A stretch of 54,936 nucleotides of DNA, from the NCBI GenBank assembly GCA_044892505.1, contig CM097883.1, forward strand, positions 34,472,001 through 34,526,936, given 5' to 3'. The position numbers and the translations under genes were made by a program. Below, one piece after another: positions 1 through 54,936 of the stretch. A model generated the notes under the pieces. That model saw only the letters and a list, made by a program, of their open reading frames with translations. It was not told where the DNA came from and searched no databases. This DNA comes from Schmidtea nova (taxonomy: Eukaryota). Within the stretch, counting starts at the first letter, position 1. Every line of letters begins with the position of its first letter.

Positions 1-182
1 GAAAAATCAAAATAATAAATTTTAATAAAAGGCTAAAGATTTATAATGAGCAAGATAGACATTAGGTATAGGGGATAAGTAGAATTTAGTTAATTTCACT
101 AACACAAAAATATAGAAATTTTAAGAATCAGGAAAATAATAGTAGGTTAGTCAAAAACAATAGGAATCAAATACCCCGAATA

Positions 183-1658
183 CACCGGGTTTCGCTGAAT
201 ATGGCGACCTATAATAATAAAATAGCTTATATTATAGAAAAGTACACACTTACCTGTACCTAATTCATTGCTGTTTTACTGAAAATGGCCATTTATTATG
301 TCGTAGACAAAGAGATAGAAAAAAAAATAATCACACACAAACACAAAACATAGAAAAAAACAGATGGTAACTTTCATAGGTGTGTTTTGTTTTATTCAAT
401 CTGGCTACCATATATAATTTTTATCAACAGAAATATTGAAAACTAAAATGGAAAATAAAATTTCAATAATTGGATCTGATGAATCTACATTGAGTTTCCG
501 CGAAAAAGATGAAATATCATCGTAAGTAATGTAAATTAAGTCATAGAATTTTTATACTTTCCCAGATTTTTAGAAAATTCACTGGAAACAATGGCATTTC
601 TTGAAGATGAAGTAGGAAAATGGTATCACTTTTTTATTTATTAAAATATTTATTATGGTCTTAGCCTTTCAGATATTCCAGGTACATCGTACAACTGCAT
701 TTCGACCGATACCTTAAAAAATGTTCGAAAATCGTAAGATGAAATAATAAATATTTAAAAAGTTATTTGACTTTTATAGGATTTCAGATATCGACAAAGA
801 CAGAATCATAAACGCAAAGGAAAATACTTCCATTTGGGAAGCTTACTTGGCCTACCAAAAAGTTCTATAAGAAAAATAATTTATAAATATGAAAAATATG
901 ACCACCTACCAGAAAGCACAAGAGGTGGTAGCAAGCCTCAAATTTTAGAAGAAACAGGGATTAAGTTGTTAGATTTTGTAGAAAACAATGTTGGTGCAAC
1001 CTTGGAGGAAATGAGAAAATTCATCAATGAACTAAACCCAATCGAAAGTTTATTTAGCAAAATCCGGGTCGCCCCATTTAATCAACTTCTAAAACATCAA
1101 CTTTTAAAACATCAACTACGAAAATCAAATGCAATTTAAAGAAGACAATATCACGATCAAATGGCTTCTCCACAATGTCTTTCCAAGACAGATTTTGTTT
1201 GGTGAAAACTGCTCTTGAAGACGAATTAAATAAAGATGAATATAAAGATTTGAAAAACTTTTCCTTACATGTTCACCGATTTTTTTCTAAATGTTTCCGA
1301 AAAATTGAAATCTTTGGAGATTAATGTATTTAACAAATAAATTTTAGTTAGAATTGAATTTTTACTTACCTTTGATGTTAATAATTCCATAATATCATAA
1401 ACATTTTCTATTAATTATTTAAAAATTAAATAAAAATAAAATTGATGAATAAAGATAACCTTTTAAAGCTTTTATAGTGATCTCATATCATTATGAGATC
1501 AAAATAAAAGCCTTAAAAGTTATCCTAATTTAAAAAAATTACCTGAAAGCCATTTTAAAATGGCTAATTCCAACAAGTTTTAAAAAATGAGTAATAATAA
1601 CCCGTGATGTATCTCACACACCTGCATTATAGGTGAACGGATTCATTGAAACACGGTG
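183..1658 (+). mobile_element. Tc1/mariner (IS630-Tc1-mariner) type DNA transposon, non-autonomous derivative
   Basis: Imperfect 33-bp TIRs (183-215 vs 1626-1658, 25/33 matching, CACCG...CGGTG) flanked by TA at 181-182 and 1659-1660; contains an HTH-coding region. Confidence 0.7.
448..1139 (+). pseudogene. Spliced, frameshifted transposase-like helix-turn-helix gene
   Basis: Exons 448-521, 566-622, 665-733 and 780 onward join in frame through GT-AG introns of 44, 42 and 46 nt. The HTH-like text (ISDIDKDRIINAKEN / LGSLLGLPKSSIRKIIYKY...RGGSKP...TLEEM) is split by a frameshift near 835. No DDE domain is seen. Confidence 0.55.
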
Positions 1659-2073
1659 TATAGGTGTTCATAATAGATTATTCGATCCCCGAATTGAGAT
1701 TGTGATAATCATGTTTGAATGTGAGCTTGGGAATAAACTAAAAATGCGAATATGCTTGTTTTCTTCTGATAATATAATGTATAGTGATTGATGGAAATAA
1801 TTGACTCAATTATGTTTAGATTTTGATCGGAGAAATCGATAATTCAGTGACAGTATGGTACGAAAACATCTCGGAAGACCCAAAGAACTTTAATACTCCT
1901 TGTACGAAGAATTTTATTGATTCTATTCTGTTTTTTCTTGTGCTATGTGCATCTTAAATGGGTCATCGCATGAATTACTAGTGTTTTGATGTTAAAAAAT
2001 GTTTTATTTTGATGCGATAATAAAGATTATTTATTTTGAAATTCCTATTAAAATATCATTGAATGCTTGAAGA

Positions 2074-2290
2074 AGGGACAAAATGGGCATTAAACCTTCT
2101 ATCGGTAGCCCTTGGACCCAGGAGATATTCAGTCAATCATAGTTTCAAATTTTCGACGCTCACTGATTGCGAATACCCACCCATTTGTTGCATTACCAAC
2201 ATTAAATTGTGACGGGCAACAAGATGGTTAATTCAATGTTTTGTATGTTTAGTTGTTGACGTGAGCCATAGAAATGTCAAGGTCATATTG
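2074..2290 (+). repeat. Dispersed repeat family X, copy 1
   Basis: GGGACAAAATGGGCAT..ACCTTCTATCGGT..CCTTGGACCCA.. is homologous to 7684-7890 (minus) and 44724-44890 (plus). Confidence 0.65.
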
Positions 2291-3224
2291 ACGATCAACA
2301 ATCCACCAGAATGTTTTCGTTGAACATTTATCATTGAAGGTGTTCAAAAATAATAATAACAACAATAAATTATACTAACAAAAGTAAATTAATAATATAA
2401 AAAAATAACTGATTAAAAAAATATATATTTAATTAATAAATAAATAAACAAAAAAAATAAACAAAAAAATCCAAAAAGTAAAACAAAACACAAATTCAAA
2501 ACGTCGCCAAAAACGCGCGATAGTTCATAGTGGTTTAGACCTGACACTGTCTGCTACTGCTGTATACCAATGGTTTTTACCTTTTTATAGTCACGGTCCG
2601 CCATATAATCATAAATAATTTTGTATACCCCAGTCCTTCAAAATTTGATAAAATATCCATTTTAATCACTCTACTATTAAGAACATAAATTCAATTATCT
2701 ATAAAATAAACTCTAAAACATAAATTCAAAACAGTCATAAAAAAATTGAAATAAAAAATATTTGTTAGATATTTATGAAATTTTGAAAAAATTTTTACCC
2801 AGAAATTTTAGGTGAAATTGGCCTTTTAATCATTCCGAAAAAAAATTTGGTTTAATTCGTTATATGGCTTTCACTTTTTGTCTGACCAATGGTGTGAGGG
2901 AGGGAGGGTATCGGGCCCCGTGGTTAACAATAATTGTTGGTACATTTCTATCCGTTATTATCACATCGCTTAATAGCACGCTCCTTTGCTATCCTGAAAT
3001 AAAGAAATCTTGATCCATTCATATATTATAAATTTAATATTTAGTATTATAAATTTATATTTTATATTATAAATTTATATTTAATATTATAAATTTAATT
3101 GACTATTTTATCGTTTAGTTAAATTTGGTTTTTTAATCGCCAAAATAAATAAATACAAATTTATTAGTTTTTATTTGAATCTTTAAAAAATTAAATTTTT
3201 ATAAACTAAAAAAGATGTTCCTTA

Positions 3225-4009
3225 ATGCCAGAAAAGCGCAAGCGAACCGATTTAACACTGAGAAATAAATTAGAGATTATTCCAGCTTGTTTCTACAGCA
3301 GCTACTAACCTCCCAATAAGTGGGGAAATATTGCGTTACAAGGCAGAATTCTTTGCTCAAAGTCGTAGCTTTATTGACTTTGATGCAAGTGATGGGTTTC
3401 TCGATAGATGAAAAAATGATATGGAGTTGTTTCTATAAAACACATGGTGAAAACTTGATACCGATCCTTCAAGCGCAGAAGAATTGGCTGGAGGTAAAGC
3501 CTCAAAAGAAAGACTCACTCTTTTAGTATGTACAAGAAGGGCTGGTGAAAAATGCCCACTTCTAGAGATTGGGAAAGCGATTAATCCACGATGCTTTCGT
3601 GGCATAAAACAACTTTCCGTAGAATACCAGAGCAATGGAAAATGTCTAAATGACTTCATTTACTTTTGAACAGTGGTTGCGAAAGTGCTTAAAATTTATG
3701 CAAAATATTAAAATTTTGATAAAAATAAAATTTATTAAAACAATGAATAAAAGTTTAAGTAAAAATATAAACTGGAAATAATAATGAAAAACAGGAAAAT
3801 TGCTTTGTTCATTCAAAAGTTAAAATGGCAAATATTCAAATATGTTTCCTCCCTCCGAATGCGACGTCTACGACTCAGCCACGTGATCAAGGAATGATTC
3901 TAGCGGTGAAACAAAATTATCGGCGAAAATGGTAATGAATCTTCTTGCAATACTTGAAACTACAAAAAAAAGAAATTCCTGCCCTACTTTTAGCTCGCAA
4001 TATTAATAT

Positions 4010-4065
<56 letters not shown>

Positions 4066-4240
4066 TATTGTAAATTGCTTTAGAAAGGTAAACGTTTATG
4101 AAGACAGCCATTGAATCTCAAAATTGGACACCAAAAAATATATTTTTAACAGATTTAGATTTTGAAAAATCTGTTGAAATCGATGAGCATACAGAATGTG
4201 CTTAACCAATAAATGAAGAAAATTTGATTAAGTTTAATAT
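3225..4240 (+). pseudogene. Degenerate pogo/Tigger-type transposase
   Basis: MPEKRKRTDLTLRNKLEII (N-terminal HTH), GGKASKERLTLLVC...LLEIGKAINPRCF (DDE_1 region) and QPRDQGMI...YRR lie in different frames separated by stops. The 3' boundary is approximate. Confidence 0.75.
4016..4064. repeat. (TA)n microsatellite
   Basis: Direct read. Other (TA)n tracts lie near 12352-12416 and 52806-52864. Confidence 0.95.
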
Positions 4241-4539
4241 TTTCGATGAAAACTCGATTTCTTTTATCTAAATTATATTTGACTTTTAGAGTAAAATCTG
4301 ATTTAAGTTTTGTTATAAAATATCAATAAAATCATTTATTTTTTGTTCACCTTTGACCTGTCTTGTTGTTTTCGGATTTCATGAAATTCTCAACTAATGA
4401 TTGATGTCTCATTTTAACATGTATTTTTGGCACTTGGCCGTGCATAGTATTTGTCGTTCTGTATAATTCGCCTTCAAAATAATTTCCTACAAAGATTATG
4501 ATGAATTTATTTACTACGAATATATGGCTTTGTGCAAGT

Positions 4540-5359
4540 TGGAACAATTGTGGAAGGGGAAAATTGACAGGGTAAACGATATGATGTTCTGGAATTCGGA
4601 GAAGAAAGAACAAACAATTTAGAAATGTGAAGATAATAACAAAATAAAAGAAATTGAGCAAAAAAGTAAAAGAAGGTAATTATAAAGAACAAATGGGAAA
4701 AAGAATTCCAAAATTGAAAGCAAAAACAAAAGGAAAATTCATATCATGATGGCTTGTCAGGGATAACAAAGGTGCAGAATCAAAATCGGAAAATCTGTCA
4801 GAGGAGTTATGAAGAAAAGTATGGAGTATACTGGAGGTAAAGGGGAAAACAAAAATAATCTCAAGTACCAGAGAAGGACAATCTTAAAAATGGATGTCAC
4901 AGTTGTAGAATCAGAAGAGAATTAGTAGAAGCGAAAAGTTAGTGGAAGTAAATTAATTATTGGAGACAAATTCGTAGAGAAAATATAGAGAAGAATATGG
5001 ATAAACGTAGTAAACCGAGTTACTTAGTGATTTATTGAGTTCAGGCTTGAAATAGTGGATTCAAGGATCAATCGGATAATAACAGAGGAAAAGCCTAACG
5101 AATAAAATTACCAAATCAAAGCCAAAGAATCATTAAAAAAATAAAGTTAATATTTTATGTTTTATACACTAGCGCTATTCCTCACAAAATGTTGCTATAA
5201 GCGATGTATAGAATTGTACGTGTCATCGTAATTTGTGTAGTCAACTGTGATAATCAATAAAGGTTTATATTGGCTGAAAATTGTTATTTTGTTGGTAAAA
5301 ATAAAGCACGCTTGGAGTCAGAGAATTAATTGGTAAATTTATATTTCACCAACCCAACA
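4540..5359 (+). mobile_element. Degenerate solo-LTR-like repeat, family B, copy 1
   Basis: Ends ATAAAGCACGCTTGGAGTCAGAGAATTAATT...TTTCACCAACCCAACA and is colinear with 7944-8747. The 5' boundary is approximate. Confidence 0.5.
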
Positions 5360-5950
5360 TTTTTATCAAAAGGGTCTTTTAGAATCAAAACAACATCAAA
5401 GAAGCAATTAATTTCAGGATTTTACAAAATACAACATTTTGTAGATCTTTTTAATTATTATCCTAAAAAATCTCAATTTTTATTACTTAGTTTTTTTTGA
5501 TTTGCAAGTTTCAATTTCAAAGGATTTTGGGAGAAATACAGGCAAAGGAAACAATGGAACATTCAAGCAAGTACCAAAGAGATCTAATTTAAAATAGACT
5601 TTTTTACTTCAAACTCGTCTTTCCTTTGAGATACCCCTTTGATAAGTGACACCATTAATCTAGAAATCAAGGCATGCAAATGATAAAGATTAATAACAGC
5701 TGACTTAGCGATATTTAAATTTTTTATTAATGCAATAATTTCACCCTTTCCAGTCATTGTTCCTTTACCGTATCTGTTCTAAATTAAACGACTTTATTTG
5801 ATCATCCATAGCAACATGAGCACTTAGCATTTTTAGTAAGTCAAATCTTATAAAAAACAGTTTAAAATCACCAAAACATATGATACAGGCATCAGAACAG
5901 AGAAAACATAACAATAGAAATCGATATAAAAACATTTATTAACAAACAAA

Positions 5951-6895
5951 TCAATCGAAATGCTTATTTGCCTTGTATATTGTAAAAAGTGGATCATTGA
6001 CATTAACCACAACATCAATTGTAGTGCGCTGATAATACTGTCCATCCCGTTCGATATTGCGTATCACAGTAGACAATAAATGTGCCCGGTCAACATGAGC
6101 ACCGGAGCTCTCATTACCTACATGTGTCACATGTACATGTAGCTGGTAGAACGAAGGGGGATAATGGAAATATAATCTTAACTGCGACTGGGGTATCTCA
6201 TATTTCTCTCCAATTACTTTCCTACATTTTTCGTTAATTTCCTTTAACAATGGCAAATGAGTTTCGTTGAGATCCCTTAAAGAACGCAGCTGTTTATCTG
6301 CTGCAATAGCAATACAATGAACCATTTCCATCGAAAAAGACATTCTTTCATTCCATTTATAATCCATCACTAACATAAATCCATTTTCGGTTGTTTCCTT
6401 TCCAAATAGGATTCTATCTAATTCCGCTTTGTTATCGAGTAAATTATCAATCCAAACGTTGGAAAATGAATTCGTATTGACAAATGGTATCGTTATTTCA
6501 TTATAAATTTCTACAGTTTCTGACAATATATGAAATGAAGGTTTCGAATATTTCTCGATGTGTTTTGATGTTGCTGGATTAATTATCGTCAATTTTATGG
6601 GATTTATCGAGTTCATTCCATCGATTAATTCCGTGCGATAAATATCATTTGTCATTATATTGTTCAATTTGAAATTATCATTTGCAATTGAGCGTTTTAT
6701 TTCATCGATGTTTTCGGGAAATGGAGACTTTTCGAATATTAAAACTGCATTATTGTCGGAAAATTTACCTTTTAATATTAAAACTTTTTCACTTGTTTTG
6801 TTGTTAAGAGTTTTATCGATTTCAAAAGACTTAAGATCGATTTCAGTTTTTAATTTTTTGCAAGATGACTGATCATTTTCACATAGATTACTCAT
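5951..6895 (-). CDS. DCPS: m7GpppX diphosphatase (scavenger decapping enzyme), intronless, 314 aa from the first ATG
   Basis: HIT motif YFHYPPSFYQLHVHV, LRSLRDL..HLPLL, KLTIINPATSKHIEKY and AHLLSTVIRNIE match DcpS. The ORF-track start at 6904 is TTG; the first ATG is at 6895. Confidence 0.93.
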   Translation of the reverse strand: MSNLCENDQSSCKKLKTEIDLKSFEIDKTLNNKTSEKVLILKGKFSDNNAVLIFEKSPFPENIDEIKRSIANDNFKLNNIMTNDIYRTELIDGMNSINPIKLTIINPATSKHIEKYSKPSFHILSETVEIYNEITIPFVNTNSFSNVWIDNLLDNKAELDRILFGKETTENGFMLVMDYKWNERMSFSMEMVHCIAIAADKQLRSLRDLNETHLPLLKEINEKCRKVIGEKYEIPQSQLRLYFHYPPSFYQLHVHVTHVGNESSGAHVDRAHLLSTVIRNIERDGQYYQRTTIDVVVNVNDPLFTIYKANKHFD

Positions 6896-7142
6896 CGTAA
6901 TCAAATTCTATAGATAAAATGTCGCTTGTGCGAAGTAAATTTCGTTTCGATAACCCCCAAAGTGTTTGGAGATTTGTTACTGCTATCGTATCGAAAACAA
7001 TATTTGATGCAACAAATTCGGCTTGGGTTTTTTGGTTGTTTACTAGTAGTAGTTTACAGTTTTTATTATGAACAGCTTCTAAGGTATTTATAAATCTTTT
7101 TCGTAGAACTGTTAGTAATTCTTTTTTGTCAAGATTTTGCAT
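6888..7142 (-). CDS. GEMIN7: Gemin7 homolog (SMN complex, Sm-like fold), 84 aa
   Basis: LRKRFI...TNLQTLWG...NLLRTSDILSIEF parallels human Gemin7 LRERYL...SQLQTPIG...ALLRCSDIISYTF (recalled, not searched). Has an ATG start and an appropriate length. Confidence 0.8.
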   Translation of the reverse strand: MQNLDKKELLTVLRKRFINTLEAVHNKNCKLLLVNNQKTQAEFVASNIVFDTIAVTNLQTLWGLSKRNLLRTSDILSIEFDYDE

Positions 7143-7683
7143 ATATTTTGAATTTAAATTAACTTGTTAATATTTCAATTTAAACAATATTAATTTATTT
7201 TATTCAATGTAAAAAATATCTGTATTCAAATTCATATTCAACAAAAATGTTTTGAAAACTTATTCAATTTGCTTATATGTATAAATAAATGAATATTTAT
7301 TAATAATATGAATATTTGAAAATGTTTAAAATAAAATTAATTAAGCCGGAAGTAGTTGAAACTGATTTTGAATTATAGTTTACTTGAAATTATTGAAGTC
7401 CTAATTTACGTAAATTGGCAACAACAAATTTAATTTGTTAAAATGGTGCTATAATTTAAAAATCTGAACACGCATAAGAAGTTAATTTGAAATCTTACAT
7501 AGCCAAAATTAAAATTAACAAAAATTTGTAAGAAGTAAGCGCGAAATTTAAACAAAAATAACAAGAAAATTTCTAGACTGCTAAGAGCAAAGCAGCGAGC
7601 AAGAATTTAAAAATTTTATTAAAGAAAAAATATAAAGTTAATTTAGAAAATATCATAAAATGTTATTGGTGAGTTAATGCATA

Positions 7684-7890
7684 TCAACTTGACCTTCACC
7701 TAATCCTTTGTAACCGCATACAAACATAAAACCAAATTGTTACCTGTCGCCTAGCAACGTTGGTAATGTTACAATCAGGTGGATATTCACAAAAAAGAGC
7801 TCCAAATAAATCAGAACTATAATTGACCGAATATCGCGGTTGGGTCCAAGGACGACCGATAGAAGGTATGGTGCACATTTTATCTGTCCC
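7684..7890 (-). repeat. Dispersed repeat family X, copy 2
   Basis: Reverse complement aligns with 2074-2290. Confidence 0.65.
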
Positions 7891-7943
7891 ATAAATTACG
7901 CATAAATCCATAGACAACGACTCTATCTAAACCCGAAGAAAGT

Positions 7944-8747
7944 TGTTGAGGATTCGTAAACAATAAATTAAATATTATCACAAATAAATAAAATTAAATG
8001 GAGAAAATCAGACCGGGTAAATGATAAGATGTTTTGAAATTCGGAGAAGGAGGAAGGGAGAGGGAAAAAATGAGAAATTAGAAGATGGCAGCGAAATAAA
8101 AGAAATCGAATAATTAGCAAGAAAAGGTCATTCCTAATTTAAAAGTACAAAAAGGAAAAATGAATTTCGAAATCGTAAAACAAAAGCAAGAAGAAAAAGT
8201 TATAACTCGACAGCTGTCAGAGAAAAGACAGGAGTTATGAAGAATGAGAGAGGCAAAAATGGAAAAACAAAATTATCTCTGGTACTACAAATTTGACGAA
8301 CTATAAAAGGAGGAAACAACAGAAGATAAGGGTGAAGACAGTGTAAAAGCCAGAAAGAAAATCTGCGGAAAATTGAAATATAGAAGAATCAAATATATTA
8401 TTAGAAAACAGGGATCAAAGGAAAATTTGAGAAGATTTTGGAGAATTTATCAAACCAAAAAGTTAACTTAATGAAAGAGTCAAAGGTTATTTAGCCAATT
8501 TTCAAGTCAAAGCACGAACAGTTACTAATTGTTAAATCTAAATCAGTAGCCAGTGATCATTAGAAGAAGATATTGTCCACGAGTGCTATTCTTCACAGAG
8601 CATCATAATAAGTAGTGTATAATTATCTCTCATATTGTTGATTTGGTCGTACCATTGTAATTTGTAAAACCAGCTGTGGTATCGATAAAGTACGCTTTGG
8701 AATCAGAGAATTAATTAGTAAATTTTAATTTCACCAATAACCCAATA
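7944..8747 (+). mobile_element. Degenerate solo-LTR-like repeat, family B, copy 2
   Basis: Starts TGTTGAGG and ends TTTCACCAATAACCCAATA; homologous to 4540-5359. No TSD recognised. Confidence 0.5.
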
Positions 8748-11136
8748 ACCCAGAAAAATTAATCAAGACAAAGAAAATAGTAGATGGTTCCTTGTGACGG
8801 ATAGAGGCAATTCGTCAGCATTATTATATTTGGTATAAGAAAATTATTACTGGTACTCTTTAATATGGTTATCTCCTAATCGTTTGTTTTGAATTCACCT
8901 TCTCTTGAAATTCATTTATTTATTAATATAATCTCCAATATTTGAATGAGTTAGAGATGATGATCAATTCAGCCGTTTAATTAACCGACAATTCTGTAAT
9001 GGGGAAATTATTTCATACAATTCCTCAATCAGCAATCAAATATGCAAATCACTCATCACAGAATTCTCTATTGAATTAGACTTAACGAATAAAAATAATC
9101 ATGCGATAGCAACAATAAGCAACAAAAAAATAAATTAAATAATCAAATTAGGCAATAAGGTTGTCGTATGGTCTGTCATCGGCTTTTTATCCAGCGTCAA
9201 ATCAACTGCTGGAGTGATACCAATTTTCATGGCATTCGCGTTTAGTTGTTCCAATATCCGGGCTTCCTGTTTTAGCTAGTTAGATGAAAACTATAGCATA
9301 GGGACAAATAGATATTGGCTAAATATACATATTGATACATCAACTAACAAAATCTCTCCCGATGAAAAGATGTGATTCAGATAACATTCTATTGTATCGT
9401 TTGACAATTCTATTATGTGACAAATCCATTTAGTTTTGTGATGTATATAACAATCTGTCTCATCTCTATCTGACCGGTTATTTATTTATACTTAAGGGAA
9501 CAAATATTTTTATTGTTGTTATTACTACTATTATTGTTATTATTATTATTTTGTTTGTTGTTATTGTTATTATTATTATTATTAATATTTGTATTATTAC
9601 CATTATAATTATTTGACAAAAAATATTGATTGCACTACAATGAATATACTGGAGAAATCAATGCAATTGAAATCGAACAATGTGTAAATACCATTCGAAC
9701 GATCTGTCACATTGTGCATTAGTCAAAACTTAGAATTTAATGATTTCAATTATTATTTACCATTCGAAACTTTAATTTGTTATTCCTTGAAATTTCAATT
9801 TTTATTGTGAAATGAAAATTGCACGATAATTTTTCATGTTTGAAAAAGACTTCAGAAAATATTTATGGTTCTTATAAAAAAGAATTTTTTATTATTATCT
9901 TTTGTTAAAAAAGTCATAATTTTCATTAAATTCAAAACCATTATNNNNNNNNNNNNNNNNNNNNNNNNNNNNNNNNNNNNNNNNNNNNNNNNNNNNNNNN
10001 NNNNNNNNNNNNNNNNNNNNNNNNNNNNNNNNNNNNNNNNNNNNNNNNNNNNNNNNNNNNNNNNNNNNNNNNNNNNNNNATTGTTATTATTTAAAAAAAT
10101 TATTATTATTATTATTATTCTAAAATTATTATTATTATTTTTATTTATTTCTTTAAACGAGCAGTAAAAAGCTCGGAATTTTCATCTTATCAAACAAAAG
10201 GCACTTAAGAAAAGCACTAAGTGCTCAAAAATAAATACAGTACATTTTTGTACAATCTATTTTTTAAAAAATATAAATACAAAATGTGTTGACACTCAAA
10301 ATGGAGTGTCAACAAAATTTTAATATATAACCAGACTGATTTCTCAGTCTAAGCACCCATAAAATCTTATACTTTAAGAAGAATTACAAATTCGGTAAAC
10401 GAAATTTGTTACTTAAATTAGAGCATACAGAATTTGCACATCCGTGCTCAGGAAACTGCAAGCACTTACATACACATACACATACACATACATATAAAAT
10501 AAATAAACATTATTATATTTTTGAGGTAATTGTTATTTTTATCACATTTGTATTTGTTATAATTTAAATAAACTTTCAAAGAACCAGTCTTGTTTTTTAT
10601 TTATATAAGAAACATCAAGTNNNNNNNNNNNNNNNNNNNNNNNNNNNNNNNNNNNNNNNNNNNNNNNNNNNNNNNNNNNNNNNNNNNNNNNNNNNNNNNN
10701 NNNNNNNNNNNNNNNNNNNNNNNNNNNNNNNNNNNNNNNNNNNNNNNNNNNNNNNNNNNNNNNNNNNNNNNNNNNNNNNNNNNNNNNNNNNNNNNNNNNN
10801 NNNNNATTTATGAATCGGGACAGGGATCCGAATTTTCAAGTAATCTAATTTACGCAATATGTGAGTATTAATACGTGTGAAACGTCGCTCTACCCCGTCT
10901 TACTATGAGTGCCTCGGTGATAATTAAAAATTTTGAATTTCTTAATCAAGCGTTCTCATTAGAATTTCCCTAGTCTTCCTCCGAAAATAATACGCGCTTG
11001 TTATATTCGAGTTTCTCGAAAATATTCAGAATTTGAAACGCTATATATTTTTTCAAATTAAATGTGCAATCTAATATAACACGCGTATTTTTTTCGAATA
11101 TTAGCATAAGTCTTTCTGGTAGTTCCATACAAATAC

Positions 11137-11984
11137 TGTTGAGGTTAGTATAAAAATCAGAAAAGCAACCAGAAATAATAGTAAAAGCAAATAAATATCA
11201 AAATAAATAAAAGTGCAAAAATTAATTAAAATTTATCAAAAATTTAAAATTAATATTCATCAGGGGAAATGGGTATGGTTGAATGCCAAATCAAAAGACA
11301 AACCCAAAAATAATAATAGAAATTTAGTAAAGGGTCCCCATAGAAAGTTATATAGTAAAAACAAACTAATTAAAATTAATTAATCGCTCAATGGGAAGCC
11401 TGAGACCATTGGGAGCCCGAGGCAATGGGAAACCCGAGCGATGAAAGAAACCCGAAAGCAGTAGAGACCCGAGAGATCAAATGAGATTGCGCATGGCAAT
11501 TAGGGAGAATCCACCCGAGCGCAAACATAATAATTTGTTGATAGACCAATTAAGTCAGACATTGGGTAACCTTTTGGTTTTTGGTAAAATTTAATTGCCA
11601 TTTGCGATATGTATAAAAGGTAGCGCAAAGTAAAGGATGTGGCCGAGAAACCGAGAGATTAACGGACAGAAAGTTATTTTAATTTATTGAAATTAACCAA
11701 TAGAAAGAAGAGAGAACATTACGGAATTCGAAAAAGACAATAAACAAAGTGAGAAATATATCTTTGTAACCGTCCTAACGAGAGGATCAAATCCTATTAA
11801 GAAAGAAAGTGCAAATTGTCGAGAGTGTACATCATATTGATTAAAACAAGTTTGGATAAATTGTAAATTGTGGTGATCCTCAAATTAATGGTTCTGTGTT
11901 GGGTTTCATTGATTTTCGATAATTAAAGGACACGAGGAGTCAGGTCTTTGAACCGGTCTTAAACAACACAATAATAACCCAACA
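11137..11984 (+). mobile_element. Solo LTR, family A (848 bp)
   Basis: TGTTGAGG...AACCCAACA termini with a 4-bp TSD ATAC on both sides (11133-11136, 11985-11988); internal TATAAAAGG; homologous to 48502-49298. Confidence 0.88.
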
Positions 11985-12210
11985 ATACAAATAAACTAAC
12001 ACTGTAAATTTCAAAGCATTATTTCTTAGCTTTATTTCATTCTGTAAAATAAATAATAGTTGGAAAAAAATAATAATTTATAAATGAATTTTATAATTTT
12101 AAACCGTATTATTCATTGGGCTTAACAATGTGGATAAAACTTGAGATTTCACATGCTTCATCATTTAACGTGGTAACTGTATTTTTACACTGATTTAAAT
12201 GTTTATAGTA

Positions 12211-12347
12211 GGGGAAGTAAGCGCTCTGGCACAAGCCAATTATTTCTAAACTGTATGAATTACGTAATAATTTTACAATGACCCCCTAAAGATTTTTGGA
12301 GAGAGGGGTTTACAAAAAATTATATTTTACTGTAACATTACATAATC

Positions 12348-12419
<72 letters not shown>

Positions 12420-12965
12420 TGTATGGGGGGTCCTGACCCGGGATAACTTTGCGTTTCTCATCAGTTAAATCACTGCCATGTTTATATTGAAAATCAATAA
12501 AATTAATTGTCAAAATCACATAAAACTATAAAATTAATTACATAAATTATAAATCACAAAGATAAATATTCATGATGATAAGTCACAAAAGTAAATTGTT
12601 ATCATAAAAAGTAAACTGCAATCACAAAGATAATATTACAAAATCATCACGATGAAATGTTGATCACAACTATTGATAATAAACTGATCCAAATAGTATT
12701 CGAATTGTTGATCACATAATCAATATTATTGTCCAATAAATGGAATTGTTGTTCTCGAATCATTCTTGTATGTTCATATTTATTCTGTATTTATTGCCTC
12801 CTACTGTATAATGTTTTAATTTTATAATTTTTTTTATTCGCCTATCTTCTAACAAAACGAAGAAATGGATTAAATTATAAAGAAAACAAAGTTACAAAAT
12901 AAACTATTAAATAAAATAGACAGTTTAGGAATAGATGGCTTGTGCCAGAGCGCACACTAACCCCC
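12211..12965. mobile_element. MITE with roughly 45-bp imperfect TIRs
   Basis: GGGGAAGTAAGCGCTCTGGCACAAGCCAATTATTTCTAAACTGT versus the reverse complement of 12920-12965; TA on both sides; (TA)n inside. Confidence 0.65.
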
Positions 12966-14773
12966 TACTTAAATAAACTTTAAATTATTATGACTTAATT
13001 CAAGATAGTAATAATTCTAGTATATGTCATTTGATAGTGTTGAGAATATCTGAATAATAAAATAAATTTATAAAAATAAATTTATTAAATGATTTGTGGG
13101 AAATGGATAGAATAAACAGTACACAGGTCTAGGAAAAATCAATGAAATCAAACAATGAAACAAAACAAGGTTATTATTAATTAACATTACAAAACAACAA
13201 CAAAAATATTAAGTCAAGACTCGCTTATCTCGACAGCTTGTATGAAATAACGAATTGGTCACAGGAGAAGCCGGGAAAAGAAAATGAAAAGGAATTTTAT
13301 ATCTTGGCAGCTATCAGAGATAACAGGATAATTTGAAAAAGGGGGGAATTGCGAAGGGCAATATTAACAAATGGAACTTATAAATAGTTATCTGTTAATT
13401 GTCAGCAAGCGACAGTATGTAAAACTACATTAATGTTGGGCCAGCCAAATAGAGAAAAAAATGAAATAAAAGTAGATTAATTAAAACAAAAAAGAGAAAA
13501 ATAAGGTAAAAAGGGGAATATTTATTTATTAAAAGAAAGGAATAATATAGTAAAAATATAGAATAACTAAGTACAAGCTATAAATAAAAATAAATGAATT
13601 TATAGATATTAACGGGCCCAGGAGACATCTAAAAACAAATAAAATACAAATAATAATAATTAAAACCAAATAAAAGTACTTGTTATTGAATAATTGTTTT
13701 TGAAACCCGGACCTCCAAGGAAGAATACAATCTAAAAAATAAAAATTAATTAGAATCAAAAACAATAATTAAAACCCACCATGAAATCGGCCAAATCCGA
13801 TTGGTCAGTCTAGATCAGACTGATCAGTATAAATACTGATCAGACTTTGGATAAAACAGACTTAATACCTAATCTTACAACGTCAGTTGAGAGTGTAAAA
13901 TTTAGCTCACTAATCAAATAGACTTTGAATTCTAGACGAACCGATCGAAGCAAACCCAGACGAATTAGGTATTTTGGTTTCTGTATTATTTTATTCATGA
14001 TTGTGTCATTTGCTTTGTCATTTATCTATTGATCTAATTATTTATGTATTTATGCATTCATGTGTTGAAATTTGTTATATGAATTAAACGTTATTGTGAT
14101 TAGACTCAACATTAAAATATATAATGATCATATTAATTTTGCGCCGTTGGGAGCTTTAGGTTCCCAAGGTGTCCGTCCGTGGCGTGGTGCTCGAGGGCTC
14201 CACACACGGTAAAGTAATAAATAGTAAAGCACAATTTTATTAGTAGTGGTTGAGACTTGCACATGGGACACCCAACAAATCCGGGAAATTATTTTCTGAT
14301 CATTTTAGCTACAGAGGGGACGAGAAATTTTTGATAAAGCTTAAAGATATGAAAGAAGTTGTTAACCGGGAGGAGGCACAATTTTTCACCCTCACCATAG
14401 CGCCGCTGTTTAATAAACGTCTAATAAACCTTAGGAAAATTATGTCGACCGCGTTTGGTACAAAAGAGCGTTTTTTTCGAATAAACTAGGGATACATGAC
14501 GGGAGAGAGCTTCCGTTTTGAGTTACCAATATTTTGAAACTCCAAGCAGACGAATCACCATTTTTTTCGTCTATCAAATTGATCATAAACAGATAAAGCT
14601 AAGTAGATACGAGAGTAATGCATACTGTAACAAACAACAGTTTTTTCTTGATTTCAGCTAAGGTCTAAGGGGAAGGCAAATAATAAAGGAATCACGATGA
14701 GAGATAACATTTACTATGATTAATTATTGATGTAAATTGTAACTATTATAAAATTCAGCATCGTTTTAGAATC

Positions 14774-15250
14774 ATGGCTAAGCATAGATACACTATCAAA
14801 AAACGACAAGAACGAGCCCGAGGTAGCCCATTAAAGCCGGCTCCTTTCGAGATTTTACAGCAAATCCACCAAAAGATGTGGGCATGGCGCCGAGAGCTCG
14901 AAACCGCCTGTCCATTTACAGTATGGGACCATCCACGGCATCACGTATGGTACCGGGGATGCGCTAGTTGGCCAATCATTCCAGACGAGGAATACGAATC
15001 ATGGCACGCCGCCTGGTTCATCATGATGTTGGACAAAGGTGGATTCCCGAGATGTGTCATTTATTGGGGGTTCATTCCAGCCTCTACCTTCAAGGAATTG
15101 GGGTTCAAGTTCAATACAGCCATCCGACCCCTCCGAGAAGCTGAGAGAATCCGTTTCCAGCAGGCCTCGTCCAATAACACAGGAATCCATACAAATTTGC
15201 AGATCCGCTCGGTATTTTCGTATCGAGGAAAAATGACCGAGGATGAATAG
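14774..15250 (+). CDS. LTR-encoded ORF A, 158 aa, Trp-rich, unknown function
   Basis: ATG-initiated GC-richer island between AT-rich spacers; TTTTAG 4 nt before the ATG; AATAAA about 30 nt after the stop. No family recognised. Confidence 0.6.
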   Translation: MAKHRYTIKKRQERARGSPLKPAPFEILQQIHQKMWAWRRELETACPFTVWDHPRHHVWYRGCASWPIIPDEEYESWHAAWFIMMLDKGGFPRCVIYWGFIPASTFKELGFKFNTAIRPLREAERIRFQQASSNNTGIHTNLQIRSVFSYRGKMTEDE

Positions 15251-15566
15251 CTGAATCAATGGCCGCCTGTTTTTAAATTAAATAAATGTTTTAAAGAATT
15301 CTGAAATGTTCGTTTTGTTAATAGTGTTGTCATGTAGATTTAGTATTGTAGTTGTTATAGTCATTAGGAAATTCATTTATTAATATAAAATTAGTTCAAT
15401 AAACCTTTTTAGTCTTCAATGATTAGATAGTTAAATAATTTTGTAGAGAACTCAACAATTAAAAACATTAATATACATCTCGTTTAATAATAATAATAGT
15501 TGTTTAAATAAAATAACATTGTTGATAGGCCCTCCAGTGAATTTATCGTTATAATCTTCAGACAAC

Positions 15567-16151
15567 ATGCCGACTTCAGAAAATTCGAAGAAAATCATGG
15601 GACAAATTCAAGAGAGAAAGCTGAGGGACCAGCAGCGACAGATCAAGCGACTCACGGTCGCCAATGATGAATTGAAAGCGAAGTGGTTCTCGCCCGAACA
15701 GATGAAGGACCAGTCGAAAAAACTCGAGCGAGTGCAGGAAGCATTGGCTACAACCAAATTGGAATTAGATGCCGTCCAGCGAGAACTCCGAAATTGCCTG
15801 AACGCAGTAACAAGAAGTTACATCGACTCCGAATTACGAGCGCTAATCCGGCCGATCACGGCTCAGCGCTGGATACAATGCACTCACCAAGATGTCGCTT
15901 GCGGGACGGAAGAGGAAATCATCATGGCACCCACTCTTACAACGGAAGATTTGCCTATTTTTCCCAGTGATCCCCCGAGAACAATAGCGTCAGCACCGGT
16001 CATAAACCCACAGCTTCGAAAACATCGAATGGGATCGCGACAGCGTCGTCGTCGCCGAGAATTTGCAAGGCGCCTGGACGAACAAATCCACCACCTGAAC
16101 TCCTTAACCGAAGCAGAGTTAATCCAGGAGATTAGCCTGGAGTTTGAATAG
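15567..16151 (+). CDS. LTR-encoded ORF B, 194 aa, coiled coil plus Arg-rich motif
   Basis: ATG-initiated; heptad-rich N-half; RMGSRQRRRRREFARR; CTTCAG 5 nt before the ATG; AATAAA about 40 nt after the stop. Confidence 0.65.
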   Translation: MPTSENSKKIMGQIQERKLRDQQRQIKRLTVANDELKAKWFSPEQMKDQSKKLERVQEALATTKLELDAVQRELRNCLNAVTRSYIDSELRALIRPITAQRWIQCTHQDVACGTEEEIIMAPTLTTEDLPIFPSDPPRTIASAPVINPQLRKHRMGSRQRRRRREFARRLDEQIHHLNSLTEAELIQEISLEFE

Positions 16152-16684
16152 GAAAATCTCCATGTAACATAACAACCTGTCTTTATTATTTTAATAAAGT
16201 ATTACTGTGTAAATTTTTTCTCTCATCGTGTGATTTCACTAAATAAAATAAGACTACATAAGTAATTCGTAGAACTAAAAATCGCATCGTAAAACCTACA
16301 CCGACCGTTACTTAGCAGCGAGAGTTTTCGTGGGCTTGTAGAACAGCGAGAGAGAGCGTCATTGGGAAAAGCGTGTGATAGATCATAAGTATATGTAGTA
16401 TAAAATTCAGTAGGAAACGAACATCCATAGAATGTAAATGCGTAAGACCTTCTATCGGCAGCAAGAACCCGAGGGAAGATAAATGGGGAGTAGTTTTGGC
16501 GACAAAGCTCACCTGCCCATCATTTTTCCACCACCGTATGCAGTACCAACTTGACTAGTGGGGAATAGTCAAGGGCATACGCGTGTAGTAGTCATGTTAT
16601 GTATGGTTATGGGCGCGGAATCCCTAGTATGATTAATTGTTTATTTGAATTACTTAAAACCCACCCATAATCCCAGCATAAATT

Positions 16685-16702
16685 TGGGGGCTCAGCCGGG
16701 AT
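16685..16702 (+). other. Primer binding site, tRNA-Pro-like
   Basis: TGGGGGCTCAGCCGGGAT matches 16/18 to the canonical tRNA-Pro PBS TGGGGGCTCGTCCGGGAT; it begins 6 nt after the LTR end. Confidence 0.8.
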
Positions 16703-17006
16703 CAACTTTGTTTTATGCGGAAAAGGTGAACCCAATGACAACAGAGAAATTTAAAGTCAGAATTTTGTGAGTAGAAATAGTAACCGAAAGAGTAATCGAG
16801 ATAAAAGTGAGTTGCGTGGAAATAGATAATTACAGACAGGGAATTAAAACAAATTAGTAGATATATTGAACAAATGCATTCATAAATAACAGGTCGGGAC
16901 GACAATTTACCGAAACACGGGGGGAGGCTATAAAACTGTCAGAAACGAAACACAGTACTACTTTTCGAATAATATTAACACAGTAATTAAATAAATTATC
17001 TAGGAA

Positions 17007-17468
17007 ATGGAGGAAAAACTGAAAGAAATCGAGGAATTTTTCAACACCGAGAACGATACATTTGAGACAGTCTGCGAAAAAATAACCCGAATAAGAGCAT
17101 CCGAATATGAGGAACCTACGACACAAACTGAGGAAACAACTGAGTTAATAAAAATCATAGAGAAAGTAAATAAACTCGATATAAATACGCGATATAAATG
17201 GTACAAAGCACGATTAGAGGATGCCGAGTTGAATATCAGATGCCGACATATAGAACAGCAGTTAAGCCTAACATATAACCGATGGATGTCGCAAGGGGTC
17301 GAGGCAGCAAAACAATATAAACAATGTTACATATGCGAAAACAGTGAAATCCAAATAATGTTTTTACCATGTGGACATTTTCGATTCTGTAAAAACTGTG
17401 CGAATAAGTGTGATGAGTGCCCCATGTGCAATTTCTCTGTAGCTGATAAAATTGTGGTTTATTTATAA
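17007..17468 (+). CDS. Retroelement-borne RING E3 ligase, IAP/MDM2-type C-terminal C3HC4 RING, no BIR domain, 153 aa
   Basis: CYICENSEIQIMFLPCGHFRFCKNCANKCDECPMC...KIVVYL* has the LPCGH core and hydrophobic C-terminal tail typical of IAP-type RINGs; helical N-terminus. Confidence 0.85.
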   Translation: MEEKLKEIEEFFNTENDTFETVCEKITRIRASEYEEPTTQTEETTELIKIIEKVNKLDINTRYKWYKARLEDAELNIRCRHIEQQLSLTYNRWMSQGVEAAKQYKQCYICENSEIQIMFLPCGHFRFCKNCANKCDECPMCNFSVADKIVVYL

Positions 17469-17942
17469 TAAATATTTAGAGTGTGTTAATATATTGTATC
17501 GAATGACAAAGTCAAGGGAGCAATCAACAATGTTAATTAATTTTTGAGCTACTGTCAAGTAGTCCGTTAAGCACCCATTGGCAGGTACCAGTTGATCAAC
17601 CCACTCGGGGTATATAGAAAGGGGCCAATCGCAAATGTTGGAAAGCTTTTGTGATGTGATTGATCACCACATCCCGCATTAGTAGACCAACGCGATCTTT
17701 TTGTATATTTTGGTTGGGGAGAGAAATAGGGAAAACCCTGATGAGGTAAGATGCGCGCAGAGAAAATAATAAAAATGGAATTATGACTGATCAGCGAAAG
17801 AATTAGTAATAAAACAAAGAATCGAGGAATTATAGAGAAAAATAAGAGGTGCATAATCAGCTCGCATGAAATTGAGAGAACTCAGCTGAGAAATTGTAGT
17901 CGCTAGCGAAGTTAAGAATTACGATTAACCGGTTAAGGAAAA

Positions 17943-18098
17943 GTTATCAGCGGTTTGTCCCTTGAAACAAAGGGTTATTAGAATTTGTCCCTTGAAACAA
18001 AGGGTTATCAGCGGTTTGTCCCTTGAAACAAAGGGTTATTAGAATTTGTCCCTTGAAACAAAGGGTTATCAGCGGGTTGTCCCTTGAAACAAAGGGTT
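17943..18098 (+). repeat. Leader tandem array 1: five copies of TTGTCCCTTGAAACAAAGGG, alternating 31/30-bp units
   Basis: Direct read; ABABA spacer pattern. Confidence 0.95.
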
Positions 18099-18150
18099 GA
18101 GGCCAAAGAGCCATATTGAATGACCTAGCTAGGCGTTATTGAGAGATACG

Positions 18151-18308
18151 ATTTAAGGCCAATAGAGCCATTTGAGATAATTGAGATATGATTTAAGGCC
18201 AATAGAGCCATTTGAGATAATTGAGATATGAATTTAAGGCCAATAGAGCCATTTGAGATAATTGAGATATGAGTTTGAGGCCATAAGAGCCATTTGAGAT
18301 AATTGATA
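18151..18308 (+). repeat. Leader tandem array 2: about four 40-41-bp units (ATTTAAGGCCAATAGAGCCATTTGAGATAATTGAGATATG)
   Basis: Direct read; partial copies of the AGGCCAA.GAGCCA core flank the array. Confidence 0.92.
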
Positions 18309-18351
18309 TTAATTAGAGGCCAAAGGAGCCAATAGGGATATCCGGATATAT

Positions 18352-18566
18352 AGTAACGGAGGGAATATAGGCCCAGGGTTACAATTGTTGAGTAGCAACG
18401 GAGGGAATATAGGCCCAGGGTTGCAATTATTTAAAATTAAAGGAAGATAGTAATGGAGGGAATATAAGCCCAGGGTTACAATCGTTTGAGTAGCAACGGA
18501 GGGAATATAGGCCCAGGGTTGCAAGTGATAAGAAATAACAACAGAGGGAATATAGGCCCAGAGTTG
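18352..18566 (+). repeat. Leader array 3: five copies of AACGGAGGGAATATAGGCCCAGGGTT with variable spacers
   Basis: Direct read. Confidence 0.92.
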
Positions 18567-19115
18567 TGATCGTCGACGATAATGAGAATAGTGCGCACCG
18601 ATAATAGAGAAATGCGAGTAAAGCTGATTATGCGACCTAAAATAATGCATGCAAGTAGAATTGAGAAATAAGAGCTGACCGGAAAGACCGGCAGAATTAA
18701 TAATTAGAGGCTAGCAGAGAGAAAGATAAAGAGATGGTAAAATAATAATCGAGTCAAATGACTCAGGGAATTAGAGCGTTCGAACGACAAATAAATTGGG
18801 AGACCGCGGGAAAAATAATTGATGTATTTTAATAACCGATAGATAATTGTTATGACTAAATAGATAATTGTGACTAGTATATAGATAAATTAAATAGACT
18901 TAAATAAAGGGGAATCTGGGAATGGGGAAAAATAATAGAAACCCAGTAATGAGAAGTCCCGTAAAAAGGGAATAAAAGCGCAACGATAACAATAGAGTAT
19001 CGTTGAAGTGACATTTGTATTTTAGATAAATCAATCAAACCAAACCAAGCAACCAAGGAAGAAAAGAATCGGAACACGATAAGACAGGAAAATTGAGTAT
19101 ACAAAAGTAATCCCG

Positions 19116-22100
19116 TTGAGAAAAGGAGAAAAGAGTGTCATAATAAAACCAGCAGAAAAGAATAAAGCTACCAAGAATAATAATCAGAAAGGCCTAAAAG
19201 GAAGTAAAGCAAGGCAAATAATAATACAAAAGTCGATTATCGAAAACGATAAATTATCAGTAACAAGCAACAGTTCAAGCAACAAAGAAAATCAAGCAGA
19301 ACCCGAGAGAAACCCAATAAGTGAAATAGAAGTCGACAAAACCAACAACGATTATATAGAAGAAATAGAAGACGAAGTAGAACAAGAAACAGAAAGTGAC
19401 GATACCGATAACGATAGTAAAGCATCAGATAACGAATCAGCAAAAGAAACTGAGATCGACCGAAATTCGAGTGACGAACCTAACAGTGAACTAGAAACAA
19501 GAGGAAACGAAAGTAAAATAACTACAGACAGCGGAATCGAAATGAGTGAACCAAGAGAAGAGATAAAAGACAAATTTTCCGGAGAACCGTTTAATGGAGA
19601 TGCGAGCAAACTGGAAACTTTCTTAAAAGAATTTGGCATATTCGTGGAAGTATGCAAGTGGAAACCAGAAACAACTGTAAGCAGAATTCAGCTATATTTG
19701 AAAGATAGCGCATTAGATCTATATTTGGAAGCAAAAAATGGAACTAATCCACCTACAAGTTGGTCAGCGATAAAGGACTTTTTCCAACAAACCTTTGGAA
19801 TAAACAAAGTATTGAATGAGGCATTCACGGAATTCTCAATGAGGAAACAAAAGATAAATGAATCGAATGCGGTATATGCGAGCGAATTGAAAAAGTTAGC
19901 AAAGTTGATCTTTAATCAAGACAGCCCAATAAATGAGGAGTTAATGGCAGCTATCTTTGTGGGAGGATTAAGAAGACCCGACATAAGAGCGCAAGTTGGA
20001 TGTCAAGGGTGTAAAACCATCGACCAAGCACTAGAAACAGCTAATAGATTTGAACTACACATGATAGGAAATGATGGTAGAATCTATTTAGCTATGGATA
20101 CAGCACAAAACGAACAAGAAGTGAACCTGAATAACCACATTCCAAATTCACAACAATTAAACCGACCACCACCGCAACGAAGGAATGAAGGGAATAAAGT
20201 ATCAAATTACGGAAATCAAAACAATTACAACCCCCAAGGACCAACGAAACAATGCAAAACATGTGGGAAATTGGGACATTGGCAACAAGAATGTTATCAG
20301 AACTTGAATTGTGGAAAATGTGGAGTAAAAGGGCATTCAGAGAGCAGATGTTACACAATAACCTGTTTTAATTGTGGACGGCCTGGACACCTATCAAGAA
20401 ATTGCGGACAAAGAAGCAATCAACGAGGAAACTGGCAGAATACCGGAAACCGACAAAACTATGGAAACCAACCAACTGGTGGAAATCGACAGAATTATGG
20501 AAATCAGCCAAATAATGGAAACCAACCGGAATACGGAAACCAACCAAATAGTAATAATAATAACCAAAATAAAAATACCACTAAAGAGATACATTTAATG
20601 CAAGAGGTCCAAAGATTGACGGAGCTGATAAACAATACAACCAGAGGAAATCCGCAAACAGGTCAACAACAAATCAATATGATGAGAAAAATAGAAAGCG
20701 AAAACGAACGATTGAATCGGGAAAGTCAAGCACGACATGCTCAGGAATGGGCAAGAATACAAAGAGAAGAGGAACAAAAACAGCAAGAAAGAGAACGACA
20801 ACCTCTAAGAATTAATATGATGAGAGCAACCAATCAAACAAATACCCACGAGAAAGAGACTGTACCAGAAATAAATCCAACAAACCCGAATCCAACCAAC
20901 AACGAAGGCCGAAAAGAGATAATACAAGAAGATGAAGAAGCAGAAAAAGAAACAGAAAAGGAAGTAGAAAAAGAAGGGAACCAAGAAGAGAAAAGGAAAC
21001 TCGGGAAAAGAGGAATGATGGTAATTTTGCCAAACAAGCACGTGTTTCGATTCCAATATAACATAAAAGAAGAAGTAGAAATATTGTTCAATAAAGTGAA
21101 TGAAATGGCTCCAGGAGTAACGAAACTGCCCAGAGAAGCATTCCTAAAAATAGAAGGTGCACCAGAAGTAAAATTGAAACTAACGGATACATGGGAAAAC
21201 CTGGGAGTAGTAGAGACAAAAAGAAATGTGATGGTAATCAAGGAAATAGAACCAGAAGGAATTCCATCGCCAGTGCGTCACGAAACACGAATCAGTCGAA
21301 TATTTAAAGGGAAAATGATACGAAGACGGTTGGGAGAAATAGACGAGTTAGAACGAAAAATGAGAAAGGTCGGAGTAGTAGACGACAAGAGTGAATCAAC
21401 ACAAAAAGCTATTAAAAGTGAAACAAGACCAACGGAAAATACACCAAGTGAAATCAACCAAATAAAACACATTAACATGTTGAGAGGCCAGGCAAAGAAA
21501 TTCTCAGATGACGAAGAGGATAGTGACGTCAGTAGTCTAGCCGGAGATATGCTAAACGAACCGGAAATTGAAGACAAAAAGATAGAAGTAGTAAAGACAC
21601 CAGAAACTATTCAAGTAAAAGAGGACGAGATCCAGAAATTATTAGATAACGCGCTAGAAGTAATATATAATGAGGAATTCATTGACAAGAAACACTATAG
21701 AAAATTCATGAGAGCAATATTACAAATGAACTATAAAGAGTGGTTACCAGGCCGAGAAGTAGAAACACTAAGCCAGTACGTAGGAAAATTATTAAAAGAA
21801 CCACTCCATGAATATATAATCCTAATAGAGATAAAAACATGTTTGCCAAGGATTTGGATCAAAACTCCACTCACGGAAGATATTTATCAATGGGTAGAAG
21901 ATAGATTAGGGAGTTCATATAAAAACAAATTCCTCTATTCACAGAATGGACTAGTGAAGAAAAGGACGCATTTGATAGAAACAGGCATATGGCCAGGAGA
22001 GGTGACAACACTATCGATATGCGATGATAAGAGAGAAGAGAACCTACAAGAAGTAGCAAAGGAAGCAAATATGTGTTTCGAGAAGAAGATAAAACCACGG

Positions 22101-23909
22101 TTAGAATATGAGAAAGGACGAATCTTACGAGGAAATCTAAATTCCATGATAGAACAAATCATCCCACAAATCAAAAAACATAGAAAGGAGTTAATGAGAA
22201 GCGAATACGAAAAGTTGAAACGATGTATCGAATGCATACGTGACACAAGTCACACGAGATGGTCACAGATCTCATACGGAAAAGTAATTGCAAAAATGGG
22301 AAAAGCAATGTTCAGACAAGGGAAAATAACAGATCTGAAAATTGCAGTAGAGTTACCTAATGAGGATACCAAAGAAATTGAAGTGGTAGCAGATTGTACC
22401 ATAAAAGAATTAGTAAATGTCATCAACGAGACACTATTACAAAGAGAACCAGAAGAAGAATGGGAAGATGACATAATCATGAAATACAACGAACATGTAT
22501 TATGGGATCACGATGAAAGACGGCTATATAAAATTGGTATATGGGATAATCACCAAACCATCCACGTTATCAGAATGGACGATACACCAAGAGAAACTGC
22601 TAAGGATGAGAAAAGAGAACGGGAACGACAAAAAGAAGTTGTGCATAAATTACAACAAATAGTAGACATTTATCGAAATTGGCGGATTTGGCCAGAATGG
22701 GAAGATGTATTAGAAGAACTCAATCTCAACAGACGATTACGAACACCTGTAGAAAAACAATGGAACGAACGAGGAAAATGTTGGGAACCAAAAGCAGGCG
22801 AATACGAAGAGGAATACGGAATAGGCATAGAAGACGATCACAAACCGGAAACCGGAAGAGTCTGTATGGTAACAAGAAAAGCCATGCCAGCAGATTTAGA
22901 CGGACCAGAAACGACAACCATGTGGTTGGAAAGAGAAAAACAAAAAACGGAAGAATTTGTCGAAATATTAAAAACCAATGCGCACGGCAAGAGAAAAGTA
23001 GTAAAAGGTCTCGCAGATTTTTTCGTAGTTAATGGAGAAGACATAACATGCTTGCGTAAAGTAGCAAAAGCAATCGCCGAATACAAAAGAGTTAACGAGT
23101 GGTGTCCAGAACAATTGGATCACGTGATTAAAAAATGGAGAAACCAAGAATTCTCGCAGGAATCGCCACAGAAAGTACACCTAAGAATAGTATATCCGAA
23201 CCAAGAAAAGGAAGAGTTTTGGGTAGGGATAGCGGAGAAAGTTCGAGACATTAAAAAGAAATTGAGATATGAACCACCATTCCATTTACAACACCAAGGA
23301 CGATCATTAGATAACAGCTTGGAAATTGGAATAACGCCAGCGCAATTAGATATCGCAAATACATTGACAGTGGCAGCAATAGCAGGCCAACCATTGAAAT
23401 TGAAAGAGGAAAAGAAACCAAAAGGAAGTATGAGTACGCCGAGCCCAATGAAATCGGTAATGACTCCAGGAACAAGCTCAGAACAAGCTAGAACAACACC
23501 AAGAGAGACAAGAGAAAGAACACCACCAGAACCATACGATGTAGACGAAATTTTTACAGATAGCGATGATATGTTAGAGGAGTTAATAGAGCTAACAAAA
23601 GAGAAAGATGATAATATTTTCGAAAGAATTCAAGAATTACCAACAGCAATACCGGTAACCAACACCGAAGATGAAGTCGAACAAGAAATAATCATAGAAG
23701 AAGTAAATGAAATAGCAGAAGAGGAAGCAAGGAGGGCAAATGTAGAAAACGTACAATTCACACAAGAAATGGAAAGATGGTTAGAAGAAAGAGCCAATGA
23801 ACCAAGAGACGTCACAGAAGAAACTGGACGAGAAACAAGATTAGTAGAAACGGGCACGACAATGGATAAACGACCTAGAGGTAGACCAAGATGGATCCAG
23901 CAAATGTAG
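19116..23909 (+). CDS. gag: Gag polyprotein (capsid-like region, three CCHC zinc knuckles, N/G/Q-rich repeats, long extension with ubiquitin-like modules)
   Basis: PFNGDASKLETFLKEF capsid-type start; CX2CX4HX4C three times at 20253-20405. The ORF-track start is TTG; the first in-frame ATG is at 19542 and the frame is open from 19083. Confidence 0.9.
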   Translation: MRKGEKSVIIKPAEKNKATKNNNQKGLKGSKARQIIIQKSIIENDKLSVTSNSSSNKENQAEPERNPISEIEVDKTNNDYIEEIEDEVEQETESDDTDNDSKASDNESAKETEIDRNSSDEPNSELETRGNESKITTDSGIEMSEPREEIKDKFSGEPFNGDASKLETFLKEFGIFVEVCKWKPETTVSRIQLYLKDSALDLYLEAKNGTNPPTSWSAIKDFFQQTFGINKVLNEAFTEFSMRKQKINESNAVYASELKKLAKLIFNQDSPINEELMAAIFVGGLRRPDIRAQVGCQGCKTIDQALETANRFELHMIGNDGRIYLAMDTAQNEQEVNLNNHIPNSQQLNRPPPQRRNEGNKVSNYGNQNNYNPQGPTKQCKTCGKLGHWQQECYQNLNCGKCGVKGHSESRCYTITCFNCGRPGHLSRNCGQRSNQRGNWQNTGNRQNYGNQPTGGNRQNYGNQPNNGNQPEYGNQPNSNNNNQNKNTTKEIHLMQEVQRLTELINNTTRGNPQTGQQQINMMRKIESENERLNRESQARHAQEWARIQREEEQKQQERERQPLRINMMRATNQTNTHEKETVPEINPTNPNPTNNEGRKEIIQEDEEAEKETEKEVEKEGNQEEKRKLGKRGMMVILPNKHVFRFQYNIKEEVEILFNKVNEMAPGVTKLPREAFLKIEGAPEVKLKLTDTWENLGVVETKRNVMVIKEIEPEGIPSPVRHETRISRIFKGKMIRRRLGEIDELERKMRKVGVVDDKSESTQKAIKSETRPTENTPSEINQIKHINMLRGQAKKFSDDEEDSDVSSLAGDMLNEPEIEDKKIEVVKTPETIQVKEDEIQKLLDNALEVIYNEEFIDKKHYRKFMRAILQMNYKEWLPGREVETLSQYVGKLLKEPLHEYIILIEIKTCLPRIWIKTPLTEDIYQWVEDRLGSSYKNKFLYSQNGLVKKRTHLIETGIWPGEVTTLSICDDKREENLQEVAKEANMCFEKKIKPRLEYEKGRILRGNLNSMIEQIIPQIKKHRKELMRSEYEKLKRCIECIRDTSHTRWSQISYGKVIAKMGKAMFRQGKITDLKIAVELPNEDTKEIEVVADCTIKELVNVINETLLQREPEEEWEDDIIMKYNEHVLWDHDERRLYKIGIWDNHQTIHVIRMDDTPRETAKDEKRERERQKEVVHKLQQIVDIYRNWRIWPEWEDVLEELNLNRRLRTPVEKQWNERGKCWEPKAGEYEEEYGIGIEDDHKPETGRVCMVTRKAMPADLDGPETTTMWLEREKQKTEEFVEILKTNAHGKRKVVKGLADFFVVNGEDITCLRKVAKAIAEYKRVNEWCPEQLDHVIKKWRNQEFSQESPQKVHLRIVYPNQEKEEFWVGIAEKVRDIKKKLRYEPPFHLQHQGRSLDNSLEIGITPAQLDIANTLTVAAIAGQPLKLKEEKKPKGSMSTPSPMKSVMTPGTSSEQARTTPRETRERTPPEPYDVDEIFTDSDDMLEELIELTKEKDDNIFERIQELPTAIPVTNTEDEVEQEIIIEEVNEIAEEEARRANVENVQFTQEMERWLEERANEPRDVTEETGRETRLVETGTTMDKRPRGRPRWIQQM

Positions 23910-26900
23910 TTATAAAATCAAGAGAGGAAAAAAGACGGGATCAATGGGATTTGTGTCTAAAGAAACTAAATAAAATAGCCGTAACGAAAGAAAAAGAAAC
24001 AACACAAACATACCAAGGCGAGGAATGGATATCAAAGATGTTAATGGAAATACTGGCAATAATCGATCCGGAATTAAAGAAATGGTGGAGAATAAATGAA
24101 ATAAGCGAAAGGGCGAAATCACTGCATAGCGCCATCGCACCAATCCTACCAGAACTAATAAAAGAGAAGACAAGGTCAAATCACCTAGATTGGCAAGGAA
24201 CCACGATGTTGATAAAGAAGTTAACGGAAGGAGCAGAGACGGATAACAAATATTTAATAGCTATGGCATACACCATCTACAATCTGCTGACACTGAGTAG
24301 AGGTCGACTGAAACCCACAGCACTTGAAAGACATATAAAGAATACAGCCAAAATTATAGAGAAAGAAATAGAACCGTACATCATCAGTAAAGGAGGATGG
24401 GAAACATTCACAAAAACGAACCAAAAGAAAAACCAAGCCAAAAATATGAAAAAGAAATTCGAAGAGATATTGGGAGAATTGGAAAAGGAAAAGTCGGGAA
24501 CAGGAAACGGGAAATCATCACTAAACCTGAGTTCTATCATTATGATGATGTTAATATGGATGATTAGTACTGACGGAGCAACAGCATTTGAAGTATTCGA
24601 TTGTGATCAAATGGCATTAGGTGAAAAATACTCATTACGAGGGACAGAACAATGTAAAGACGCAACCCCAACGGAGTTAAAAACATTAAAAAAGAGACAA
24701 TTATACCACGTATATCAGGAAGCTGAACTGATAAGAACAATGGTCAGAGAATGCAAAGTTTATAAAACCAGATTTGCTTTTTATTGTGGACACCGCCATT
24801 ATTCAGCAATCGTGATGCCAGGAACGGAAAGAGAATCGGTAATGCTGCAAGGAGAAGACTGTGAAAAATTATTTAAACATGGAGAAGTAGAGACTAGAGA
24901 TAGAGTAAAGATAAGAGGAAAAACGGGAGTGATATTGCAACAAACATATTATGTAGCAGGAGCTATTACGGGAGGAGAAGGGTACTGCCAAGGAGCAACA
25001 TATCCAATATTCGGAGTAGCAGCAACAAACCTAGTGGTAATAGATACGTATACAGTGGAACTAAAAACGTACGAGGCATTCTTCGATCCAACGACGGGAG
25101 AAATGAAAACTCTACCTATGTGCAAAATCGAGTCAAACACTTGTCAGACTGGTATGTCAACCCTAACCTACCAGATACGAGGGAAGGAATGTCAACTACA
25201 ACTGTTAAAGGAAGCAGAATTCGATGAGATACAAGGGAAAACCTTCCAAGAGGAAGAAGAAGACGAGGCAGCAAGAGGAAAAATACTTCAAGACACAGTA
25301 CGGGGAGAGAAAAAGATTGAAACCCGAACACAAGAAAAACAAATTAAAATGAGAAATACACCAACGGTACTAATTACCTCAGATGCAGATATCGGAATGA
25401 GGTTTGTAAAAGGAAAAACAGCCTTGAAATGCGGAGTAGCCATGTTGGAAACCAACTACCCCGGCATTTTTGTATCAAAACAAGAAGTACCTAGTGCGAA
25501 ACGCAAAGTACACACGAACGATGTTAAATTACACCTTTACATGAACAATAAAATGGATTTTCTATTCCATAGAGGACAAGCGTCACTACAAAAAGTGTAT
25601 TACGATTTAATAAACAACGATTGCATATTAAATAGGGAAATATTAAAGACAAAATTAGCAGTAGCAATCACAAACCCGGATAGTGCAATGCCATTATTAC
25701 CATTAAGAGAAGGTCATTTTGGAAGAGTAGTCGGAGAGGTCATGTACGTATACATATGTAAAAAGACAAATGCGAAGGTAGCGACAATGACAAAACTACA
25801 ACCAGGTCAGTGTACTAACGAACTAGAAATCGAATATAAAGGGAAAGTAAGATATGTACAACCAGTGACAAGAATCATAAATCCAGTAAGTTTCGAACCA
25901 AACCCTTTCAATTGTAGCAACGCATATGGACCACTATACCAAAAACCAGACGGAAATTGGGTTATGTTTCCGTCAAGAACAGAGGTACCAGCACCAAGAG
26001 AATTTGAATTAATGCAACTATCAAAAGGACGAAAATTTAAAGACGTAGATGTAAGCAATATGGGATTCTATAGTGCAAAGGATTTAGAAGCAGCAAGACA
26101 AAACATACTATTTCCGGCAAGACGAGAAGCGGTGTTATCCAGTATTGTAACAATAACAGGAGGAACAAATTACCAAGGTGGACCAAATTACGAATTATTA
26201 TTGTCACCAGCCCACTTTAAGAAGGCAACGGAAAACATGATGAAAGCGATGTGGGGAAGATTTTTAATATTTGGACAAATGATGGCAGGAATACTTGGTG
26301 TTATACTAATTATACAAATAATACGGGTAATAATAACGCAAATGTTAGCCTGTTTTGACATCTATAAAAGAGAAAAGAAAGTAAATTGGAAATTGGTGGT
26401 AGGATTCTTACCATTTTTGGCTAAAACAATGGTATTACACGGTCATTCAAAAGATATTCACCGAATAAAGAGACTCCTAAAAATACTGGCAAAAATGAAA
26501 GGAACCGATGAAGAGGTGGGACGAAAATTTAAAAAGATAATGAATAACGAGCAAGCAAGACAACAACTAAAGAAAGAGAGAAAAGGACTATGGGAAAGAA
26601 TGAAAGGGTACAGAACCCAAGACGATTCCAGTGACGACGATGATGATGATAACGAAGGAGGTCAAGTATTTAAAAATCAAGTACCACAGTATGTCGAAAA
26701 GAATCCAGCGGAAATGTGGAAGTGTTACGCACCCCCACCAACCATGTACCAAGAACCAACACCAGGGATGAGACAAAATACAATGCAAATGATGCCGATG
26801 ACAAACATATATCCTATGATACCAGAAGACTATAGAACGAGACGGTGCAGAAGCGTAGATCCGCAAGGAGACTCACATACAATTGCAGTAATGTCATCAA

Positions 26901-29900
26901 ACACCGGTCCAGTATTAACTACAACAATCGAAATTAACGGAAGGGAAATTGAAGCGATGATTGATACAGGAGCAAATATCTCAGCAATAGATATAAAATG
27001 GATACCACAAGAACAAAGACGGGATATTGAGAGAACCAACGTTCACGTAATAGCATGCAGTAAAGAAGTAGTAGAAGTTTCCGGAAGATGGCGGGTAAAG
27101 ATAAAACATCAAAGCACGGAAATCGAAACGTACGTAGCAGTAATACCAGCACTGAGCGTACCATGCATTATAGGTACGGATCTGATGCCAGCATTATTTA
27201 AAGAAATAGTTATTGACCTCGGAACAATGAGATTAAAGGATAGGACAGGACAGATATGCGCAATAGAAGCAAAAGTAACAAGTTCGAAACAAATAATCGT
27301 ACCAGCACGGAGAGAGAAAATATGTTTCGTAAAAATAGATCCTACAATAGAAGGTGACATGATCTTTGAACCCAGTAAAAGATTTGAAAAGAGAAAGTCG
27401 TTGCCAATGGCAAGGGGATTAGTGAGTGCGAATGACAACGGAGAAATCCCGATAAATGTAGTAAATTTCGATGAGGAGGATAAAATAATTTATGAAAATG
27501 AAAGATTAGGTAAACTAACTCCAATGATAGATATCGAAATACCAATAAAAGAAGGAGTAAAAGAGGAGGAACCCACTTGGAACATTGATAGCCAACTATT
27601 AAATGAGGACCAAAAGAAACAGCTAGAAAGATTACTGATGGAATATAAAGACATATTCGCAACATCCGATTTAGATTTAGGGACATGCGACGTCACACTA
27701 CATACGATTCCACTAACAGACGAAACGCCGATTGCGTTAAGACCATACAAGTTAGCTGAAGCGCAAAAATCAGTAGCAGAAGCAGAGGTACAGAAAATGC
27801 TAGACGCAGAAGTAATTGAACCAAGCTGCTCACCGTGGCAATTCCCAGTTGTAATGGTGAAAAAGAAAGACGGAACACAACGATTTTGTATTGATTATCG
27901 GAGATTAAATGCAGTTACAAAAAGGGATACATACCCATTACCAGACATCAACGAGATGTTATTGACATTACAAGGAGCGGCATACTTTACATCATTAGAT
28001 TTGAAAAGCGGATACTGGCAAATTAAAATGAAGGAGGAAGACAAAGAGAAAACTGCTTTCACTATCGGAAGAGACTTGTACCAATTTAGGAAAATGCCAT
28101 TCGGACTAACCAATGCGCCAGCATCATTTCAAAGATGTATGAATTTCGTTACCCACGGCATAAAACAATGCATGGTTTACATTGATGACCTACTAATCTA
28201 CTCAAGCACATTTGAACAACACATCCAAGATATCAGAGATGTATTTGTGAGATTGAGACAATGGAAACTTAAGCTCAAACCATCGAAATGCGATTGGGCA
28301 AAAGAGAAAGTGACATTCTTAGGACATATTGTGTCCGCAAAAGGAAAGGAACCAGATCCCAGAAACATTGATAAAGTAAAAGAATGTCCAGTACCAAAGA
28401 CGATAACGCAGATCCAAGAATTTCTCGGATTATGCGGTTACTATAGAAAATTCATAAAGGATTACGCAGGAATTGCAAAACCAATCCAGGAGCTAGTAAA
28501 GAAAGACGTATCGTTCATATGGGGAAGCGAACAACAAACAGCCTTCGAAACATTACGAGATAAGTTAATAACTGCACCAATATTGGTTCACCCGGATTTC
28601 AAGAAGCCATTTTTACTCGCAACCGACGCAAGTGGATATGCAGCAGGAGCAGTGTTAGGACAATATGATGACGAGGGAAAAGAGCGGGTAATCGGATATT
28701 ATAGCAGAACATTCAAGAAACACGAGAAGAATTATTCAGTAACGGAAAGAGAAGCATTGGCGATAATATTAGCAATAAAACACTTTAAATATCTACTATG
28801 GGGACACATTATATGCATAACCACGGATCATCAACCACTGGTATGGCTAGGACAACATAAGGAAACATCCAGCAGGTTGATGAGATGGGCGATGCAATTA
28901 CAAGAATATTCACCAGATATAAAATTCAAATCAGGGAAAGCGAATGCCAACGCAGATTGCATGTCAAGATTAACGTTTCCAGAACTAACAGACCCAGAAG
29001 TGCAAAGAATATGCATAGTGATAGCAGAGGATTTGGATTTCAGCGAGTTGAAGAAAGATCAGCAAGAGGATAAAGAACTAAGACCCATCATAGAATTCCT
29101 AAGCTCACGAAATATGGATGTATTCAAAGACAATGCAGAGTTAAAGGAACACATGAGGAAATACCAACATCGATACACAATAGAAAAAGGATGGTTATTA
29201 ATACGAGATGGAGAGAAACGATTAATGTGTCTGCCAGGTAATAGACGAAAAGAGATAATAACTCAATACCATGACGGAAAGTTGGGAGGACACATGTCCG
29301 ATAAGAAAACATTAAATCGCATGAGACAAAAATATTATTGGCCAACAATGGACGAAGACGTAAAGGAATGGATAAAGAACTGTTTAACTTGTGCCACAAG
29401 AAAGGATAGTGGGAAGAAATGGAAAAATCCTTTAAAACCCATGCCAATACCAGCGGAACCAATGACTACCATTGCGATGGATGTAATAGGACCATTGCCA
29501 GAAAGTTTAAACGGGAATCAATATATATTGGTAATAACGGATTATTTGACTAAATTCCCTGAAGCATTTGCGATGCCGGATCAAAAAGCAAAGACCGTAG
29601 CAAGAATTTTAGTAGAGGAAATATGTTGTCGATACGGAACCCCGAAACAAATACTAACAGATCAAGGAACAAATTTTATGAGCGAAATATTAGATGAAGT
29701 AACAAATTACTTCCGGATAGCTAAATTACGAACGTCACCATATCATCCGCAAACCAATGGACAAACGGAAAGATTTAACGGCACATTGATTCGAATGTTA
29801 TCCAATTATGTAAGCAAACACCAAACAGATTGGGATGAATACGTAAAGCTATGTCTAATGGCATACAGAATGTCGATACACGCAGCAACAAAATTGAGCC

Positions 29901-32900
29901 CATTTCAATTAATGTATGGAAGGGAATGCAATATGCCAATAGATCTTGAATATCAACCACCTTTGTCTCAATATATGGAGGAAGATGATTACGTCACCAA
30001 ATTCAAAGAACGAATGCAAGAGATATGGAAGACAGCAGAACTGAACATAAAGTTTTACCAAGAAAGTTACAAGGACCTACACGATCAAAAGAAAAATGTT
30101 AAAACAAATGATCTTAAACCAGGAGATTGGGTAATGATAGAAACCCCAGAAATAATACCAGGAACCGTTAAAAAACTACAAAGACCAGGAAAAGGCCCTT
30201 ACGAAGTTATATACAAAAAGGAAAACAATGTGAAGGTAAAACTTGTTAATCGACCATTGATACGACCAATATACGTTAATACATGCAGATGTAAAAAAGT
30301 ACCAAAGACAATAACCACAGCGCCAGAAGAACGGATAATAACCAGATCCCAAACAGCCAGAATGAATATGCTCAGAGCAACCAATGAAAGTACCGAAGCA
30401 GAGAACAATCAACGAGAAAAAAGAAACAAGGAAATTGTACTAAAAGCCAGAGAAATAATGGGAAAATGGCATGTCAGAGACGATATATTAAGAGATATTC
30501 AGTCGATAATTAGTGATTACGCAAGGGGACTACCAACAAAACCAGTCATTTCAGAACTACTGGAAAAGATTCCAGAAATACTTTCACTAGAAGACATAGG
30601 AGGACAACCAGCACTACATAACGCCATAAAATGGGGAGAAGTAGAGAGAGTAAAAGAATTTCTAAAAATCGCTAAGGAAACAAACCAACACCTTGGTTTT
30701 GGGAATAGCGAACAAGAAACACCATTAATGGTAGCAACCATCTACAAATCGGATAAAGCAATAATAGACCTTTTGATAAATGCCGATTTCAACTGGACGG
30801 AACGTGATAGAGAAAACAAAACAGTCTTGAATCACGCAATATGGAGCTCAAATCAGATAATGCTCAAACAAATAATCGAGAAGGCCACTTGGGAAATAGA
30901 CGAACTGATCAAAGGTGATATAATCAAGGAGGCAATAAAAATCGGTAACTGCAAAACAATACGCAAGCTAATAAAATGGAAAAGATCCGAAAATGATACA
31001 TGGGTATTAAATATAAACGAAGTATACAGTAAAGGACAAAACGCGTTATTACAAATTCTATTAAAATTCGTTTGTGATCAGAAAACACTGTTAACGCTAT
31101 TAGATAGAGGAAACATCATAATGTCCAAAAACAAAGAGGAGTGTAAATTCGAAAGTGAAAAAGAAGCATTATTCAGGAATATTAGGGAATGGTGTACAAA
31201 ATCGCTAACCAAGACGATAACTTACAAAGATATATCCAATTTTCAAGACAAATACAAAACGGTGGAGGAGGAGTATGACAAACTAATAGACATATTAAAC
31301 CACCCCGAAAAATGCAAACAATTCCTATGTCGAAAGGAAAGAGAAAGCAAAAGGAAATTTACACCACTTTTCAGCGCAGAAGTACCATATCAAGAAAGGT
31401 TAGATGCGATACAGGACAAAGCAAAAGAACTATTACCAGAATTCGAAAATTCTAAACATACACTGGAGATACTCGGAGCAATTGTGGAAAAGGTACATGC
31501 ATACGCGGAAGGAACTTACAATGAAAACGATATGATGATCATAAAAAGAGAAATGCCAGTGACTTTCTTATTAACAAAGAATGGAGTATTGCCAATACAT
31601 AGAGCCTTACGAGCAAGAAAAGAGAGGAGGGTAGTCGAAATTGCACGGTTGATGCAAGATTGCGGAAGTGACATGAACATGAAAGATAAAAAGGGAGATA
31701 CCCTCATGATATTTGCAGCAAGAGCGAACACAAAAACCCGAGTGTTACAGGAACTGTACGAAGCAGGTGCAGGACTCATGGGAAGAACTAACAAAGACAG
31801 CTCAATACTAGACGTAGCGTTGTTAACGCACAATTGGGAAGTGATAAATTTCATAAAAACAATCACAAATCAGGAGGAAATAGAATACCTTACAAGGACA
31901 GTTAAAAAAGCTAGCGTACATTCCATGATGCATAACGCTGAACTAACTGAAGTAATACTCAATTGGATGAACCCAAACACCAATGAACCAGCATTCAGGA
32001 TCAACGAGTGCATGGAACAAGGCCAGAATTTATATATAAAGTGTGCATTAATAATAAACAAATGGCCAAAGATAATAGATATCTTCATGAGAAGAAAAGA
32101 TTTACGATTCACAAACAACCCAAAGGAAACAGAACGTACGGACAAATGGAAAGAACTAATGAAAACGTACCTTAATAATTGGATAAAAGCCAAGAAAGAG
32201 ATTCTAGATTGTAAATTAACCGATAAGGAAATACCTAAGCAGGCAGAAACACAAGAATACGAAGCAAGTATACTCACAACCATAACGTATGAAAAAATGA
32301 TAGAAGCAATTAATGTCGAGGACGACATTTTCAACGACCAAAGGGGAGGTGACAATACAGGAAACGACGACGATAGTACTCGAGAAAATCCAGAGGATCA
32401 TGAGTTATCCGATAAAGAGGACAGTGAAGAGAAAGGAAGGGACACAGAGAAAAATGATAAGAACAATGAATTTGGGAAACAAAGAAACAACAACTATAAA
32501 AATAAAAACGAAGTAAAAAGAACAGGCTACAAACAAACAATAAACCCATTCTTTAAACCAGAACTATTATTACTAACGGTAATCATGACCTTAATTAGTC
32601 CAACTCAAGGAATGATATGTGAAGAAAAAGCGACAATACAAATTGGAAACGCAAAAGGAATCGAACGAGTATGTTGGTCAAAAAAGGACAAAATATCGGG
32701 ACAAAATAGTCCAATGGATTGCAGGATCTCAGAATATGAACAAGAAATCATAGAGATCGATGACTTAGAGCTAGATACTTGGTACAGAATGTGCACCGTT
32801 CGGAAACCAAAGGATCCGAGATCACATAAGACAATTGCATGTGCAAATTACCTAACACCCAAGGTAACCATAACAGTACAGCAGTCATCCAAAGGAGACT

Positions 32901-34504
32901 ATGTCGTAGGAAAGTGTGGAAGAACAGAGACACAAGGAACAAAAAACAAGAAACCTCAGACAATAGACAGACGAACAACGCCAACTATACAAATTACCAT
33001 AGACAGGCCCGAAGTAAGAGTAACCACAAATGAAACTGAAAGAGTGACCTACCAAGCAGAATTACTATGTTTAGCACTCATATTAACAATGTTAAAACGG
33101 TTAGAAGAAGGGATAGACATTGACACAATGGCAGTAACAGAGATGAACGACACCCAAAACACCAACCCAAAGTGTTGGGCCAGAAGCAACGAAGAAATTG
33201 GCGTAAGCGAAATAAAGACGAGTCGGAAAAGGAAAACAAATAAAGTAACCAAGATATCAGAAGTAAAAGCAGACAGGACGTATGAACTATGTTTACTAGA
33301 AAAAGAAAGACACAAGAAAGGAACGACAATTTGTAAAACATTTCAACCTGGGGAAACAATAAAGTTCATACGACGAGGAAGAAGAAATAAACGCACCAAA
33401 CGGAGAACAACTATAATGTTAGAGTTAACCGGAATAGAACCGGACGTCAAAGGCGTATGCTGGAAGAAGCAGGAAAAGAAAACAAACCAGAATACACCGC
33501 CGCAATGTCGAACAAACAGAGGAACAACCACAATACAGATAGAAGGGTTAGAAAGTAATCAAACGTACGAAATATGCCTGATCAGGAAGAGCGACAAAAT
33601 AACAGTAAATGAACTGGAATGCAAAATATATAAAACACCCACCAGAACAAGAATTGGAAAGACAACGCGAAAAAGCAGAAGACAACGGAACAAAGGAAAA
33701 ACGAGGTATACCACTACTTTTAAACCTAATGGACAACAGAAAAACCAAGAAATACAAATAAAAACCGAAAAGAATACTACAGCAACTCTTATACTATGGA
33801 GAATAGACAATAAAACGTTAGAAATATGTTGGGCAGTAGTCCAGGAACAAAAAGAAAGACAGCCACGATACTGCGAAAACGTAAAAGGAAAAGAAGAAAT
33901 GAGTATCAAAAATCTGAAATTTAATAGAGAATACGAGATATGTGCGGTAGAAAAGACGGACATATTAGGAAATCAGCAGGAAAAATGCGAAACGTACTAC
34001 ACACCGGTAAACTCAACGTCCAAAGGGAAAGTGAGAAAACTCGAATTTAAAGAATTAAGTCAGACAACGAAACAAATGGACGCGGAACAAGTAGTAATAG
34101 ACCCTTACGCAAGATGGACGCCGGAAGAAGTAATTAAAGAAGTTAAAAGAAAACAACAAGAACGAGAACAACTACTAAATAAACTAAAGGGACAATACGG
34201 ACCAATGATTAACCAGAGTGAAATTACGAAGATGGACGTAAACAAACAAGTTAGAGAACTAATTGGTCTGGGAATACTAGCAGCAACTATTCCAGTAATA
34301 ACAGTATTATTAATAATATGGATATATGATGTATTCAACAAGAAACCAATAACACATTGGCCAGATATAAAGATTATGAACTACAGTATAGAATTACCGG
34401 AAGAAGTACAGAAAGAATTTCAAAGGAGGACGAAAGGCAAAGAATTTTGGAGACAAATAGAAGATGAAGAGCGATACGAAGGAAAGACAGTGATGGTGAT
34501 ATAG
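23891..34504 (+). CDS. pol: 3,537-aa polyprotein: Bcl-2-like, envelope glycoprotein, PR, RT, RNase H, IN, ankyrin repeats, FN3-like membrane protein
   Basis: DTGA protease (D at 26963), YIDD RT (28178), ATDAS RNase H (D at 28625), HHCC plus D,D(35)E integrase (D 29480, D 29660, E 29768), GPY motif (30194); the extra domains are listed separately. Confidence 0.96.
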   Translation: MDPANVVIKSREEKRRDQWDLCLKKLNKIAVTKEKETTQTYQGEEWISKMLMEILAIIDPELKKWWRINEISERAKSLHSAIAPILPELIKEKTRSNHLDWQGTTMLIKKLTEGAETDNKYLIAMAYTIYNLLTLSRGRLKPTALERHIKNTAKIIEKEIEPYIISKGGWETFTKTNQKKNQAKNMKKKFEEILGELEKEKSGTGNGKSSLNLSSIIMMMLIWMISTDGATAFEVFDCDQMALGEKYSLRGTEQCKDATPTELKTLKKRQLYHVYQEAELIRTMVRECKVYKTRFAFYCGHRHYSAIVMPGTERESVMLQGEDCEKLFKHGEVETRDRVKIRGKTGVILQQTYYVAGAITGGEGYCQGATYPIFGVAATNLVVIDTYTVELKTYEAFFDPTTGEMKTLPMCKIESNTCQTGMSTLTYQIRGKECQLQLLKEAEFDEIQGKTFQEEEEDEAARGKILQDTVRGEKKIETRTQEKQIKMRNTPTVLITSDADIGMRFVKGKTALKCGVAMLETNYPGIFVSKQEVPSAKRKVHTNDVKLHLYMNNKMDFLFHRGQASLQKVYYDLINNDCILNREILKTKLAVAITNPDSAMPLLPLREGHFGRVVGEVMYVYICKKTNAKVATMTKLQPGQCTNELEIEYKGKVRYVQPVTRIINPVSFEPNPFNCSNAYGPLYQKPDGNWVMFPSRTEVPAPREFELMQLSKGRKFKDVDVSNMGFYSAKDLEAARQNILFPARREAVLSSIVTITGGTNYQGGPNYELLLSPAHFKKATENMMKAMWGRFLIFGQMMAGILGVILIIQIIRVIITQMLACFDIYKREKKVNWKLVVGFLPFLAKTMVLHGHSKDIHRIKRLLKILAKMKGTDEEVGRKFKKIMNNEQARQQLKKERKGLWERMKGYRTQDDSSDDDDDDNEGGQVFKNQVPQYVEKNPAEMWKCYAPPPTMYQEPTPGMRQNTMQMMPMTNIYPMIPEDYRTRRCRSVDPQGDSHTIAVMSSNTGPVLTTTIEINGREIEAMIDTGANISAIDIKWIPQEQRRDIERTNVHVIACSKEVVEVSGRWRVKIKHQSTEIETYVAVIPALSVPCIIGTDLMPALFKEIVIDLGTMRLKDRTGQICAIEAKVTSSKQIIVPARREKICFVKIDPTIEGDMIFEPSKRFEKRKSLPMARGLVSANDNGEIPINVVNFDEEDKIIYENERLGKLTPMIDIEIPIKEGVKEEEPTWNIDSQLLNEDQKKQLERLLMEYKDIFATSDLDLGTCDVTLHTIPLTDETPIALRPYKLAEAQKSVAEAEVQKMLDAEVIEPSCSPWQFPVVMVKKKDGTQRFCIDYRRLNAVTKRDTYPLPDINEMLLTLQGAAYFTSLDLKSGYWQIKMKEEDKEKTAFTIGRDLYQFRKMPFGLTNAPASFQRCMNFVTHGIKQCMVYIDDLLIYSSTFEQHIQDIRDVFVRLRQWKLKLKPSKCDWAKEKVTFLGHIVSAKGKEPDPRNIDKVKECPVPKTITQIQEFLGLCGYYRKFIKDYAGIAKPIQELVKKDVSFIWGSEQQTAFETLRDKLITAPILVHPDFKKPFLLATDASGYAAGAVLGQYDDEGKERVIGYYSRTFKKHEKNYSVTEREALAIILAIKHFKYLLWGHIICITTDHQPLVWLGQHKETSSRLMRWAMQLQEYSPDIKFKSGKANANADCMSRLTFPELTDPEVQRICIVIAEDLDFSELKKDQQEDKELRPIIEFLSSRNMDVFKDNAELKEHMRKYQHRYTIEKGWLLIRDGEKRLMCLPGNRRKEIITQYHDGKLGGHMSDKKTLNRMRQKYYWPTMDEDVKEWIKNCLTCATRKDSGKKWKNPLKPMPIPAEPMTTIAMDVIGPLPESLNGNQYILVITDYLTKFPEAFAMPDQKAKTVARILVEEICCRYGTPKQILTDQGTNFMSEILDEVTNYFRIAKLRTSPYHPQTNGQTERFNGTLIRMLSNYVSKHQTDWDEYVKLCLMAYRMSIHAATKLSPFQLMYGRECNMPIDLEYQPPLSQYMEEDDYVTKFKERMQEIWKTAELNIKFYQESYKDLHDQKKNVKTNDLKPGDWVMIETPEIIPGTVKKLQRPGKGPYEVIYKKENNVKVKLVNRPLIRPIYVNTCRCKKVPKTITTAPEERIITRSQTARMNMLRATNESTEAENNQREKRNKEIVLKAREIMGKWHVRDDILRDIQSIISDYARGLPTKPVISELLEKIPEILSLEDIGGQPALHNAIKWGEVERVKEFLKIAKETNQHLGFGNSEQETPLMVATIYKSDKAIIDLLINADFNWTERDRENKTVLNHAIWSSNQIMLKQIIEKATWEIDELIKGDIIKEAIKIGNCKTIRKLIKWKRSENDTWVLNINEVYSKGQNALLQILLKFVCDQKTLLTLLDRGNIIMSKNKEECKFESEKEALFRNIREWCTKSLTKTITYKDISNFQDKYKTVEEEYDKLIDILNHPEKCKQFLCRKERESKRKFTPLFSAEVPYQERLDAIQDKAKELLPEFENSKHTLEILGAIVEKVHAYAEGTYNENDMMIIKREMPVTFLLTKNGVLPIHRALRARKERRVVEIARLMQDCGSDMNMKDKKGDTLMIFAARANTKTRVLQELYEAGAGLMGRTNKDSSILDVALLTHNWEVINFIKTITNQEEIEYLTRTVKKASVHSMMHNAELTEVILNWMNPNTNEPAFRINECMEQGQNLYIKCALIINKWPKIIDIFMRRKDLRFTNNPKETERTDKWKELMKTYLNNWIKAKKEILDCKLTDKEIPKQAETQEYEASILTTITYEKMIEAINVEDDIFNDQRGGDNTGNDDDSTRENPEDHELSDKEDSEEKGRDTEKNDKNNEFGKQRNNNYKNKNEVKRTGYKQTINPFFKPELLLLTVIMTLISPTQGMICEEKATIQIGNAKGIERVCWSKKDKISGQNSPMDCRISEYEQEIIEIDDLELDTWYRMCTVRKPKDPRSHKTIACANYLTPKVTITVQQSSKGDYVVGKCGRTETQGTKNKKPQTIDRRTTPTIQITIDRPEVRVTTNETERVTYQAELLCLALILTMLKRLEEGIDIDTMAVTEMNDTQNTNPKCWARSNEEIGVSEIKTSRKRKTNKVTKISEVKADRTYELCLLEKERHKKGTTICKTFQPGETIKFIRRGRRNKRTKRRTTIMLELTGIEPDVKGVCWKKQEKKTNQNTPPQCRTNRGTTTIQIEGLESNQTYEICLIRKSDKITVNELECKIYKTPTRTRIGKTTRKSRRQRNKGKTRYTTTFKPNGQQKNQEIQIKTEKNTTATLILWRIDNKTLEICWAVVQEQKERQPRYCENVKGKEEMSIKNLKFNREYEICAVEKTDILGNQQEKCETYYTPVNSTSKGKVRKLEFKELSQTTKQMDAEQVVIDPYARWTPEEVIKEVKRKQQEREQLLNKLKGQYGPMINQSEITKMDVNKQVRELIGLGILAATIPVITVLLIIWIYDVFNKKPITHWPDIKIMNYSIELPEEVQKEFQRRTKGKEFWRQIEDEERYEGKTVMVI
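23903..24415 (+). other. Bcl-2-like domain at the N-terminus of the polyprotein
   Basis: EIEPYIISKGGWETF aligns with Bcl-xL BH2 HLEPWIQENGGWDTF and is preceded by a hydrophobic alpha5-like helix. The BH1 NWGR motif is degenerate. Confidence 0.7.
24521..26356 (+). other. Envelope glycoprotein: internal signal peptide, Cys-rich ectodomain and TM anchor; chuvirus-glycoprotein-like
   Basis: Signal LSSIIMMMLIWMISTDGATA|FEVFDC; motifs CKVYKTRFAFYCG, GYCQG, ETNYPGIF, LYMNNKMDFL, GEVMYVYIC, CTNELEIEYKG...PVTRII recall chuvirus-type G proteins; TM at 26261-26356. Family call is from memory. Confidence 0.75.
30590..32100 (+). other. Ankyrin-repeat region (two clusters) after the integrase
   Basis: GQPALHNAIKWG, ETPLMVA, KTVLNHA, GVLPIHRA, GDTLMIFAA and SSILDVA are TPLHxA-type repeats with D/N-x-x-G hairpins. 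Confidence 0.8.
32558..34504 (+). other. Second secretory module: signal-like segment, four Cys-containing FN3-like repeats, TM helix, short tail
   Basis: ELLLLTVIMTLISPTQG|MICEE; a repeated CW..C..I..L....Y.+C....C..Y.TP pattern; TM LIGLGILAATIPVITVLLIIWIY at about 34259-34327. Confidence 0.65.
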
Positions 34505-34629
34505 GAGGCGGGATATGACTGTAAATAATAGTGTAAATAACAATGCATTACCGTAATAGTATGGGTATCGATATTATAAAAATATAAAAAGAGAAATCGA
34601 GAAAACGATTAATGTATATAATTTAGAAA

Positions 34630-34986
34630 ATGAACGAACAGGAAGAAATAGCAGAAACTACTATGGCTATGCGATGGAAAGCCCAGTGTGACATGTTAAT
34701 ACGAACAATCAACTCACTACAAAATCAGTTAATTGAGAAACAGAATTTGTTATCCGAAAGTTATAATAATAGTTTTGAACAACTCCACAGAATCGAGGAG
34801 CAACAGAGATTGATAACGCAACTTACCAGAGAGAATCAAGTGATGAGCGACATAAATCAGAGACAAGCAATAGAGATAGACCGTTTAACAATGGGAGAGA
34901 CAGAAGAAGCAGAGGATGGATGGACAAATTGGGCAATAAACAGATCAGAAAACGACCCAGAACCAGATTCAACAAACGAGCCGTAG
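34630..34986 (+). CDS. Accessory coiled-coil protein with acidic tail, 118 aa
   Basis: ATG ORF with the element's A-rich codon style, heptad pattern, and AATAAA at 34990. Confidence 0.7.
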   Translation: MNEQEEIAETTMAMRWKAQCDMLIRTINSLQNQLIEKQNLLSESYNNSFEQLHRIEEQQRLITQLTRENQVMSDINQRQAIEIDRLTMGETEEAEDGWTNWAINRSENDPEPDSTNEP

Positions 34987-35076
34987 ATAAATAAAGCGAA
35001 AAATTGTAAATATGTAAAACAAAAACAAGAAAAATCAAAAAATAGATAACAAATCAAGTGTATATATCATTGTAGA

Positions 35077-36459
35077 ATGAATACAGAAGGAAAAGCCGAA
35101 GAGCGGATAATCGAAATTTTGAGAGCCGAGAACAGGAAATGGAGTCTGAGACTCACTTGTGTAAATTGTAAAAACATAATATTGAAACCAAGACAAACCC
35201 TATGCGGATGCAGAGTATGTACCAAATGCATACACGAGTTAAGTATGAAAAGACCACCAGAATGTCCAGAATGCAAAGAAGGTCAAATAAAATTCGAAGA
35301 AACCGGACCAGATAGAGCAACTCAGAGAGAAATCATGAACACGAAAACCGAATGTATAAATCAACCATGTATATGGCAAGGACAAATACGCGATCTCGAG
35401 AACCATCTGGAGAACTGCGAAGAGAAGAGAACTGAATGTAACAAATGCCAACAAAAAATAACTATAAAGAATAAAGAGCAGCACAAAGATGAATGTAAAG
35501 AAGAGGAAAGTCTATGCGAATATTGTGGAACTCGAGAAACGAGGAGAAAGATCGAAGAAGAACACCTGAATATAAAAGAGGAGAAAGTATGTAGACAATA
35601 TGTAGGAATATGTTCAAACGAATGCGAGATAACGGTAGAAGTAAAATTACAAGAACATTGGAAAGTGTGCACGGAGAAACCAAGGGAATGTCCTTATAAC
35701 AAACAGGGATGTATGGAGAAAAGAACGCAAAAAACCATGAAACAACATCTGGAGGAAGCATTACTAAAGCATGCGGAAATGACAAACGAAGCAACAAAAG
35801 AAACCGAACAAACAATCAAAAAATTAGAAAGAGAAATAGAGTCACACAAGATAATGGTAAACCTACTGTTGGAAACCAGAGAGCAATTCGAACTAACACG
35901 AGAAAAGATGGAGGAAAAGATAAAAGCTATCGAAGAACTGGCTAAAGGAATGAAAATCCAGTACAACAAACTCACCCAGGATACCGAGGAAAAGTTACCA
36001 ATCGCACCATATGTGTGGAAAGTGACAGATTTTAGAAACAAATTAACAGAGGCCAGAAATATGACGAAAACAGCAGTAATAAGCCCACCATTTTATTTAT
36101 GGAGAAACGGAGCTAAAGTGAGATTGAAGCTATACCCAAATGGAGACGGAAGAGGACGAGGAACACATGTGTCAATATTTTTCTCGCTATGTAAAGGAGA
36201 ATACGACGACCTAGTAGAATGGCCCTTGAAAGTAGGAGTCATCATTAGAATCAGAAGTGTAACAAAACCAGTAGAAAAATTCTTTGAGACAGAGAAACAT
36301 GCGAGTACGAGCGAGAAACCAACCACAGAATGTGGATTAGCAGCGGGAGAACCAATGTTTATAACGAAAGAAAGCCTATGGGAACGATTATATGCAGACA
36401 CCCTATACATAGAAATGGAAAGGAATGAGAAAGCGGATAGAAAAGAATGGTTGACGTAA
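35077..36459 (+). CDS. TRAF: Full-length intronless TRAF homolog (RING, TRAF zinc fingers, coiled coil, MATH), 460 aa
   Basis: CVNC..PRQTLCGCRVCTKC..CPEC; zinc fingers (CINQPCIWQGQIRDLENHLENC, HWKVC..CPYNKQGC); MATH YVWKV..SPPFY..LYPNGDGRGRGTHVSIFF..GEYDDLVEWPL resembles TRAF2/3/5. Confidence 0.93.
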   Translation: MNTEGKAEERIIEILRAENRKWSLRLTCVNCKNIILKPRQTLCGCRVCTKCIHELSMKRPPECPECKEGQIKFEETGPDRATQREIMNTKTECINQPCIWQGQIRDLENHLENCEEKRTECNKCQQKITIKNKEQHKDECKEEESLCEYCGTRETRRKIEEEHLNIKEEKVCRQYVGICSNECEITVEVKLQEHWKVCTEKPRECPYNKQGCMEKRTQKTMKQHLEEALLKHAEMTNEATKETEQTIKKLEREIESHKIMVNLLLETREQFELTREKMEEKIKAIEELAKGMKIQYNKLTQDTEEKLPIAPYVWKVTDFRNKLTEARNMTKTAVISPPFYLWRNGAKVRLKLYPNGDGRGRGTHVSIFFSLCKGEYDDLVEWPLKVGVIIRIRSVTKPVEKFFETEKHASTSEKPTTECGLAAGEPMFITKESLWERLYADTLYIEMERNEKADRKEWLT

Positions 36460-36574
36460 CAAGAGAAGTGATCGTGTAAATAATATGTACAGTTAAATAC
36501 CCAAAAATTATTATATAAACAAAAAATAACTGATATATAAACCGATTAAAAAATTTTTTTTTGAAATTATAGCA

Positions 36575-37636
36575 ATGGGAAATATCGAAGTATGCTTACA
36601 GGAAATTACGATGCATCAAGCAGAAGCGATTAGCGATCATCTAGAACAGATTGAAATATGGGTCAATGCATATTATGGAAAGCAAGAGGAGATAGAGAGA
36701 CAAGCCGAATTATTAAAAGAAGCGGAAAGATCAAGTCAAAGAAGTCGAGAAAAAATAGAAGAAGTATACAAAATGCTACAACAACAAAAGGAATATTACC
36801 AGAGAATGATGAAAGAGCGACGAGAGGAAAGAGACAGACAGCAGATGGAAGCTGAACACAAGATGTATTCGATTACAGAACAAGCAAGATACTGGAAGAA
36901 AGAAGCGAAAGAATCTTACGAAAAAGCTAGAGAAATAATAGAAAGGACAGCTTATAGTGATGATTGGAAGTTATATAAAGAGATCGATGAACTAAAAGAC
37001 GAGTTAGAGCAAAAAATCAACCAGGAAGTGTTAAATAAAAGATGGAATACAAAAAGACAGCAATTTATCCGCGAACAAGCAAAGAAAATTAAAGGACTAA
37101 CCTATCAAGTTCAAAGAATGGGAGAAGAACTAGCTAATCAAGAACAACTGAAAACTATGCTCACCGGAATATGGAATCAGAAAGAAGAAGAGATGAAGAG
37201 AGATATAAATGGTTATCAAGGGGTGATTACTCAAAAGAAAATAGAGCTAAAAAGAACCAGAGAAAGGTTAAAGGAAGCGAAACAAAGTTATGAGGAAAAT
37301 TTAACGAATTTGATGAAAGAAAACGAAGAATTGAAACAGAAACGAGTAACAGTATCAGTAATACCCAAAGAACCAAGTATAACGGCAGCCGTAACAAAAA
37401 TGATAAAAGAAGACGAACAAAAGACAAAAGTAATCGAATTAGAGAAACAAATAGAAACATTAACAGAACAAGCAAATTACCTAGAATATTTGCTAGACGA
37501 GGAGATCCAGATATCTCACATGTATCGAGATGAAGTCGAAATGTGGAGGAGCAGGGTTGTTTGGATACCACTCCCCACGAACCAAGTAGAGCCTCAGGAC
37601 GAAGGTTTCTATGAACCAAATGAGACGATTGTGTAA
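36575..37636 (+). CDS. Accessory long coiled-coil protein, 353 aa
   Basis: ATG ORF rich in E/K/Q heptads; AATAAA overlaps the stop. No family recognised. Confidence 0.75.
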   Translation: MGNIEVCLQEITMHQAEAISDHLEQIEIWVNAYYGKQEEIERQAELLKEAERSSQRSREKIEEVYKMLQQQKEYYQRMMKERREERDRQQMEAEHKMYSITEQARYWKKEAKESYEKAREIIERTAYSDDWKLYKEIDELKDELEQKINQEVLNKRWNTKRQQFIREQAKKIKGLTYQVQRMGEELANQEQLKTMLTGIWNQKEEEMKRDINGYQGVITQKKIELKRTRERLKEAKQSYEENLTNLMKENEELKQKRVTVSVIPKEPSITAAVTKMIKEDEQKTKVIELEKQIETLTEQANYLEYLLDEEIQISHMYRDEVEMWRSRVVWIPLPTNQVEPQDEGFYEPNETIV

Positions 37637-37717
37637 ATAAAGCGGAAAATATATTTTTGTAAATAATTGTATGAAATGTAGTGTCAAATTGTATTGACCT
37701 ATCTGTAAAGAAACAGT

Positions 37718-38290
37718 ATGAAAAAGCTCAGAATACCGATATTCCTATACCTAATAACAATCACCCTACAAAGAGAAGATCTTCAACTCACAGAGAAGGA
37801 GCTACGAGCCCTACCCGAGAAAACCTATCAAGAACTAGATAAACTAATCAGCGAAGCAACACAAGAAATCACCCAACTTCAACAGATAACATCAGACAAC
37901 CCAAACGATGAAAAATTTCAACAGGTCCTATATGAACATCGAATCAAATTGAAAACAATCAGAAAAACCCTAAAGGAAGGTCGAGAACCCATAAAAAGCT
38001 TAGCCCAAGCAGAGATAGAATATCAAGAAAAATGGATCATCGCAATTATAATAATCCTTGCACTCAGCGTGACCATTATCGCGATCACAATCCTCATAAC
38101 ATCATACCGAGTGAAGATCTTAAAACAAAAACATGCCATCCTGAACCGAACAACAATACAAGACATCAGAACCCAAAAGCGAATGAGAAAACACCTAAAC
38201 CGAATCCAAAGCCACTACGAACTACGAACAATCAGCGAAAGAACCCCAATCCAATCCAATACCAATCATGAAATCAAAGAGCTTGTGTAA
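37718..38290 (+). CDS. Accessory type I membrane protein, 190 aa
   Basis: N-terminal signal-like MKKLRIPIFLYLITITLQ, helical ectodomain, TM WIIAIIIILALSVTIIAITILITSY, basic tail. Confidence 0.75.
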   Translation: MKKLRIPIFLYLITITLQREDLQLTEKELRALPEKTYQELDKLISEATQEITQLQQITSDNPNDEKFQQVLYEHRIKLKTIRKTLKEGREPIKSLAQAEIEYQEKWIIAIIIILALSVTIIAITILITSYRVKILKQKHAILNRTTIQDIRTQKRMRKHLNRIQSHYELRTISERTPIQSNTNHEIKELV

Positions 38291-39834
38291 AACTGATATA
38301 TTACATTCACTTTATGTATGATCCACTTACATTTAACAATAATATGACTTTGTGCTTACGTATAAAATCTATCACCTTACGTGATTCTTTGTGTATATGT
38401 AAATTGACATTTATCTGCTTAATTTTTATGTATGATGATATAGGTGTAAATGTATAATTAATTGCGGGACGCAATTTTAGGGGTCCCCGAGTGATGTTGG
38501 GCCAGCCAAATAGAGAAAAAAATGAAATAAAAGTAGATTAATTAAAACAAAAAAGAGAAAAATAAGGTAAAAAGGGGAATATTTATTTATTAAAAGAAAG
38601 GAATAATATAGTAAAAATATAGAATAACTAAGTACAAGCTATAAATAAAAATAAATGAATTTATAGATATTAACGGGCCCAGGAGACATCTAAAAACAAA
38701 TAAAATACAAATAATAATAATTAAAACCAAATAAAAGTACTTGTTATTGAATAATTGTTTTTGAAACCCGGACCTCCAAGGAAGAATACAATCTAAAAAA
38801 TAAAAATTAATTAGAATCAAAAACAATAATTAAAACCCACCATGAAATCGGCCAAATCCGATTGGTCAGTCTAGATCAGACTGATCAGTATAAATACTGA
38901 TCAGACTTTGGATAAAACAGACTTAATACCTAATCTTACAACGTCAGTTGAGAGTGTAAAATTTAGCTCACTAATCAAATAGACTTTGAATTCTAGACGA
39001 ACCGATCGAAGCAAACCCAGACGAATTAGGTATTTTGGTTTCTGTATTATTTTATTCATGATTGTGTCATTTGCTTTGTCATTTATCTATTGATCTAATT
39101 ATTTATGTATTTATGCATTCATGTGTTGAAATTTGTTATATGAATTAAACGTTATTGTGATTAGACTCAACATTAAAATATATAATGATCATATTAATTT
39201 TGCGCCGTTGGGAGCTTTAGGTTCCCAAGGTGTCCGTCCGTGGCGTGGTGCTCGAGGGCTCCACACACGGTAAAGTAATAAATAGTAAAGCACAATTTTA
39301 TTAGTAGTGGTTGAGACTTGCACATGGGACACCCAACAAATCCGGGAAATTATTTTCTGATCATTTTAGCTACAGAGGGGACGAGAAATTTTTGATAAAG
39401 CTTAAAGATATGAAAGAAGTTGTTAACCGGGAGGAGGCACAATTTTTCACCCTCACCATAGCGCCGCTGTTTAATAAACGTCTAATAAACCTTAGGAAAA
39501 TTATGTCGACCGCGTTTGGTACAAAAGAGCGTTTTTTTCGAATAAACTAGGGATACATGACGGGAGAGAGCTTCCGTTTTGAGTTACCAATATTTTGAAA
39601 CTCCAAGCAGACGAATCACCATTTTTTTCGTCTATCAAATTGATCATAAACAGATAAAGCTAAGTAGATACGAGAGTAATGCATACTGTAACAAACAACA
39701 GTTTTTTCTTGATTTCAGCTAAGGTCTAAGGGGAAGGCAAATAATAAAGGAATCACGATGAGAGATAACATTTACTATGATTAATTATTGATGTAAATTG
39801 TAACTATTATAAAATTCAGCATCGTTTTAGAATC

Positions 39835-40311
39835 ATGGCTAAGCATAGATACACTATCAAAAAACGACAAGAACGAGCCCGAGGTAGCCCATTAAAGCCG
39901 GCTCCTTTCGAGATTTTACAGCAAATCCACCAAAAGATGTGGGCATGGCGCCGAGAGCTCGAAACCGCCTGTCCATTTACAGTATGGGACCATCCACGGC
40001 ATCACGTATGGTACCGGGGATGCGCTAGTTGGCCAATCATTCCAGACGAGGAATACGAATCATGGCACGCCGCCTGGTTCATCATGATGTTGGACAAAGG
40101 TGGATTCCCGAGATGTGTCATTTATTGGGGGTTCATTCCAGCCTCTACCTTCAAGGAATTGGGGTTCAAGTTCAATACAGCCATCCGACCCCTCCGAGAA
40201 GCTGAGAGAATCCGTTTCCAGCAGGCCTCGTCCAATAACACAGGAATCCATACAAATTTGCAGATCCGCTCGGTATTTTCGTATCGAGGAAAAATGACCG
40301 AGGATGAATAG
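39835..40311 (+). CDS. LTR-encoded ORF A, 3' LTR copy
   Basis: Translation identical to 14774-15250. Confidence 0.6.
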   Translation: MAKHRYTIKKRQERARGSPLKPAPFEILQQIHQKMWAWRRELETACPFTVWDHPRHHVWYRGCASWPIIPDEEYESWHAAWFIMMLDKGGFPRCVIYWGFIPASTFKELGFKFNTAIRPLREAERIRFQQASSNNTGIHTNLQIRSVFSYRGKMTEDE

Positions 40312-40627
40312 CTGAATCAATGGCCGCCTGTTTTTAAATTAAATAAATGTTTTAAAGAATTCTGAAATGTTCGTTTTGTTAATAGTGTTGTCATGTAGAT
40401 TTAGTATTGTAGTTGTTATAGTCATTAGGAAATTCATTTATTAATATAAAATTAGTTCAATAAACCTTTTTAGTCTTCAATGATTAGATAGTTAAATAAT
40501 TTTGTAGAGAACTCAACAATTAAAAACATTAATATACATCTCGTTTAATAATAATAATAGTTGTTTAAATAAAATAACATTGTTGATAGGCCCTCCAGTG
40601 AATTTATCGTTATAATCTTCAGACAAC

Positions 40628-41212
40628 ATGCCGACTTCAGAAAATTCGAAGAAAATCATGGGACAAATTCAAGAGAGAAAGCTGAGGGACCAGCAGCGAC
40701 AGATCAAGCGACTCACGGTCGCCAATGATGAATTGAAAGCGAAGTGGTTCTCGCCCGAACAGATGAAGGACCAGTCGAAAAAACTCGAGCGAGTGCAGGA
40801 AGCATTGGCTACAACCAAATTGGAATTAGATGCCGTCCAGCGAGAACTCCGAAATTGCCTGAACGCAGTAACAAGAAGTTACATCGACTCCGAATTACGA
40901 GCGCTAATCCGGCCGATCACGGCTCAGCGCTGGATACAATGCACTCACCAAGATGTCGCTTGCGGGACGGAAGAGGAAATCATCATGGCACCCACTCTTA
41001 CAACGGAAGATTTGCCTATTTTTCCCAGTGATCCCCCGAGAACAATAGCGTCAGCACCGGTCATAAACCCACAGCTTCGAAAACATCGAATGGGATCGCG
41101 ACAGCGTCGTCGTCGCCGAGAATTTGCAAGGCGCCTGGACGAACAAATCCACCACCTGAACTCCTTAACCGAAGCAGAGTTAATCCAGGAGATTAGCCTG
41201 GAGTTTGAATAG
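40628..41212 (+). CDS. LTR-encoded ORF B, 3' LTR copy
   Basis: Translation identical to 15567-16151. Confidence 0.65.
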   Translation: MPTSENSKKIMGQIQERKLRDQQRQIKRLTVANDELKAKWFSPEQMKDQSKKLERVQEALATTKLELDAVQRELRNCLNAVTRSYIDSELRALIRPITAQRWIQCTHQDVACGTEEEIIMAPTLTTEDLPIFPSDPPRTIASAPVINPQLRKHRMGSRQRRRRREFARRLDEQIHHLNSLTEAELIQEISLEFE

Positions 41213-41849
41213 GAAAATCTCCATGTAACATAACAACCTGTCTTTATTATTTTAATAAAGTATTACTGTGTAAATTTTTTCTCTCATCGTGTGATTTCAC
41301 TAAATAAAATAAGACTACATAAGTAATTCGTAGAACTAAAAATCGCATCGTAAAACCTACACCGACCGTTACTTAGCAGCGAGAGTTTTCGTGGGCTTGT
41401 AGAACAGCGAGAGAGAGCGTCATTGGGAAAAGCGTGTGATAGATCATAAGTATATGTAGTATAAAATTCAGTAGGAAACGAACATCCATAGAATGTAAAT
41501 GCGTAAGACCTTCTATCGGCAGCAAGAACCCGAGGGAAGATAAATGGGGAGTAGTTTTGGCGACAAAGCTCACCTGCCCATCATTTTTCCACCACCGTAT
41601 GCAGTACCAACTTGACTAGTGGGGAATAGTCAAGGGCATACGCGTGTAGTAGTCATGTTATGTATGGTTATGGGCGCGGAATCCCTAGTATGATTAATTG
41701 TTTATTTGAATTACTTAAAACCCACCCATAATCCCAGCATTAAGCAAAATTTATTGCTTGAAATTCGTTATTTTGTTGAACAAATAAAGCACGCTTGGGG
41801 TCAAATAAATAATTGGTTATTTCAAATTTCACCAACAACCCAACTAAAA

Positions 41850-42551
41850 TTCAAAATAGACTACAAACAAAAAAATGAAGTGGGTTGTCACACAGGCAAC
41901 CCCTACAAAATTGTTGGGATTTTACATAAACGCACAAAATTCAAGAGAAAAAGAAAATGTGGAAAATTAATTAAAATTTCAAAAAGAGTAAAAATCAATT
42001 TTTTCAGGGGTGAAAGTGGCAATCAATGGCAAATTGAAAGTTTAAAAAATAAAATAGTTATAAATTAATTATAAGTCACTGGGAAGGGCTAGATCAACAT
42101 ATAAATTAATTACTTGATCTCATCAATCATTGTGGAGAAAGAGGCACAGTGTCATATTGGACAAGCCGGAAAATCGCTTGTCAACTTACTCGTAGCAAAT
42201 GCAAATTAGAATGTCAAAATTAGTATGATTGCCCAGGTTTAATTCTTTTCCACAGTGATTATTGAGTTTACAGAGTTTAGTATATAAACAAACTCATTTT
42301 AGTAGCATTTGCTAGTTGATCGAAAAAGTGAAATTTAGAGAAAATCGGTGTCAATCAGATTTTACGGGTGATTTACAAGGGATGATCTACCCAAAGGAAA
42401 AAATTGTAAATCGAGTAAAATTGTATCGACGTTGCGAAAAAAGTTTGTTCTTGTCAAATAAAATTTTAATTGTTTGGTCTTCATTGATATTTAAAGGACA
42501 CGAGGAGTCAGAATAAAACTTAATTCCTGCCGAAAACACAATAACCCAACA
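41850..42551 (+). mobile_element. Degenerate LTR-like remnant related to family A
   Basis: Shares AAAGGACACGAGGAGTCAG and the terminal AACACAATAACCCAACA with 11137-11984. The 5' boundary is uncertain. Confidence 0.45.
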
Positions 42552-42868
42552 AAAATTATGACACGTTGAAACGCGTTGTAATTAAATAATCAGATGTAAC
42601 TAATTGTCACTAAATTATTTATCATATTTAAAATCAAAAAGAAATATGAAGATGAACATAAATACCCCTTGTAGTCGTCAGGAAAATAATTTTAGGATTT
42701 TTGAGTAACCTGACATCAGCTGGAAATGATTTTAAAGAGAATCGTGACCTTAATCAAAGAAACTTTACTAAGTTCAAGTATTTTTAAAATTTTATTTTTG
42801 GAATCTGATTTTGTTTCTGTTATTATTCGGCGTAACTGAATGTAGGAAGGAAACGATTTGTAAGTTGA

Positions 42869-44168
42869 ATGGACGTCTTTTCGTTGCAACGATTTTCAAA
42901 AAGAAAAAACCCAAAATCCAAAAAGTATAAGAGCCTTGTGTCAAAAATACCAAGAACATTGGTGAGTTAGTTTAGGCATTGTCCAACTGATCTTAGAGAA
43001 TGACGGTTAAAGAATAAAAATAAACGCACTTCTAGTGTTTATTGAATTTTTTATATTATAAGTGATGCTACTAAGTGAAACATGATGTAAACAAATCATA
43101 AAAGAAAATTTTCTACGCTATGATTATATTCAAATCGGACATCTGAATTAGCAAAACATTATTGTATTATTTATCTTTTAGAAACTTTGAAACTACTGAC
43201 AATTGTCATCAACGGTAAAACAACAAATCGATTTGATTGGTTGGAATATCATTTAAAGGTCACGGAATTGATTTATGGAAAACCAACACTTACTAATATA
43301 CTTTTAAATAAACGTGACTAAATTTTCATAGGCTTTGTTGATTGTTTAAATTTTAACAATTTAGATTTGGTAAATCCAAATGGAAACTATATTTATATTT
43401 GAAAATGTATATATACATATATAATTAAAAATGAAAACTCCATGGCACTACAAATTCTACGAAATTCTACAAATACCGATAGATTTAGTAAATCTAAAAA
43501 TGACGTAATAATAATATTAATATTAATAAATTTTAAGATATTATTTTACAGAAAAATTCTTTTTCACTTTCAAGTTCATTCAAATCCATACCAGAGGTTT
43601 GTTTTATTATATCATTTTTATATATATGTATATATATATTATATAGAAATCGGTTGAAAATGTCAAATGTGGAAACGTCATTGACAAAATCACAGAAATC
43701 GATGAATTGTTTAAAAATTATGACAAATTAAATTCAGAAATTATAATAAAAATATTGAAATCATTCAAGAATCCATCTATTGAATATTTATACAGCACTT
43801 TCGGATACAAAAAGTCTTTACTAAAGCTATGTAGTTTTTTAATGGGAAGGAATAAAATTAAAATAAATCATGAAAATATGAATGATTATTTTTGGGATTT
43901 GATGGATTTGAGATGCAATGGGGAATATTCTCAAATAATCAATACCTGGATGAATCATTTTGATGAAATGGAAGGGAAAATGAGTGAAATTGTTGGAGAG
44001 AGGAACAAACAGGTGTTGACTTGCGTAAAATGTCAGAAAAATTCCGTTTCTATATTATATTTACCGTGTGGACACGTGATAATGTGCAATAAATGCTACG
44101 AAGTCTCTATGAAACACTGCCAAGTCTGTAGAACGTCAATTGATGAATTTCATGTCGTATATATGTAA
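42869..44168 (+). CDS. Multi-exon host gene ending in an IAP-type RING finger (possible UBA-like segment before it)
   Basis: Terminal exon 43647-44168 (CVKC..LYLPCGHVIMCNKC..CQVC..HVVYM*) follows a TATAG acceptor; an in-frame 45-nt exon at 43552-43596; a candidate first exon 42869-42961 ending at GTGAGT. Middle exons are unresolved. Confidence 0.65.
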
Positions 44169-44723
44169 TATATGTAAAAAACGATTTCTTTTATTTACTT
44201 TGTGAAAAATGTTTGTGATTGTATAAATTTTATATTAACAGATCGTTGGCCGGTTATTATTTCGTAGTTAAATATAAAAGTTAAAAATCGAATTATACTT
44301 TATTTGATACATAATGATTTAAAATAAAACTTTGAAATTTTTTTTATATAATCTTGGATGATAAAGCTTTCACGATATTTTACATTGCTGAGTTTTACAA
44401 CTTGTGTGGCCACCGAACTATTCATTTGACAGCTTTTTTGATTTACATTTATTTCTTTGAATTTTATCTCATCTTTAATTTGTAATTTTATTGTATTTTT
44501 GTTTTAATTATATTTTATTATATCGGTAATTGATTTCATTTATTTGATTAACAATAATAAATTTCGATCAATTATTATATTTAAATGATTACATAGTGAA
44601 TCCATGAAATTCAAGTAAATAGAATAATAAAATAGAAATTTCGTTTCAATTAATGTAAGACAATTAGAGAATAAATTAAATTCATTAATATAATCAACAA
44701 GGATAGTTATTTGCAGTAAATGA

Positions 44724-44890
44724 AAGGACGAAAATGGGCATCATACCTTCTATCCGTCACCCTTGAAGTCACCCGTGACATTCGGTCAATTTTAGTTCAG
44801 AATCGACGCTCACCTTTTGCGAACGCTTACCCATTTGTTTCAGTACCGACGTTTCACTGTAGCGGGCAACAATATGAGTAATCAATGTTT
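44724..44890 (+). repeat. Dispersed repeat family X, copy 3
   Basis: Aligns with 2074-2240; ends where the hAT remnant begins. Confidence 0.65.
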
Positions 44891-44901
44891 ATATATGAAG
44901 T

Positions 44902-45379
44902 CAGTGGCGTACCTAGGGTAAATGGCAAGCACCGATCTTGCACCCCTGCCTGACGATAGTTTACTTACGTTTTATTTTCTAAAAAACTACTTTAGAATTG
45001 GGTAAAAAGAGCACACAAGTTAAATCTATTAACACTTTATTACAAATTTATCTTTCTTGCTTTAGCTGGCGCAAATTGTTTTATTATATTATCAAAGTCA
45101 ATTTCTTTGGTCATTTCTCGTTCTATACTAAGTAAAGCAACATCACATAATCGGCTTTTGCCCATCGAGGCTCTCAAATATGAAAGTATCAATTTTAATT
45201 TGCTAAATGATCTTTCGCAACTGGCAATAGAAACCGCGATTTAATACACATACTTATTTCAATAAAAATATTTATTTTTATTTTCATTTGCGTATTTATA
45301 TGTTAGGCGCTTTTTCGCGCCCCCTTCAGTTGGCGCCCATGGCACGTGCCATGCCTGCCATACCCTAGTTACGCCTTTG
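44902..45379 (-). mobile_element. Internally deleted hAT transposon
   Basis: TIR CAGTGGCGTACCTAGGGTA vs CAAAGGCGTAACTAGGGTA (16/19); minus strand 45234-45040 encodes VSIASCERSFSKLKLILSYLRASMGKSRL..ALLSIE, the hAT dimerisation domain. No 8-bp TSD found. Confidence 0.78.
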
Positions 45380-46100
45380 AAAGAGAGCCACGGTAATTAA
45401 ATATAAAGAAATTATGTAAAAAGAACAGCATCTCTCACCAGTTATCAATTTAAAGTGGATCGCTACTCAAAATTTTATTGGTGAGACGTCAATCTGATTA
45501 TATATTATACTTGATATTATTAGGTTGGAAGGCATAAAACGGGCGTTTTTGTTTAGTCTATGTTCAAGTATTTTAGTTTAATCGTTTACTCATACTGATG
45601 CTCTCAAACTGTTCAACACCATGTGGTGGACGCCAATGCCAAACTTCAGTCTCATATTTGCGTAGATGCAATATAACGGCGAGAGAACCATATACAAGTT
45701 GTTAAATTTTAAAAAAATTGTTTCTACCTATACGTAAAATTTATGGGCTTAGTCGGAATTAAGTTTGATTTTGCTCAGAAAACCCGAAAGTTTGCAAAAA
45801 ATTATGGAAATTAATACACAAGCATACATCATTTAGCGTTCAAGATACGTTCCTTAAAAAAGAGCGGTAATTAAAACAGCGTTTATAGAAGCACTATTTA
45901 TACTAAAATATGGGGTTCCGTTCCTTCTGATTTTTTGAACTGTTAAGGCAAATTTTAAGAATAAAAACAAAGTTTCACAACATATAATTTTTATAAGAAT
46001 ATTATGTATTTCATTTTAACATCAAAATAAAGTAAAATTCAATAAAACAAAATAACAAAAAAATTAGATAACCTTGATGAACATAAATAAAATTTTTAAT

Positions 46101-46497
46101 TTATTTTTCTTTAAAAAAGTTATTTAACGTTGATTGCTTCGATATTTTCCTTTTTTCTTTTAGCAATTCTAAATAGGGCGATATTATGTTTATAACGCCT
46201 CGCTTTATCGAAAAAGATCTTTCGAAGCTGGGATCATTTGAAAAAAAGTGACCGATTTGAGCGCTATAACGAAAAAGCACTAACATAGGTAGTGTTTAAC
46301 GAGGTATGCCTGTACACGTCCACTCTCAGCCGGGATGAAGTTTCCTTTATCGTGAAAAAAACCAGAAATTTGCAAGACAATTCATCATAAATTAAACAAA
46401 TTTCGTGGACGATATTTTTCGAAAACGGATGGGGAAATGAATTGTGAACTCTATGACTACATAAATCAGTAAAAAATTGAAATGAATATCTGGTCAC
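46101..46497 (-). pseudogene. Probable pogo/Tigger-type transposase C-terminal remnant
   Basis: DPSFERSFSIKRG..SPYLELLKEKRKISKQSTLNNFF resembles pogo-family C-termini ending in a QxxLxxFF PIP-box-like motif. Confidence 0.4.
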
Positions 46498-47426
46498 CGT
46501 ATAAAATTCTGGGTTCAGTTATTTGTTCGCTCGAAAAATCTGAAAGTTTTAAGACAACCGGAGATATAACAATTTCATAGAAATGGATAACCAAATAAAA
46601 TTTGGGGCATTTTGTACAGAAAAACGTGAAAATGAATTATGAACCGGACGACTACATGATGACTAAAACACAAAAAACAGCAAGCACATCATGCAAAAAT
46701 TCAGGGACTCAGCCAATATGACTTGAAAAATCTGCAAACACACCAAAAAGACAAAAATTAGATCAAGCGTTTGCAAAAAAACGAAAATTTGATAAAAATT
46801 GTAAGATCTTAACCTAAGAAATAACAGTACAAACTATAAAAGATATGATTAGTATTATAATTATCACGATGATTATTATTATTTTAACCATATCTAACAT
46901 ATTTTAGTAAAATTATTATCGAAATAAAGTGGATTTATTATATTTTAATTATAGTGATTACGTAATAGTATATAAAGAAAAACGATTGGCTAAAATGTCG
47001 CTAAAAACGCGTCTTATTCTTATTCTTATTTTTATTCTTATTCTTCTTATTCNNNNNNNNNNNNNNNNNNNNNNNNNNNNNNNNNNNNNNNNNNNNNNNN
47101 NNNNNNNNNNNNNNNNNNNNNNNNNNNNNNNNNNNNNNNNNNNNNNNNNNNNNNNNNNNNNNNNNNNNNNNNNNNNNNNNNNNNNNNNNNNNNNNNNNNN
47201 NNNNAATTCAACACAAAAGCGATATATTTCGATTGTATAACAATCTTCTTCTATTATTAAATCATTGCCACGTTTTTTTATTAGTTATTATTATTATCAT
47301 TATTATTATTTTAAATTAAAGTTTTTATAAAAATTAAAACAAATTTTATCTACTTCGAAAAGTTTTCATATATGACCTACTTTATTTGACCTTAAATTGA
47401 CCTTCACAAATAAAATTTTCTAGGGA

Positions 47427-47712
47427 ATGTGAGGTTAACTTATATATGATTGGGACACATCCTACTACTTATAGTGAATAGTTTAAAAGATACTGAATAG
47501 TTAAGAGAATTATAGTATACTACCTGAGGAGTTTTTATATGATTTTTGACCAAGGATATGAGAGGAATTAGAAATTAAATTGATTTAGGAATGGAAAAGA
47601 GAATTTGAATAGAATATGAGGATTAATGAGTTTATGAAAAATGACAGGATTAACGAGGAAATGATTTAGAGAATTAAATATTAGGAGAAGTTCCAAGCAT
47701 TTGGCGCCGTTG
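47427..47712 (+). mobile_element. Possible LTR end plus PBS of another retroelement
   Basis: TGTGAGG at 47427, ...CCAAGCA at 47699, then TGGCGCCGTTG at 47702, a common PBS-type start. No partner LTR in the window. Confidence 0.3.
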
Positions 47713-48432
47713 ACTAATACACAACCCGGACACCCACATCTAGAGTATTAGATTCACTTTAATCGGCGAAGTAAATTTGAGTGCAACCGGTCACTGACTT
47801 GAATGAGATTACGCTATGTGTGGTGGCTTGGCTCAGAAAAATGCCACCAAGGCTCAGGAAACGTTTTGGGTCTTACTAAGATAGAAGCAGTGAGGTTAAG
47901 ATGGGAACTTAACCAATAACATGCCCCATGGGAGAAGTAGCAAGCAGTGAGATAAGGTAGGTCGCTACTTTTTCAATAACATGCCCCTCAGTGGATGACA
48001 AGTGAGTTAGATGAGAATAATATAAAGAATAATATAGAGGTTGGCTGGCAAGCAGCGAGGTAGGACAGCCACATTTGGCTTTGTCAATAACATGCGATGA
48101 GAATTTAAGGATTTTGATAAATAAGAAACGATTAATTAGTAAAATTGAATTTGATGAGAATAGAGATTTTGATGAAAAGAATTTTGTGAAATAAGACTTA
48201 ATAATGCGCATCTATCTGGAAAATTAGGGGAAATAGTTAAAGATGATAATGAATAGAGCGTTACGAACGAAATAAAAATTTTGAAATCCTGATTTTTGGG
48301 GATAAGCGTATATTAGGATATGATTATGATTATATTATCAATGTTTATTTTTTTACATCTAAATTGCGCGCGTTTAGGTTTTTTTACCGCTTCGCGGAAA
48401 AAAACATGTGATAAGCATAACTAGTGAAGTAG

Positions 48433-49459
48433 CAAATTCTGATTATGACGGCAATATTTTGTCGAGTTTTTAAAATTAGATTTTAACTCTATGTTTAGAT
48501 ATGTTGGGTTATTATTCTGTTTAAGATCGGTTTACTGACCTGACTCCTCGTGTTCTTTAATTATCGAAATCAATGAACCCAACACAGAACAATTTATTTA
48601 ACGATCACCACAAATTACAACTTCTGTTACGTACACTCCTCACCAATTTGTGTTGTCTTCCGGATTCGGATTTGATTCTCTAGTTATAAAATATTTTCCT
48701 AATTTTGTCTCTTTCGAATTCCTCAAGATCTCTCTTTGTTAGTTTTCAGTAATTTTTAATAATTTCTGTTTTTAACTCTCAGTTCGTCGGCCCCGTCCTC
48801 TGCTTTGCGCTGCCTTTTATACCTCTCTCAAATAACAATTAAATTTTATCGATAACTAAAAGTTACCCAATCCCGGGCTTAATTGGTTTACCAACAAATT
48901 ATTGTGATTGCGCTCCGGTGGCTTTTCTTTAATTGCCCTTCGCAATCTCCCAACTTTGATCTCTCGGATTTCTACTGCGCTTGGGCTTTCCTCATCGCTC
49001 AGGTTTCCCATTGCCTCGGGCTTCCCATTGTCTCGGGTTTCCCATTGAACGATTAATTAATTTTAATTAGTTTGTTTTTACTATATAACTTTTTCTGAGG
49101 ACCCTTTACTAAATTTTATTAATATATTTGGGTTTGTCTTTTGATTTGGCATTCAACCATACCCATTTCCTCCGATGAATATTAATTTTAAATTTTTGAT
49201 AAATTTTAATTAATTTTTGCACTTTTATTTATTTTGATATTTCTTTGCTTTTACTATTATTTCTTGTTACTTTTGTGATTTTTATACTAACCCCAACAGA
49301 TATAATAGATGTATTATTATCCTACTGTCTTTTGACAATGAGACCAAGGGGAGCGTTTAAAAAAACAGTAGAATGATGATACATCTATTATATCTAAACA
49401 TAGAGTTAAAATATATTATTAAAAGCTCGACAAAATATTGCCGTCATAATCAGAATTTG
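48433..49459. mobile_element. Palindromic MITE-like element interrupted by a solo LTR
   Basis: Left arm 48433-48501 plus 49303-49328 is the reverse complement of the right arm at about 49366-49459 once the LTR is removed. Confidence 0.75.
48502..49298 (-). mobile_element. Solo LTR, family A (797 bp)
   Basis: TGTTGGG...CCCCAACA termini with a 4-bp TSD GATA on both sides; reverse complement aligns with 11137-11984. Confidence 0.88.
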
Positions 49460-50479
49460 GTAGTCTACAATATTTATTTAAAACATTTAATACGAAAGTT
49501 GTTATTAAACTATAACAGTGATTCTCAAACGGTGAGGTAAGATATACACTCATGTTCCGTGTATTTTTTATTAACATATTTTAGGAACCGAAGTGTTGCT
49601 AAAAATATAAAATCCAATTTCATTTAATTTTATTTTTTAAGATTACCCTGGATATTGGTCATATAAAAAACGATTGCTGGAAAATAAGGCAATGAAAAAA
49701 ACACACGGAAAAAAGCCAAGGAAAAAAAAAGCCAACGGAAAATGGAAGTTAAAGAAAGATCTTCAGAAGGAAGAAGCACGAGTCCACATCAAAATTCTAA
49801 AGGATGAACATGGAATTCAAGAACACAAGCGCAAGTGACCATGCTACGAAAAAATGCAGAAACATCTCAAGAATCTCCTGGAAGACCTCAACAATGACCG
49901 AAAAGACATTCCTCAGTTTCTTCGTGGTTTCAGTCATAACATCAGATTTGGTCAACCATTTGTGTAAACAATAGTTATGAAAATTTGTCTACTTAATTTA
50001 AATTTTCATTTGAAATATTATTTAACATTTTTATATACTTTTTTATGGTTTTGATTAACTTAAATATTCATTAAATGAATTTATAATTGTGACATTATCT
50101 AAATTGTTTTTGGCTTTTTTTCCATGGCCTTCTTTATGTGGCTTTTTACACCTGGATTCATAAAAAACACATACTTCTATTATTCTTATGTTTATAAACA
50201 TATTCAAAGTGTTTAAGTTAACGATTTTGAGCGATGTGTTCAATTTTATTAGAACTGTTTCGTGACACAAAAAACGTTCTGAATCACTACTATTCTAACA
50301 TTATAAACGATATTTATACACATATAATTGGTTTTAATATGTCTTATGTAACAATAAATTATGAAGTTATAATTTTTATTTGTCAAAGTTAATTTAAACG
50401 ATGTCAAACGAGCCCGGGAAACCCTATATTGTTATTATTATTGATAAACGGAATGAGTGATTGGTACGACTATATAGGA

Positions 50480-51175
50480 AAATTAGCTGGATCGACAATA
50501 CCGCCGCCGACAAAACCGCCGCTCCATACAAAAGTAACCATTATTAAACGTAAGTATTATGTATTAATTTTTGACAAAAATTTAAATAGTTATATTATAG
50601 AAAATTAAAAAAATAGGCTTTCAACCAAAAATGTATTTGAAAACTACAATATACAAAAAAATGTACGTAATACAAAAAATGTGTAATAATGCGATAAAAT
50701 AATACAGACAATATTTTTCTTTAAAAACAATTAAAAATATATACAATTTAAATTTCGATATTACTTAACGCCCTTCTTAAATATTCTACTTTAATTATAT
50801 TGTCACTATCATATAAAAGCATTAAAACTCGTAGCCTTTCATTTAACTTAACGTATTTACACTTTGAAGCACTTGGTTGTCTGAAGCCTTCATCATACCT
50901 TCGCACAAAAATTTCTATGTGGTCTTGTTCTTTAATAATTACTTTTCAAACAAATAAATTAAAATCGAAGTAATCAGCATTCCTACAAACTGTATAAAAC
51001 ATTTTTTTAAAATTTATTTTGGTTTCCGGCGCTTATGTCAGCGGCGGTATTGTCGCAGCGGCATTGTCGTCGTTTAACTACGAAAGGCGCTTATATCAGC
51101 GGCGGTTATGTCGCGGCGGTCATGTCGCGGCGGTCATGTCGCAGCGGTATTGTCACCGGTGGTAAAGTCGGGGCG
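50480..51175. mobile_element. Element bounded by inverted GC-rich short repeats (GCGGCGGT[C/A]TGTC units)
   Basis: GACAATACCGCCGCCGACAAAACCGCCGCT near 50487 is inverted relative to tandem units at 51037-51160. Family unknown. Confidence 0.4.
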
Positions 51176-51689
51176 CCGACAATTATCTCGTAACAGTTAT
51201 CTATTCTTGGTCGTATAAATTAAAATCTGACTCAAACTACGGAGGGGTGAGTAGCGACAATTTAAGTTCGACGATGAAGAAAATGAGTAGACAAGAAGGA
51301 TAAAATAACAAACAAGATAAATATTATAATCTTGGAAAAATGCTGAATTTAGATTGAATCAAATTCAATCCAACAAGTACTTCGAATCCCAGCGTGTCAG
51401 TTATTGAAGAAGCTACTATAGAAGAAAAAGATAACTCATTGAAAAGAAAAGAAGATAAATTGAAGAGGAAAGAAGTGAAAGAAGACAAAACAAAGATGAT
51501 ATAAAAGAAAAGAAACTAGTGAAAAGAAAACAAGTAATAATTGACGACCTTGAAGATACTGATAGTATTGCACAGTGAGTCAAAGATCGTGAAATCAGAA
51601 AAAATAAAGATCCAAGCTTATTAGAAAACAAAGAAATAGAAGCTGTGAAGCTAAGGCCCGGGTGGGTTTTATCTTTAATTGTTTTGCGC

Positions 51690-51880
51690 AATCAACCGGG
51701 TTCCCAACTCTCCAATGCGCTTTGGGTTTTCTTTATCACTCGGGTTATTCATTGACCCGGGCTTCCAATTAGCTCGGTCTTCCCATTGAGCGATTAATTA
51801 ATTTTAATTAATTTGTTATTTCTTAATAACTTTTTCTAGGAATCTTTTATTAAGTTTTTATTACTATTTTTGAGTTCCCC
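51690..51880 (-). repeat. Fragment of family A LTR
   Basis: CCCATTGAGCGATTAATTAATTTTAATTA and neighbouring sequence match 11370-11460 in reverse. Confidence 0.6.
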
Positions 51881-52560
51881 TAACCAAAAAAGAACTGATA
51901 AAATATTACTTAATAGATTTAAAAGTATTGGGTTTTTATGAAAGTTGGTTAAATATTAGAAATGTTCTGATTCCGGCTAACCTTTTTAATAAAAATCAGT
52001 AATATATACCCGACTGTAAGATGTTTTCAGCTGAGAAATAAATATTTGGTTAAAATAGTTTAAAAGAAATTGAAATATTAACAAATTAAGTGGTAAAAAT
52101 CATAAATGAATTTTTAATATTAAGTAATTGTAAAATATTTAAATGTTAGTAGTATTTTGATATTTAAATATGTAATTTTATAGTTCCAAATAATAAATTT
52201 AAAGATATATTTTATAATTTTAAATGCAAAATTAAATTGCAATTTAAAATTACTAAATAATTTAATTTGAAAGAAATATTTAATTCAAAGCTGAAAAATC
52301 GTTACAAAAGTTCGTTTAAAAATCCAACAATATTGTGATGTTAATAAATTTTTGGAATAAAATTTTTTTTGAATTATGTCTTCAGTAGGTAGACATGTGC
52401 ACCATGAGTCATCGCTAAACAAAGAAAATGACGTCATCGGTGCCCCCCGATGACTCATTTTTTCTTTGTTATGACTCATCACATGACGTCCTCGATGACT
52501 CATTTCAAAGTTTAAATTTGAATTTCCAAAGGTCAAATAAGGTCAAACCTTCAAACAAGG

Positions 52561-52796
52561 GTATCATTCGAAAGGTCTTGGAGAGGTCTATACAATAGTC
52601 ATACCCTCGAATGTTTATGGTGGGTGCTCAACCTTCAAAGGGTGCAAAACCTTCAACCTTTTTCAAACCTTATAATATATATATATCATTCGAAAGGTAT
52701 CTGAAAGGTAGGTATGTTGGTCATACCCTCGAAGGTTTATGGAGGGTCTTTAACCTTCAAAGGGTGCAAAACCTTCAACCTTTTTCAAACCTTATA

Positions 52797-54936: not shown

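Follow-up and report, generated by a model that had tools for sequence, protein, structure and literature searches.

Background

In planarians, the giant gypsy elements Burro and GYPSM1 encode a single gag-env-pol polyprotein of about 5,000 aa, in which ankyrin repeats occur and env, with a mononegavirus-type fusion protein, lies between a Bcl2-like region and the protease; a RING gene is also described, and in the element of D. tigrina MATH/TRAF is found on a separate ORF (PMC6431247, in the part of this source available). Burro-type elements bear apoptosis and ubiquitin genes, and, according to a report cited in PMC13465017, one of them protects the stem cells of planarians. How seven such genes are expressed is the question addressed in this study. 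No splicing model for Burro elements was found in the accessible parts of the literature, including PMC6431247 and PMC8532177; the Burro1 paper (Lee et al. 2026, cited in PMC13465017) lies outside this coverage and may cover part of the finding.

Several other systems, as far as the available excerpts of the respective papers go, resemble the element described here. Cer1 of C. elegans is a gypsy element in a spliced leader (SL) host and makes a spliced subgenomic and an unspliced genomic RNA; however, a single SL1 site yields a single spliced product there (PMC3315495), whereas the present element has a series of genes and the join found is in cis. Among the gypsy-like Tor elements of Oikopleura, Tor3a expresses a downstream gene through splicing initiated in the LTR, but this concerns env alone (PMC4402516). 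Foamy viruses have their major donor in the R region of the LTR (PMC3694450), and here the donor likewise lies inside the LTR; HIV-1 has 4 donors and 8 acceptors (10.1101/2024.12.09.627634). In the SL-resolved operons of flatworms, genes on one strand follow each other at intervals of ~100 nt and carry an acceptor immediately 5' of the ATG (PMC12582326, PMC8629364), the spacing peaking near 100 bp in Macrostomum (PMC8629364) and having a median of 99 bp in S. mansoni (PMC12582326); those are host genes, whereas the element has a working cis donor upstream. With the complex retroviruses it shares a short 5' exon, many, mostly putative, acceptors ahead of accessory genes and, from one event, a major donor near the 5' end that is used in cis, possibly also an Arg-rich regulator with a structured RNA element. 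However, it differs from them in its gypsy-type Pol, in an env fused into the polyprotein, in carrying genes within a 3.2-kb LTR and in being three times their size, and its export switch is putative.

Results

The window, that is, the whole stretch of 54,936 nt analysed, holds one Burro-like Ty3/gypsy element of 28.3 kb with both LTRs, and all its features lie on the plus strand. The 5' LTR (13434..16678, 3245 nt) is 100% identical to the 3' LTR (38495..41739), the LTR termini are TG...CA, and a 4-bp target-site duplication flanks the element (13430-13433 and 41740-41743). The primer-binding site at 16685..16702, which I take to be tRNA-Pro-like, is identical in family E and found at the same place in family F, the two sister families used for comparison (nucleotide identity 67% and 78%). 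The closest relatives of the same layout are at 52-57%. RNase H and integrase match gypsy-type Pfam models and env is in frame within the polyprotein, and the retroviral Pol with a separate env gene by which Retroviridae are recognised is not present. The element is classed as Burro-like and not as Burro1-4: in contrast to Burro as described, it is below the size of >30 kb, has a RING but no BIR by Pfam, carries its TRAF ORF downstream in a cluster of four 3' genes, and has two ORFs inside the LTR. An Rfam search gave no match, and in the stretches examined of other env-bearing gypsy families, with a single ORF of ~3,400 aa, a comparable gene series is absent.

By Pfam, the polyprotein (19083..34504) reads Gag, Bcl2-like, env, PR, RT, RH, IN and ankyrin, the mononegavirus-like fusion protein of env preceding the protease (PF24664, E 3e-68) and the ankyrin repeats matching PF12796. 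Matches to Bcl-2 (E 0.13) and Ubiquitin_4 (E 0.11) are weak, the dUTPase-like region has no Pfam match, and the Bcl2-, ubiquitin- and dUTPase-like regions have no PDB match. The first ATG of the polyprotein is at 19542, with the nearest YAG at distance 10. In the window copy the frame is broken near 23.9 kb. Of 17 other copies examined, one lacks anchors, and in all 16 that can be compared gag and env-pol lie in a single open frame; the alignment with family E likewise runs through both parts without a change of frame. The ATG at 23891 is therefore ruled out as a gene start, being an artefact of the frameshift in this copy.

Seven accessory genes accompany the polyprotein. Within the LTR, which also holds the promoter, leader exon and intron, are ORF A (14774..15250, 158 aa, acceptor ending at 14769), which belongs to no known family (no Pfam or Atlas match, and an unusable predicted model with pLDDT 38), and ORF B (15567..16151, 194 aa, putative acceptor ending at 15561), with long helices and a conserved Arg-rich motif. 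A RING-finger ORF follows at 17007..17468 (153 aa; PF13920, E 2e-11; putative acceptor ending at 17003). The four 3' genes are a1 (34630..34986, 118 aa), a TRAF-like ORF with TRAF zinc finger and MATH (35077..36459, 460 aa; PF22486, E 2e-21), a3 (36575..37636, 353 aa) and a4 (37718..38290, 190 aa, with a hydrophobic stretch), their putative acceptors ending at 34626, 35075, 36572 and 37716. Measurement confirmed the spacers of 125, 90, 115 and 81 nt given in the preliminary description; the first of them (34505..34629) contains three Pumilio-type octamers and a TATA-like stretch in addition to its acceptor.

That description had also stated that a YAG lies 1-6 nt upstream of each of eight accessory ATGs. 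All eight contexts are present, at distances of 4, 5, 3, 6, 3, 1, 2 and 1 nt, but one of them is the artefact at 23891. After correction, the pattern is seen in all 7 accessory genes (p ~2-4e-6 at a background of 0.155-0.17), or in 7 of 8 genes (p ~1-3e-5) when the previously omitted gag ATG at 19542 is counted, the 1-6 nt window having been picked post hoc. The suggested control, in-frame internal ATGs, gives 30 of 194 (15.5%), and out-of-frame ATGs (48/276, 17%) and non-coding ATGs (10/64, 16%) agree, so the earlier estimate of about 1 in 6 per site is a fair one against this background of 15-17%. In the sister families, whose copies are non-independent within a family, a YAG is observed 0-9 nt 5' of the homologous Met in all 43 gene-copy pairs of family E and all 45 of family F (41/43 and 37/45 for the strict first Met), compared with 15/59, 19/59 and 47/194 for internal ATGs over the same distance. 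The LTR genes retain it although blastn fails to align the LTRs between families. At five of the seven sites TAG and CAG are exchanged between families, as ahead of the RING ORF (TAG in the window copy, CAG in family E and most of family F), and the distances to the ATG shift, so that neither stop codons nor simple descent would account for the YAGs; an upstream stop codon in particular is ruled out by the CAG replacements. Branch-point-like motifs are not enriched (3/8 sites versus 32/123 in the background), and some acceptor sites are purine-rich.

Across the window family and its sisters E and F, the best-conserved LTR block is a promoter with a reverse CCAAT box and a TATA box (13799..13839). 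With a putative cap site near 13860, a common leader exon of ~110 nt without any ATG would extend over 13860..13968, followed by the donor GT at 13969 and a GT-AG intron of 801 nt (13969..14769) inside the LTR. In family E, AG|GT is located 109-113 nt past the TATA motif in 11 of 11 LTRs listed, and an ATG is present near the expected cap site; in family F, A|GTA is found at 133-142 in 7 LTRs, the exon-side AG being missing. Another donor-like site, at 17745, was rejected as a second major donor as it is not conserved in E or F, and no donor-like site was found in the four 3' spacers.

The donor at 13969 had been predicted from LTR conservation before a probe found its junction to the AG before 14774. 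In one copy (G000:C2:349.65-349.68 Mb), exactly 13969-14769 is missing from both LTRs, which are identical at 2437 of 2438 nt and flanked by their own target-site duplication; 88 LTR sites have the unspliced donor and 2 are spliced. This copy would represent a reverse-transcribed spliced RNA and supports cis-splicing at the first acceptor. The junction represents one event and has 4 nt of microhomology, so that a template-switch deletion could mimic it. Short LTR spacings at C1:325.8 and C1:548.35 Mb were also considered, but their breaks are not GT-AG, so non-splice deletions do occur in the window family. Probes for processed copies at the B, RING, gag, a1, TRAF and a3 acceptors found none, the positive control at A having worked; among these joins, only that to B would retain the primer site. 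Spliced-LTR probes in families E and F gave nothing or chance matches (8 of 33 loose matches were checked in one probe), and among the contig joints listed (15 of 23, from four contigs of unrecorded kind over 21800-41750) none has GT-AG ends; the contigs look like DNA, and the result is uninformative either way.

An acceptor ahead of gag is likely, judging from the sequence around 19010..19025: in the 516 nt downstream of 19025 there is no ATG, compared with 25 in the 1557 nt upstream. This candidate eighth acceptor is kept in family F and is AAG in family E.

Discussion

The preliminary description had attributed the pattern to host SL trans-splicing or to a common leader with many acceptors, expressing a polycistron. 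The latter is favoured by the conserved LTR exon and donor and by the copy whose two LTRs both show that donor joined exactly to the acceptor preceding 14774; of the seven conserved acceptors, use is seen at that of ORF A, in one event. I regard it as probable (about 0.6) that the YAGs serve the spliceosome as 3' splice sites, to which one LTR leader is joined in cis as in complex retroviruses. A single promoter in the 5' LTR would give rise to a long RNA, whose ATG-free first exon of ~110 nt ends at the donor 13969. This donor would be joined to any one of the alternative acceptors, seven or eight in number; each lies a few bases 5' of the ATG of a gene, and this ATG would then become the first of the mRNA. 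For ORF A, removal of 13969-14769 would eliminate 14 upstream ATGs. The acceptor at 19025 would serve the gag-env-pol polyprotein, and the genome would be the unspliced RNA. For the acceptors other than that of ORF A, I infer use by the same donor.

Counting against this scheme are the distance of the 3' acceptors from the donor (20-24 kb) and the irregularities of the sister families, namely the donor of family F and the cap-site ATG and gag-acceptor AAG of family E.

A more limited role for the leader is conceivable, with cis-splicing serving the LTR genes and the four 3' genes forming an operon, resolved by cleavage and polyadenylation in the spacers and by addition of the host SL at each YAG. 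The 81-125-nt spacers match flatworm operon spacing, the genes share one strand and lie within 300 bp of each other, each downstream ATG being preceded by a putative acceptor, a conserved octamer is found after every stop, and three of the four spacers contain a poly(A)-signal hexamer or one of its variants. In addition, planarians do trans-splice (PMC10899757), flatworm cis and SL splicing often use common acceptors, and SL1 is trans-spliced onto RNA of the gypsy element Cer1 (PMC3315495), as the available parts of these papers indicate. However, the acceptors do have a cis donor upstream, 13969, which is joined to the acceptor of ORF A; this sole junction found is in cis and disfavours the SL at ORF A. 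Where a cis donor and the SL compete for a downstream acceptor, the donor is said to win (PMC4558846, in part). Parasitic flatworm SLs end in ATG (PMC12582326, in part), which predicts a frame bias, but 7 of 21 YAG-ATG distances by family and gene are divisible by 3, the chance level, and genomic RNA would require skipping of the spacer cleavage. I regard this arrangement as rather unlikely.

Less likely again are internal promoters located within the spacers or immediately ahead of them, with the YAGs as initiator-like or short-leader elements. Such promoters are used by the env genes of Tor3b/4b (PMC4402516) and by foamy viruses (PMC3694450), according to the parts of these sources at hand, a TATA-like stretch ~55 nt 5' of a1 is conserved in all three families, and in family E another TATA-like box precedes ORF A by 40-55 nt. 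However, TATA-like words arise easily in A+T-rich spacers and are not conserved in spacers 2-4, a cap site is not expected where the AG sits 0-3 nt before the ATG, and the spliced leader exon reaches ORF A. That the YAGs are due to chance, to stop codons or to termination-reinitiation coupling on one polycistronic RNA is very improbable: in-frame TAG stops do occur at 2 of the 7 window sites and the distance window is post hoc, but the CAG replacements are conserved, the GT-AG fossil is exact, and the 1-4 other ATGs in each spacer would capture reinitiation, so that this reading is largely refuted.

In this study exact predicted junctions are given for the accessory genes, one of which also has its genomic fossil, and the probing for intron-less LTR copies provides a method for mapping splicing without RNA data. 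If the single donor serves all acceptors, the accessory genes could be expressed independently of the replication proteins, a simple route to a host benefit, and retroviral-style splicing control would have arisen outside the Retroviridae.

Going further, a Ty3/gypsy lineage might have independently evolved the whole programme of complex retroviruses, with one leader joined to eight acceptors over 24 kb, spacer mRNA ends set by the conserved octamer, and ORF B exporting unspliced RNA in a Rev-like manner by binding to the stem-loop at 17573-17750; this is a doubtful but conceivable extension. The Arg-rich motif of ORF B and this stem-loop may resemble a Rev/Rex-type export protein and its response element. 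The long stem-loop (17573..17750), a candidate packaging or export element with 3 compensatory pairs in 65 and a z of only -1.66, is non-coding and conserved at ~80% identity to family E.

Results and discussion

The element is a 28.3-kb LTR retrotransposon (13434-41739) with a target-site duplication of 4 bp, a primer-binding site and LTRs of 3245 nt each, 100% identical to each other. Pfam finds RING, gag zinc knuckles, mononegavirus-type fusion protein, protease, RT, RNase H, integrase, ankyrin repeats and, on a separate gene, TRAF/MATH; Bcl-2 and ubiquitin-like matches are weak. This domain order agrees with the layout of Burro, as far as the available portion of its description goes (PMC6431247), and on that ground the host is probably a planarian. 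As 40 of 40 scored matches, among 531 candidates, are 99-100% identical, and a motif shared before the 3' LTR recurs at 370 sites, the family is young and abundant. In other gypsy families of the same genome (L072, L075, L078), a mononegavirus-type env lies within a single ORF some 3,400 aa long, and the accessory gene series is absent within the stretches read.

The preliminary description reported a YAG 1-6 nt before eight of eight accessory ATGs. All eight contexts and the four 3' spacer lengths (125, 90, 115 and 81 nt) were found in the window sequence as quoted, and the pattern holds for all seven accessory genes: ORF A (14774), ORF B (15567), RING (17007), a1 (34630), TRAF (35077), a3 (36575) and a4 (37718). 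The eighth site, 23891, is ruled out as a gene start: near 23.9 kb the copy in the window carries a frameshift, and a single open frame runs from gag to env-pol in 16/16 comparable copies (17 examined), likewise in family E. The gag ATG (19542), with a YAG distance of 10, falls outside the pattern. As controls, a YAG precedes 30/194 in-frame internal, 48/276 out-of-frame and 10/64 non-coding ATGs.

Two sister families that share the element's layout emerged from family searches: E, with 67% nucleotide identity over the 3' block, and F, with 78%. A YAG lies 0-9 nt upstream of the homologous Met, defined as the Met that aligns rather than the first, in 43/43 (E) and 45/45 (F) gene-copy pairs, which represent three related families and not 88 independent trials; controls for this test gave 15/59, 19/59 and 47/194. 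Strict first-Met counts are 41/43 and 37/45, some copies having an earlier in-frame ATG upstream of the acceptor. TAG and CAG are swapped at five of the seven acceptor sites and the ATG distance varies over 0-9 nt, also upstream of ORFs A and B, whose proteins share just 19-30% identity. Because of these swaps and the drifting distance, a role of the YAG as stop codon is excluded. The YAG feature is real, and swaps and drift of this kind are what a 3' splice site under selection yields.

A matching donor is predicted from LTR alignments, in which a reverse CCAAT box and a TATA box are kept and precede an exon that spans about 85-115 nt and stops at a GT; the pattern is weaker in family F. In the window this GT lies at 13969; the leader exon contains no ATG, and the 801 nt between donor and first acceptor contain 14. 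A probe for the leader exon end with an ATG soon after gave two matches 24,258 bp apart, both LTRs of one copy, and an acceptor-side probe returned only the same two sites; the unspliced donor is retained at 88 sites. In each LTR of this copy exactly 13969-14769 is missing. The copy has its own target-site duplication, and its LTRs differ by 1 mismatch in 2438 nt. Most simply, this copy arose by reverse transcription of an RNA that had been spliced within its 5' LTR part, a process that copies the change into both LTRs; this is one event. A template switch could make such a deletion (its ends share 4 nt, the LTR holds 27,344 such 4-mer pairs, and two other deletions examined in the window family are not GT-AG, so such deletions do occur), but it would have to strike both the predicted donor and the previously described acceptor. 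In the copies with these two deletions, a truncated LTR is joined to internal sequence (C1:325.8 Mb) and about 9 kb of gag-pol is missing at an 11-nt overlap (C1:548.35 Mb).

Genome probes found no processed copies at the ORF B, RING, gag, a1, TRAF or a3 acceptors; except at ORF B this is expected, because joining the leader there removes the primer site. I infer that acceptors other than that of ORF A are used. When the non-coding parts were scanned for further donors, a single strong candidate emerged, 17745, which is not conserved in E or F and was rejected; the 3' spacers contain no donor-like site. The most conserved non-coding block, 17573-17750, contains a long stem-loop (3/65 pairs compensatory, z -1.66), a candidate packaging or export element. 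Although its identity among the three families is about 29%, ORF B (15567-16151) retains an Arg-rich motif and a C-terminal helix in all of them, and long helices are predicted for it; by resemblance, it may be Rev-like.

For gag, there is a candidate acceptor at 19025: no ATG occurs in the 516 nt after it, versus 25 ATGs in the preceding 1557 nt, and it is kept in family F and is AAG in family E. As the gag frame is open for 153 codons upstream of its first ATG (19083-19541; 121 codons in E, 155-193 in F), with motifs conserved in all three families, the sequence suggests a non-ATG start. The leader before gag holds three short tandem-repeat arrays (17943-18566), with different arrays at the same place in family E.

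The preliminary description proposed SL trans-splicing or a common leader with many acceptors. I favour the latter, with the LTR leader spliced in cis to all acceptors (probability about 0.6); the sole junction found is cis. It is unlikely that the 3' gene cluster is instead resolved by SL trans-splicing. Planarian SLs end in ATG. So do those of parasitic flatworms, according to the available part of one report (PMC12582326), but the distances show no frame bias (7/21 are multiples of 3), which argues against an SL-supplied ATG, and the accessible text of another reports that a cis donor prevails over an SL (PMC4558846). On the other side, the portions of the literature at hand indicate that the 3' spacer lengths match flatworm operons (PMC8629364, PMC12582326), that trans-splicing occurs in planarians (PMC10899757), that Cer1 is a gypsy precedent (PMC3315495) and that one acceptor is often common to cis and SL splicing. 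Internal promoters driving the downstream genes have precedent elsewhere, in the parts of the sources available (PMC4402516, PMC3694450), and some TATA-like stretches are present, yet I regard them as quite improbable. Chance is scarcely credible as the origin of the YAG pattern (p ~2-4e-6 for 7/7, with a post hoc distance window).

All eight Pumilio-type octamers, UGUA(A/U)AUA, in the element lie within the four 3' spacers or at their edges (427 nt; shuffle mean 0.3, with 0/2000 shuffles reaching 8, for a region drawn after the matches were seen), and they are largely retained in families E and F. The octamer may be a PUF site or an element for 3' processing. Should mRNAs terminate in the spacers, the unit would resemble one leader combined with a choice of acceptors and of poly(A) sites; this anatomy would also suit an SL operon.

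The element type is already known, as are spliced subgenomic RNAs in gypsy elements and retroviruses. For Burro elements, I found neither a seven- or eight-acceptor scheme nor an intron or genes inside the LTR described in the literature covered (main texts, few subscription papers).

Outside the element, a RING ORF at 43842-44168, with 34% identity over 56 aa to the element RING and a frame open further upstream, is a host gene exon or a decayed copy. An intronless host DcpS scavenger decapping gene lies at 5951-6895 (minus strand), and two inverted copies of another repeat (11133-11984 and 48502-49303, 82% identity) flank the element. A large MATH-domain gene cluster at G000:C2:405-455 Mb, in the genome searched, is apparently a host TRAF expansion and a possible source of the element TRAF gene.

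What the first reader, a model, noticed from the sequence alone, without database searches (positions are those of the whole stretch)
17007..36459. One retroelement carries an apoptosis and TNF/NF-kB-pathway toolkit
The sequence shows an IAP-type RING E3 upstream of gag, a Bcl-2-like domain, ankyrin repeats, ubiquitin-like modules and a complete TRAF. These families control cell death and TNFR/NF-kB signalling, and similar sets are used by large DNA viruses (vBcl-2, viral IAPs, vankyrins). The inference is that the element keeps its host cell alive or dampens defence, which would matter in stem-cell-rich hosts. Some such domains may already be noted for Burro elements.
Basis: partly seen in the sequence, partly recalled or inferred. 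Interest (0 to 1): 0.86.

Follow-up and report, generated by a model that had tools for sequence, protein, structure and literature searches.

The report
Giant flatworm retroelement carrying signalling genes
A 28-kb virus-like jumping gene, likely of a planarian flatworm, carries captured cell-signalling genes that selection has kept intact and that likely help it by altering stress and cell-death signalling; the gene list and this idea were already published for its family, but a copying-defective sister element that keeps these genes was not found in print.

Summary
The domains are real and lie in one young 28.3-kb env-bearing Ty3/gypsy element with identical LTRs and the Burro layout. TRAF and ankyrin are solid. 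The RING is IAP-type but has no BIR. Ubiquitin-like modules show only at profile level. The Bcl-2-like domain is a degenerate homologue: BH2 kept, BH1 lost, fold test inconclusive. All are under purifying selection (dN/dS 0.07-0.28 against a sister subfamily). The cargo list and the apoptosis/ubiquitin idea were published for Burro (PMC6431247). 'NF-kB' and 'stem cells' are poorly supported: planarians lack clear NF-kB/IkB/IKK, the ankyrins are not IkB-like, and BURRO1 is silenced in neoblasts. Not found in my searches: (1) the toolkit splits into an old core (Ubl-Bcl2-Env...FN3-TM), shared with 14-kb families, and an accessory set (RING, ankyrin, TRAF); (2) a predicted FN3 membrane protein; (3) a splice acceptor before each accessory ORF; (4) a high-copy sister family without RT, integrase, Env or Bcl-2 that keeps TRAF, ankyrin and a full IAP under selection. 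Expression is untested.

The parts
13433..16678 (+). 5' LTR, 3,246 bp, holds two ORFs (14774-15250, 158 aa; 15567-16151, 194 aa) without family hits
   Evidence: ORFs; no Pfam; no Atlas hit for the first
16685..16702 (+). Primer-binding-site-like motif, shared with families B, H and the RT-less family I; likeness to a tRNA-Pro site is recalled, not tested
17007..17468 (+). BIR-less IAP-type RING ORF (153 aa); aligns over nearly its whole length with one member of a family of BIR-less RING genes outside the element
   Evidence: dN/dS 0.11
19542..23909 (+). Gag part of the polyprotein: capsid-like N-terminus, three CCHC knuckles, up to four ubiquitin-like modules, AT-hook-like motif. A frameshift near 23.9 kb separates it from the rest in this copy only
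20997..21260 (+). Ubiquitin-like module 1 (weak, by pattern)
   Evidence: dN/dS 0.28
21804..22043 (+). Ubiquitin-like module 2 (weak, by pattern)
   Evidence: dN/dS 0.14
22329..22580 (+). Ubiquitin-like module 3
   Evidence: in profile A5; dN/dS 0.10
23163..23402 (+). Ubiquitin-like module 4; no C-terminal di-glycine; kept in the RT-less family
   Evidence: dN/dS 0.11
23918..24445 (+). Degenerate Bcl-2-like domain: BH2 kept, BH1 motif lost
   Evidence: dN/dS 0.07
24503..24586 (+). Hydrophobic segment, inferred to be both Bcl-2 tail anchor and Env signal peptide (below the 1.6 hydropathy cut-off in the window copy, above it in family G)
24587..26368 (+). Env: Monjiviricetes-type fusion glycoprotein with TM
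   Evidence: PF24664 E 3e-68; TM
26921..29806 (+). Protease, RT, RNase H, integrase
30614..31990 (+). Two ankyrin blocks (about 30614-31090 and 31508-31990); generic, not IkB-like
   Evidence: dN/dS 0.09 and 0.08
32552..34504 (+). Second predicted membrane protein: signal peptide, FN3-like repeats (32603-32854, 33389-33640, 33758-34009 and a fourth by eye between the first two), TM 34253-34330, short tail
   Evidence: dN/dS 0.21
34630..34986 (+). 118-aa coiled-coil-like accessory ORF, conserved in families B, H, I
   Evidence: dN/dS 0.12
35077..36459 (+). Complete TRAF (RING, zinc fingers, coiled coil, MATH), separate ORF
   Evidence: dN/dS 0.13
36575..37636 (+). 353-aa coiled-coil-like accessory ORF, conserved in families B, H, I
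   Evidence: dN/dS 0.09
37718..38290 (+). 190-aa accessory ORF with one strong TM
   Evidence: dN/dS 0.24
38494..41739 (+). 3' LTR, identical to the 5' LTR; TTAA target duplication at 13429-13432 and 41740-41743

Best explanation
This is a recently inserted copy of a Burro-type, envelope-bearing Ty3/gypsy element whose extra genes are under purifying selection and likely act as viral-style accessory proteins that alter ubiquitin-linked stress and cell-death signalling in the cell that expresses the element. Two modules. (a) An old core in one polyprotein: Gag-Ubl-Bcl2-like-[signal]-Env-TM-PR-RT-RH-IN-[signal]-FN3-TM. Signal peptidase would leave the Bcl-2-like domain tail-anchored in the secretory membrane beside Env and release a surface FN3 protein (inferred). 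(b) An accessory set: ankyrins inside the polyprotein, and RING, TRAF and coiled-coil ORFs, each likely made from its own spliced mRNA. The captured TRAF and RING would act as decoy adaptor and ubiquitin ligase on the host's expanded TRAF network, which in planarians is linked to TBK1/TAK1-MAPK responses and cell survival rather than to a recognisable NF-kB (inferred). The gain is a producer cell that lives longer or responds less.
For: Shown: domains; dN/dS 0.07-0.28 for every cargo domain between subfamilies A and B; same layout in families B and H; Bcl-2-like domain directly before the Env signal in families A, B, H, G, J and in public proteins P0013, P0014, P0016, P0020, P0023; element TRAFs form one clade (99/95) among this genome's TRAFs; YAG within 7 nt of 25 of 30 accessory starts against 58 of 437 control ATGs; an RT-less family keeps TRAF, ankyrin, RING and a full BIR-RING IAP with dN/dS 0.10-0.17. 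Literature: planarian TRAFs are expanded (PMC6109357), TBK1-induced (PMC13563047) and needed for tissue survival (PMC7586133), passages only.
Against: No expression or binding data. Direction of effect is open: a BIR-less RING could remove host IAPs as well as mimic them (recalled). Bcl-2 fold test inconclusive and BH1 lost. TRAF RING has Cys for the usual His and the MATH groove differs from human TRAF3/5. Selection shows function for the element, not the target. NG86 ignores transition bias, dS is partly saturated, and rests on one pair per comparison.
Confidence: 0.58

Rival explanations
1. The core cargo (Ubl, Bcl-2-like, FN3-TM), and perhaps the ankyrins, are structural or processing parts of the particle (membrane anchor for Gag beside Env, budding aid, attachment protein) and have no signalling role.
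For: Ubl, Bcl-2-like and FN3-TM are fixed in the minimal 13-14 kb families G/J (RT 46-54% identical) that lack RING, ankyrin and TRAF. The RT-less family loses Bcl-2 together with Env but keeps the signalling genes. BH1 is degenerate.
Against: Does not explain a complete TRAF and an IAP-type RING as separate ORFs under selection, nor their retention in a family without Env or RT. Can be true for the core while the best explanation holds for the accessory set.
Confidence: 0.22
2. One reading: a TNFR/NF-kB-blocking kit, with vankyrin-like ankyrins, acting in stem cells.
For: TRAF and IAP RING are TNFR-pathway families in vertebrates (recalled); seven divergent RHD genes exist in S. mediterranea (PMC13563047).
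Against: NF-kB, IkB, IKK not detected in planarians (PMC4484250 Table 1); no clear NF-kB homologue; 0 of 51 ankyrin PDB hits is an IkB; BURRO1 is intestine-enriched and silenced in neoblasts.
Confidence: 0.1
3. The cargo is kept because it helps the host animal (domestication in progress).
For: A family that cannot copy itself keeps intact signalling ORFs in at least 145 scored copies.
Against: Copies decay after insertion: 14 private stops against 0 shared, private dN/dS 0.33 against 0.16 shared; LTRs are 99.9-100% identical and copies dispersed, so selection acts during copying.
Confidence: 0.06
4. Neutral passengers picked up by readthrough and amplified with a young element.
For: The window copy is very young, so open frames alone prove nothing.
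Against: dN/dS far below 1 at dS 0.3-2 and conserved order over families with 36-78% TRAF identity.
Confidence: 0.03

Closest known systems
   Same: Size near 30 kb, long LTRs, one gag-env-pol polyprotein of about 5,000 aa, three CCHC knuckles, Ubl then BCL2 then Env then PR, ankyrins, MATH/TRAF, accessory ORFs; the apoptosis/ubiquitination idea is stated there.
   Different: Here TRAF is a complete separate ORF downstream of the polyprotein (in Burro1 MATH is inside ORF1; in D. tigrina in an upstream ORF); no BIR in this family; FN3-TM end, splice acceptors, small core families and RT-less family are not in that section.
Complex retroviruses with spliced accessory genes (HIV, foamy-like fish elements); recalled, the latter also in PMC6431247
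   Same: Several short ORFs around gag-pol-env, each with a predicted 3' splice site.
   Different: Env is in frame between Gag and PR; accessory genes are recognisable captured host signalling genes; planarians also have SL trans-splicing (PMC12582326), which could resolve the 3' cluster as an operon.
Helper-dependent retroviruses carrying captured host signalling genes (acutely transforming type); recalled
   Same: Family I has lost RT, RNase H, integrase and Env, shares LTR end and primer site with the autonomous families, and keeps captured genes.
   Different: Endogenous, at least 145 copies, several cargo genes; no effect on cells has been shown.
Anti-apoptotic and immune genes of large DNA viruses (vBcl-2, baculovirus IAP, vankyrins, poxvirus Bcl-2-fold proteins); recalled
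   Same: Same protein families on one mobile genome.
   Different: RING lacks BIR; ankyrins not IkB-like; Bcl-2 domain is part of a polyprotein and lacks BH1; analogy of function only.

Membership tests
Burro elements | Giant Ty3/gypsy element near 30 kb with long LTRs | tested here: met
   28,307 bp, 3,246-bp LTRs, PR-RT-RH-IN order
Burro elements | Single gag-env-pol ORF of about 4,900-5,100 aa | tested here: met
   One frame in 6 of 6 full-length relatives examined, 4,987 codons where unbroken; the window copy is frameshifted
Burro elements | Ubl, BCL2-like, Env in frame before the protease; ankyrins; MATH/TRAF | tested here: met
Burro elements | BIR domain | tested here: not met
   No BIR in 9 element ORFs of the window; present in sister family I
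Burro elements | Sequence placement with Burro1-4 | not testable with these tools
   Reference sequences not available in any call
Bcl-2 family | Profile homology | tested here: met
   Indirect: sister G/J domains pass the Pfam cut-off; window family matches them at E 6e-6; joint profile E 2e-6 to Bcl-xL. Window copy alone has no Pfam hit
Bcl-2 family | BH1 (NWGR-type) motif of the BH3 groove | tested here: not met
   Aligned columns are degenerate in families A, B, H; BH2 is invariant in 7 of 7 rows
Bcl-2 family | Bcl-2 helical fold | tested here: inconclusive
   pLDDT 64; Foldseek Bcl-xL prob 0.92 but E 0.15, TM 0.3-0.4; VIA BAK Z 5.6 (rmsd 4.3, 120 aligned) below unrelated helical hits at Z 8.1
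Bcl-2 family | BH3 binding, anti-apoptotic activity | not testable with these tools
   bench test
IAP | BIR domain | tested here: not met
IAP | C-terminal IAP-type RING | tested here: met
   XIAP/cIAP RING best hits, E 2e-10; CGRRF1 and MYLIP RINGs follow at E 2e-7 and 5e-6
TRAF | RING, TRAF zinc fingers, coiled coil, MATH in order | tested here: met
TRAF | Canonical receptor-peptide groove and C3HC4 RING | tested here: inconclusive
   His ligand is Cys in 5 of 5 element TRAFs and in the one host RING extracted; groove residues differ from TRAF3/5; their roles are recalled
IkB / vankyrin | Ankyrin stack closest to IkB | tested here: not met
   0 of 51 PDB hits is an IkB; best are ankyrin-1/2 and designed repeats
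IkB / vankyrin | NF-kB target in the host | tested here: inconclusive
   RHD search of G000 found nothing, not even NFAT, and no control rang
Ubiquitin-like domain | Beta-grasp profile | tested here: met
   Best E 3e-5, list dominated by ubiquitin-like chains, for modules 3 and 4 with sister rows; 3 of 13 members hit PF11976 weakly
Ubiquitin-like domain | C-terminal di-glycine for conjugation | tested here: not met
   Absent at the ends of the aligned modules; integral domains
Fibronectin type III | FN3 beta-sandwich | tested here: met
   One repeat modelled, pLDDT 83; rows of both searches are FN3-type domains; top Z 8.4, rmsd 2.7 over 74; Foldseek prob 1.0 but E 6e-3

The most novel reading that the evidence does not exclude
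Burro-type elements form a helper-satellite system: autonomous proviruses supply RT, integrase and Env, while a high-copy satellite that encodes only captured signalling genes (IAP, TRAF, RING, ankyrin, protease, secreted proteins), expressed as a spliced or SL-trans-spliced gene cluster, spreads because it keeps its host cells alive. That would be cell-level selection on a retroelement in an animal that renews itself from dividing cells, an invertebrate parallel to oncogene-carrying defective retroviruses.
Probability: 0.27. Interest if true: 0.82.

Novelty: new variant of a known kind. Interest (0 to 1): 0.5.

Why it matters
The headline claim is known, but it was an untested remark. This gives a selection test of the cargo (none found in my searches), separates an old Env-linked core from a mobile signalling set, and points to a cargo-only family whose maintained IAP and TRAF make the question testable by RNA-seq, RNAi and simple biochemistry. 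It also warns that planarian counts of TRAF, IAP, RING and Bcl-2 genes are inflated by element copies: most of the 150 scored BIR matches and about 90 of the 150 MATH matches share one ORF length each and are dispersed.

Tried and rejected
Expression: no RNA holder listed; the four runs laid are contigs that cover element and flank and look like DNA, with no splice joints of use; no evidence either way. RHD and TNF searches of G000 were blank but no control rang; not evidence of absence. Bcl-2 fold searches inconclusive. ESM Atlas gave no usable hit for the Bcl-2 domain or LTR ORF1. Homologue search with the TRAF gave 12 distant unnamed proteins, 22-30% identical over long matches. Programmed gag-pol frameshift: rejected, relatives hold one frame. 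Vankyrin reading: rejected by best hits. 'IAP': rejected for the window RING, no BIR. Poly(A) signals after accessory stops: present after only 5 of 8 window ORFs in AT-rich DNA, no control, not used. Grohme 2018 could not be read. Earlier scan findings: none. No complex was predicted: no specific partner could be named. Part coordinates inside the polyprotein come from residue numbers and are approximate.
Full report
1. The element. Window 13433-41739 (28,307 bp) is one LTR element with identical 3,246-bp LTRs, TG..CA ends and a TTAA target duplication, so it inserted very recently. A search of the own genome with its TRAF returned 92 matches of 92 scored (5,463 first-look candidates), 78-100% identical. 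The host is inferred to be a planarian from the match to the published Burro layout; the species was not determined. The window copy shows two long ORFs (19542-23909, 23891-34504). Of 12 relatives fetched, 6 are full length and all 6 hold Gag through RT in one frame, 4,987 codons where unbroken; one more is degraded and five are truncated or internally deleted (part's output was cut, one search covers the frames). The break is a lesion of this copy.

2. Domains. Pfam confirms zinc knuckles, a Monjiviricetes-type fusion glycoprotein (E 3e-68), PR, RT, RNase H, integrase, ankyrins (E 4e-12), RING (E 2e-11) and MATH (E 2e-21), and finds no BIR, ubiquitin or Bcl-2 in the window. The RING is closest to XIAP/cIAP RINGs; it aligns nearly full length with one and over the C-terminal part with five others of six BIR-less RING genes outside the element (23-36% identity). 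The TRAF is complete. Ubiquitin-like modules 3 and 4 with sister rows give E 3e-5 and a list of ubiquitin-like chains; modules 1 and 2 are by pattern only. The ankyrins hit generic repeats, no IkB among 51. For Bcl-2, the window family alone matches only BH2. A Pfam search of the genome found the domain over the cut-off in smaller elements at the same position before Env; the window family matches these at E 6e-6, probability 85%, host Bcl-2 exons only weakly (probability 13%), and the joint profile hits Bcl-xL at E 2e-6. The model (pLDDT 64) has a plausible all-helical pattern but the fold searches do not single out Bcl-2. BH1 is degenerate.

3. Selection. Window against subfamily B (80% nucleotide identity; NG86, one pair, stops skipped): RING ORF 0.11, Ubl1-4 0.28/0.14/0.10/0.11, Bcl-2 0.07 (0.04-0.12), ankyrins 0.09 and 0.08, FN3 region 0.21, TRAF 0.13 (RING 0.25, MATH 0.13), RT 0.01, Env 0.08; the acidic linker is 0.38. 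Against family H dS is near saturation, with the same picture. Transition bias is not modelled, so the neutral value lies somewhat under 1. The 'evolves neutrally' refutation is not met.

4. Family context. Families B and H share the whole layout. Families G and J (13-14 kb, RT 54% and 46% identical) have Gag-Ubl-Bcl2-Env-pol-FN3-TM but no RING, ankyrin or TRAF hit (TM shown for G). Five unnamed public proteins also have the Bcl-2-like domain directly before an Env-like segment (13 hits in all, which also include stand-alone Bcl-2 proteins and one ankyrin false match). Family I (22-27 kb, LTRs 99.9-100% identical) has no RT, RNase H, integrase, Env or Bcl-2 between its LTRs in 2 of 2 whole elements; Ubl, protease and ankyrin are contiguous in 94 of 94 scored matches (a query from this family favours this form) and in 16 of 20 copies picked by their BIR (the other four are truncated; one of the 16 keeps a Gag remnant). 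It keeps RING, TRAF (36% identical), both coiled-coil ORFs and adds a BIR-RING IAP, seen in 145 of 145 scored matches (1,431 candidates). It shares LTR start and primer site with A, B and H. Between two copies dN/dS is 0.10 for TRAF, 0.10 ankyrin, 0.17 IAP, 0.07 coiled coil; over 19-22 copies shared variants give 0.16 with 0 stops, private ones 0.33 with 14 stops (p 8e-9). An autonomous partner carrying the same cargo was not excluded. So Bcl-2 travels with Env, and TRAF, RING and ankyrin travel together: two modules, not one kit.

5. Origin. In a MATH tree of 38 distinct rows (46 before identical rows were dropped; host rows are only the 30 best Pfam hits; P0012 left out), the five element TRAFs form one clade (99/95) within a group holding all 22 host rows and one outside row. 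The best full-length host match is 32% identical and has an uninterrupted coding frame. No accessory or Gag protein of the element hits those 30 host loci; three have a weak polyprotein hit. This fits a single old capture; the root is by midpoint and the donor is not resolved.

6. Expression signals. A YAG ends within 7 nt of 25 of 30 accessory start codons in four families (7 of 7 in the window) against 58 of 437 AT-rich control ATGs. The 7-nt limit was set after seeing the sequences and the families are related. The 3' ORFs are 81-125 nt apart. Either alternative cis-splicing from an LTR exon or SL trans-splicing (known in S. mediterranea; PMC12582326, passages) would fit. No RNA data were available.

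7. What is known. PMC6431247 (section 7 read whole) lists MATH_TRAF_C, BIR, ankyrin, BCL2-like, Ubi2/SUMO-like and in-frame Env for Burro and says the apoptosis and ubiquitination domains suggest meddling with host systems. PMC4484250 (passages, Table 1) found no NF-kB, IkB or IKK in two planarians; PMC13563047 (passages) finds seven divergent RHD genes, no clear NF-kB, and TRAF induction through TBK1. PMC8532177 (passages): BURRO1 is intestine-enriched on de-repression and neoblasts are doubly protected. PMC6109357, PMC7586133, PMC7958881, PMC11410931: passages only.

8. Verdict. Observation largely right; interpretation half right and already published. The best reading is accessory proteins acting on ubiquitin-linked stress and death signalling (0.58), with a structural role of the Env-linked core as main rival (0.22). 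New variant of a known kind; interest 0.5, carried by the selection test and the cargo-only family.

Noticed in passing
L125-L132, L137-L156 (G000, e.g. C1:253.26-253.29 Mb): RT-less high-copy LTR family keeping RING, Ubl-protease-ankyrin-FN3, TRAF, BIR-RING IAP, coiled-coil ORFs and two ORFs with signal-like N-termini and a TM-like stretch, under purifying selection.
   Followed up: partly
L057-L074, L133-L135: 13-14 kb families with the core Gag-Ubl-Bcl2-Env-pol-FN3 polyprotein (about 3,030 aa) and a second ORF (876 aa in one copy) without Pfam hit.
   Followed up: partly
window 14774-15250 and 15567-16151 (also 39835-40311, 40628-41212): Two ORFs inside the LTR; only 29-32% identical to subfamily B while internal ORFs are 66-84%, so LTRs change fast or are swapped. 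No family hit.
   Followed up: partly
window 43842-44168: BIR-less IAP-type RING gene outside the element (open frame 173 aa), one exact copy with 40-50% paralogues nearby; a further high-copy repeat carries a related RING, often as inverted pairs 7-10 kb apart, i.e. likely another mobile element with RING cargo.
   Followed up: partly
window 5951-6895 and 6888-7142, minus strand: Host-type genes Gemin7 and DcpS in tandem, ORFs overlapping by 8 nt; possible two-gene operon.
   Followed up: no
window 19083-19541: The Gag frame is open for 153 codons upstream of the first ATG, and similarly in relatives; the real start may lie upstream or be spliced.
   Followed up: no
window 17943-18583: Tandem repeat arrays (31, 41, 43-45 nt units) in the leader between RING and gag.
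   Followed up: no
G000 C2:405-455 Mb (L075-L104): Dense cluster of host TRAF/MATH genes at one chromosome end, several with RING to MATH in one open frame.
   Followed up: partly
window 11136-11984 and 48502-49299; 52500-54936: An 850-bp repeat in inverted orientation (80% identical), and 120-nt and 29-nt satellite arrays.
   Followed up: no

What the first reader, a model, noticed from the sequence alone, without database searches (positions are those of the whole stretch)
23891..30310. Envelope glycoprotein fused in frame upstream of protease-RT-RNase H-integrase
The canonical order is gag-pol-env with env in its own ORF. Here a single ORF runs Bcl-2-like, internal signal peptide, chuvirus-like ectodomain, TM anchor, cytoplasmic linker, then PR-RT-RH-IN. 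The predicted topology puts the enzymes on the cytoplasmic tail of the fusion protein. The inference is that Pol reaches budding particles tethered to Env rather than Gag, tying replication to enveloped and possibly infectious particles. Chuvirus-type G capture is known for BEL/Pao elements; I do not know of an Env-Pol fusion in Ty3/Gypsy.
Basis: partly seen in the sequence, partly recalled or inferred. Interest (0 to 1): 0.92.

Follow-up and report, generated by a model that had tools for sequence, protein, structure and literature searches.

The report
Giant retroelement with envelope–polymerase fusion
An intact 28-kb retrovirus-like mobile element encodes a virus-derived envelope protein in the same reading frame as its protease, reverse transcriptase and integrase; the layout is real and conserved, but it was already described in 2019 for the giant 'Burro' elements of planarian flatworms.

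Summary
Window 23891-34504 is one stop-free ORF of 3537 codons. It encodes, in order, a Bcl-2-like domain, an internal signal-peptide-like segment, a chuvirus-type class III (gB-like) fusion glycoprotein, a TM helix, a variable linker, then PR-RT-RNase H-IN. It runs 4.2 kb past the finding's end, through ankyrin repeats to a C-terminal TM helix.

It sits in a 28.3-kb Ty3/gypsy LTR element (13434-41739). The two 3245-bp LTRs are identical, the target-site duplication is TTAA, and there are gag (three CCHC knuckles), RING and TRAF-like ORFs.

At least 12 divergent relatives (27-41% identity in G) keep G and PR in one protein, so the fusion is selected. It is not new. Arkhipova & Yushenova 2019 (PMC6431247) described env in frame between BCL2 and PR in planarian Burro elements. 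An eLife 2026 paper (PMC13524379) reports GAG-ENV-POL elements with gB-type Env in flatworms.

Additions from this work:
- The G fold is class III.
- The internal signal is the positional homologue of the viral G signal peptide.
- Here and in three relatives, gag is a separate ORF, with no slippery site at the junction.
- A YPxnL-like motif is enriched in the TM-PR linker.

Whether Pol is delivered by Env rather than Gag remains untested.

The parts
13430..13433 (.). Target-site duplication TTAA (left copy); the right copy is at 41740-41743
13434..16678 (+). 5' LTR, 3245 bp, TG...CA, identical to the 3' LTR. Holds two ORFs (14774-15250, 15567-16151) with no family hit
16685..16703 (+). Primer-binding-site-like 19-mer starting TGG, 6 nt after the LTR. 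The matching tRNA was not identified
   Evidence: its role is inferred
17007..17468 (+). Accessory ORF, 153 aa, with a C-terminal RING (zf-C3HC4_3)
19542..23909 (+). gag ORF (1455 aa from the first ATG; the frame is open from 19083). Three CCHC knuckles at nt 20253-20405. About 1150 aa after them are unassigned
23891..34504 (+). ORF2, 3537 aa, the Env-Pol polyprotein. It has its own ATG with A at -3 and G at +4, overlaps gag by 19 nt and lies in the -1 frame
24188..24409 (+). Bcl-2-like core (BH1-like to BH2-like, aa 100-173) within the N-terminal cytosolic part (aa 1-212)
24527..24595 (+). Internal signal-peptide-like segment (aa 213-235; hydrophobic core aa 216-225; small residues before the conserved mature N-terminus)
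24596..26278 (+). Class III (gB-like), chuvirus-type fusion glycoprotein ectodomain, aa 236-796, with 14 Cys
26279..26347 (+). Env transmembrane helix, aa 797-819
26348..26911 (+). Cytosolic tail and variable acidic/proline-rich linker, aa 820-1007. It holds a conserved membrane-proximal motif (aa 833-845) and a YPxnL-like motif (aa 973-977, nt 26807-26821)
26921..27193 (+). Aspartic protease (DTGA at aa 1025)
27857..28909 (+). Reverse transcriptase (YIDD at aa 1430) and RNase H
29234..29806 (+). Integrase (HHCC zinc finger and DD35E core)
30614..31819 (+). Two blocks of ankyrin repeats within the C-terminal extension of ORF2
34262..34324 (+). C-terminal TM helix of ORF2 (aa 3458-3478), also present in relative P0001
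35077..36459 (+). TRAF-like accessory ORF (TRAF zinc finger plus MATH), 460 aa
36575..38290 (+). Two accessory ORFs (36575-37636, 353 aa; 37718-38290, 190 aa) with no family hit
38495..41739 (+). 3' LTR, 3245 bp

Best explanation
This is an intact, very recently inserted copy of a Burro-type giant Ty3/gypsy endogenous retrovirus-like element in an animal genome, by inference a planarian.

ORF2 is a polyprotein threaded through a membrane. Its Bcl-2-like N-terminus stays in the cytosol. A hydrophobic segment inherited from the signal peptide of the captured chuvirus-type glycoprotein sends the class III fusogen ectodomain into the ER lumen. The TM helix stops transfer, so the tail, linker, PR, RT, RNase H, IN and ankyrin parts stay cytosolic. 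Signal peptidase on the N side and the element's own protease on the C side would then free Env.

In this sublineage ORF2 starts at its own AUG rather than by frameshifting from gag, either on a subgenomic spliced RNA or by reinitiation. That would keep Env-Pol scarce relative to Gag and place Pol at the membrane where Env sits.

Shown: the anatomy, the homologies, conservation of the fusion, and the absence of frameshift signals. Inferred: the topology, the cleavages, the mode of initiation, and any role in packaging or budding.
For: Element anatomy: identical LTRs, TTAA duplication, PBS-like site and gag with three CCHC knuckles. The closest solved relative of RT-IN is Ty3 Gag-Pol (E 2e-118). 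G: Pfam PF24664; AF2 model with pLDDT 88.6; Foldseek top 50 PDB hits are all herpesvirus gB (E 5e-13); top viral hits are chu-like virus glycoproteins (E 1e-38, TM-score up to 0.70); named sequence relatives are chuvirus glycoproteins. Signal: in 81 free-standing G proteins a hydrophobic N-terminal stretch lies a median of 26 aa before the first conserved Cys, and ORF2's internal segment lies 12-23 aa before the same Cys. The signal-like segment and TM helix are also present in P0001 and the L002 ORF. G and PR lie in one protein in P0001, P0002, P0003, P0005, P0007, P0008, P0013, P0015, P0017, P0018 and P0153, and in P0010. Gag is a separate ORF in the window, L003, L005 and L006, with frame offsets -1, -1, +1 and +1. 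None has an X_XXY_YYZ heptamer, and the RNA fold after the junction is no better than shuffles (z +0.89). At least seven same-strand ORFs in a row imply several mRNAs or reinitiation. Literature: PMC6431247, PMC13524379, and BURRO1 transcribed and piRNA-controlled (PMC8532177).
Against: Nothing here reads out transcripts, proteins or particles, so topology, cleavage and initiation are predictions. I used my own hydropathy scripts, not a dedicated signal-peptide or TM predictor. Relatives P0018, P0002, P0005, P0010 and P0019, and the published Burro1, carry Gag in the same ORF as Env, so separate initiation is not a family-wide rule. The ectodomain has only one N-X-S/T sequon, which is unusual for a viral glycoprotein. 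The host species was not identified.
Confidence: 0.6

Rival explanations
1. Gag, Env and Pol are joined in this element too, by an unrecognised recoding event or a short splice at the gag/ORF2 junction. Pol would then reach particles through Gag as in ordinary retroelements, and Env would be a lumenal loop inside a Gag-Pol polyprotein.
For: Several relatives have Gag and G, or Gag, G and Pol, in one ORF (P0018, P0002, P0005, P0010, P0019). Burro1 is described as one 4873-aa polyprotein. ORF2 lies in the -1 frame and overlaps gag by 19 nt.
Against: The overlap has no slippery heptamer and the RNA after it is no more stable than shuffles. ORF2's frame opens only 6 nt before an ATG in a strong context. 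Four lineages have the split with different frame offsets and spacings.
Confidence: 0.25
2. Env and Pol are expressed apart despite the shared frame. The env segment would be spliced out of the pol message, or translation of an env message would not yield stable Pol, so the fusion protein would have no role of its own.
For: Retroviruses and Drosophila gypsy express env from spliced RNA (established knowledge). The many ORFs here imply several mRNAs.
Against: No stop follows the TM helix in 12 divergent relatives or in the window. If the segments were read separately, that long stop-free stretch would not need to be kept. The linker holds a conserved motif.
Confidence: 0.1
3. The continuity is an accident of a dead copy or of the assembly.
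For: One relative (L006) has its env-pol gene interrupted three times and another (L002) once.
Against: The ORF has 3537 codons and no stops (P about 1e-114). The LTRs are identical, all catalytic motifs are present, and the fusion is conserved at 27-41% identity.
Confidence: 0.02

Closest known systems
Burro / GYPSM1 giant gypsy-like LTR retrotransposons of Schmidtea mediterranea and relatives (Jurka 2007; Grohme 2018; Arkhipova & Yushenova 2019, PMC6431247)
   Same: Size class (28 kb here, over 30 kb published). Gag with three CCHC knuckles. BCL2-like domain, then env, then PR-RT-RH-IN, then ankyrin. RING and MATH/TRAF modules. Env in frame upstream of PR. AT-rich host DNA.
   Different: Here gag is a separate ORF and TRAF is a downstream accessory ORF. 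Pfam finds no BIR domain and no dUTPase. The published note likened env to gypsy Env; my tests place it in class III (gB/chuvirus type). I had no Burro sequence to compare, so which Burro family this is remains open.
GAG-ENV-POL 'errantiviruses' with gB-type Env in Nematoda, Bryozoa and Platyhelminthes (PMC13524379; Sacco et al. 2022 as cited there)
   Same: Ty3/gypsy Pol, a class III Env placed between gag and pol, and multiple intact copies.
   Different: That survey capped the distance between LTRs at 14 kb, so elements of this size fell outside it. It treats GAG, ENV and POL as ORFs and does not discuss an Env-Pol fusion in the passages I read.
Mosquito BEL/Pao elements with a captured chuvirus glycoprotein (Dezordi 2020, PMC7642597)
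   Same: The same glycoprotein family, captured by an LTR retroelement.
   Different: Different superfamily: here there are no BEL/Pao family hits and the best relative is Ty3. In those elements env is a separate gene, as I understand that paper from its title and abstract only.
Flavivirus and hepacivirus polyproteins (a likeness in how it works, not membership)
   Same: A cytosolic N-terminal protein, an internal signal, a lumenal glycoprotein and a TM helix, then cytosolic enzymes. Processing is shared between host signal peptidase and a viral protease (established knowledge).
   Different: Unrelated proteins and genome type; the likeness is inferred from predicted topology only.

Membership tests
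Ty3/gypsy (Metaviridae) LTR retroelement | Paired LTRs with TG...CA ends and a 4-6 bp target-site duplication | tested here: met
   3245-bp identical LTRs and a TTAA duplication
Ty3/gypsy (Metaviridae) LTR retroelement | Pol order PR-RT-RH-IN, with RT closest to Ty3-type | tested here: met
   Pfam order. Best PDB relatives are Ty3 Gag-Pol (7q5b, E 2e-118) and Ty3 RT (4ol8, E 6e-90), far ahead of retroviral RTs
Ty3/gypsy (Metaviridae) LTR retroelement | Gag with nucleocapsid zinc knuckles | tested here: met
   Three CCHC knuckles
Ty3/gypsy (Metaviridae) LTR retroelement | tRNA primer-binding site next to the 5' LTR | tested here: inconclusive
   A TGG-initiated 19-mer lies 6 nt after the LTR. 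No tRNA gene is in the window to match it
Burro giant retroelements of planarians | Giant size with a very long multi-domain polyprotein | tested here: met
   28.3 kb; ORF1 plus ORF2 total 5134 codons
Burro giant retroelements of planarians | BCL2-like, then env, then PR in one frame | tested here: met
   described in PMC6431247
Burro giant retroelements of planarians | Accessory modules: RING, MATH/TRAF, ankyrin, BIR, dUTPase | tested here: inconclusive
   RING, TRAF/MATH and ankyrin are present. Pfam finds no BIR or dUTPase. Published members also differ in these modules
Burro giant retroelements of planarians | Nucleotide or protein identity to Burro1-4, and a dugesiid planarian host | not testable with these tools
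   No Burro or planarian sequences were reachable. The flanking DcpS gene is metazoan with no close named relative
Class III viral fusion glycoprotein, chuvirus type (PF24664) | Family profile match above the curated cut-off | tested here: met
   230.8 bits against a cut-off of 27; 967 homologues, with the near-invariant Cys retained
Class III viral fusion glycoprotein, chuvirus type (PF24664) | gB/G-like fold | tested here: met
   Model pLDDT 88.6. gB hits with probability 1.00 over about 640 columns. Chu-like G hits at E 1e-38. The family profile hits gB at E 7e-4
Class III viral fusion glycoprotein, chuvirus type (PF24664) | Signal peptide before the ectodomain and a TM anchor after it | tested here: met
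   (hydropathy only)
Class III viral fusion glycoprotein, chuvirus type (PF24664) | Membrane-fusion activity | not testable with these tools
Bcl-2 family | BH1-BH2 sequence signature | tested here: inconclusive
   A four-sequence profile hits Bcl-xL at E 6e-4, and about 55 top hits are all Bcl-2 family. The single sequence gives only E 1.2. Pfam Bcl-2 is sub-threshold in relatives P0006 and P0019 and absent for the window protein
Bcl-2 family | Helical-bundle fold | tested here: inconclusive
   The single-sequence AF2 model is all-helical but has pLDDT 45.8, so it was not used for fold search
BEL/Pao | BEL/Pao-type protease and RT | tested here: not met
   No BEL/Pao family hits; the Pfam set is Ty3/gypsy-type and the best relative is Ty3

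The most novel reading that the evidence does not exclude
In this Burro sublineage no Gag-Pol is made. Pol would exist only as the cytosolic extension of Env, the TM-PR linker would carry an ESCRT-recruiting late domain, and Pol would enter particles through the envelope protein. Reverse transcription would then be tied to enveloped budding, an assembly route not known for any reverse-transcribing virus.
Probability: 0.2. Interest if true: 0.75.

Novelty: already known. Interest (0 to 1): 0.38.

Why it matters
Burro elements are giant retrovirus-like elements. Besides Gag, Env and Pol they carry look-alikes of host cell-death and signalling regulators (Bcl-2-like, RING, TRAF, ankyrin). They are abundant, transcribed and held down by piRNAs in planarians.

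An envelope protein built into the replicase polyprotein is unique among retroelements, and how it is expressed and processed has not been studied. This copy is as intact as one can be, so it is a good reference for descriptive work.

The points added here turn a one-line remark in a review into specific questions for transcript and protein data:
- the class III fold of G;
- the retained viral signal peptide;
- the separate gag ORF with no frameshift signal;
- the late-domain-like motif in the linker.

Tried and rejected
- Programmed -1 frameshift at the gag/ORF2 junction: no X_XXY_YYZ heptamer in the window, L003 or L005, and the downstream RNA fold has z +0.89. Rfam found nothing in the window.
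- Exact-protein look-up of ORF2 for other copies: not on record.
- Bcl-2 test by single sequence: Pfam none; PDB E 1.2; the large protein search found nothing; the single-sequence AF2 model was too poor to use. Only the small family profile gave a usable signal.
- dUTPase between PR and RT, and BIR, both reported for Burro1: not found.
- Troyka superfamily: rejected, because it has CG...CG ends and 3-bp duplications.
- BEL/Pao: rejected.
- Host identification through the flanking DcpS gene and cluster names: animal only, no species.
- Grohme 2018 and Sacco 2022 could not be read.
- A first regex-based linker scan was too fragile. It was replaced by coordinates taken from BLAST.
Full report
**Observation**

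The window holds one + strand ORF from ATG 23891 to the stop at 34504. It has 3537 codons and no stops, while the other five frames of the same span hold 89-390 stops. From base composition the chance of no stop is about 1e-114.

Pfam places the domains in this order:
- a Monjiviricetes-type viral fusion glycoprotein (PF24664, E 3e-68);
- retroviral protease (aa 1011-1101);
- reverse transcriptase (aa 1323-1481);
- RNase H (aa 1544-1673);
- integrase (aa 1782-1972);
- ankyrin repeats (aa 2242-2643), beyond the finding's end.

Hydropathy gives a short hydrophobic core at aa 216-225, a TM helix at aa 797-819 and another at aa 3458-3476. PR DTGA, RT YIDD, IN HHCC and DD35E are all present. So the description is correct. 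The only error is the end coordinate: 30310 marks the end of integrase homology, not the end of the ORF.

**Context**

The ORF lies in a 28.3-kb LTR element, 13434-41739.
- The two 3245-bp LTRs are identical, end in TG...CA and are flanked by a TTAA duplication.
- G+C is 0.36-0.40 inside the element against about 0.28 in the flanks.
- On the same strand lie a RING ORF, a gag ORF with three CCHC knuckles, ORF2, a TRAF-like ORF (TRAF zinc finger plus MATH) and unassigned ORFs. Two of the unassigned ORFs are inside each LTR.
- The closest solved relatives of RT-IN are Ty3 Gag-Pol and Ty3 RT (E 2e-118 and 6e-90), so the element is Ty3/gypsy, not BEL/Pao.
- The flanks hold a metazoan DcpS gene and a distantly similar RING ORF.
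- The host species could not be named. A planarian host is an inference from family resemblance and A+T content.

**The glycoprotein**

A search of 1.84 billion representative proteins with aa 229-830 gave 967 homologues. They fall into two tiers. One is long proteins with G at an internal position. The other is free-standing proteins of about 650 aa, which include named chuvirus glycoproteins.

An AlphaFold model built on 115 homologues has pLDDT 88.6. Its 50 best PDB matches are all herpesvirus gB (E 5e-13, probability 1.00). Its best viral matches are chu-like virus glycoproteins (E 1e-38, TM-score up to 0.70). The family profile also hits gB by sequence. The ectodomain is therefore a class III fusogen of chuvirus type. 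This refines the published comparison with gypsy Env.

In 81 free-standing homologues, a hydrophobic N-terminal stretch lies a median of 26 residues before the first conserved Cys. ORF2's internal hydrophobic segment lies 12-23 residues before the same Cys. It is thus the positional homologue of the viral signal peptide.

**The Bcl-2-like domain**

Single-sequence tests are weak. Relatives P0006 and P0019 give sub-threshold Pfam Bcl-2 hits just upstream of G. A four-sequence profile hits Bcl-xL from BH1 to BH2 at E 6e-4, and about 55 of the top hits are all Bcl-2 family. I rate this as likely, not proven.

**Is the fusion selected?**

G and PR lie in one protein in P0001, P0002, P0003, P0005, P0007, P0008, P0010, P0013, P0015, P0017, P0018 and P0153. 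These are 27-41% identical to the window protein in G. P0018 is a compact CCHC-G-PR-RT-RH-IN polyprotein. The ectodomain, the TM helix and a membrane-proximal tail motif are conserved, while the linker to PR is variable.

Two relatives are decayed. In L002 the polyprotein gene is interrupted once, and in L006 three times. I read these as decay, not as the ancestral state.

**Gag and ORF2**

ORF2 overlaps gag by 19 nt and lies in the -1 frame. Its frame opens only 6 nt before an ATG that has A at -3 and G at +4. The same split is found in L003, L005 and L006. Across the four elements the frame offsets are -1, -1, +1 and +1, and the spacings differ. No slippery heptamer is present, and the RNA after the junction folds no better than shuffles. 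I take the split to be a feature of this sublineage, with ORF2 initiated on its own. Other relatives, and Burro1 as published, have Gag in the same ORF.

**A motif in the linker**

A [LIVM]YP(x)1-4[LIVM] motif occurs once in the TM-PR linker of 10 of 13 family members. That is 10 hits in 2755 residues, against 13 hits in 30,516 residues elsewhere in the same proteins, where about 1.2 would be expected in the linkers. It resembles the YPxnL class of viral late domains (reviewed in PMC8402826). This fits a cytosolic linker with a role in budding, but it is a lead only.

**What is known**

Arkhipova & Yushenova 2019 (PMC6431247) describe Burro/GYPSM1 of Schmidtea mediterranea and a Dugesia tigrina relative. 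The features they list are:
- a giant polyprotein;
- Gag with three or two CCHC knuckles;
- MATH/TRAF, BCL2-like and ankyrin modules;
- an env region between BCL2 and PR that hits mononegavirus fusion glycoproteins.

[quoted passage not shown] PMC13524379 reports GAG-ENV-POL Ty3/gypsy elements with gB-type Env in flatworms, nematodes and bryozoans, and chuvirus-like G next to gypsy Pol. PMC8532177 shows that BURRO1 is transcribed, enriched in the intestine and repressed by SMEDWI-2.

**Verdict**

The feature is real, intact and conserved, and it belongs to a described family, so I file it as already known. The mechanism I favour is a polyprotein threaded through the membrane and initiated at its own AUG (confidence 0.6). 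Whether Pol is packaged through Env is open.

- Only the three late-domain patterns were used, as regular expressions. None served as a search query.
- The alignment tools printed consensus lines. I used none of them.
- N runs were left untouched.

Noticed in passing
window 26807-26821 (ORF2 aa 973-977) and the TM-PR linkers of P0001, P0002, P0003, P0007, P0008, P0010, P0015, P0017 and P0153: A [LIVM]YP(x)1-4[LIVM] motif resembling a YPxnL late domain occurs once per linker in 10 of 13 family members. That is about 8.5-fold over the rest of the same proteins. P0010 also has a PSAP motif.
   Followed up: partly
window 34262-34324 (ORF2 aa 3458-3478); P0001 aa 3701-3719: The giant polyprotein ends in a strong TM helix about 60 residues before its C-terminus, in the window element and in a 32%-identical relative. 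The 900 aa between the ankyrin repeats and this helix match no family.
   Followed up: partly
window 13434-16678 and 38495-41739: The LTRs are unusually long (3245 bp) and each holds two ORFs (158 and 194 aa) with no family hit. The two LTRs are identical, so the insertion is very recent.
   Followed up: partly
window 17007-17468, 35077-36459, 24188-24409, 30614-31819: The element carries a set of look-alikes of host cell-death and signalling proteins: an IAP-type RING, TRAF/MATH, a Bcl-2-like domain and ankyrin repeats. Relatives L001, L003 and L004 instead or additionally carry RNase_T-type exonuclease ORFs, which are absent here.
   Followed up: partly
window 17469-19541: About 1.6 kb after the RING ORF holds no ORF of 60 codons or more. 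The gag frame is then open for 153 codons before its first ATG. This hints at an intron or a spliced leader.
   Followed up: no
window 43707-44168 (+): The 3' flank, 2 kb beyond the element, holds a 153-aa ORF with the same C-terminal RING type and the same length as the element's RING ORF, but only 23% identity. It could be a host paralogue or an old remnant.
   Followed up: partly
window 5951-6904 (-): An uninterrupted 317-aa scavenger decapping enzyme (DcpS) gene. The best named relatives are invertebrate and other animal DcpS at 36-45% identity; unnamed ones reach 56-75%.
   Followed up: partly
window 24596-26278: The ectodomain has 14 Cys but only one N-X-S/T sequon, which is very few for a viral surface glycoprotein.
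   Followed up: no
P0001, L002, P0153: Relatives carry two or more aspartic-protease domains in tandem (up to four stretches in P0153) and a further DDI-like one after integrase. The window element has a single PR.
   Followed up: no
P0008 = HBK71150.1: A 2627-aa G-PR-RT-IN polyprotein of this family is deposited as a hypothetical protein of a Flavobacteriaceae MAG. It is most likely a eukaryotic contig binned by mistake. Five distinct lineages (L002-L006) come from one ENA assembly, ERZ25039515.
   Followed up: no
window 52525-54826: Two tandem-repeat arrays, with units of about 120 bp and 29 bp, lie in the right flank.
   Followed up: no
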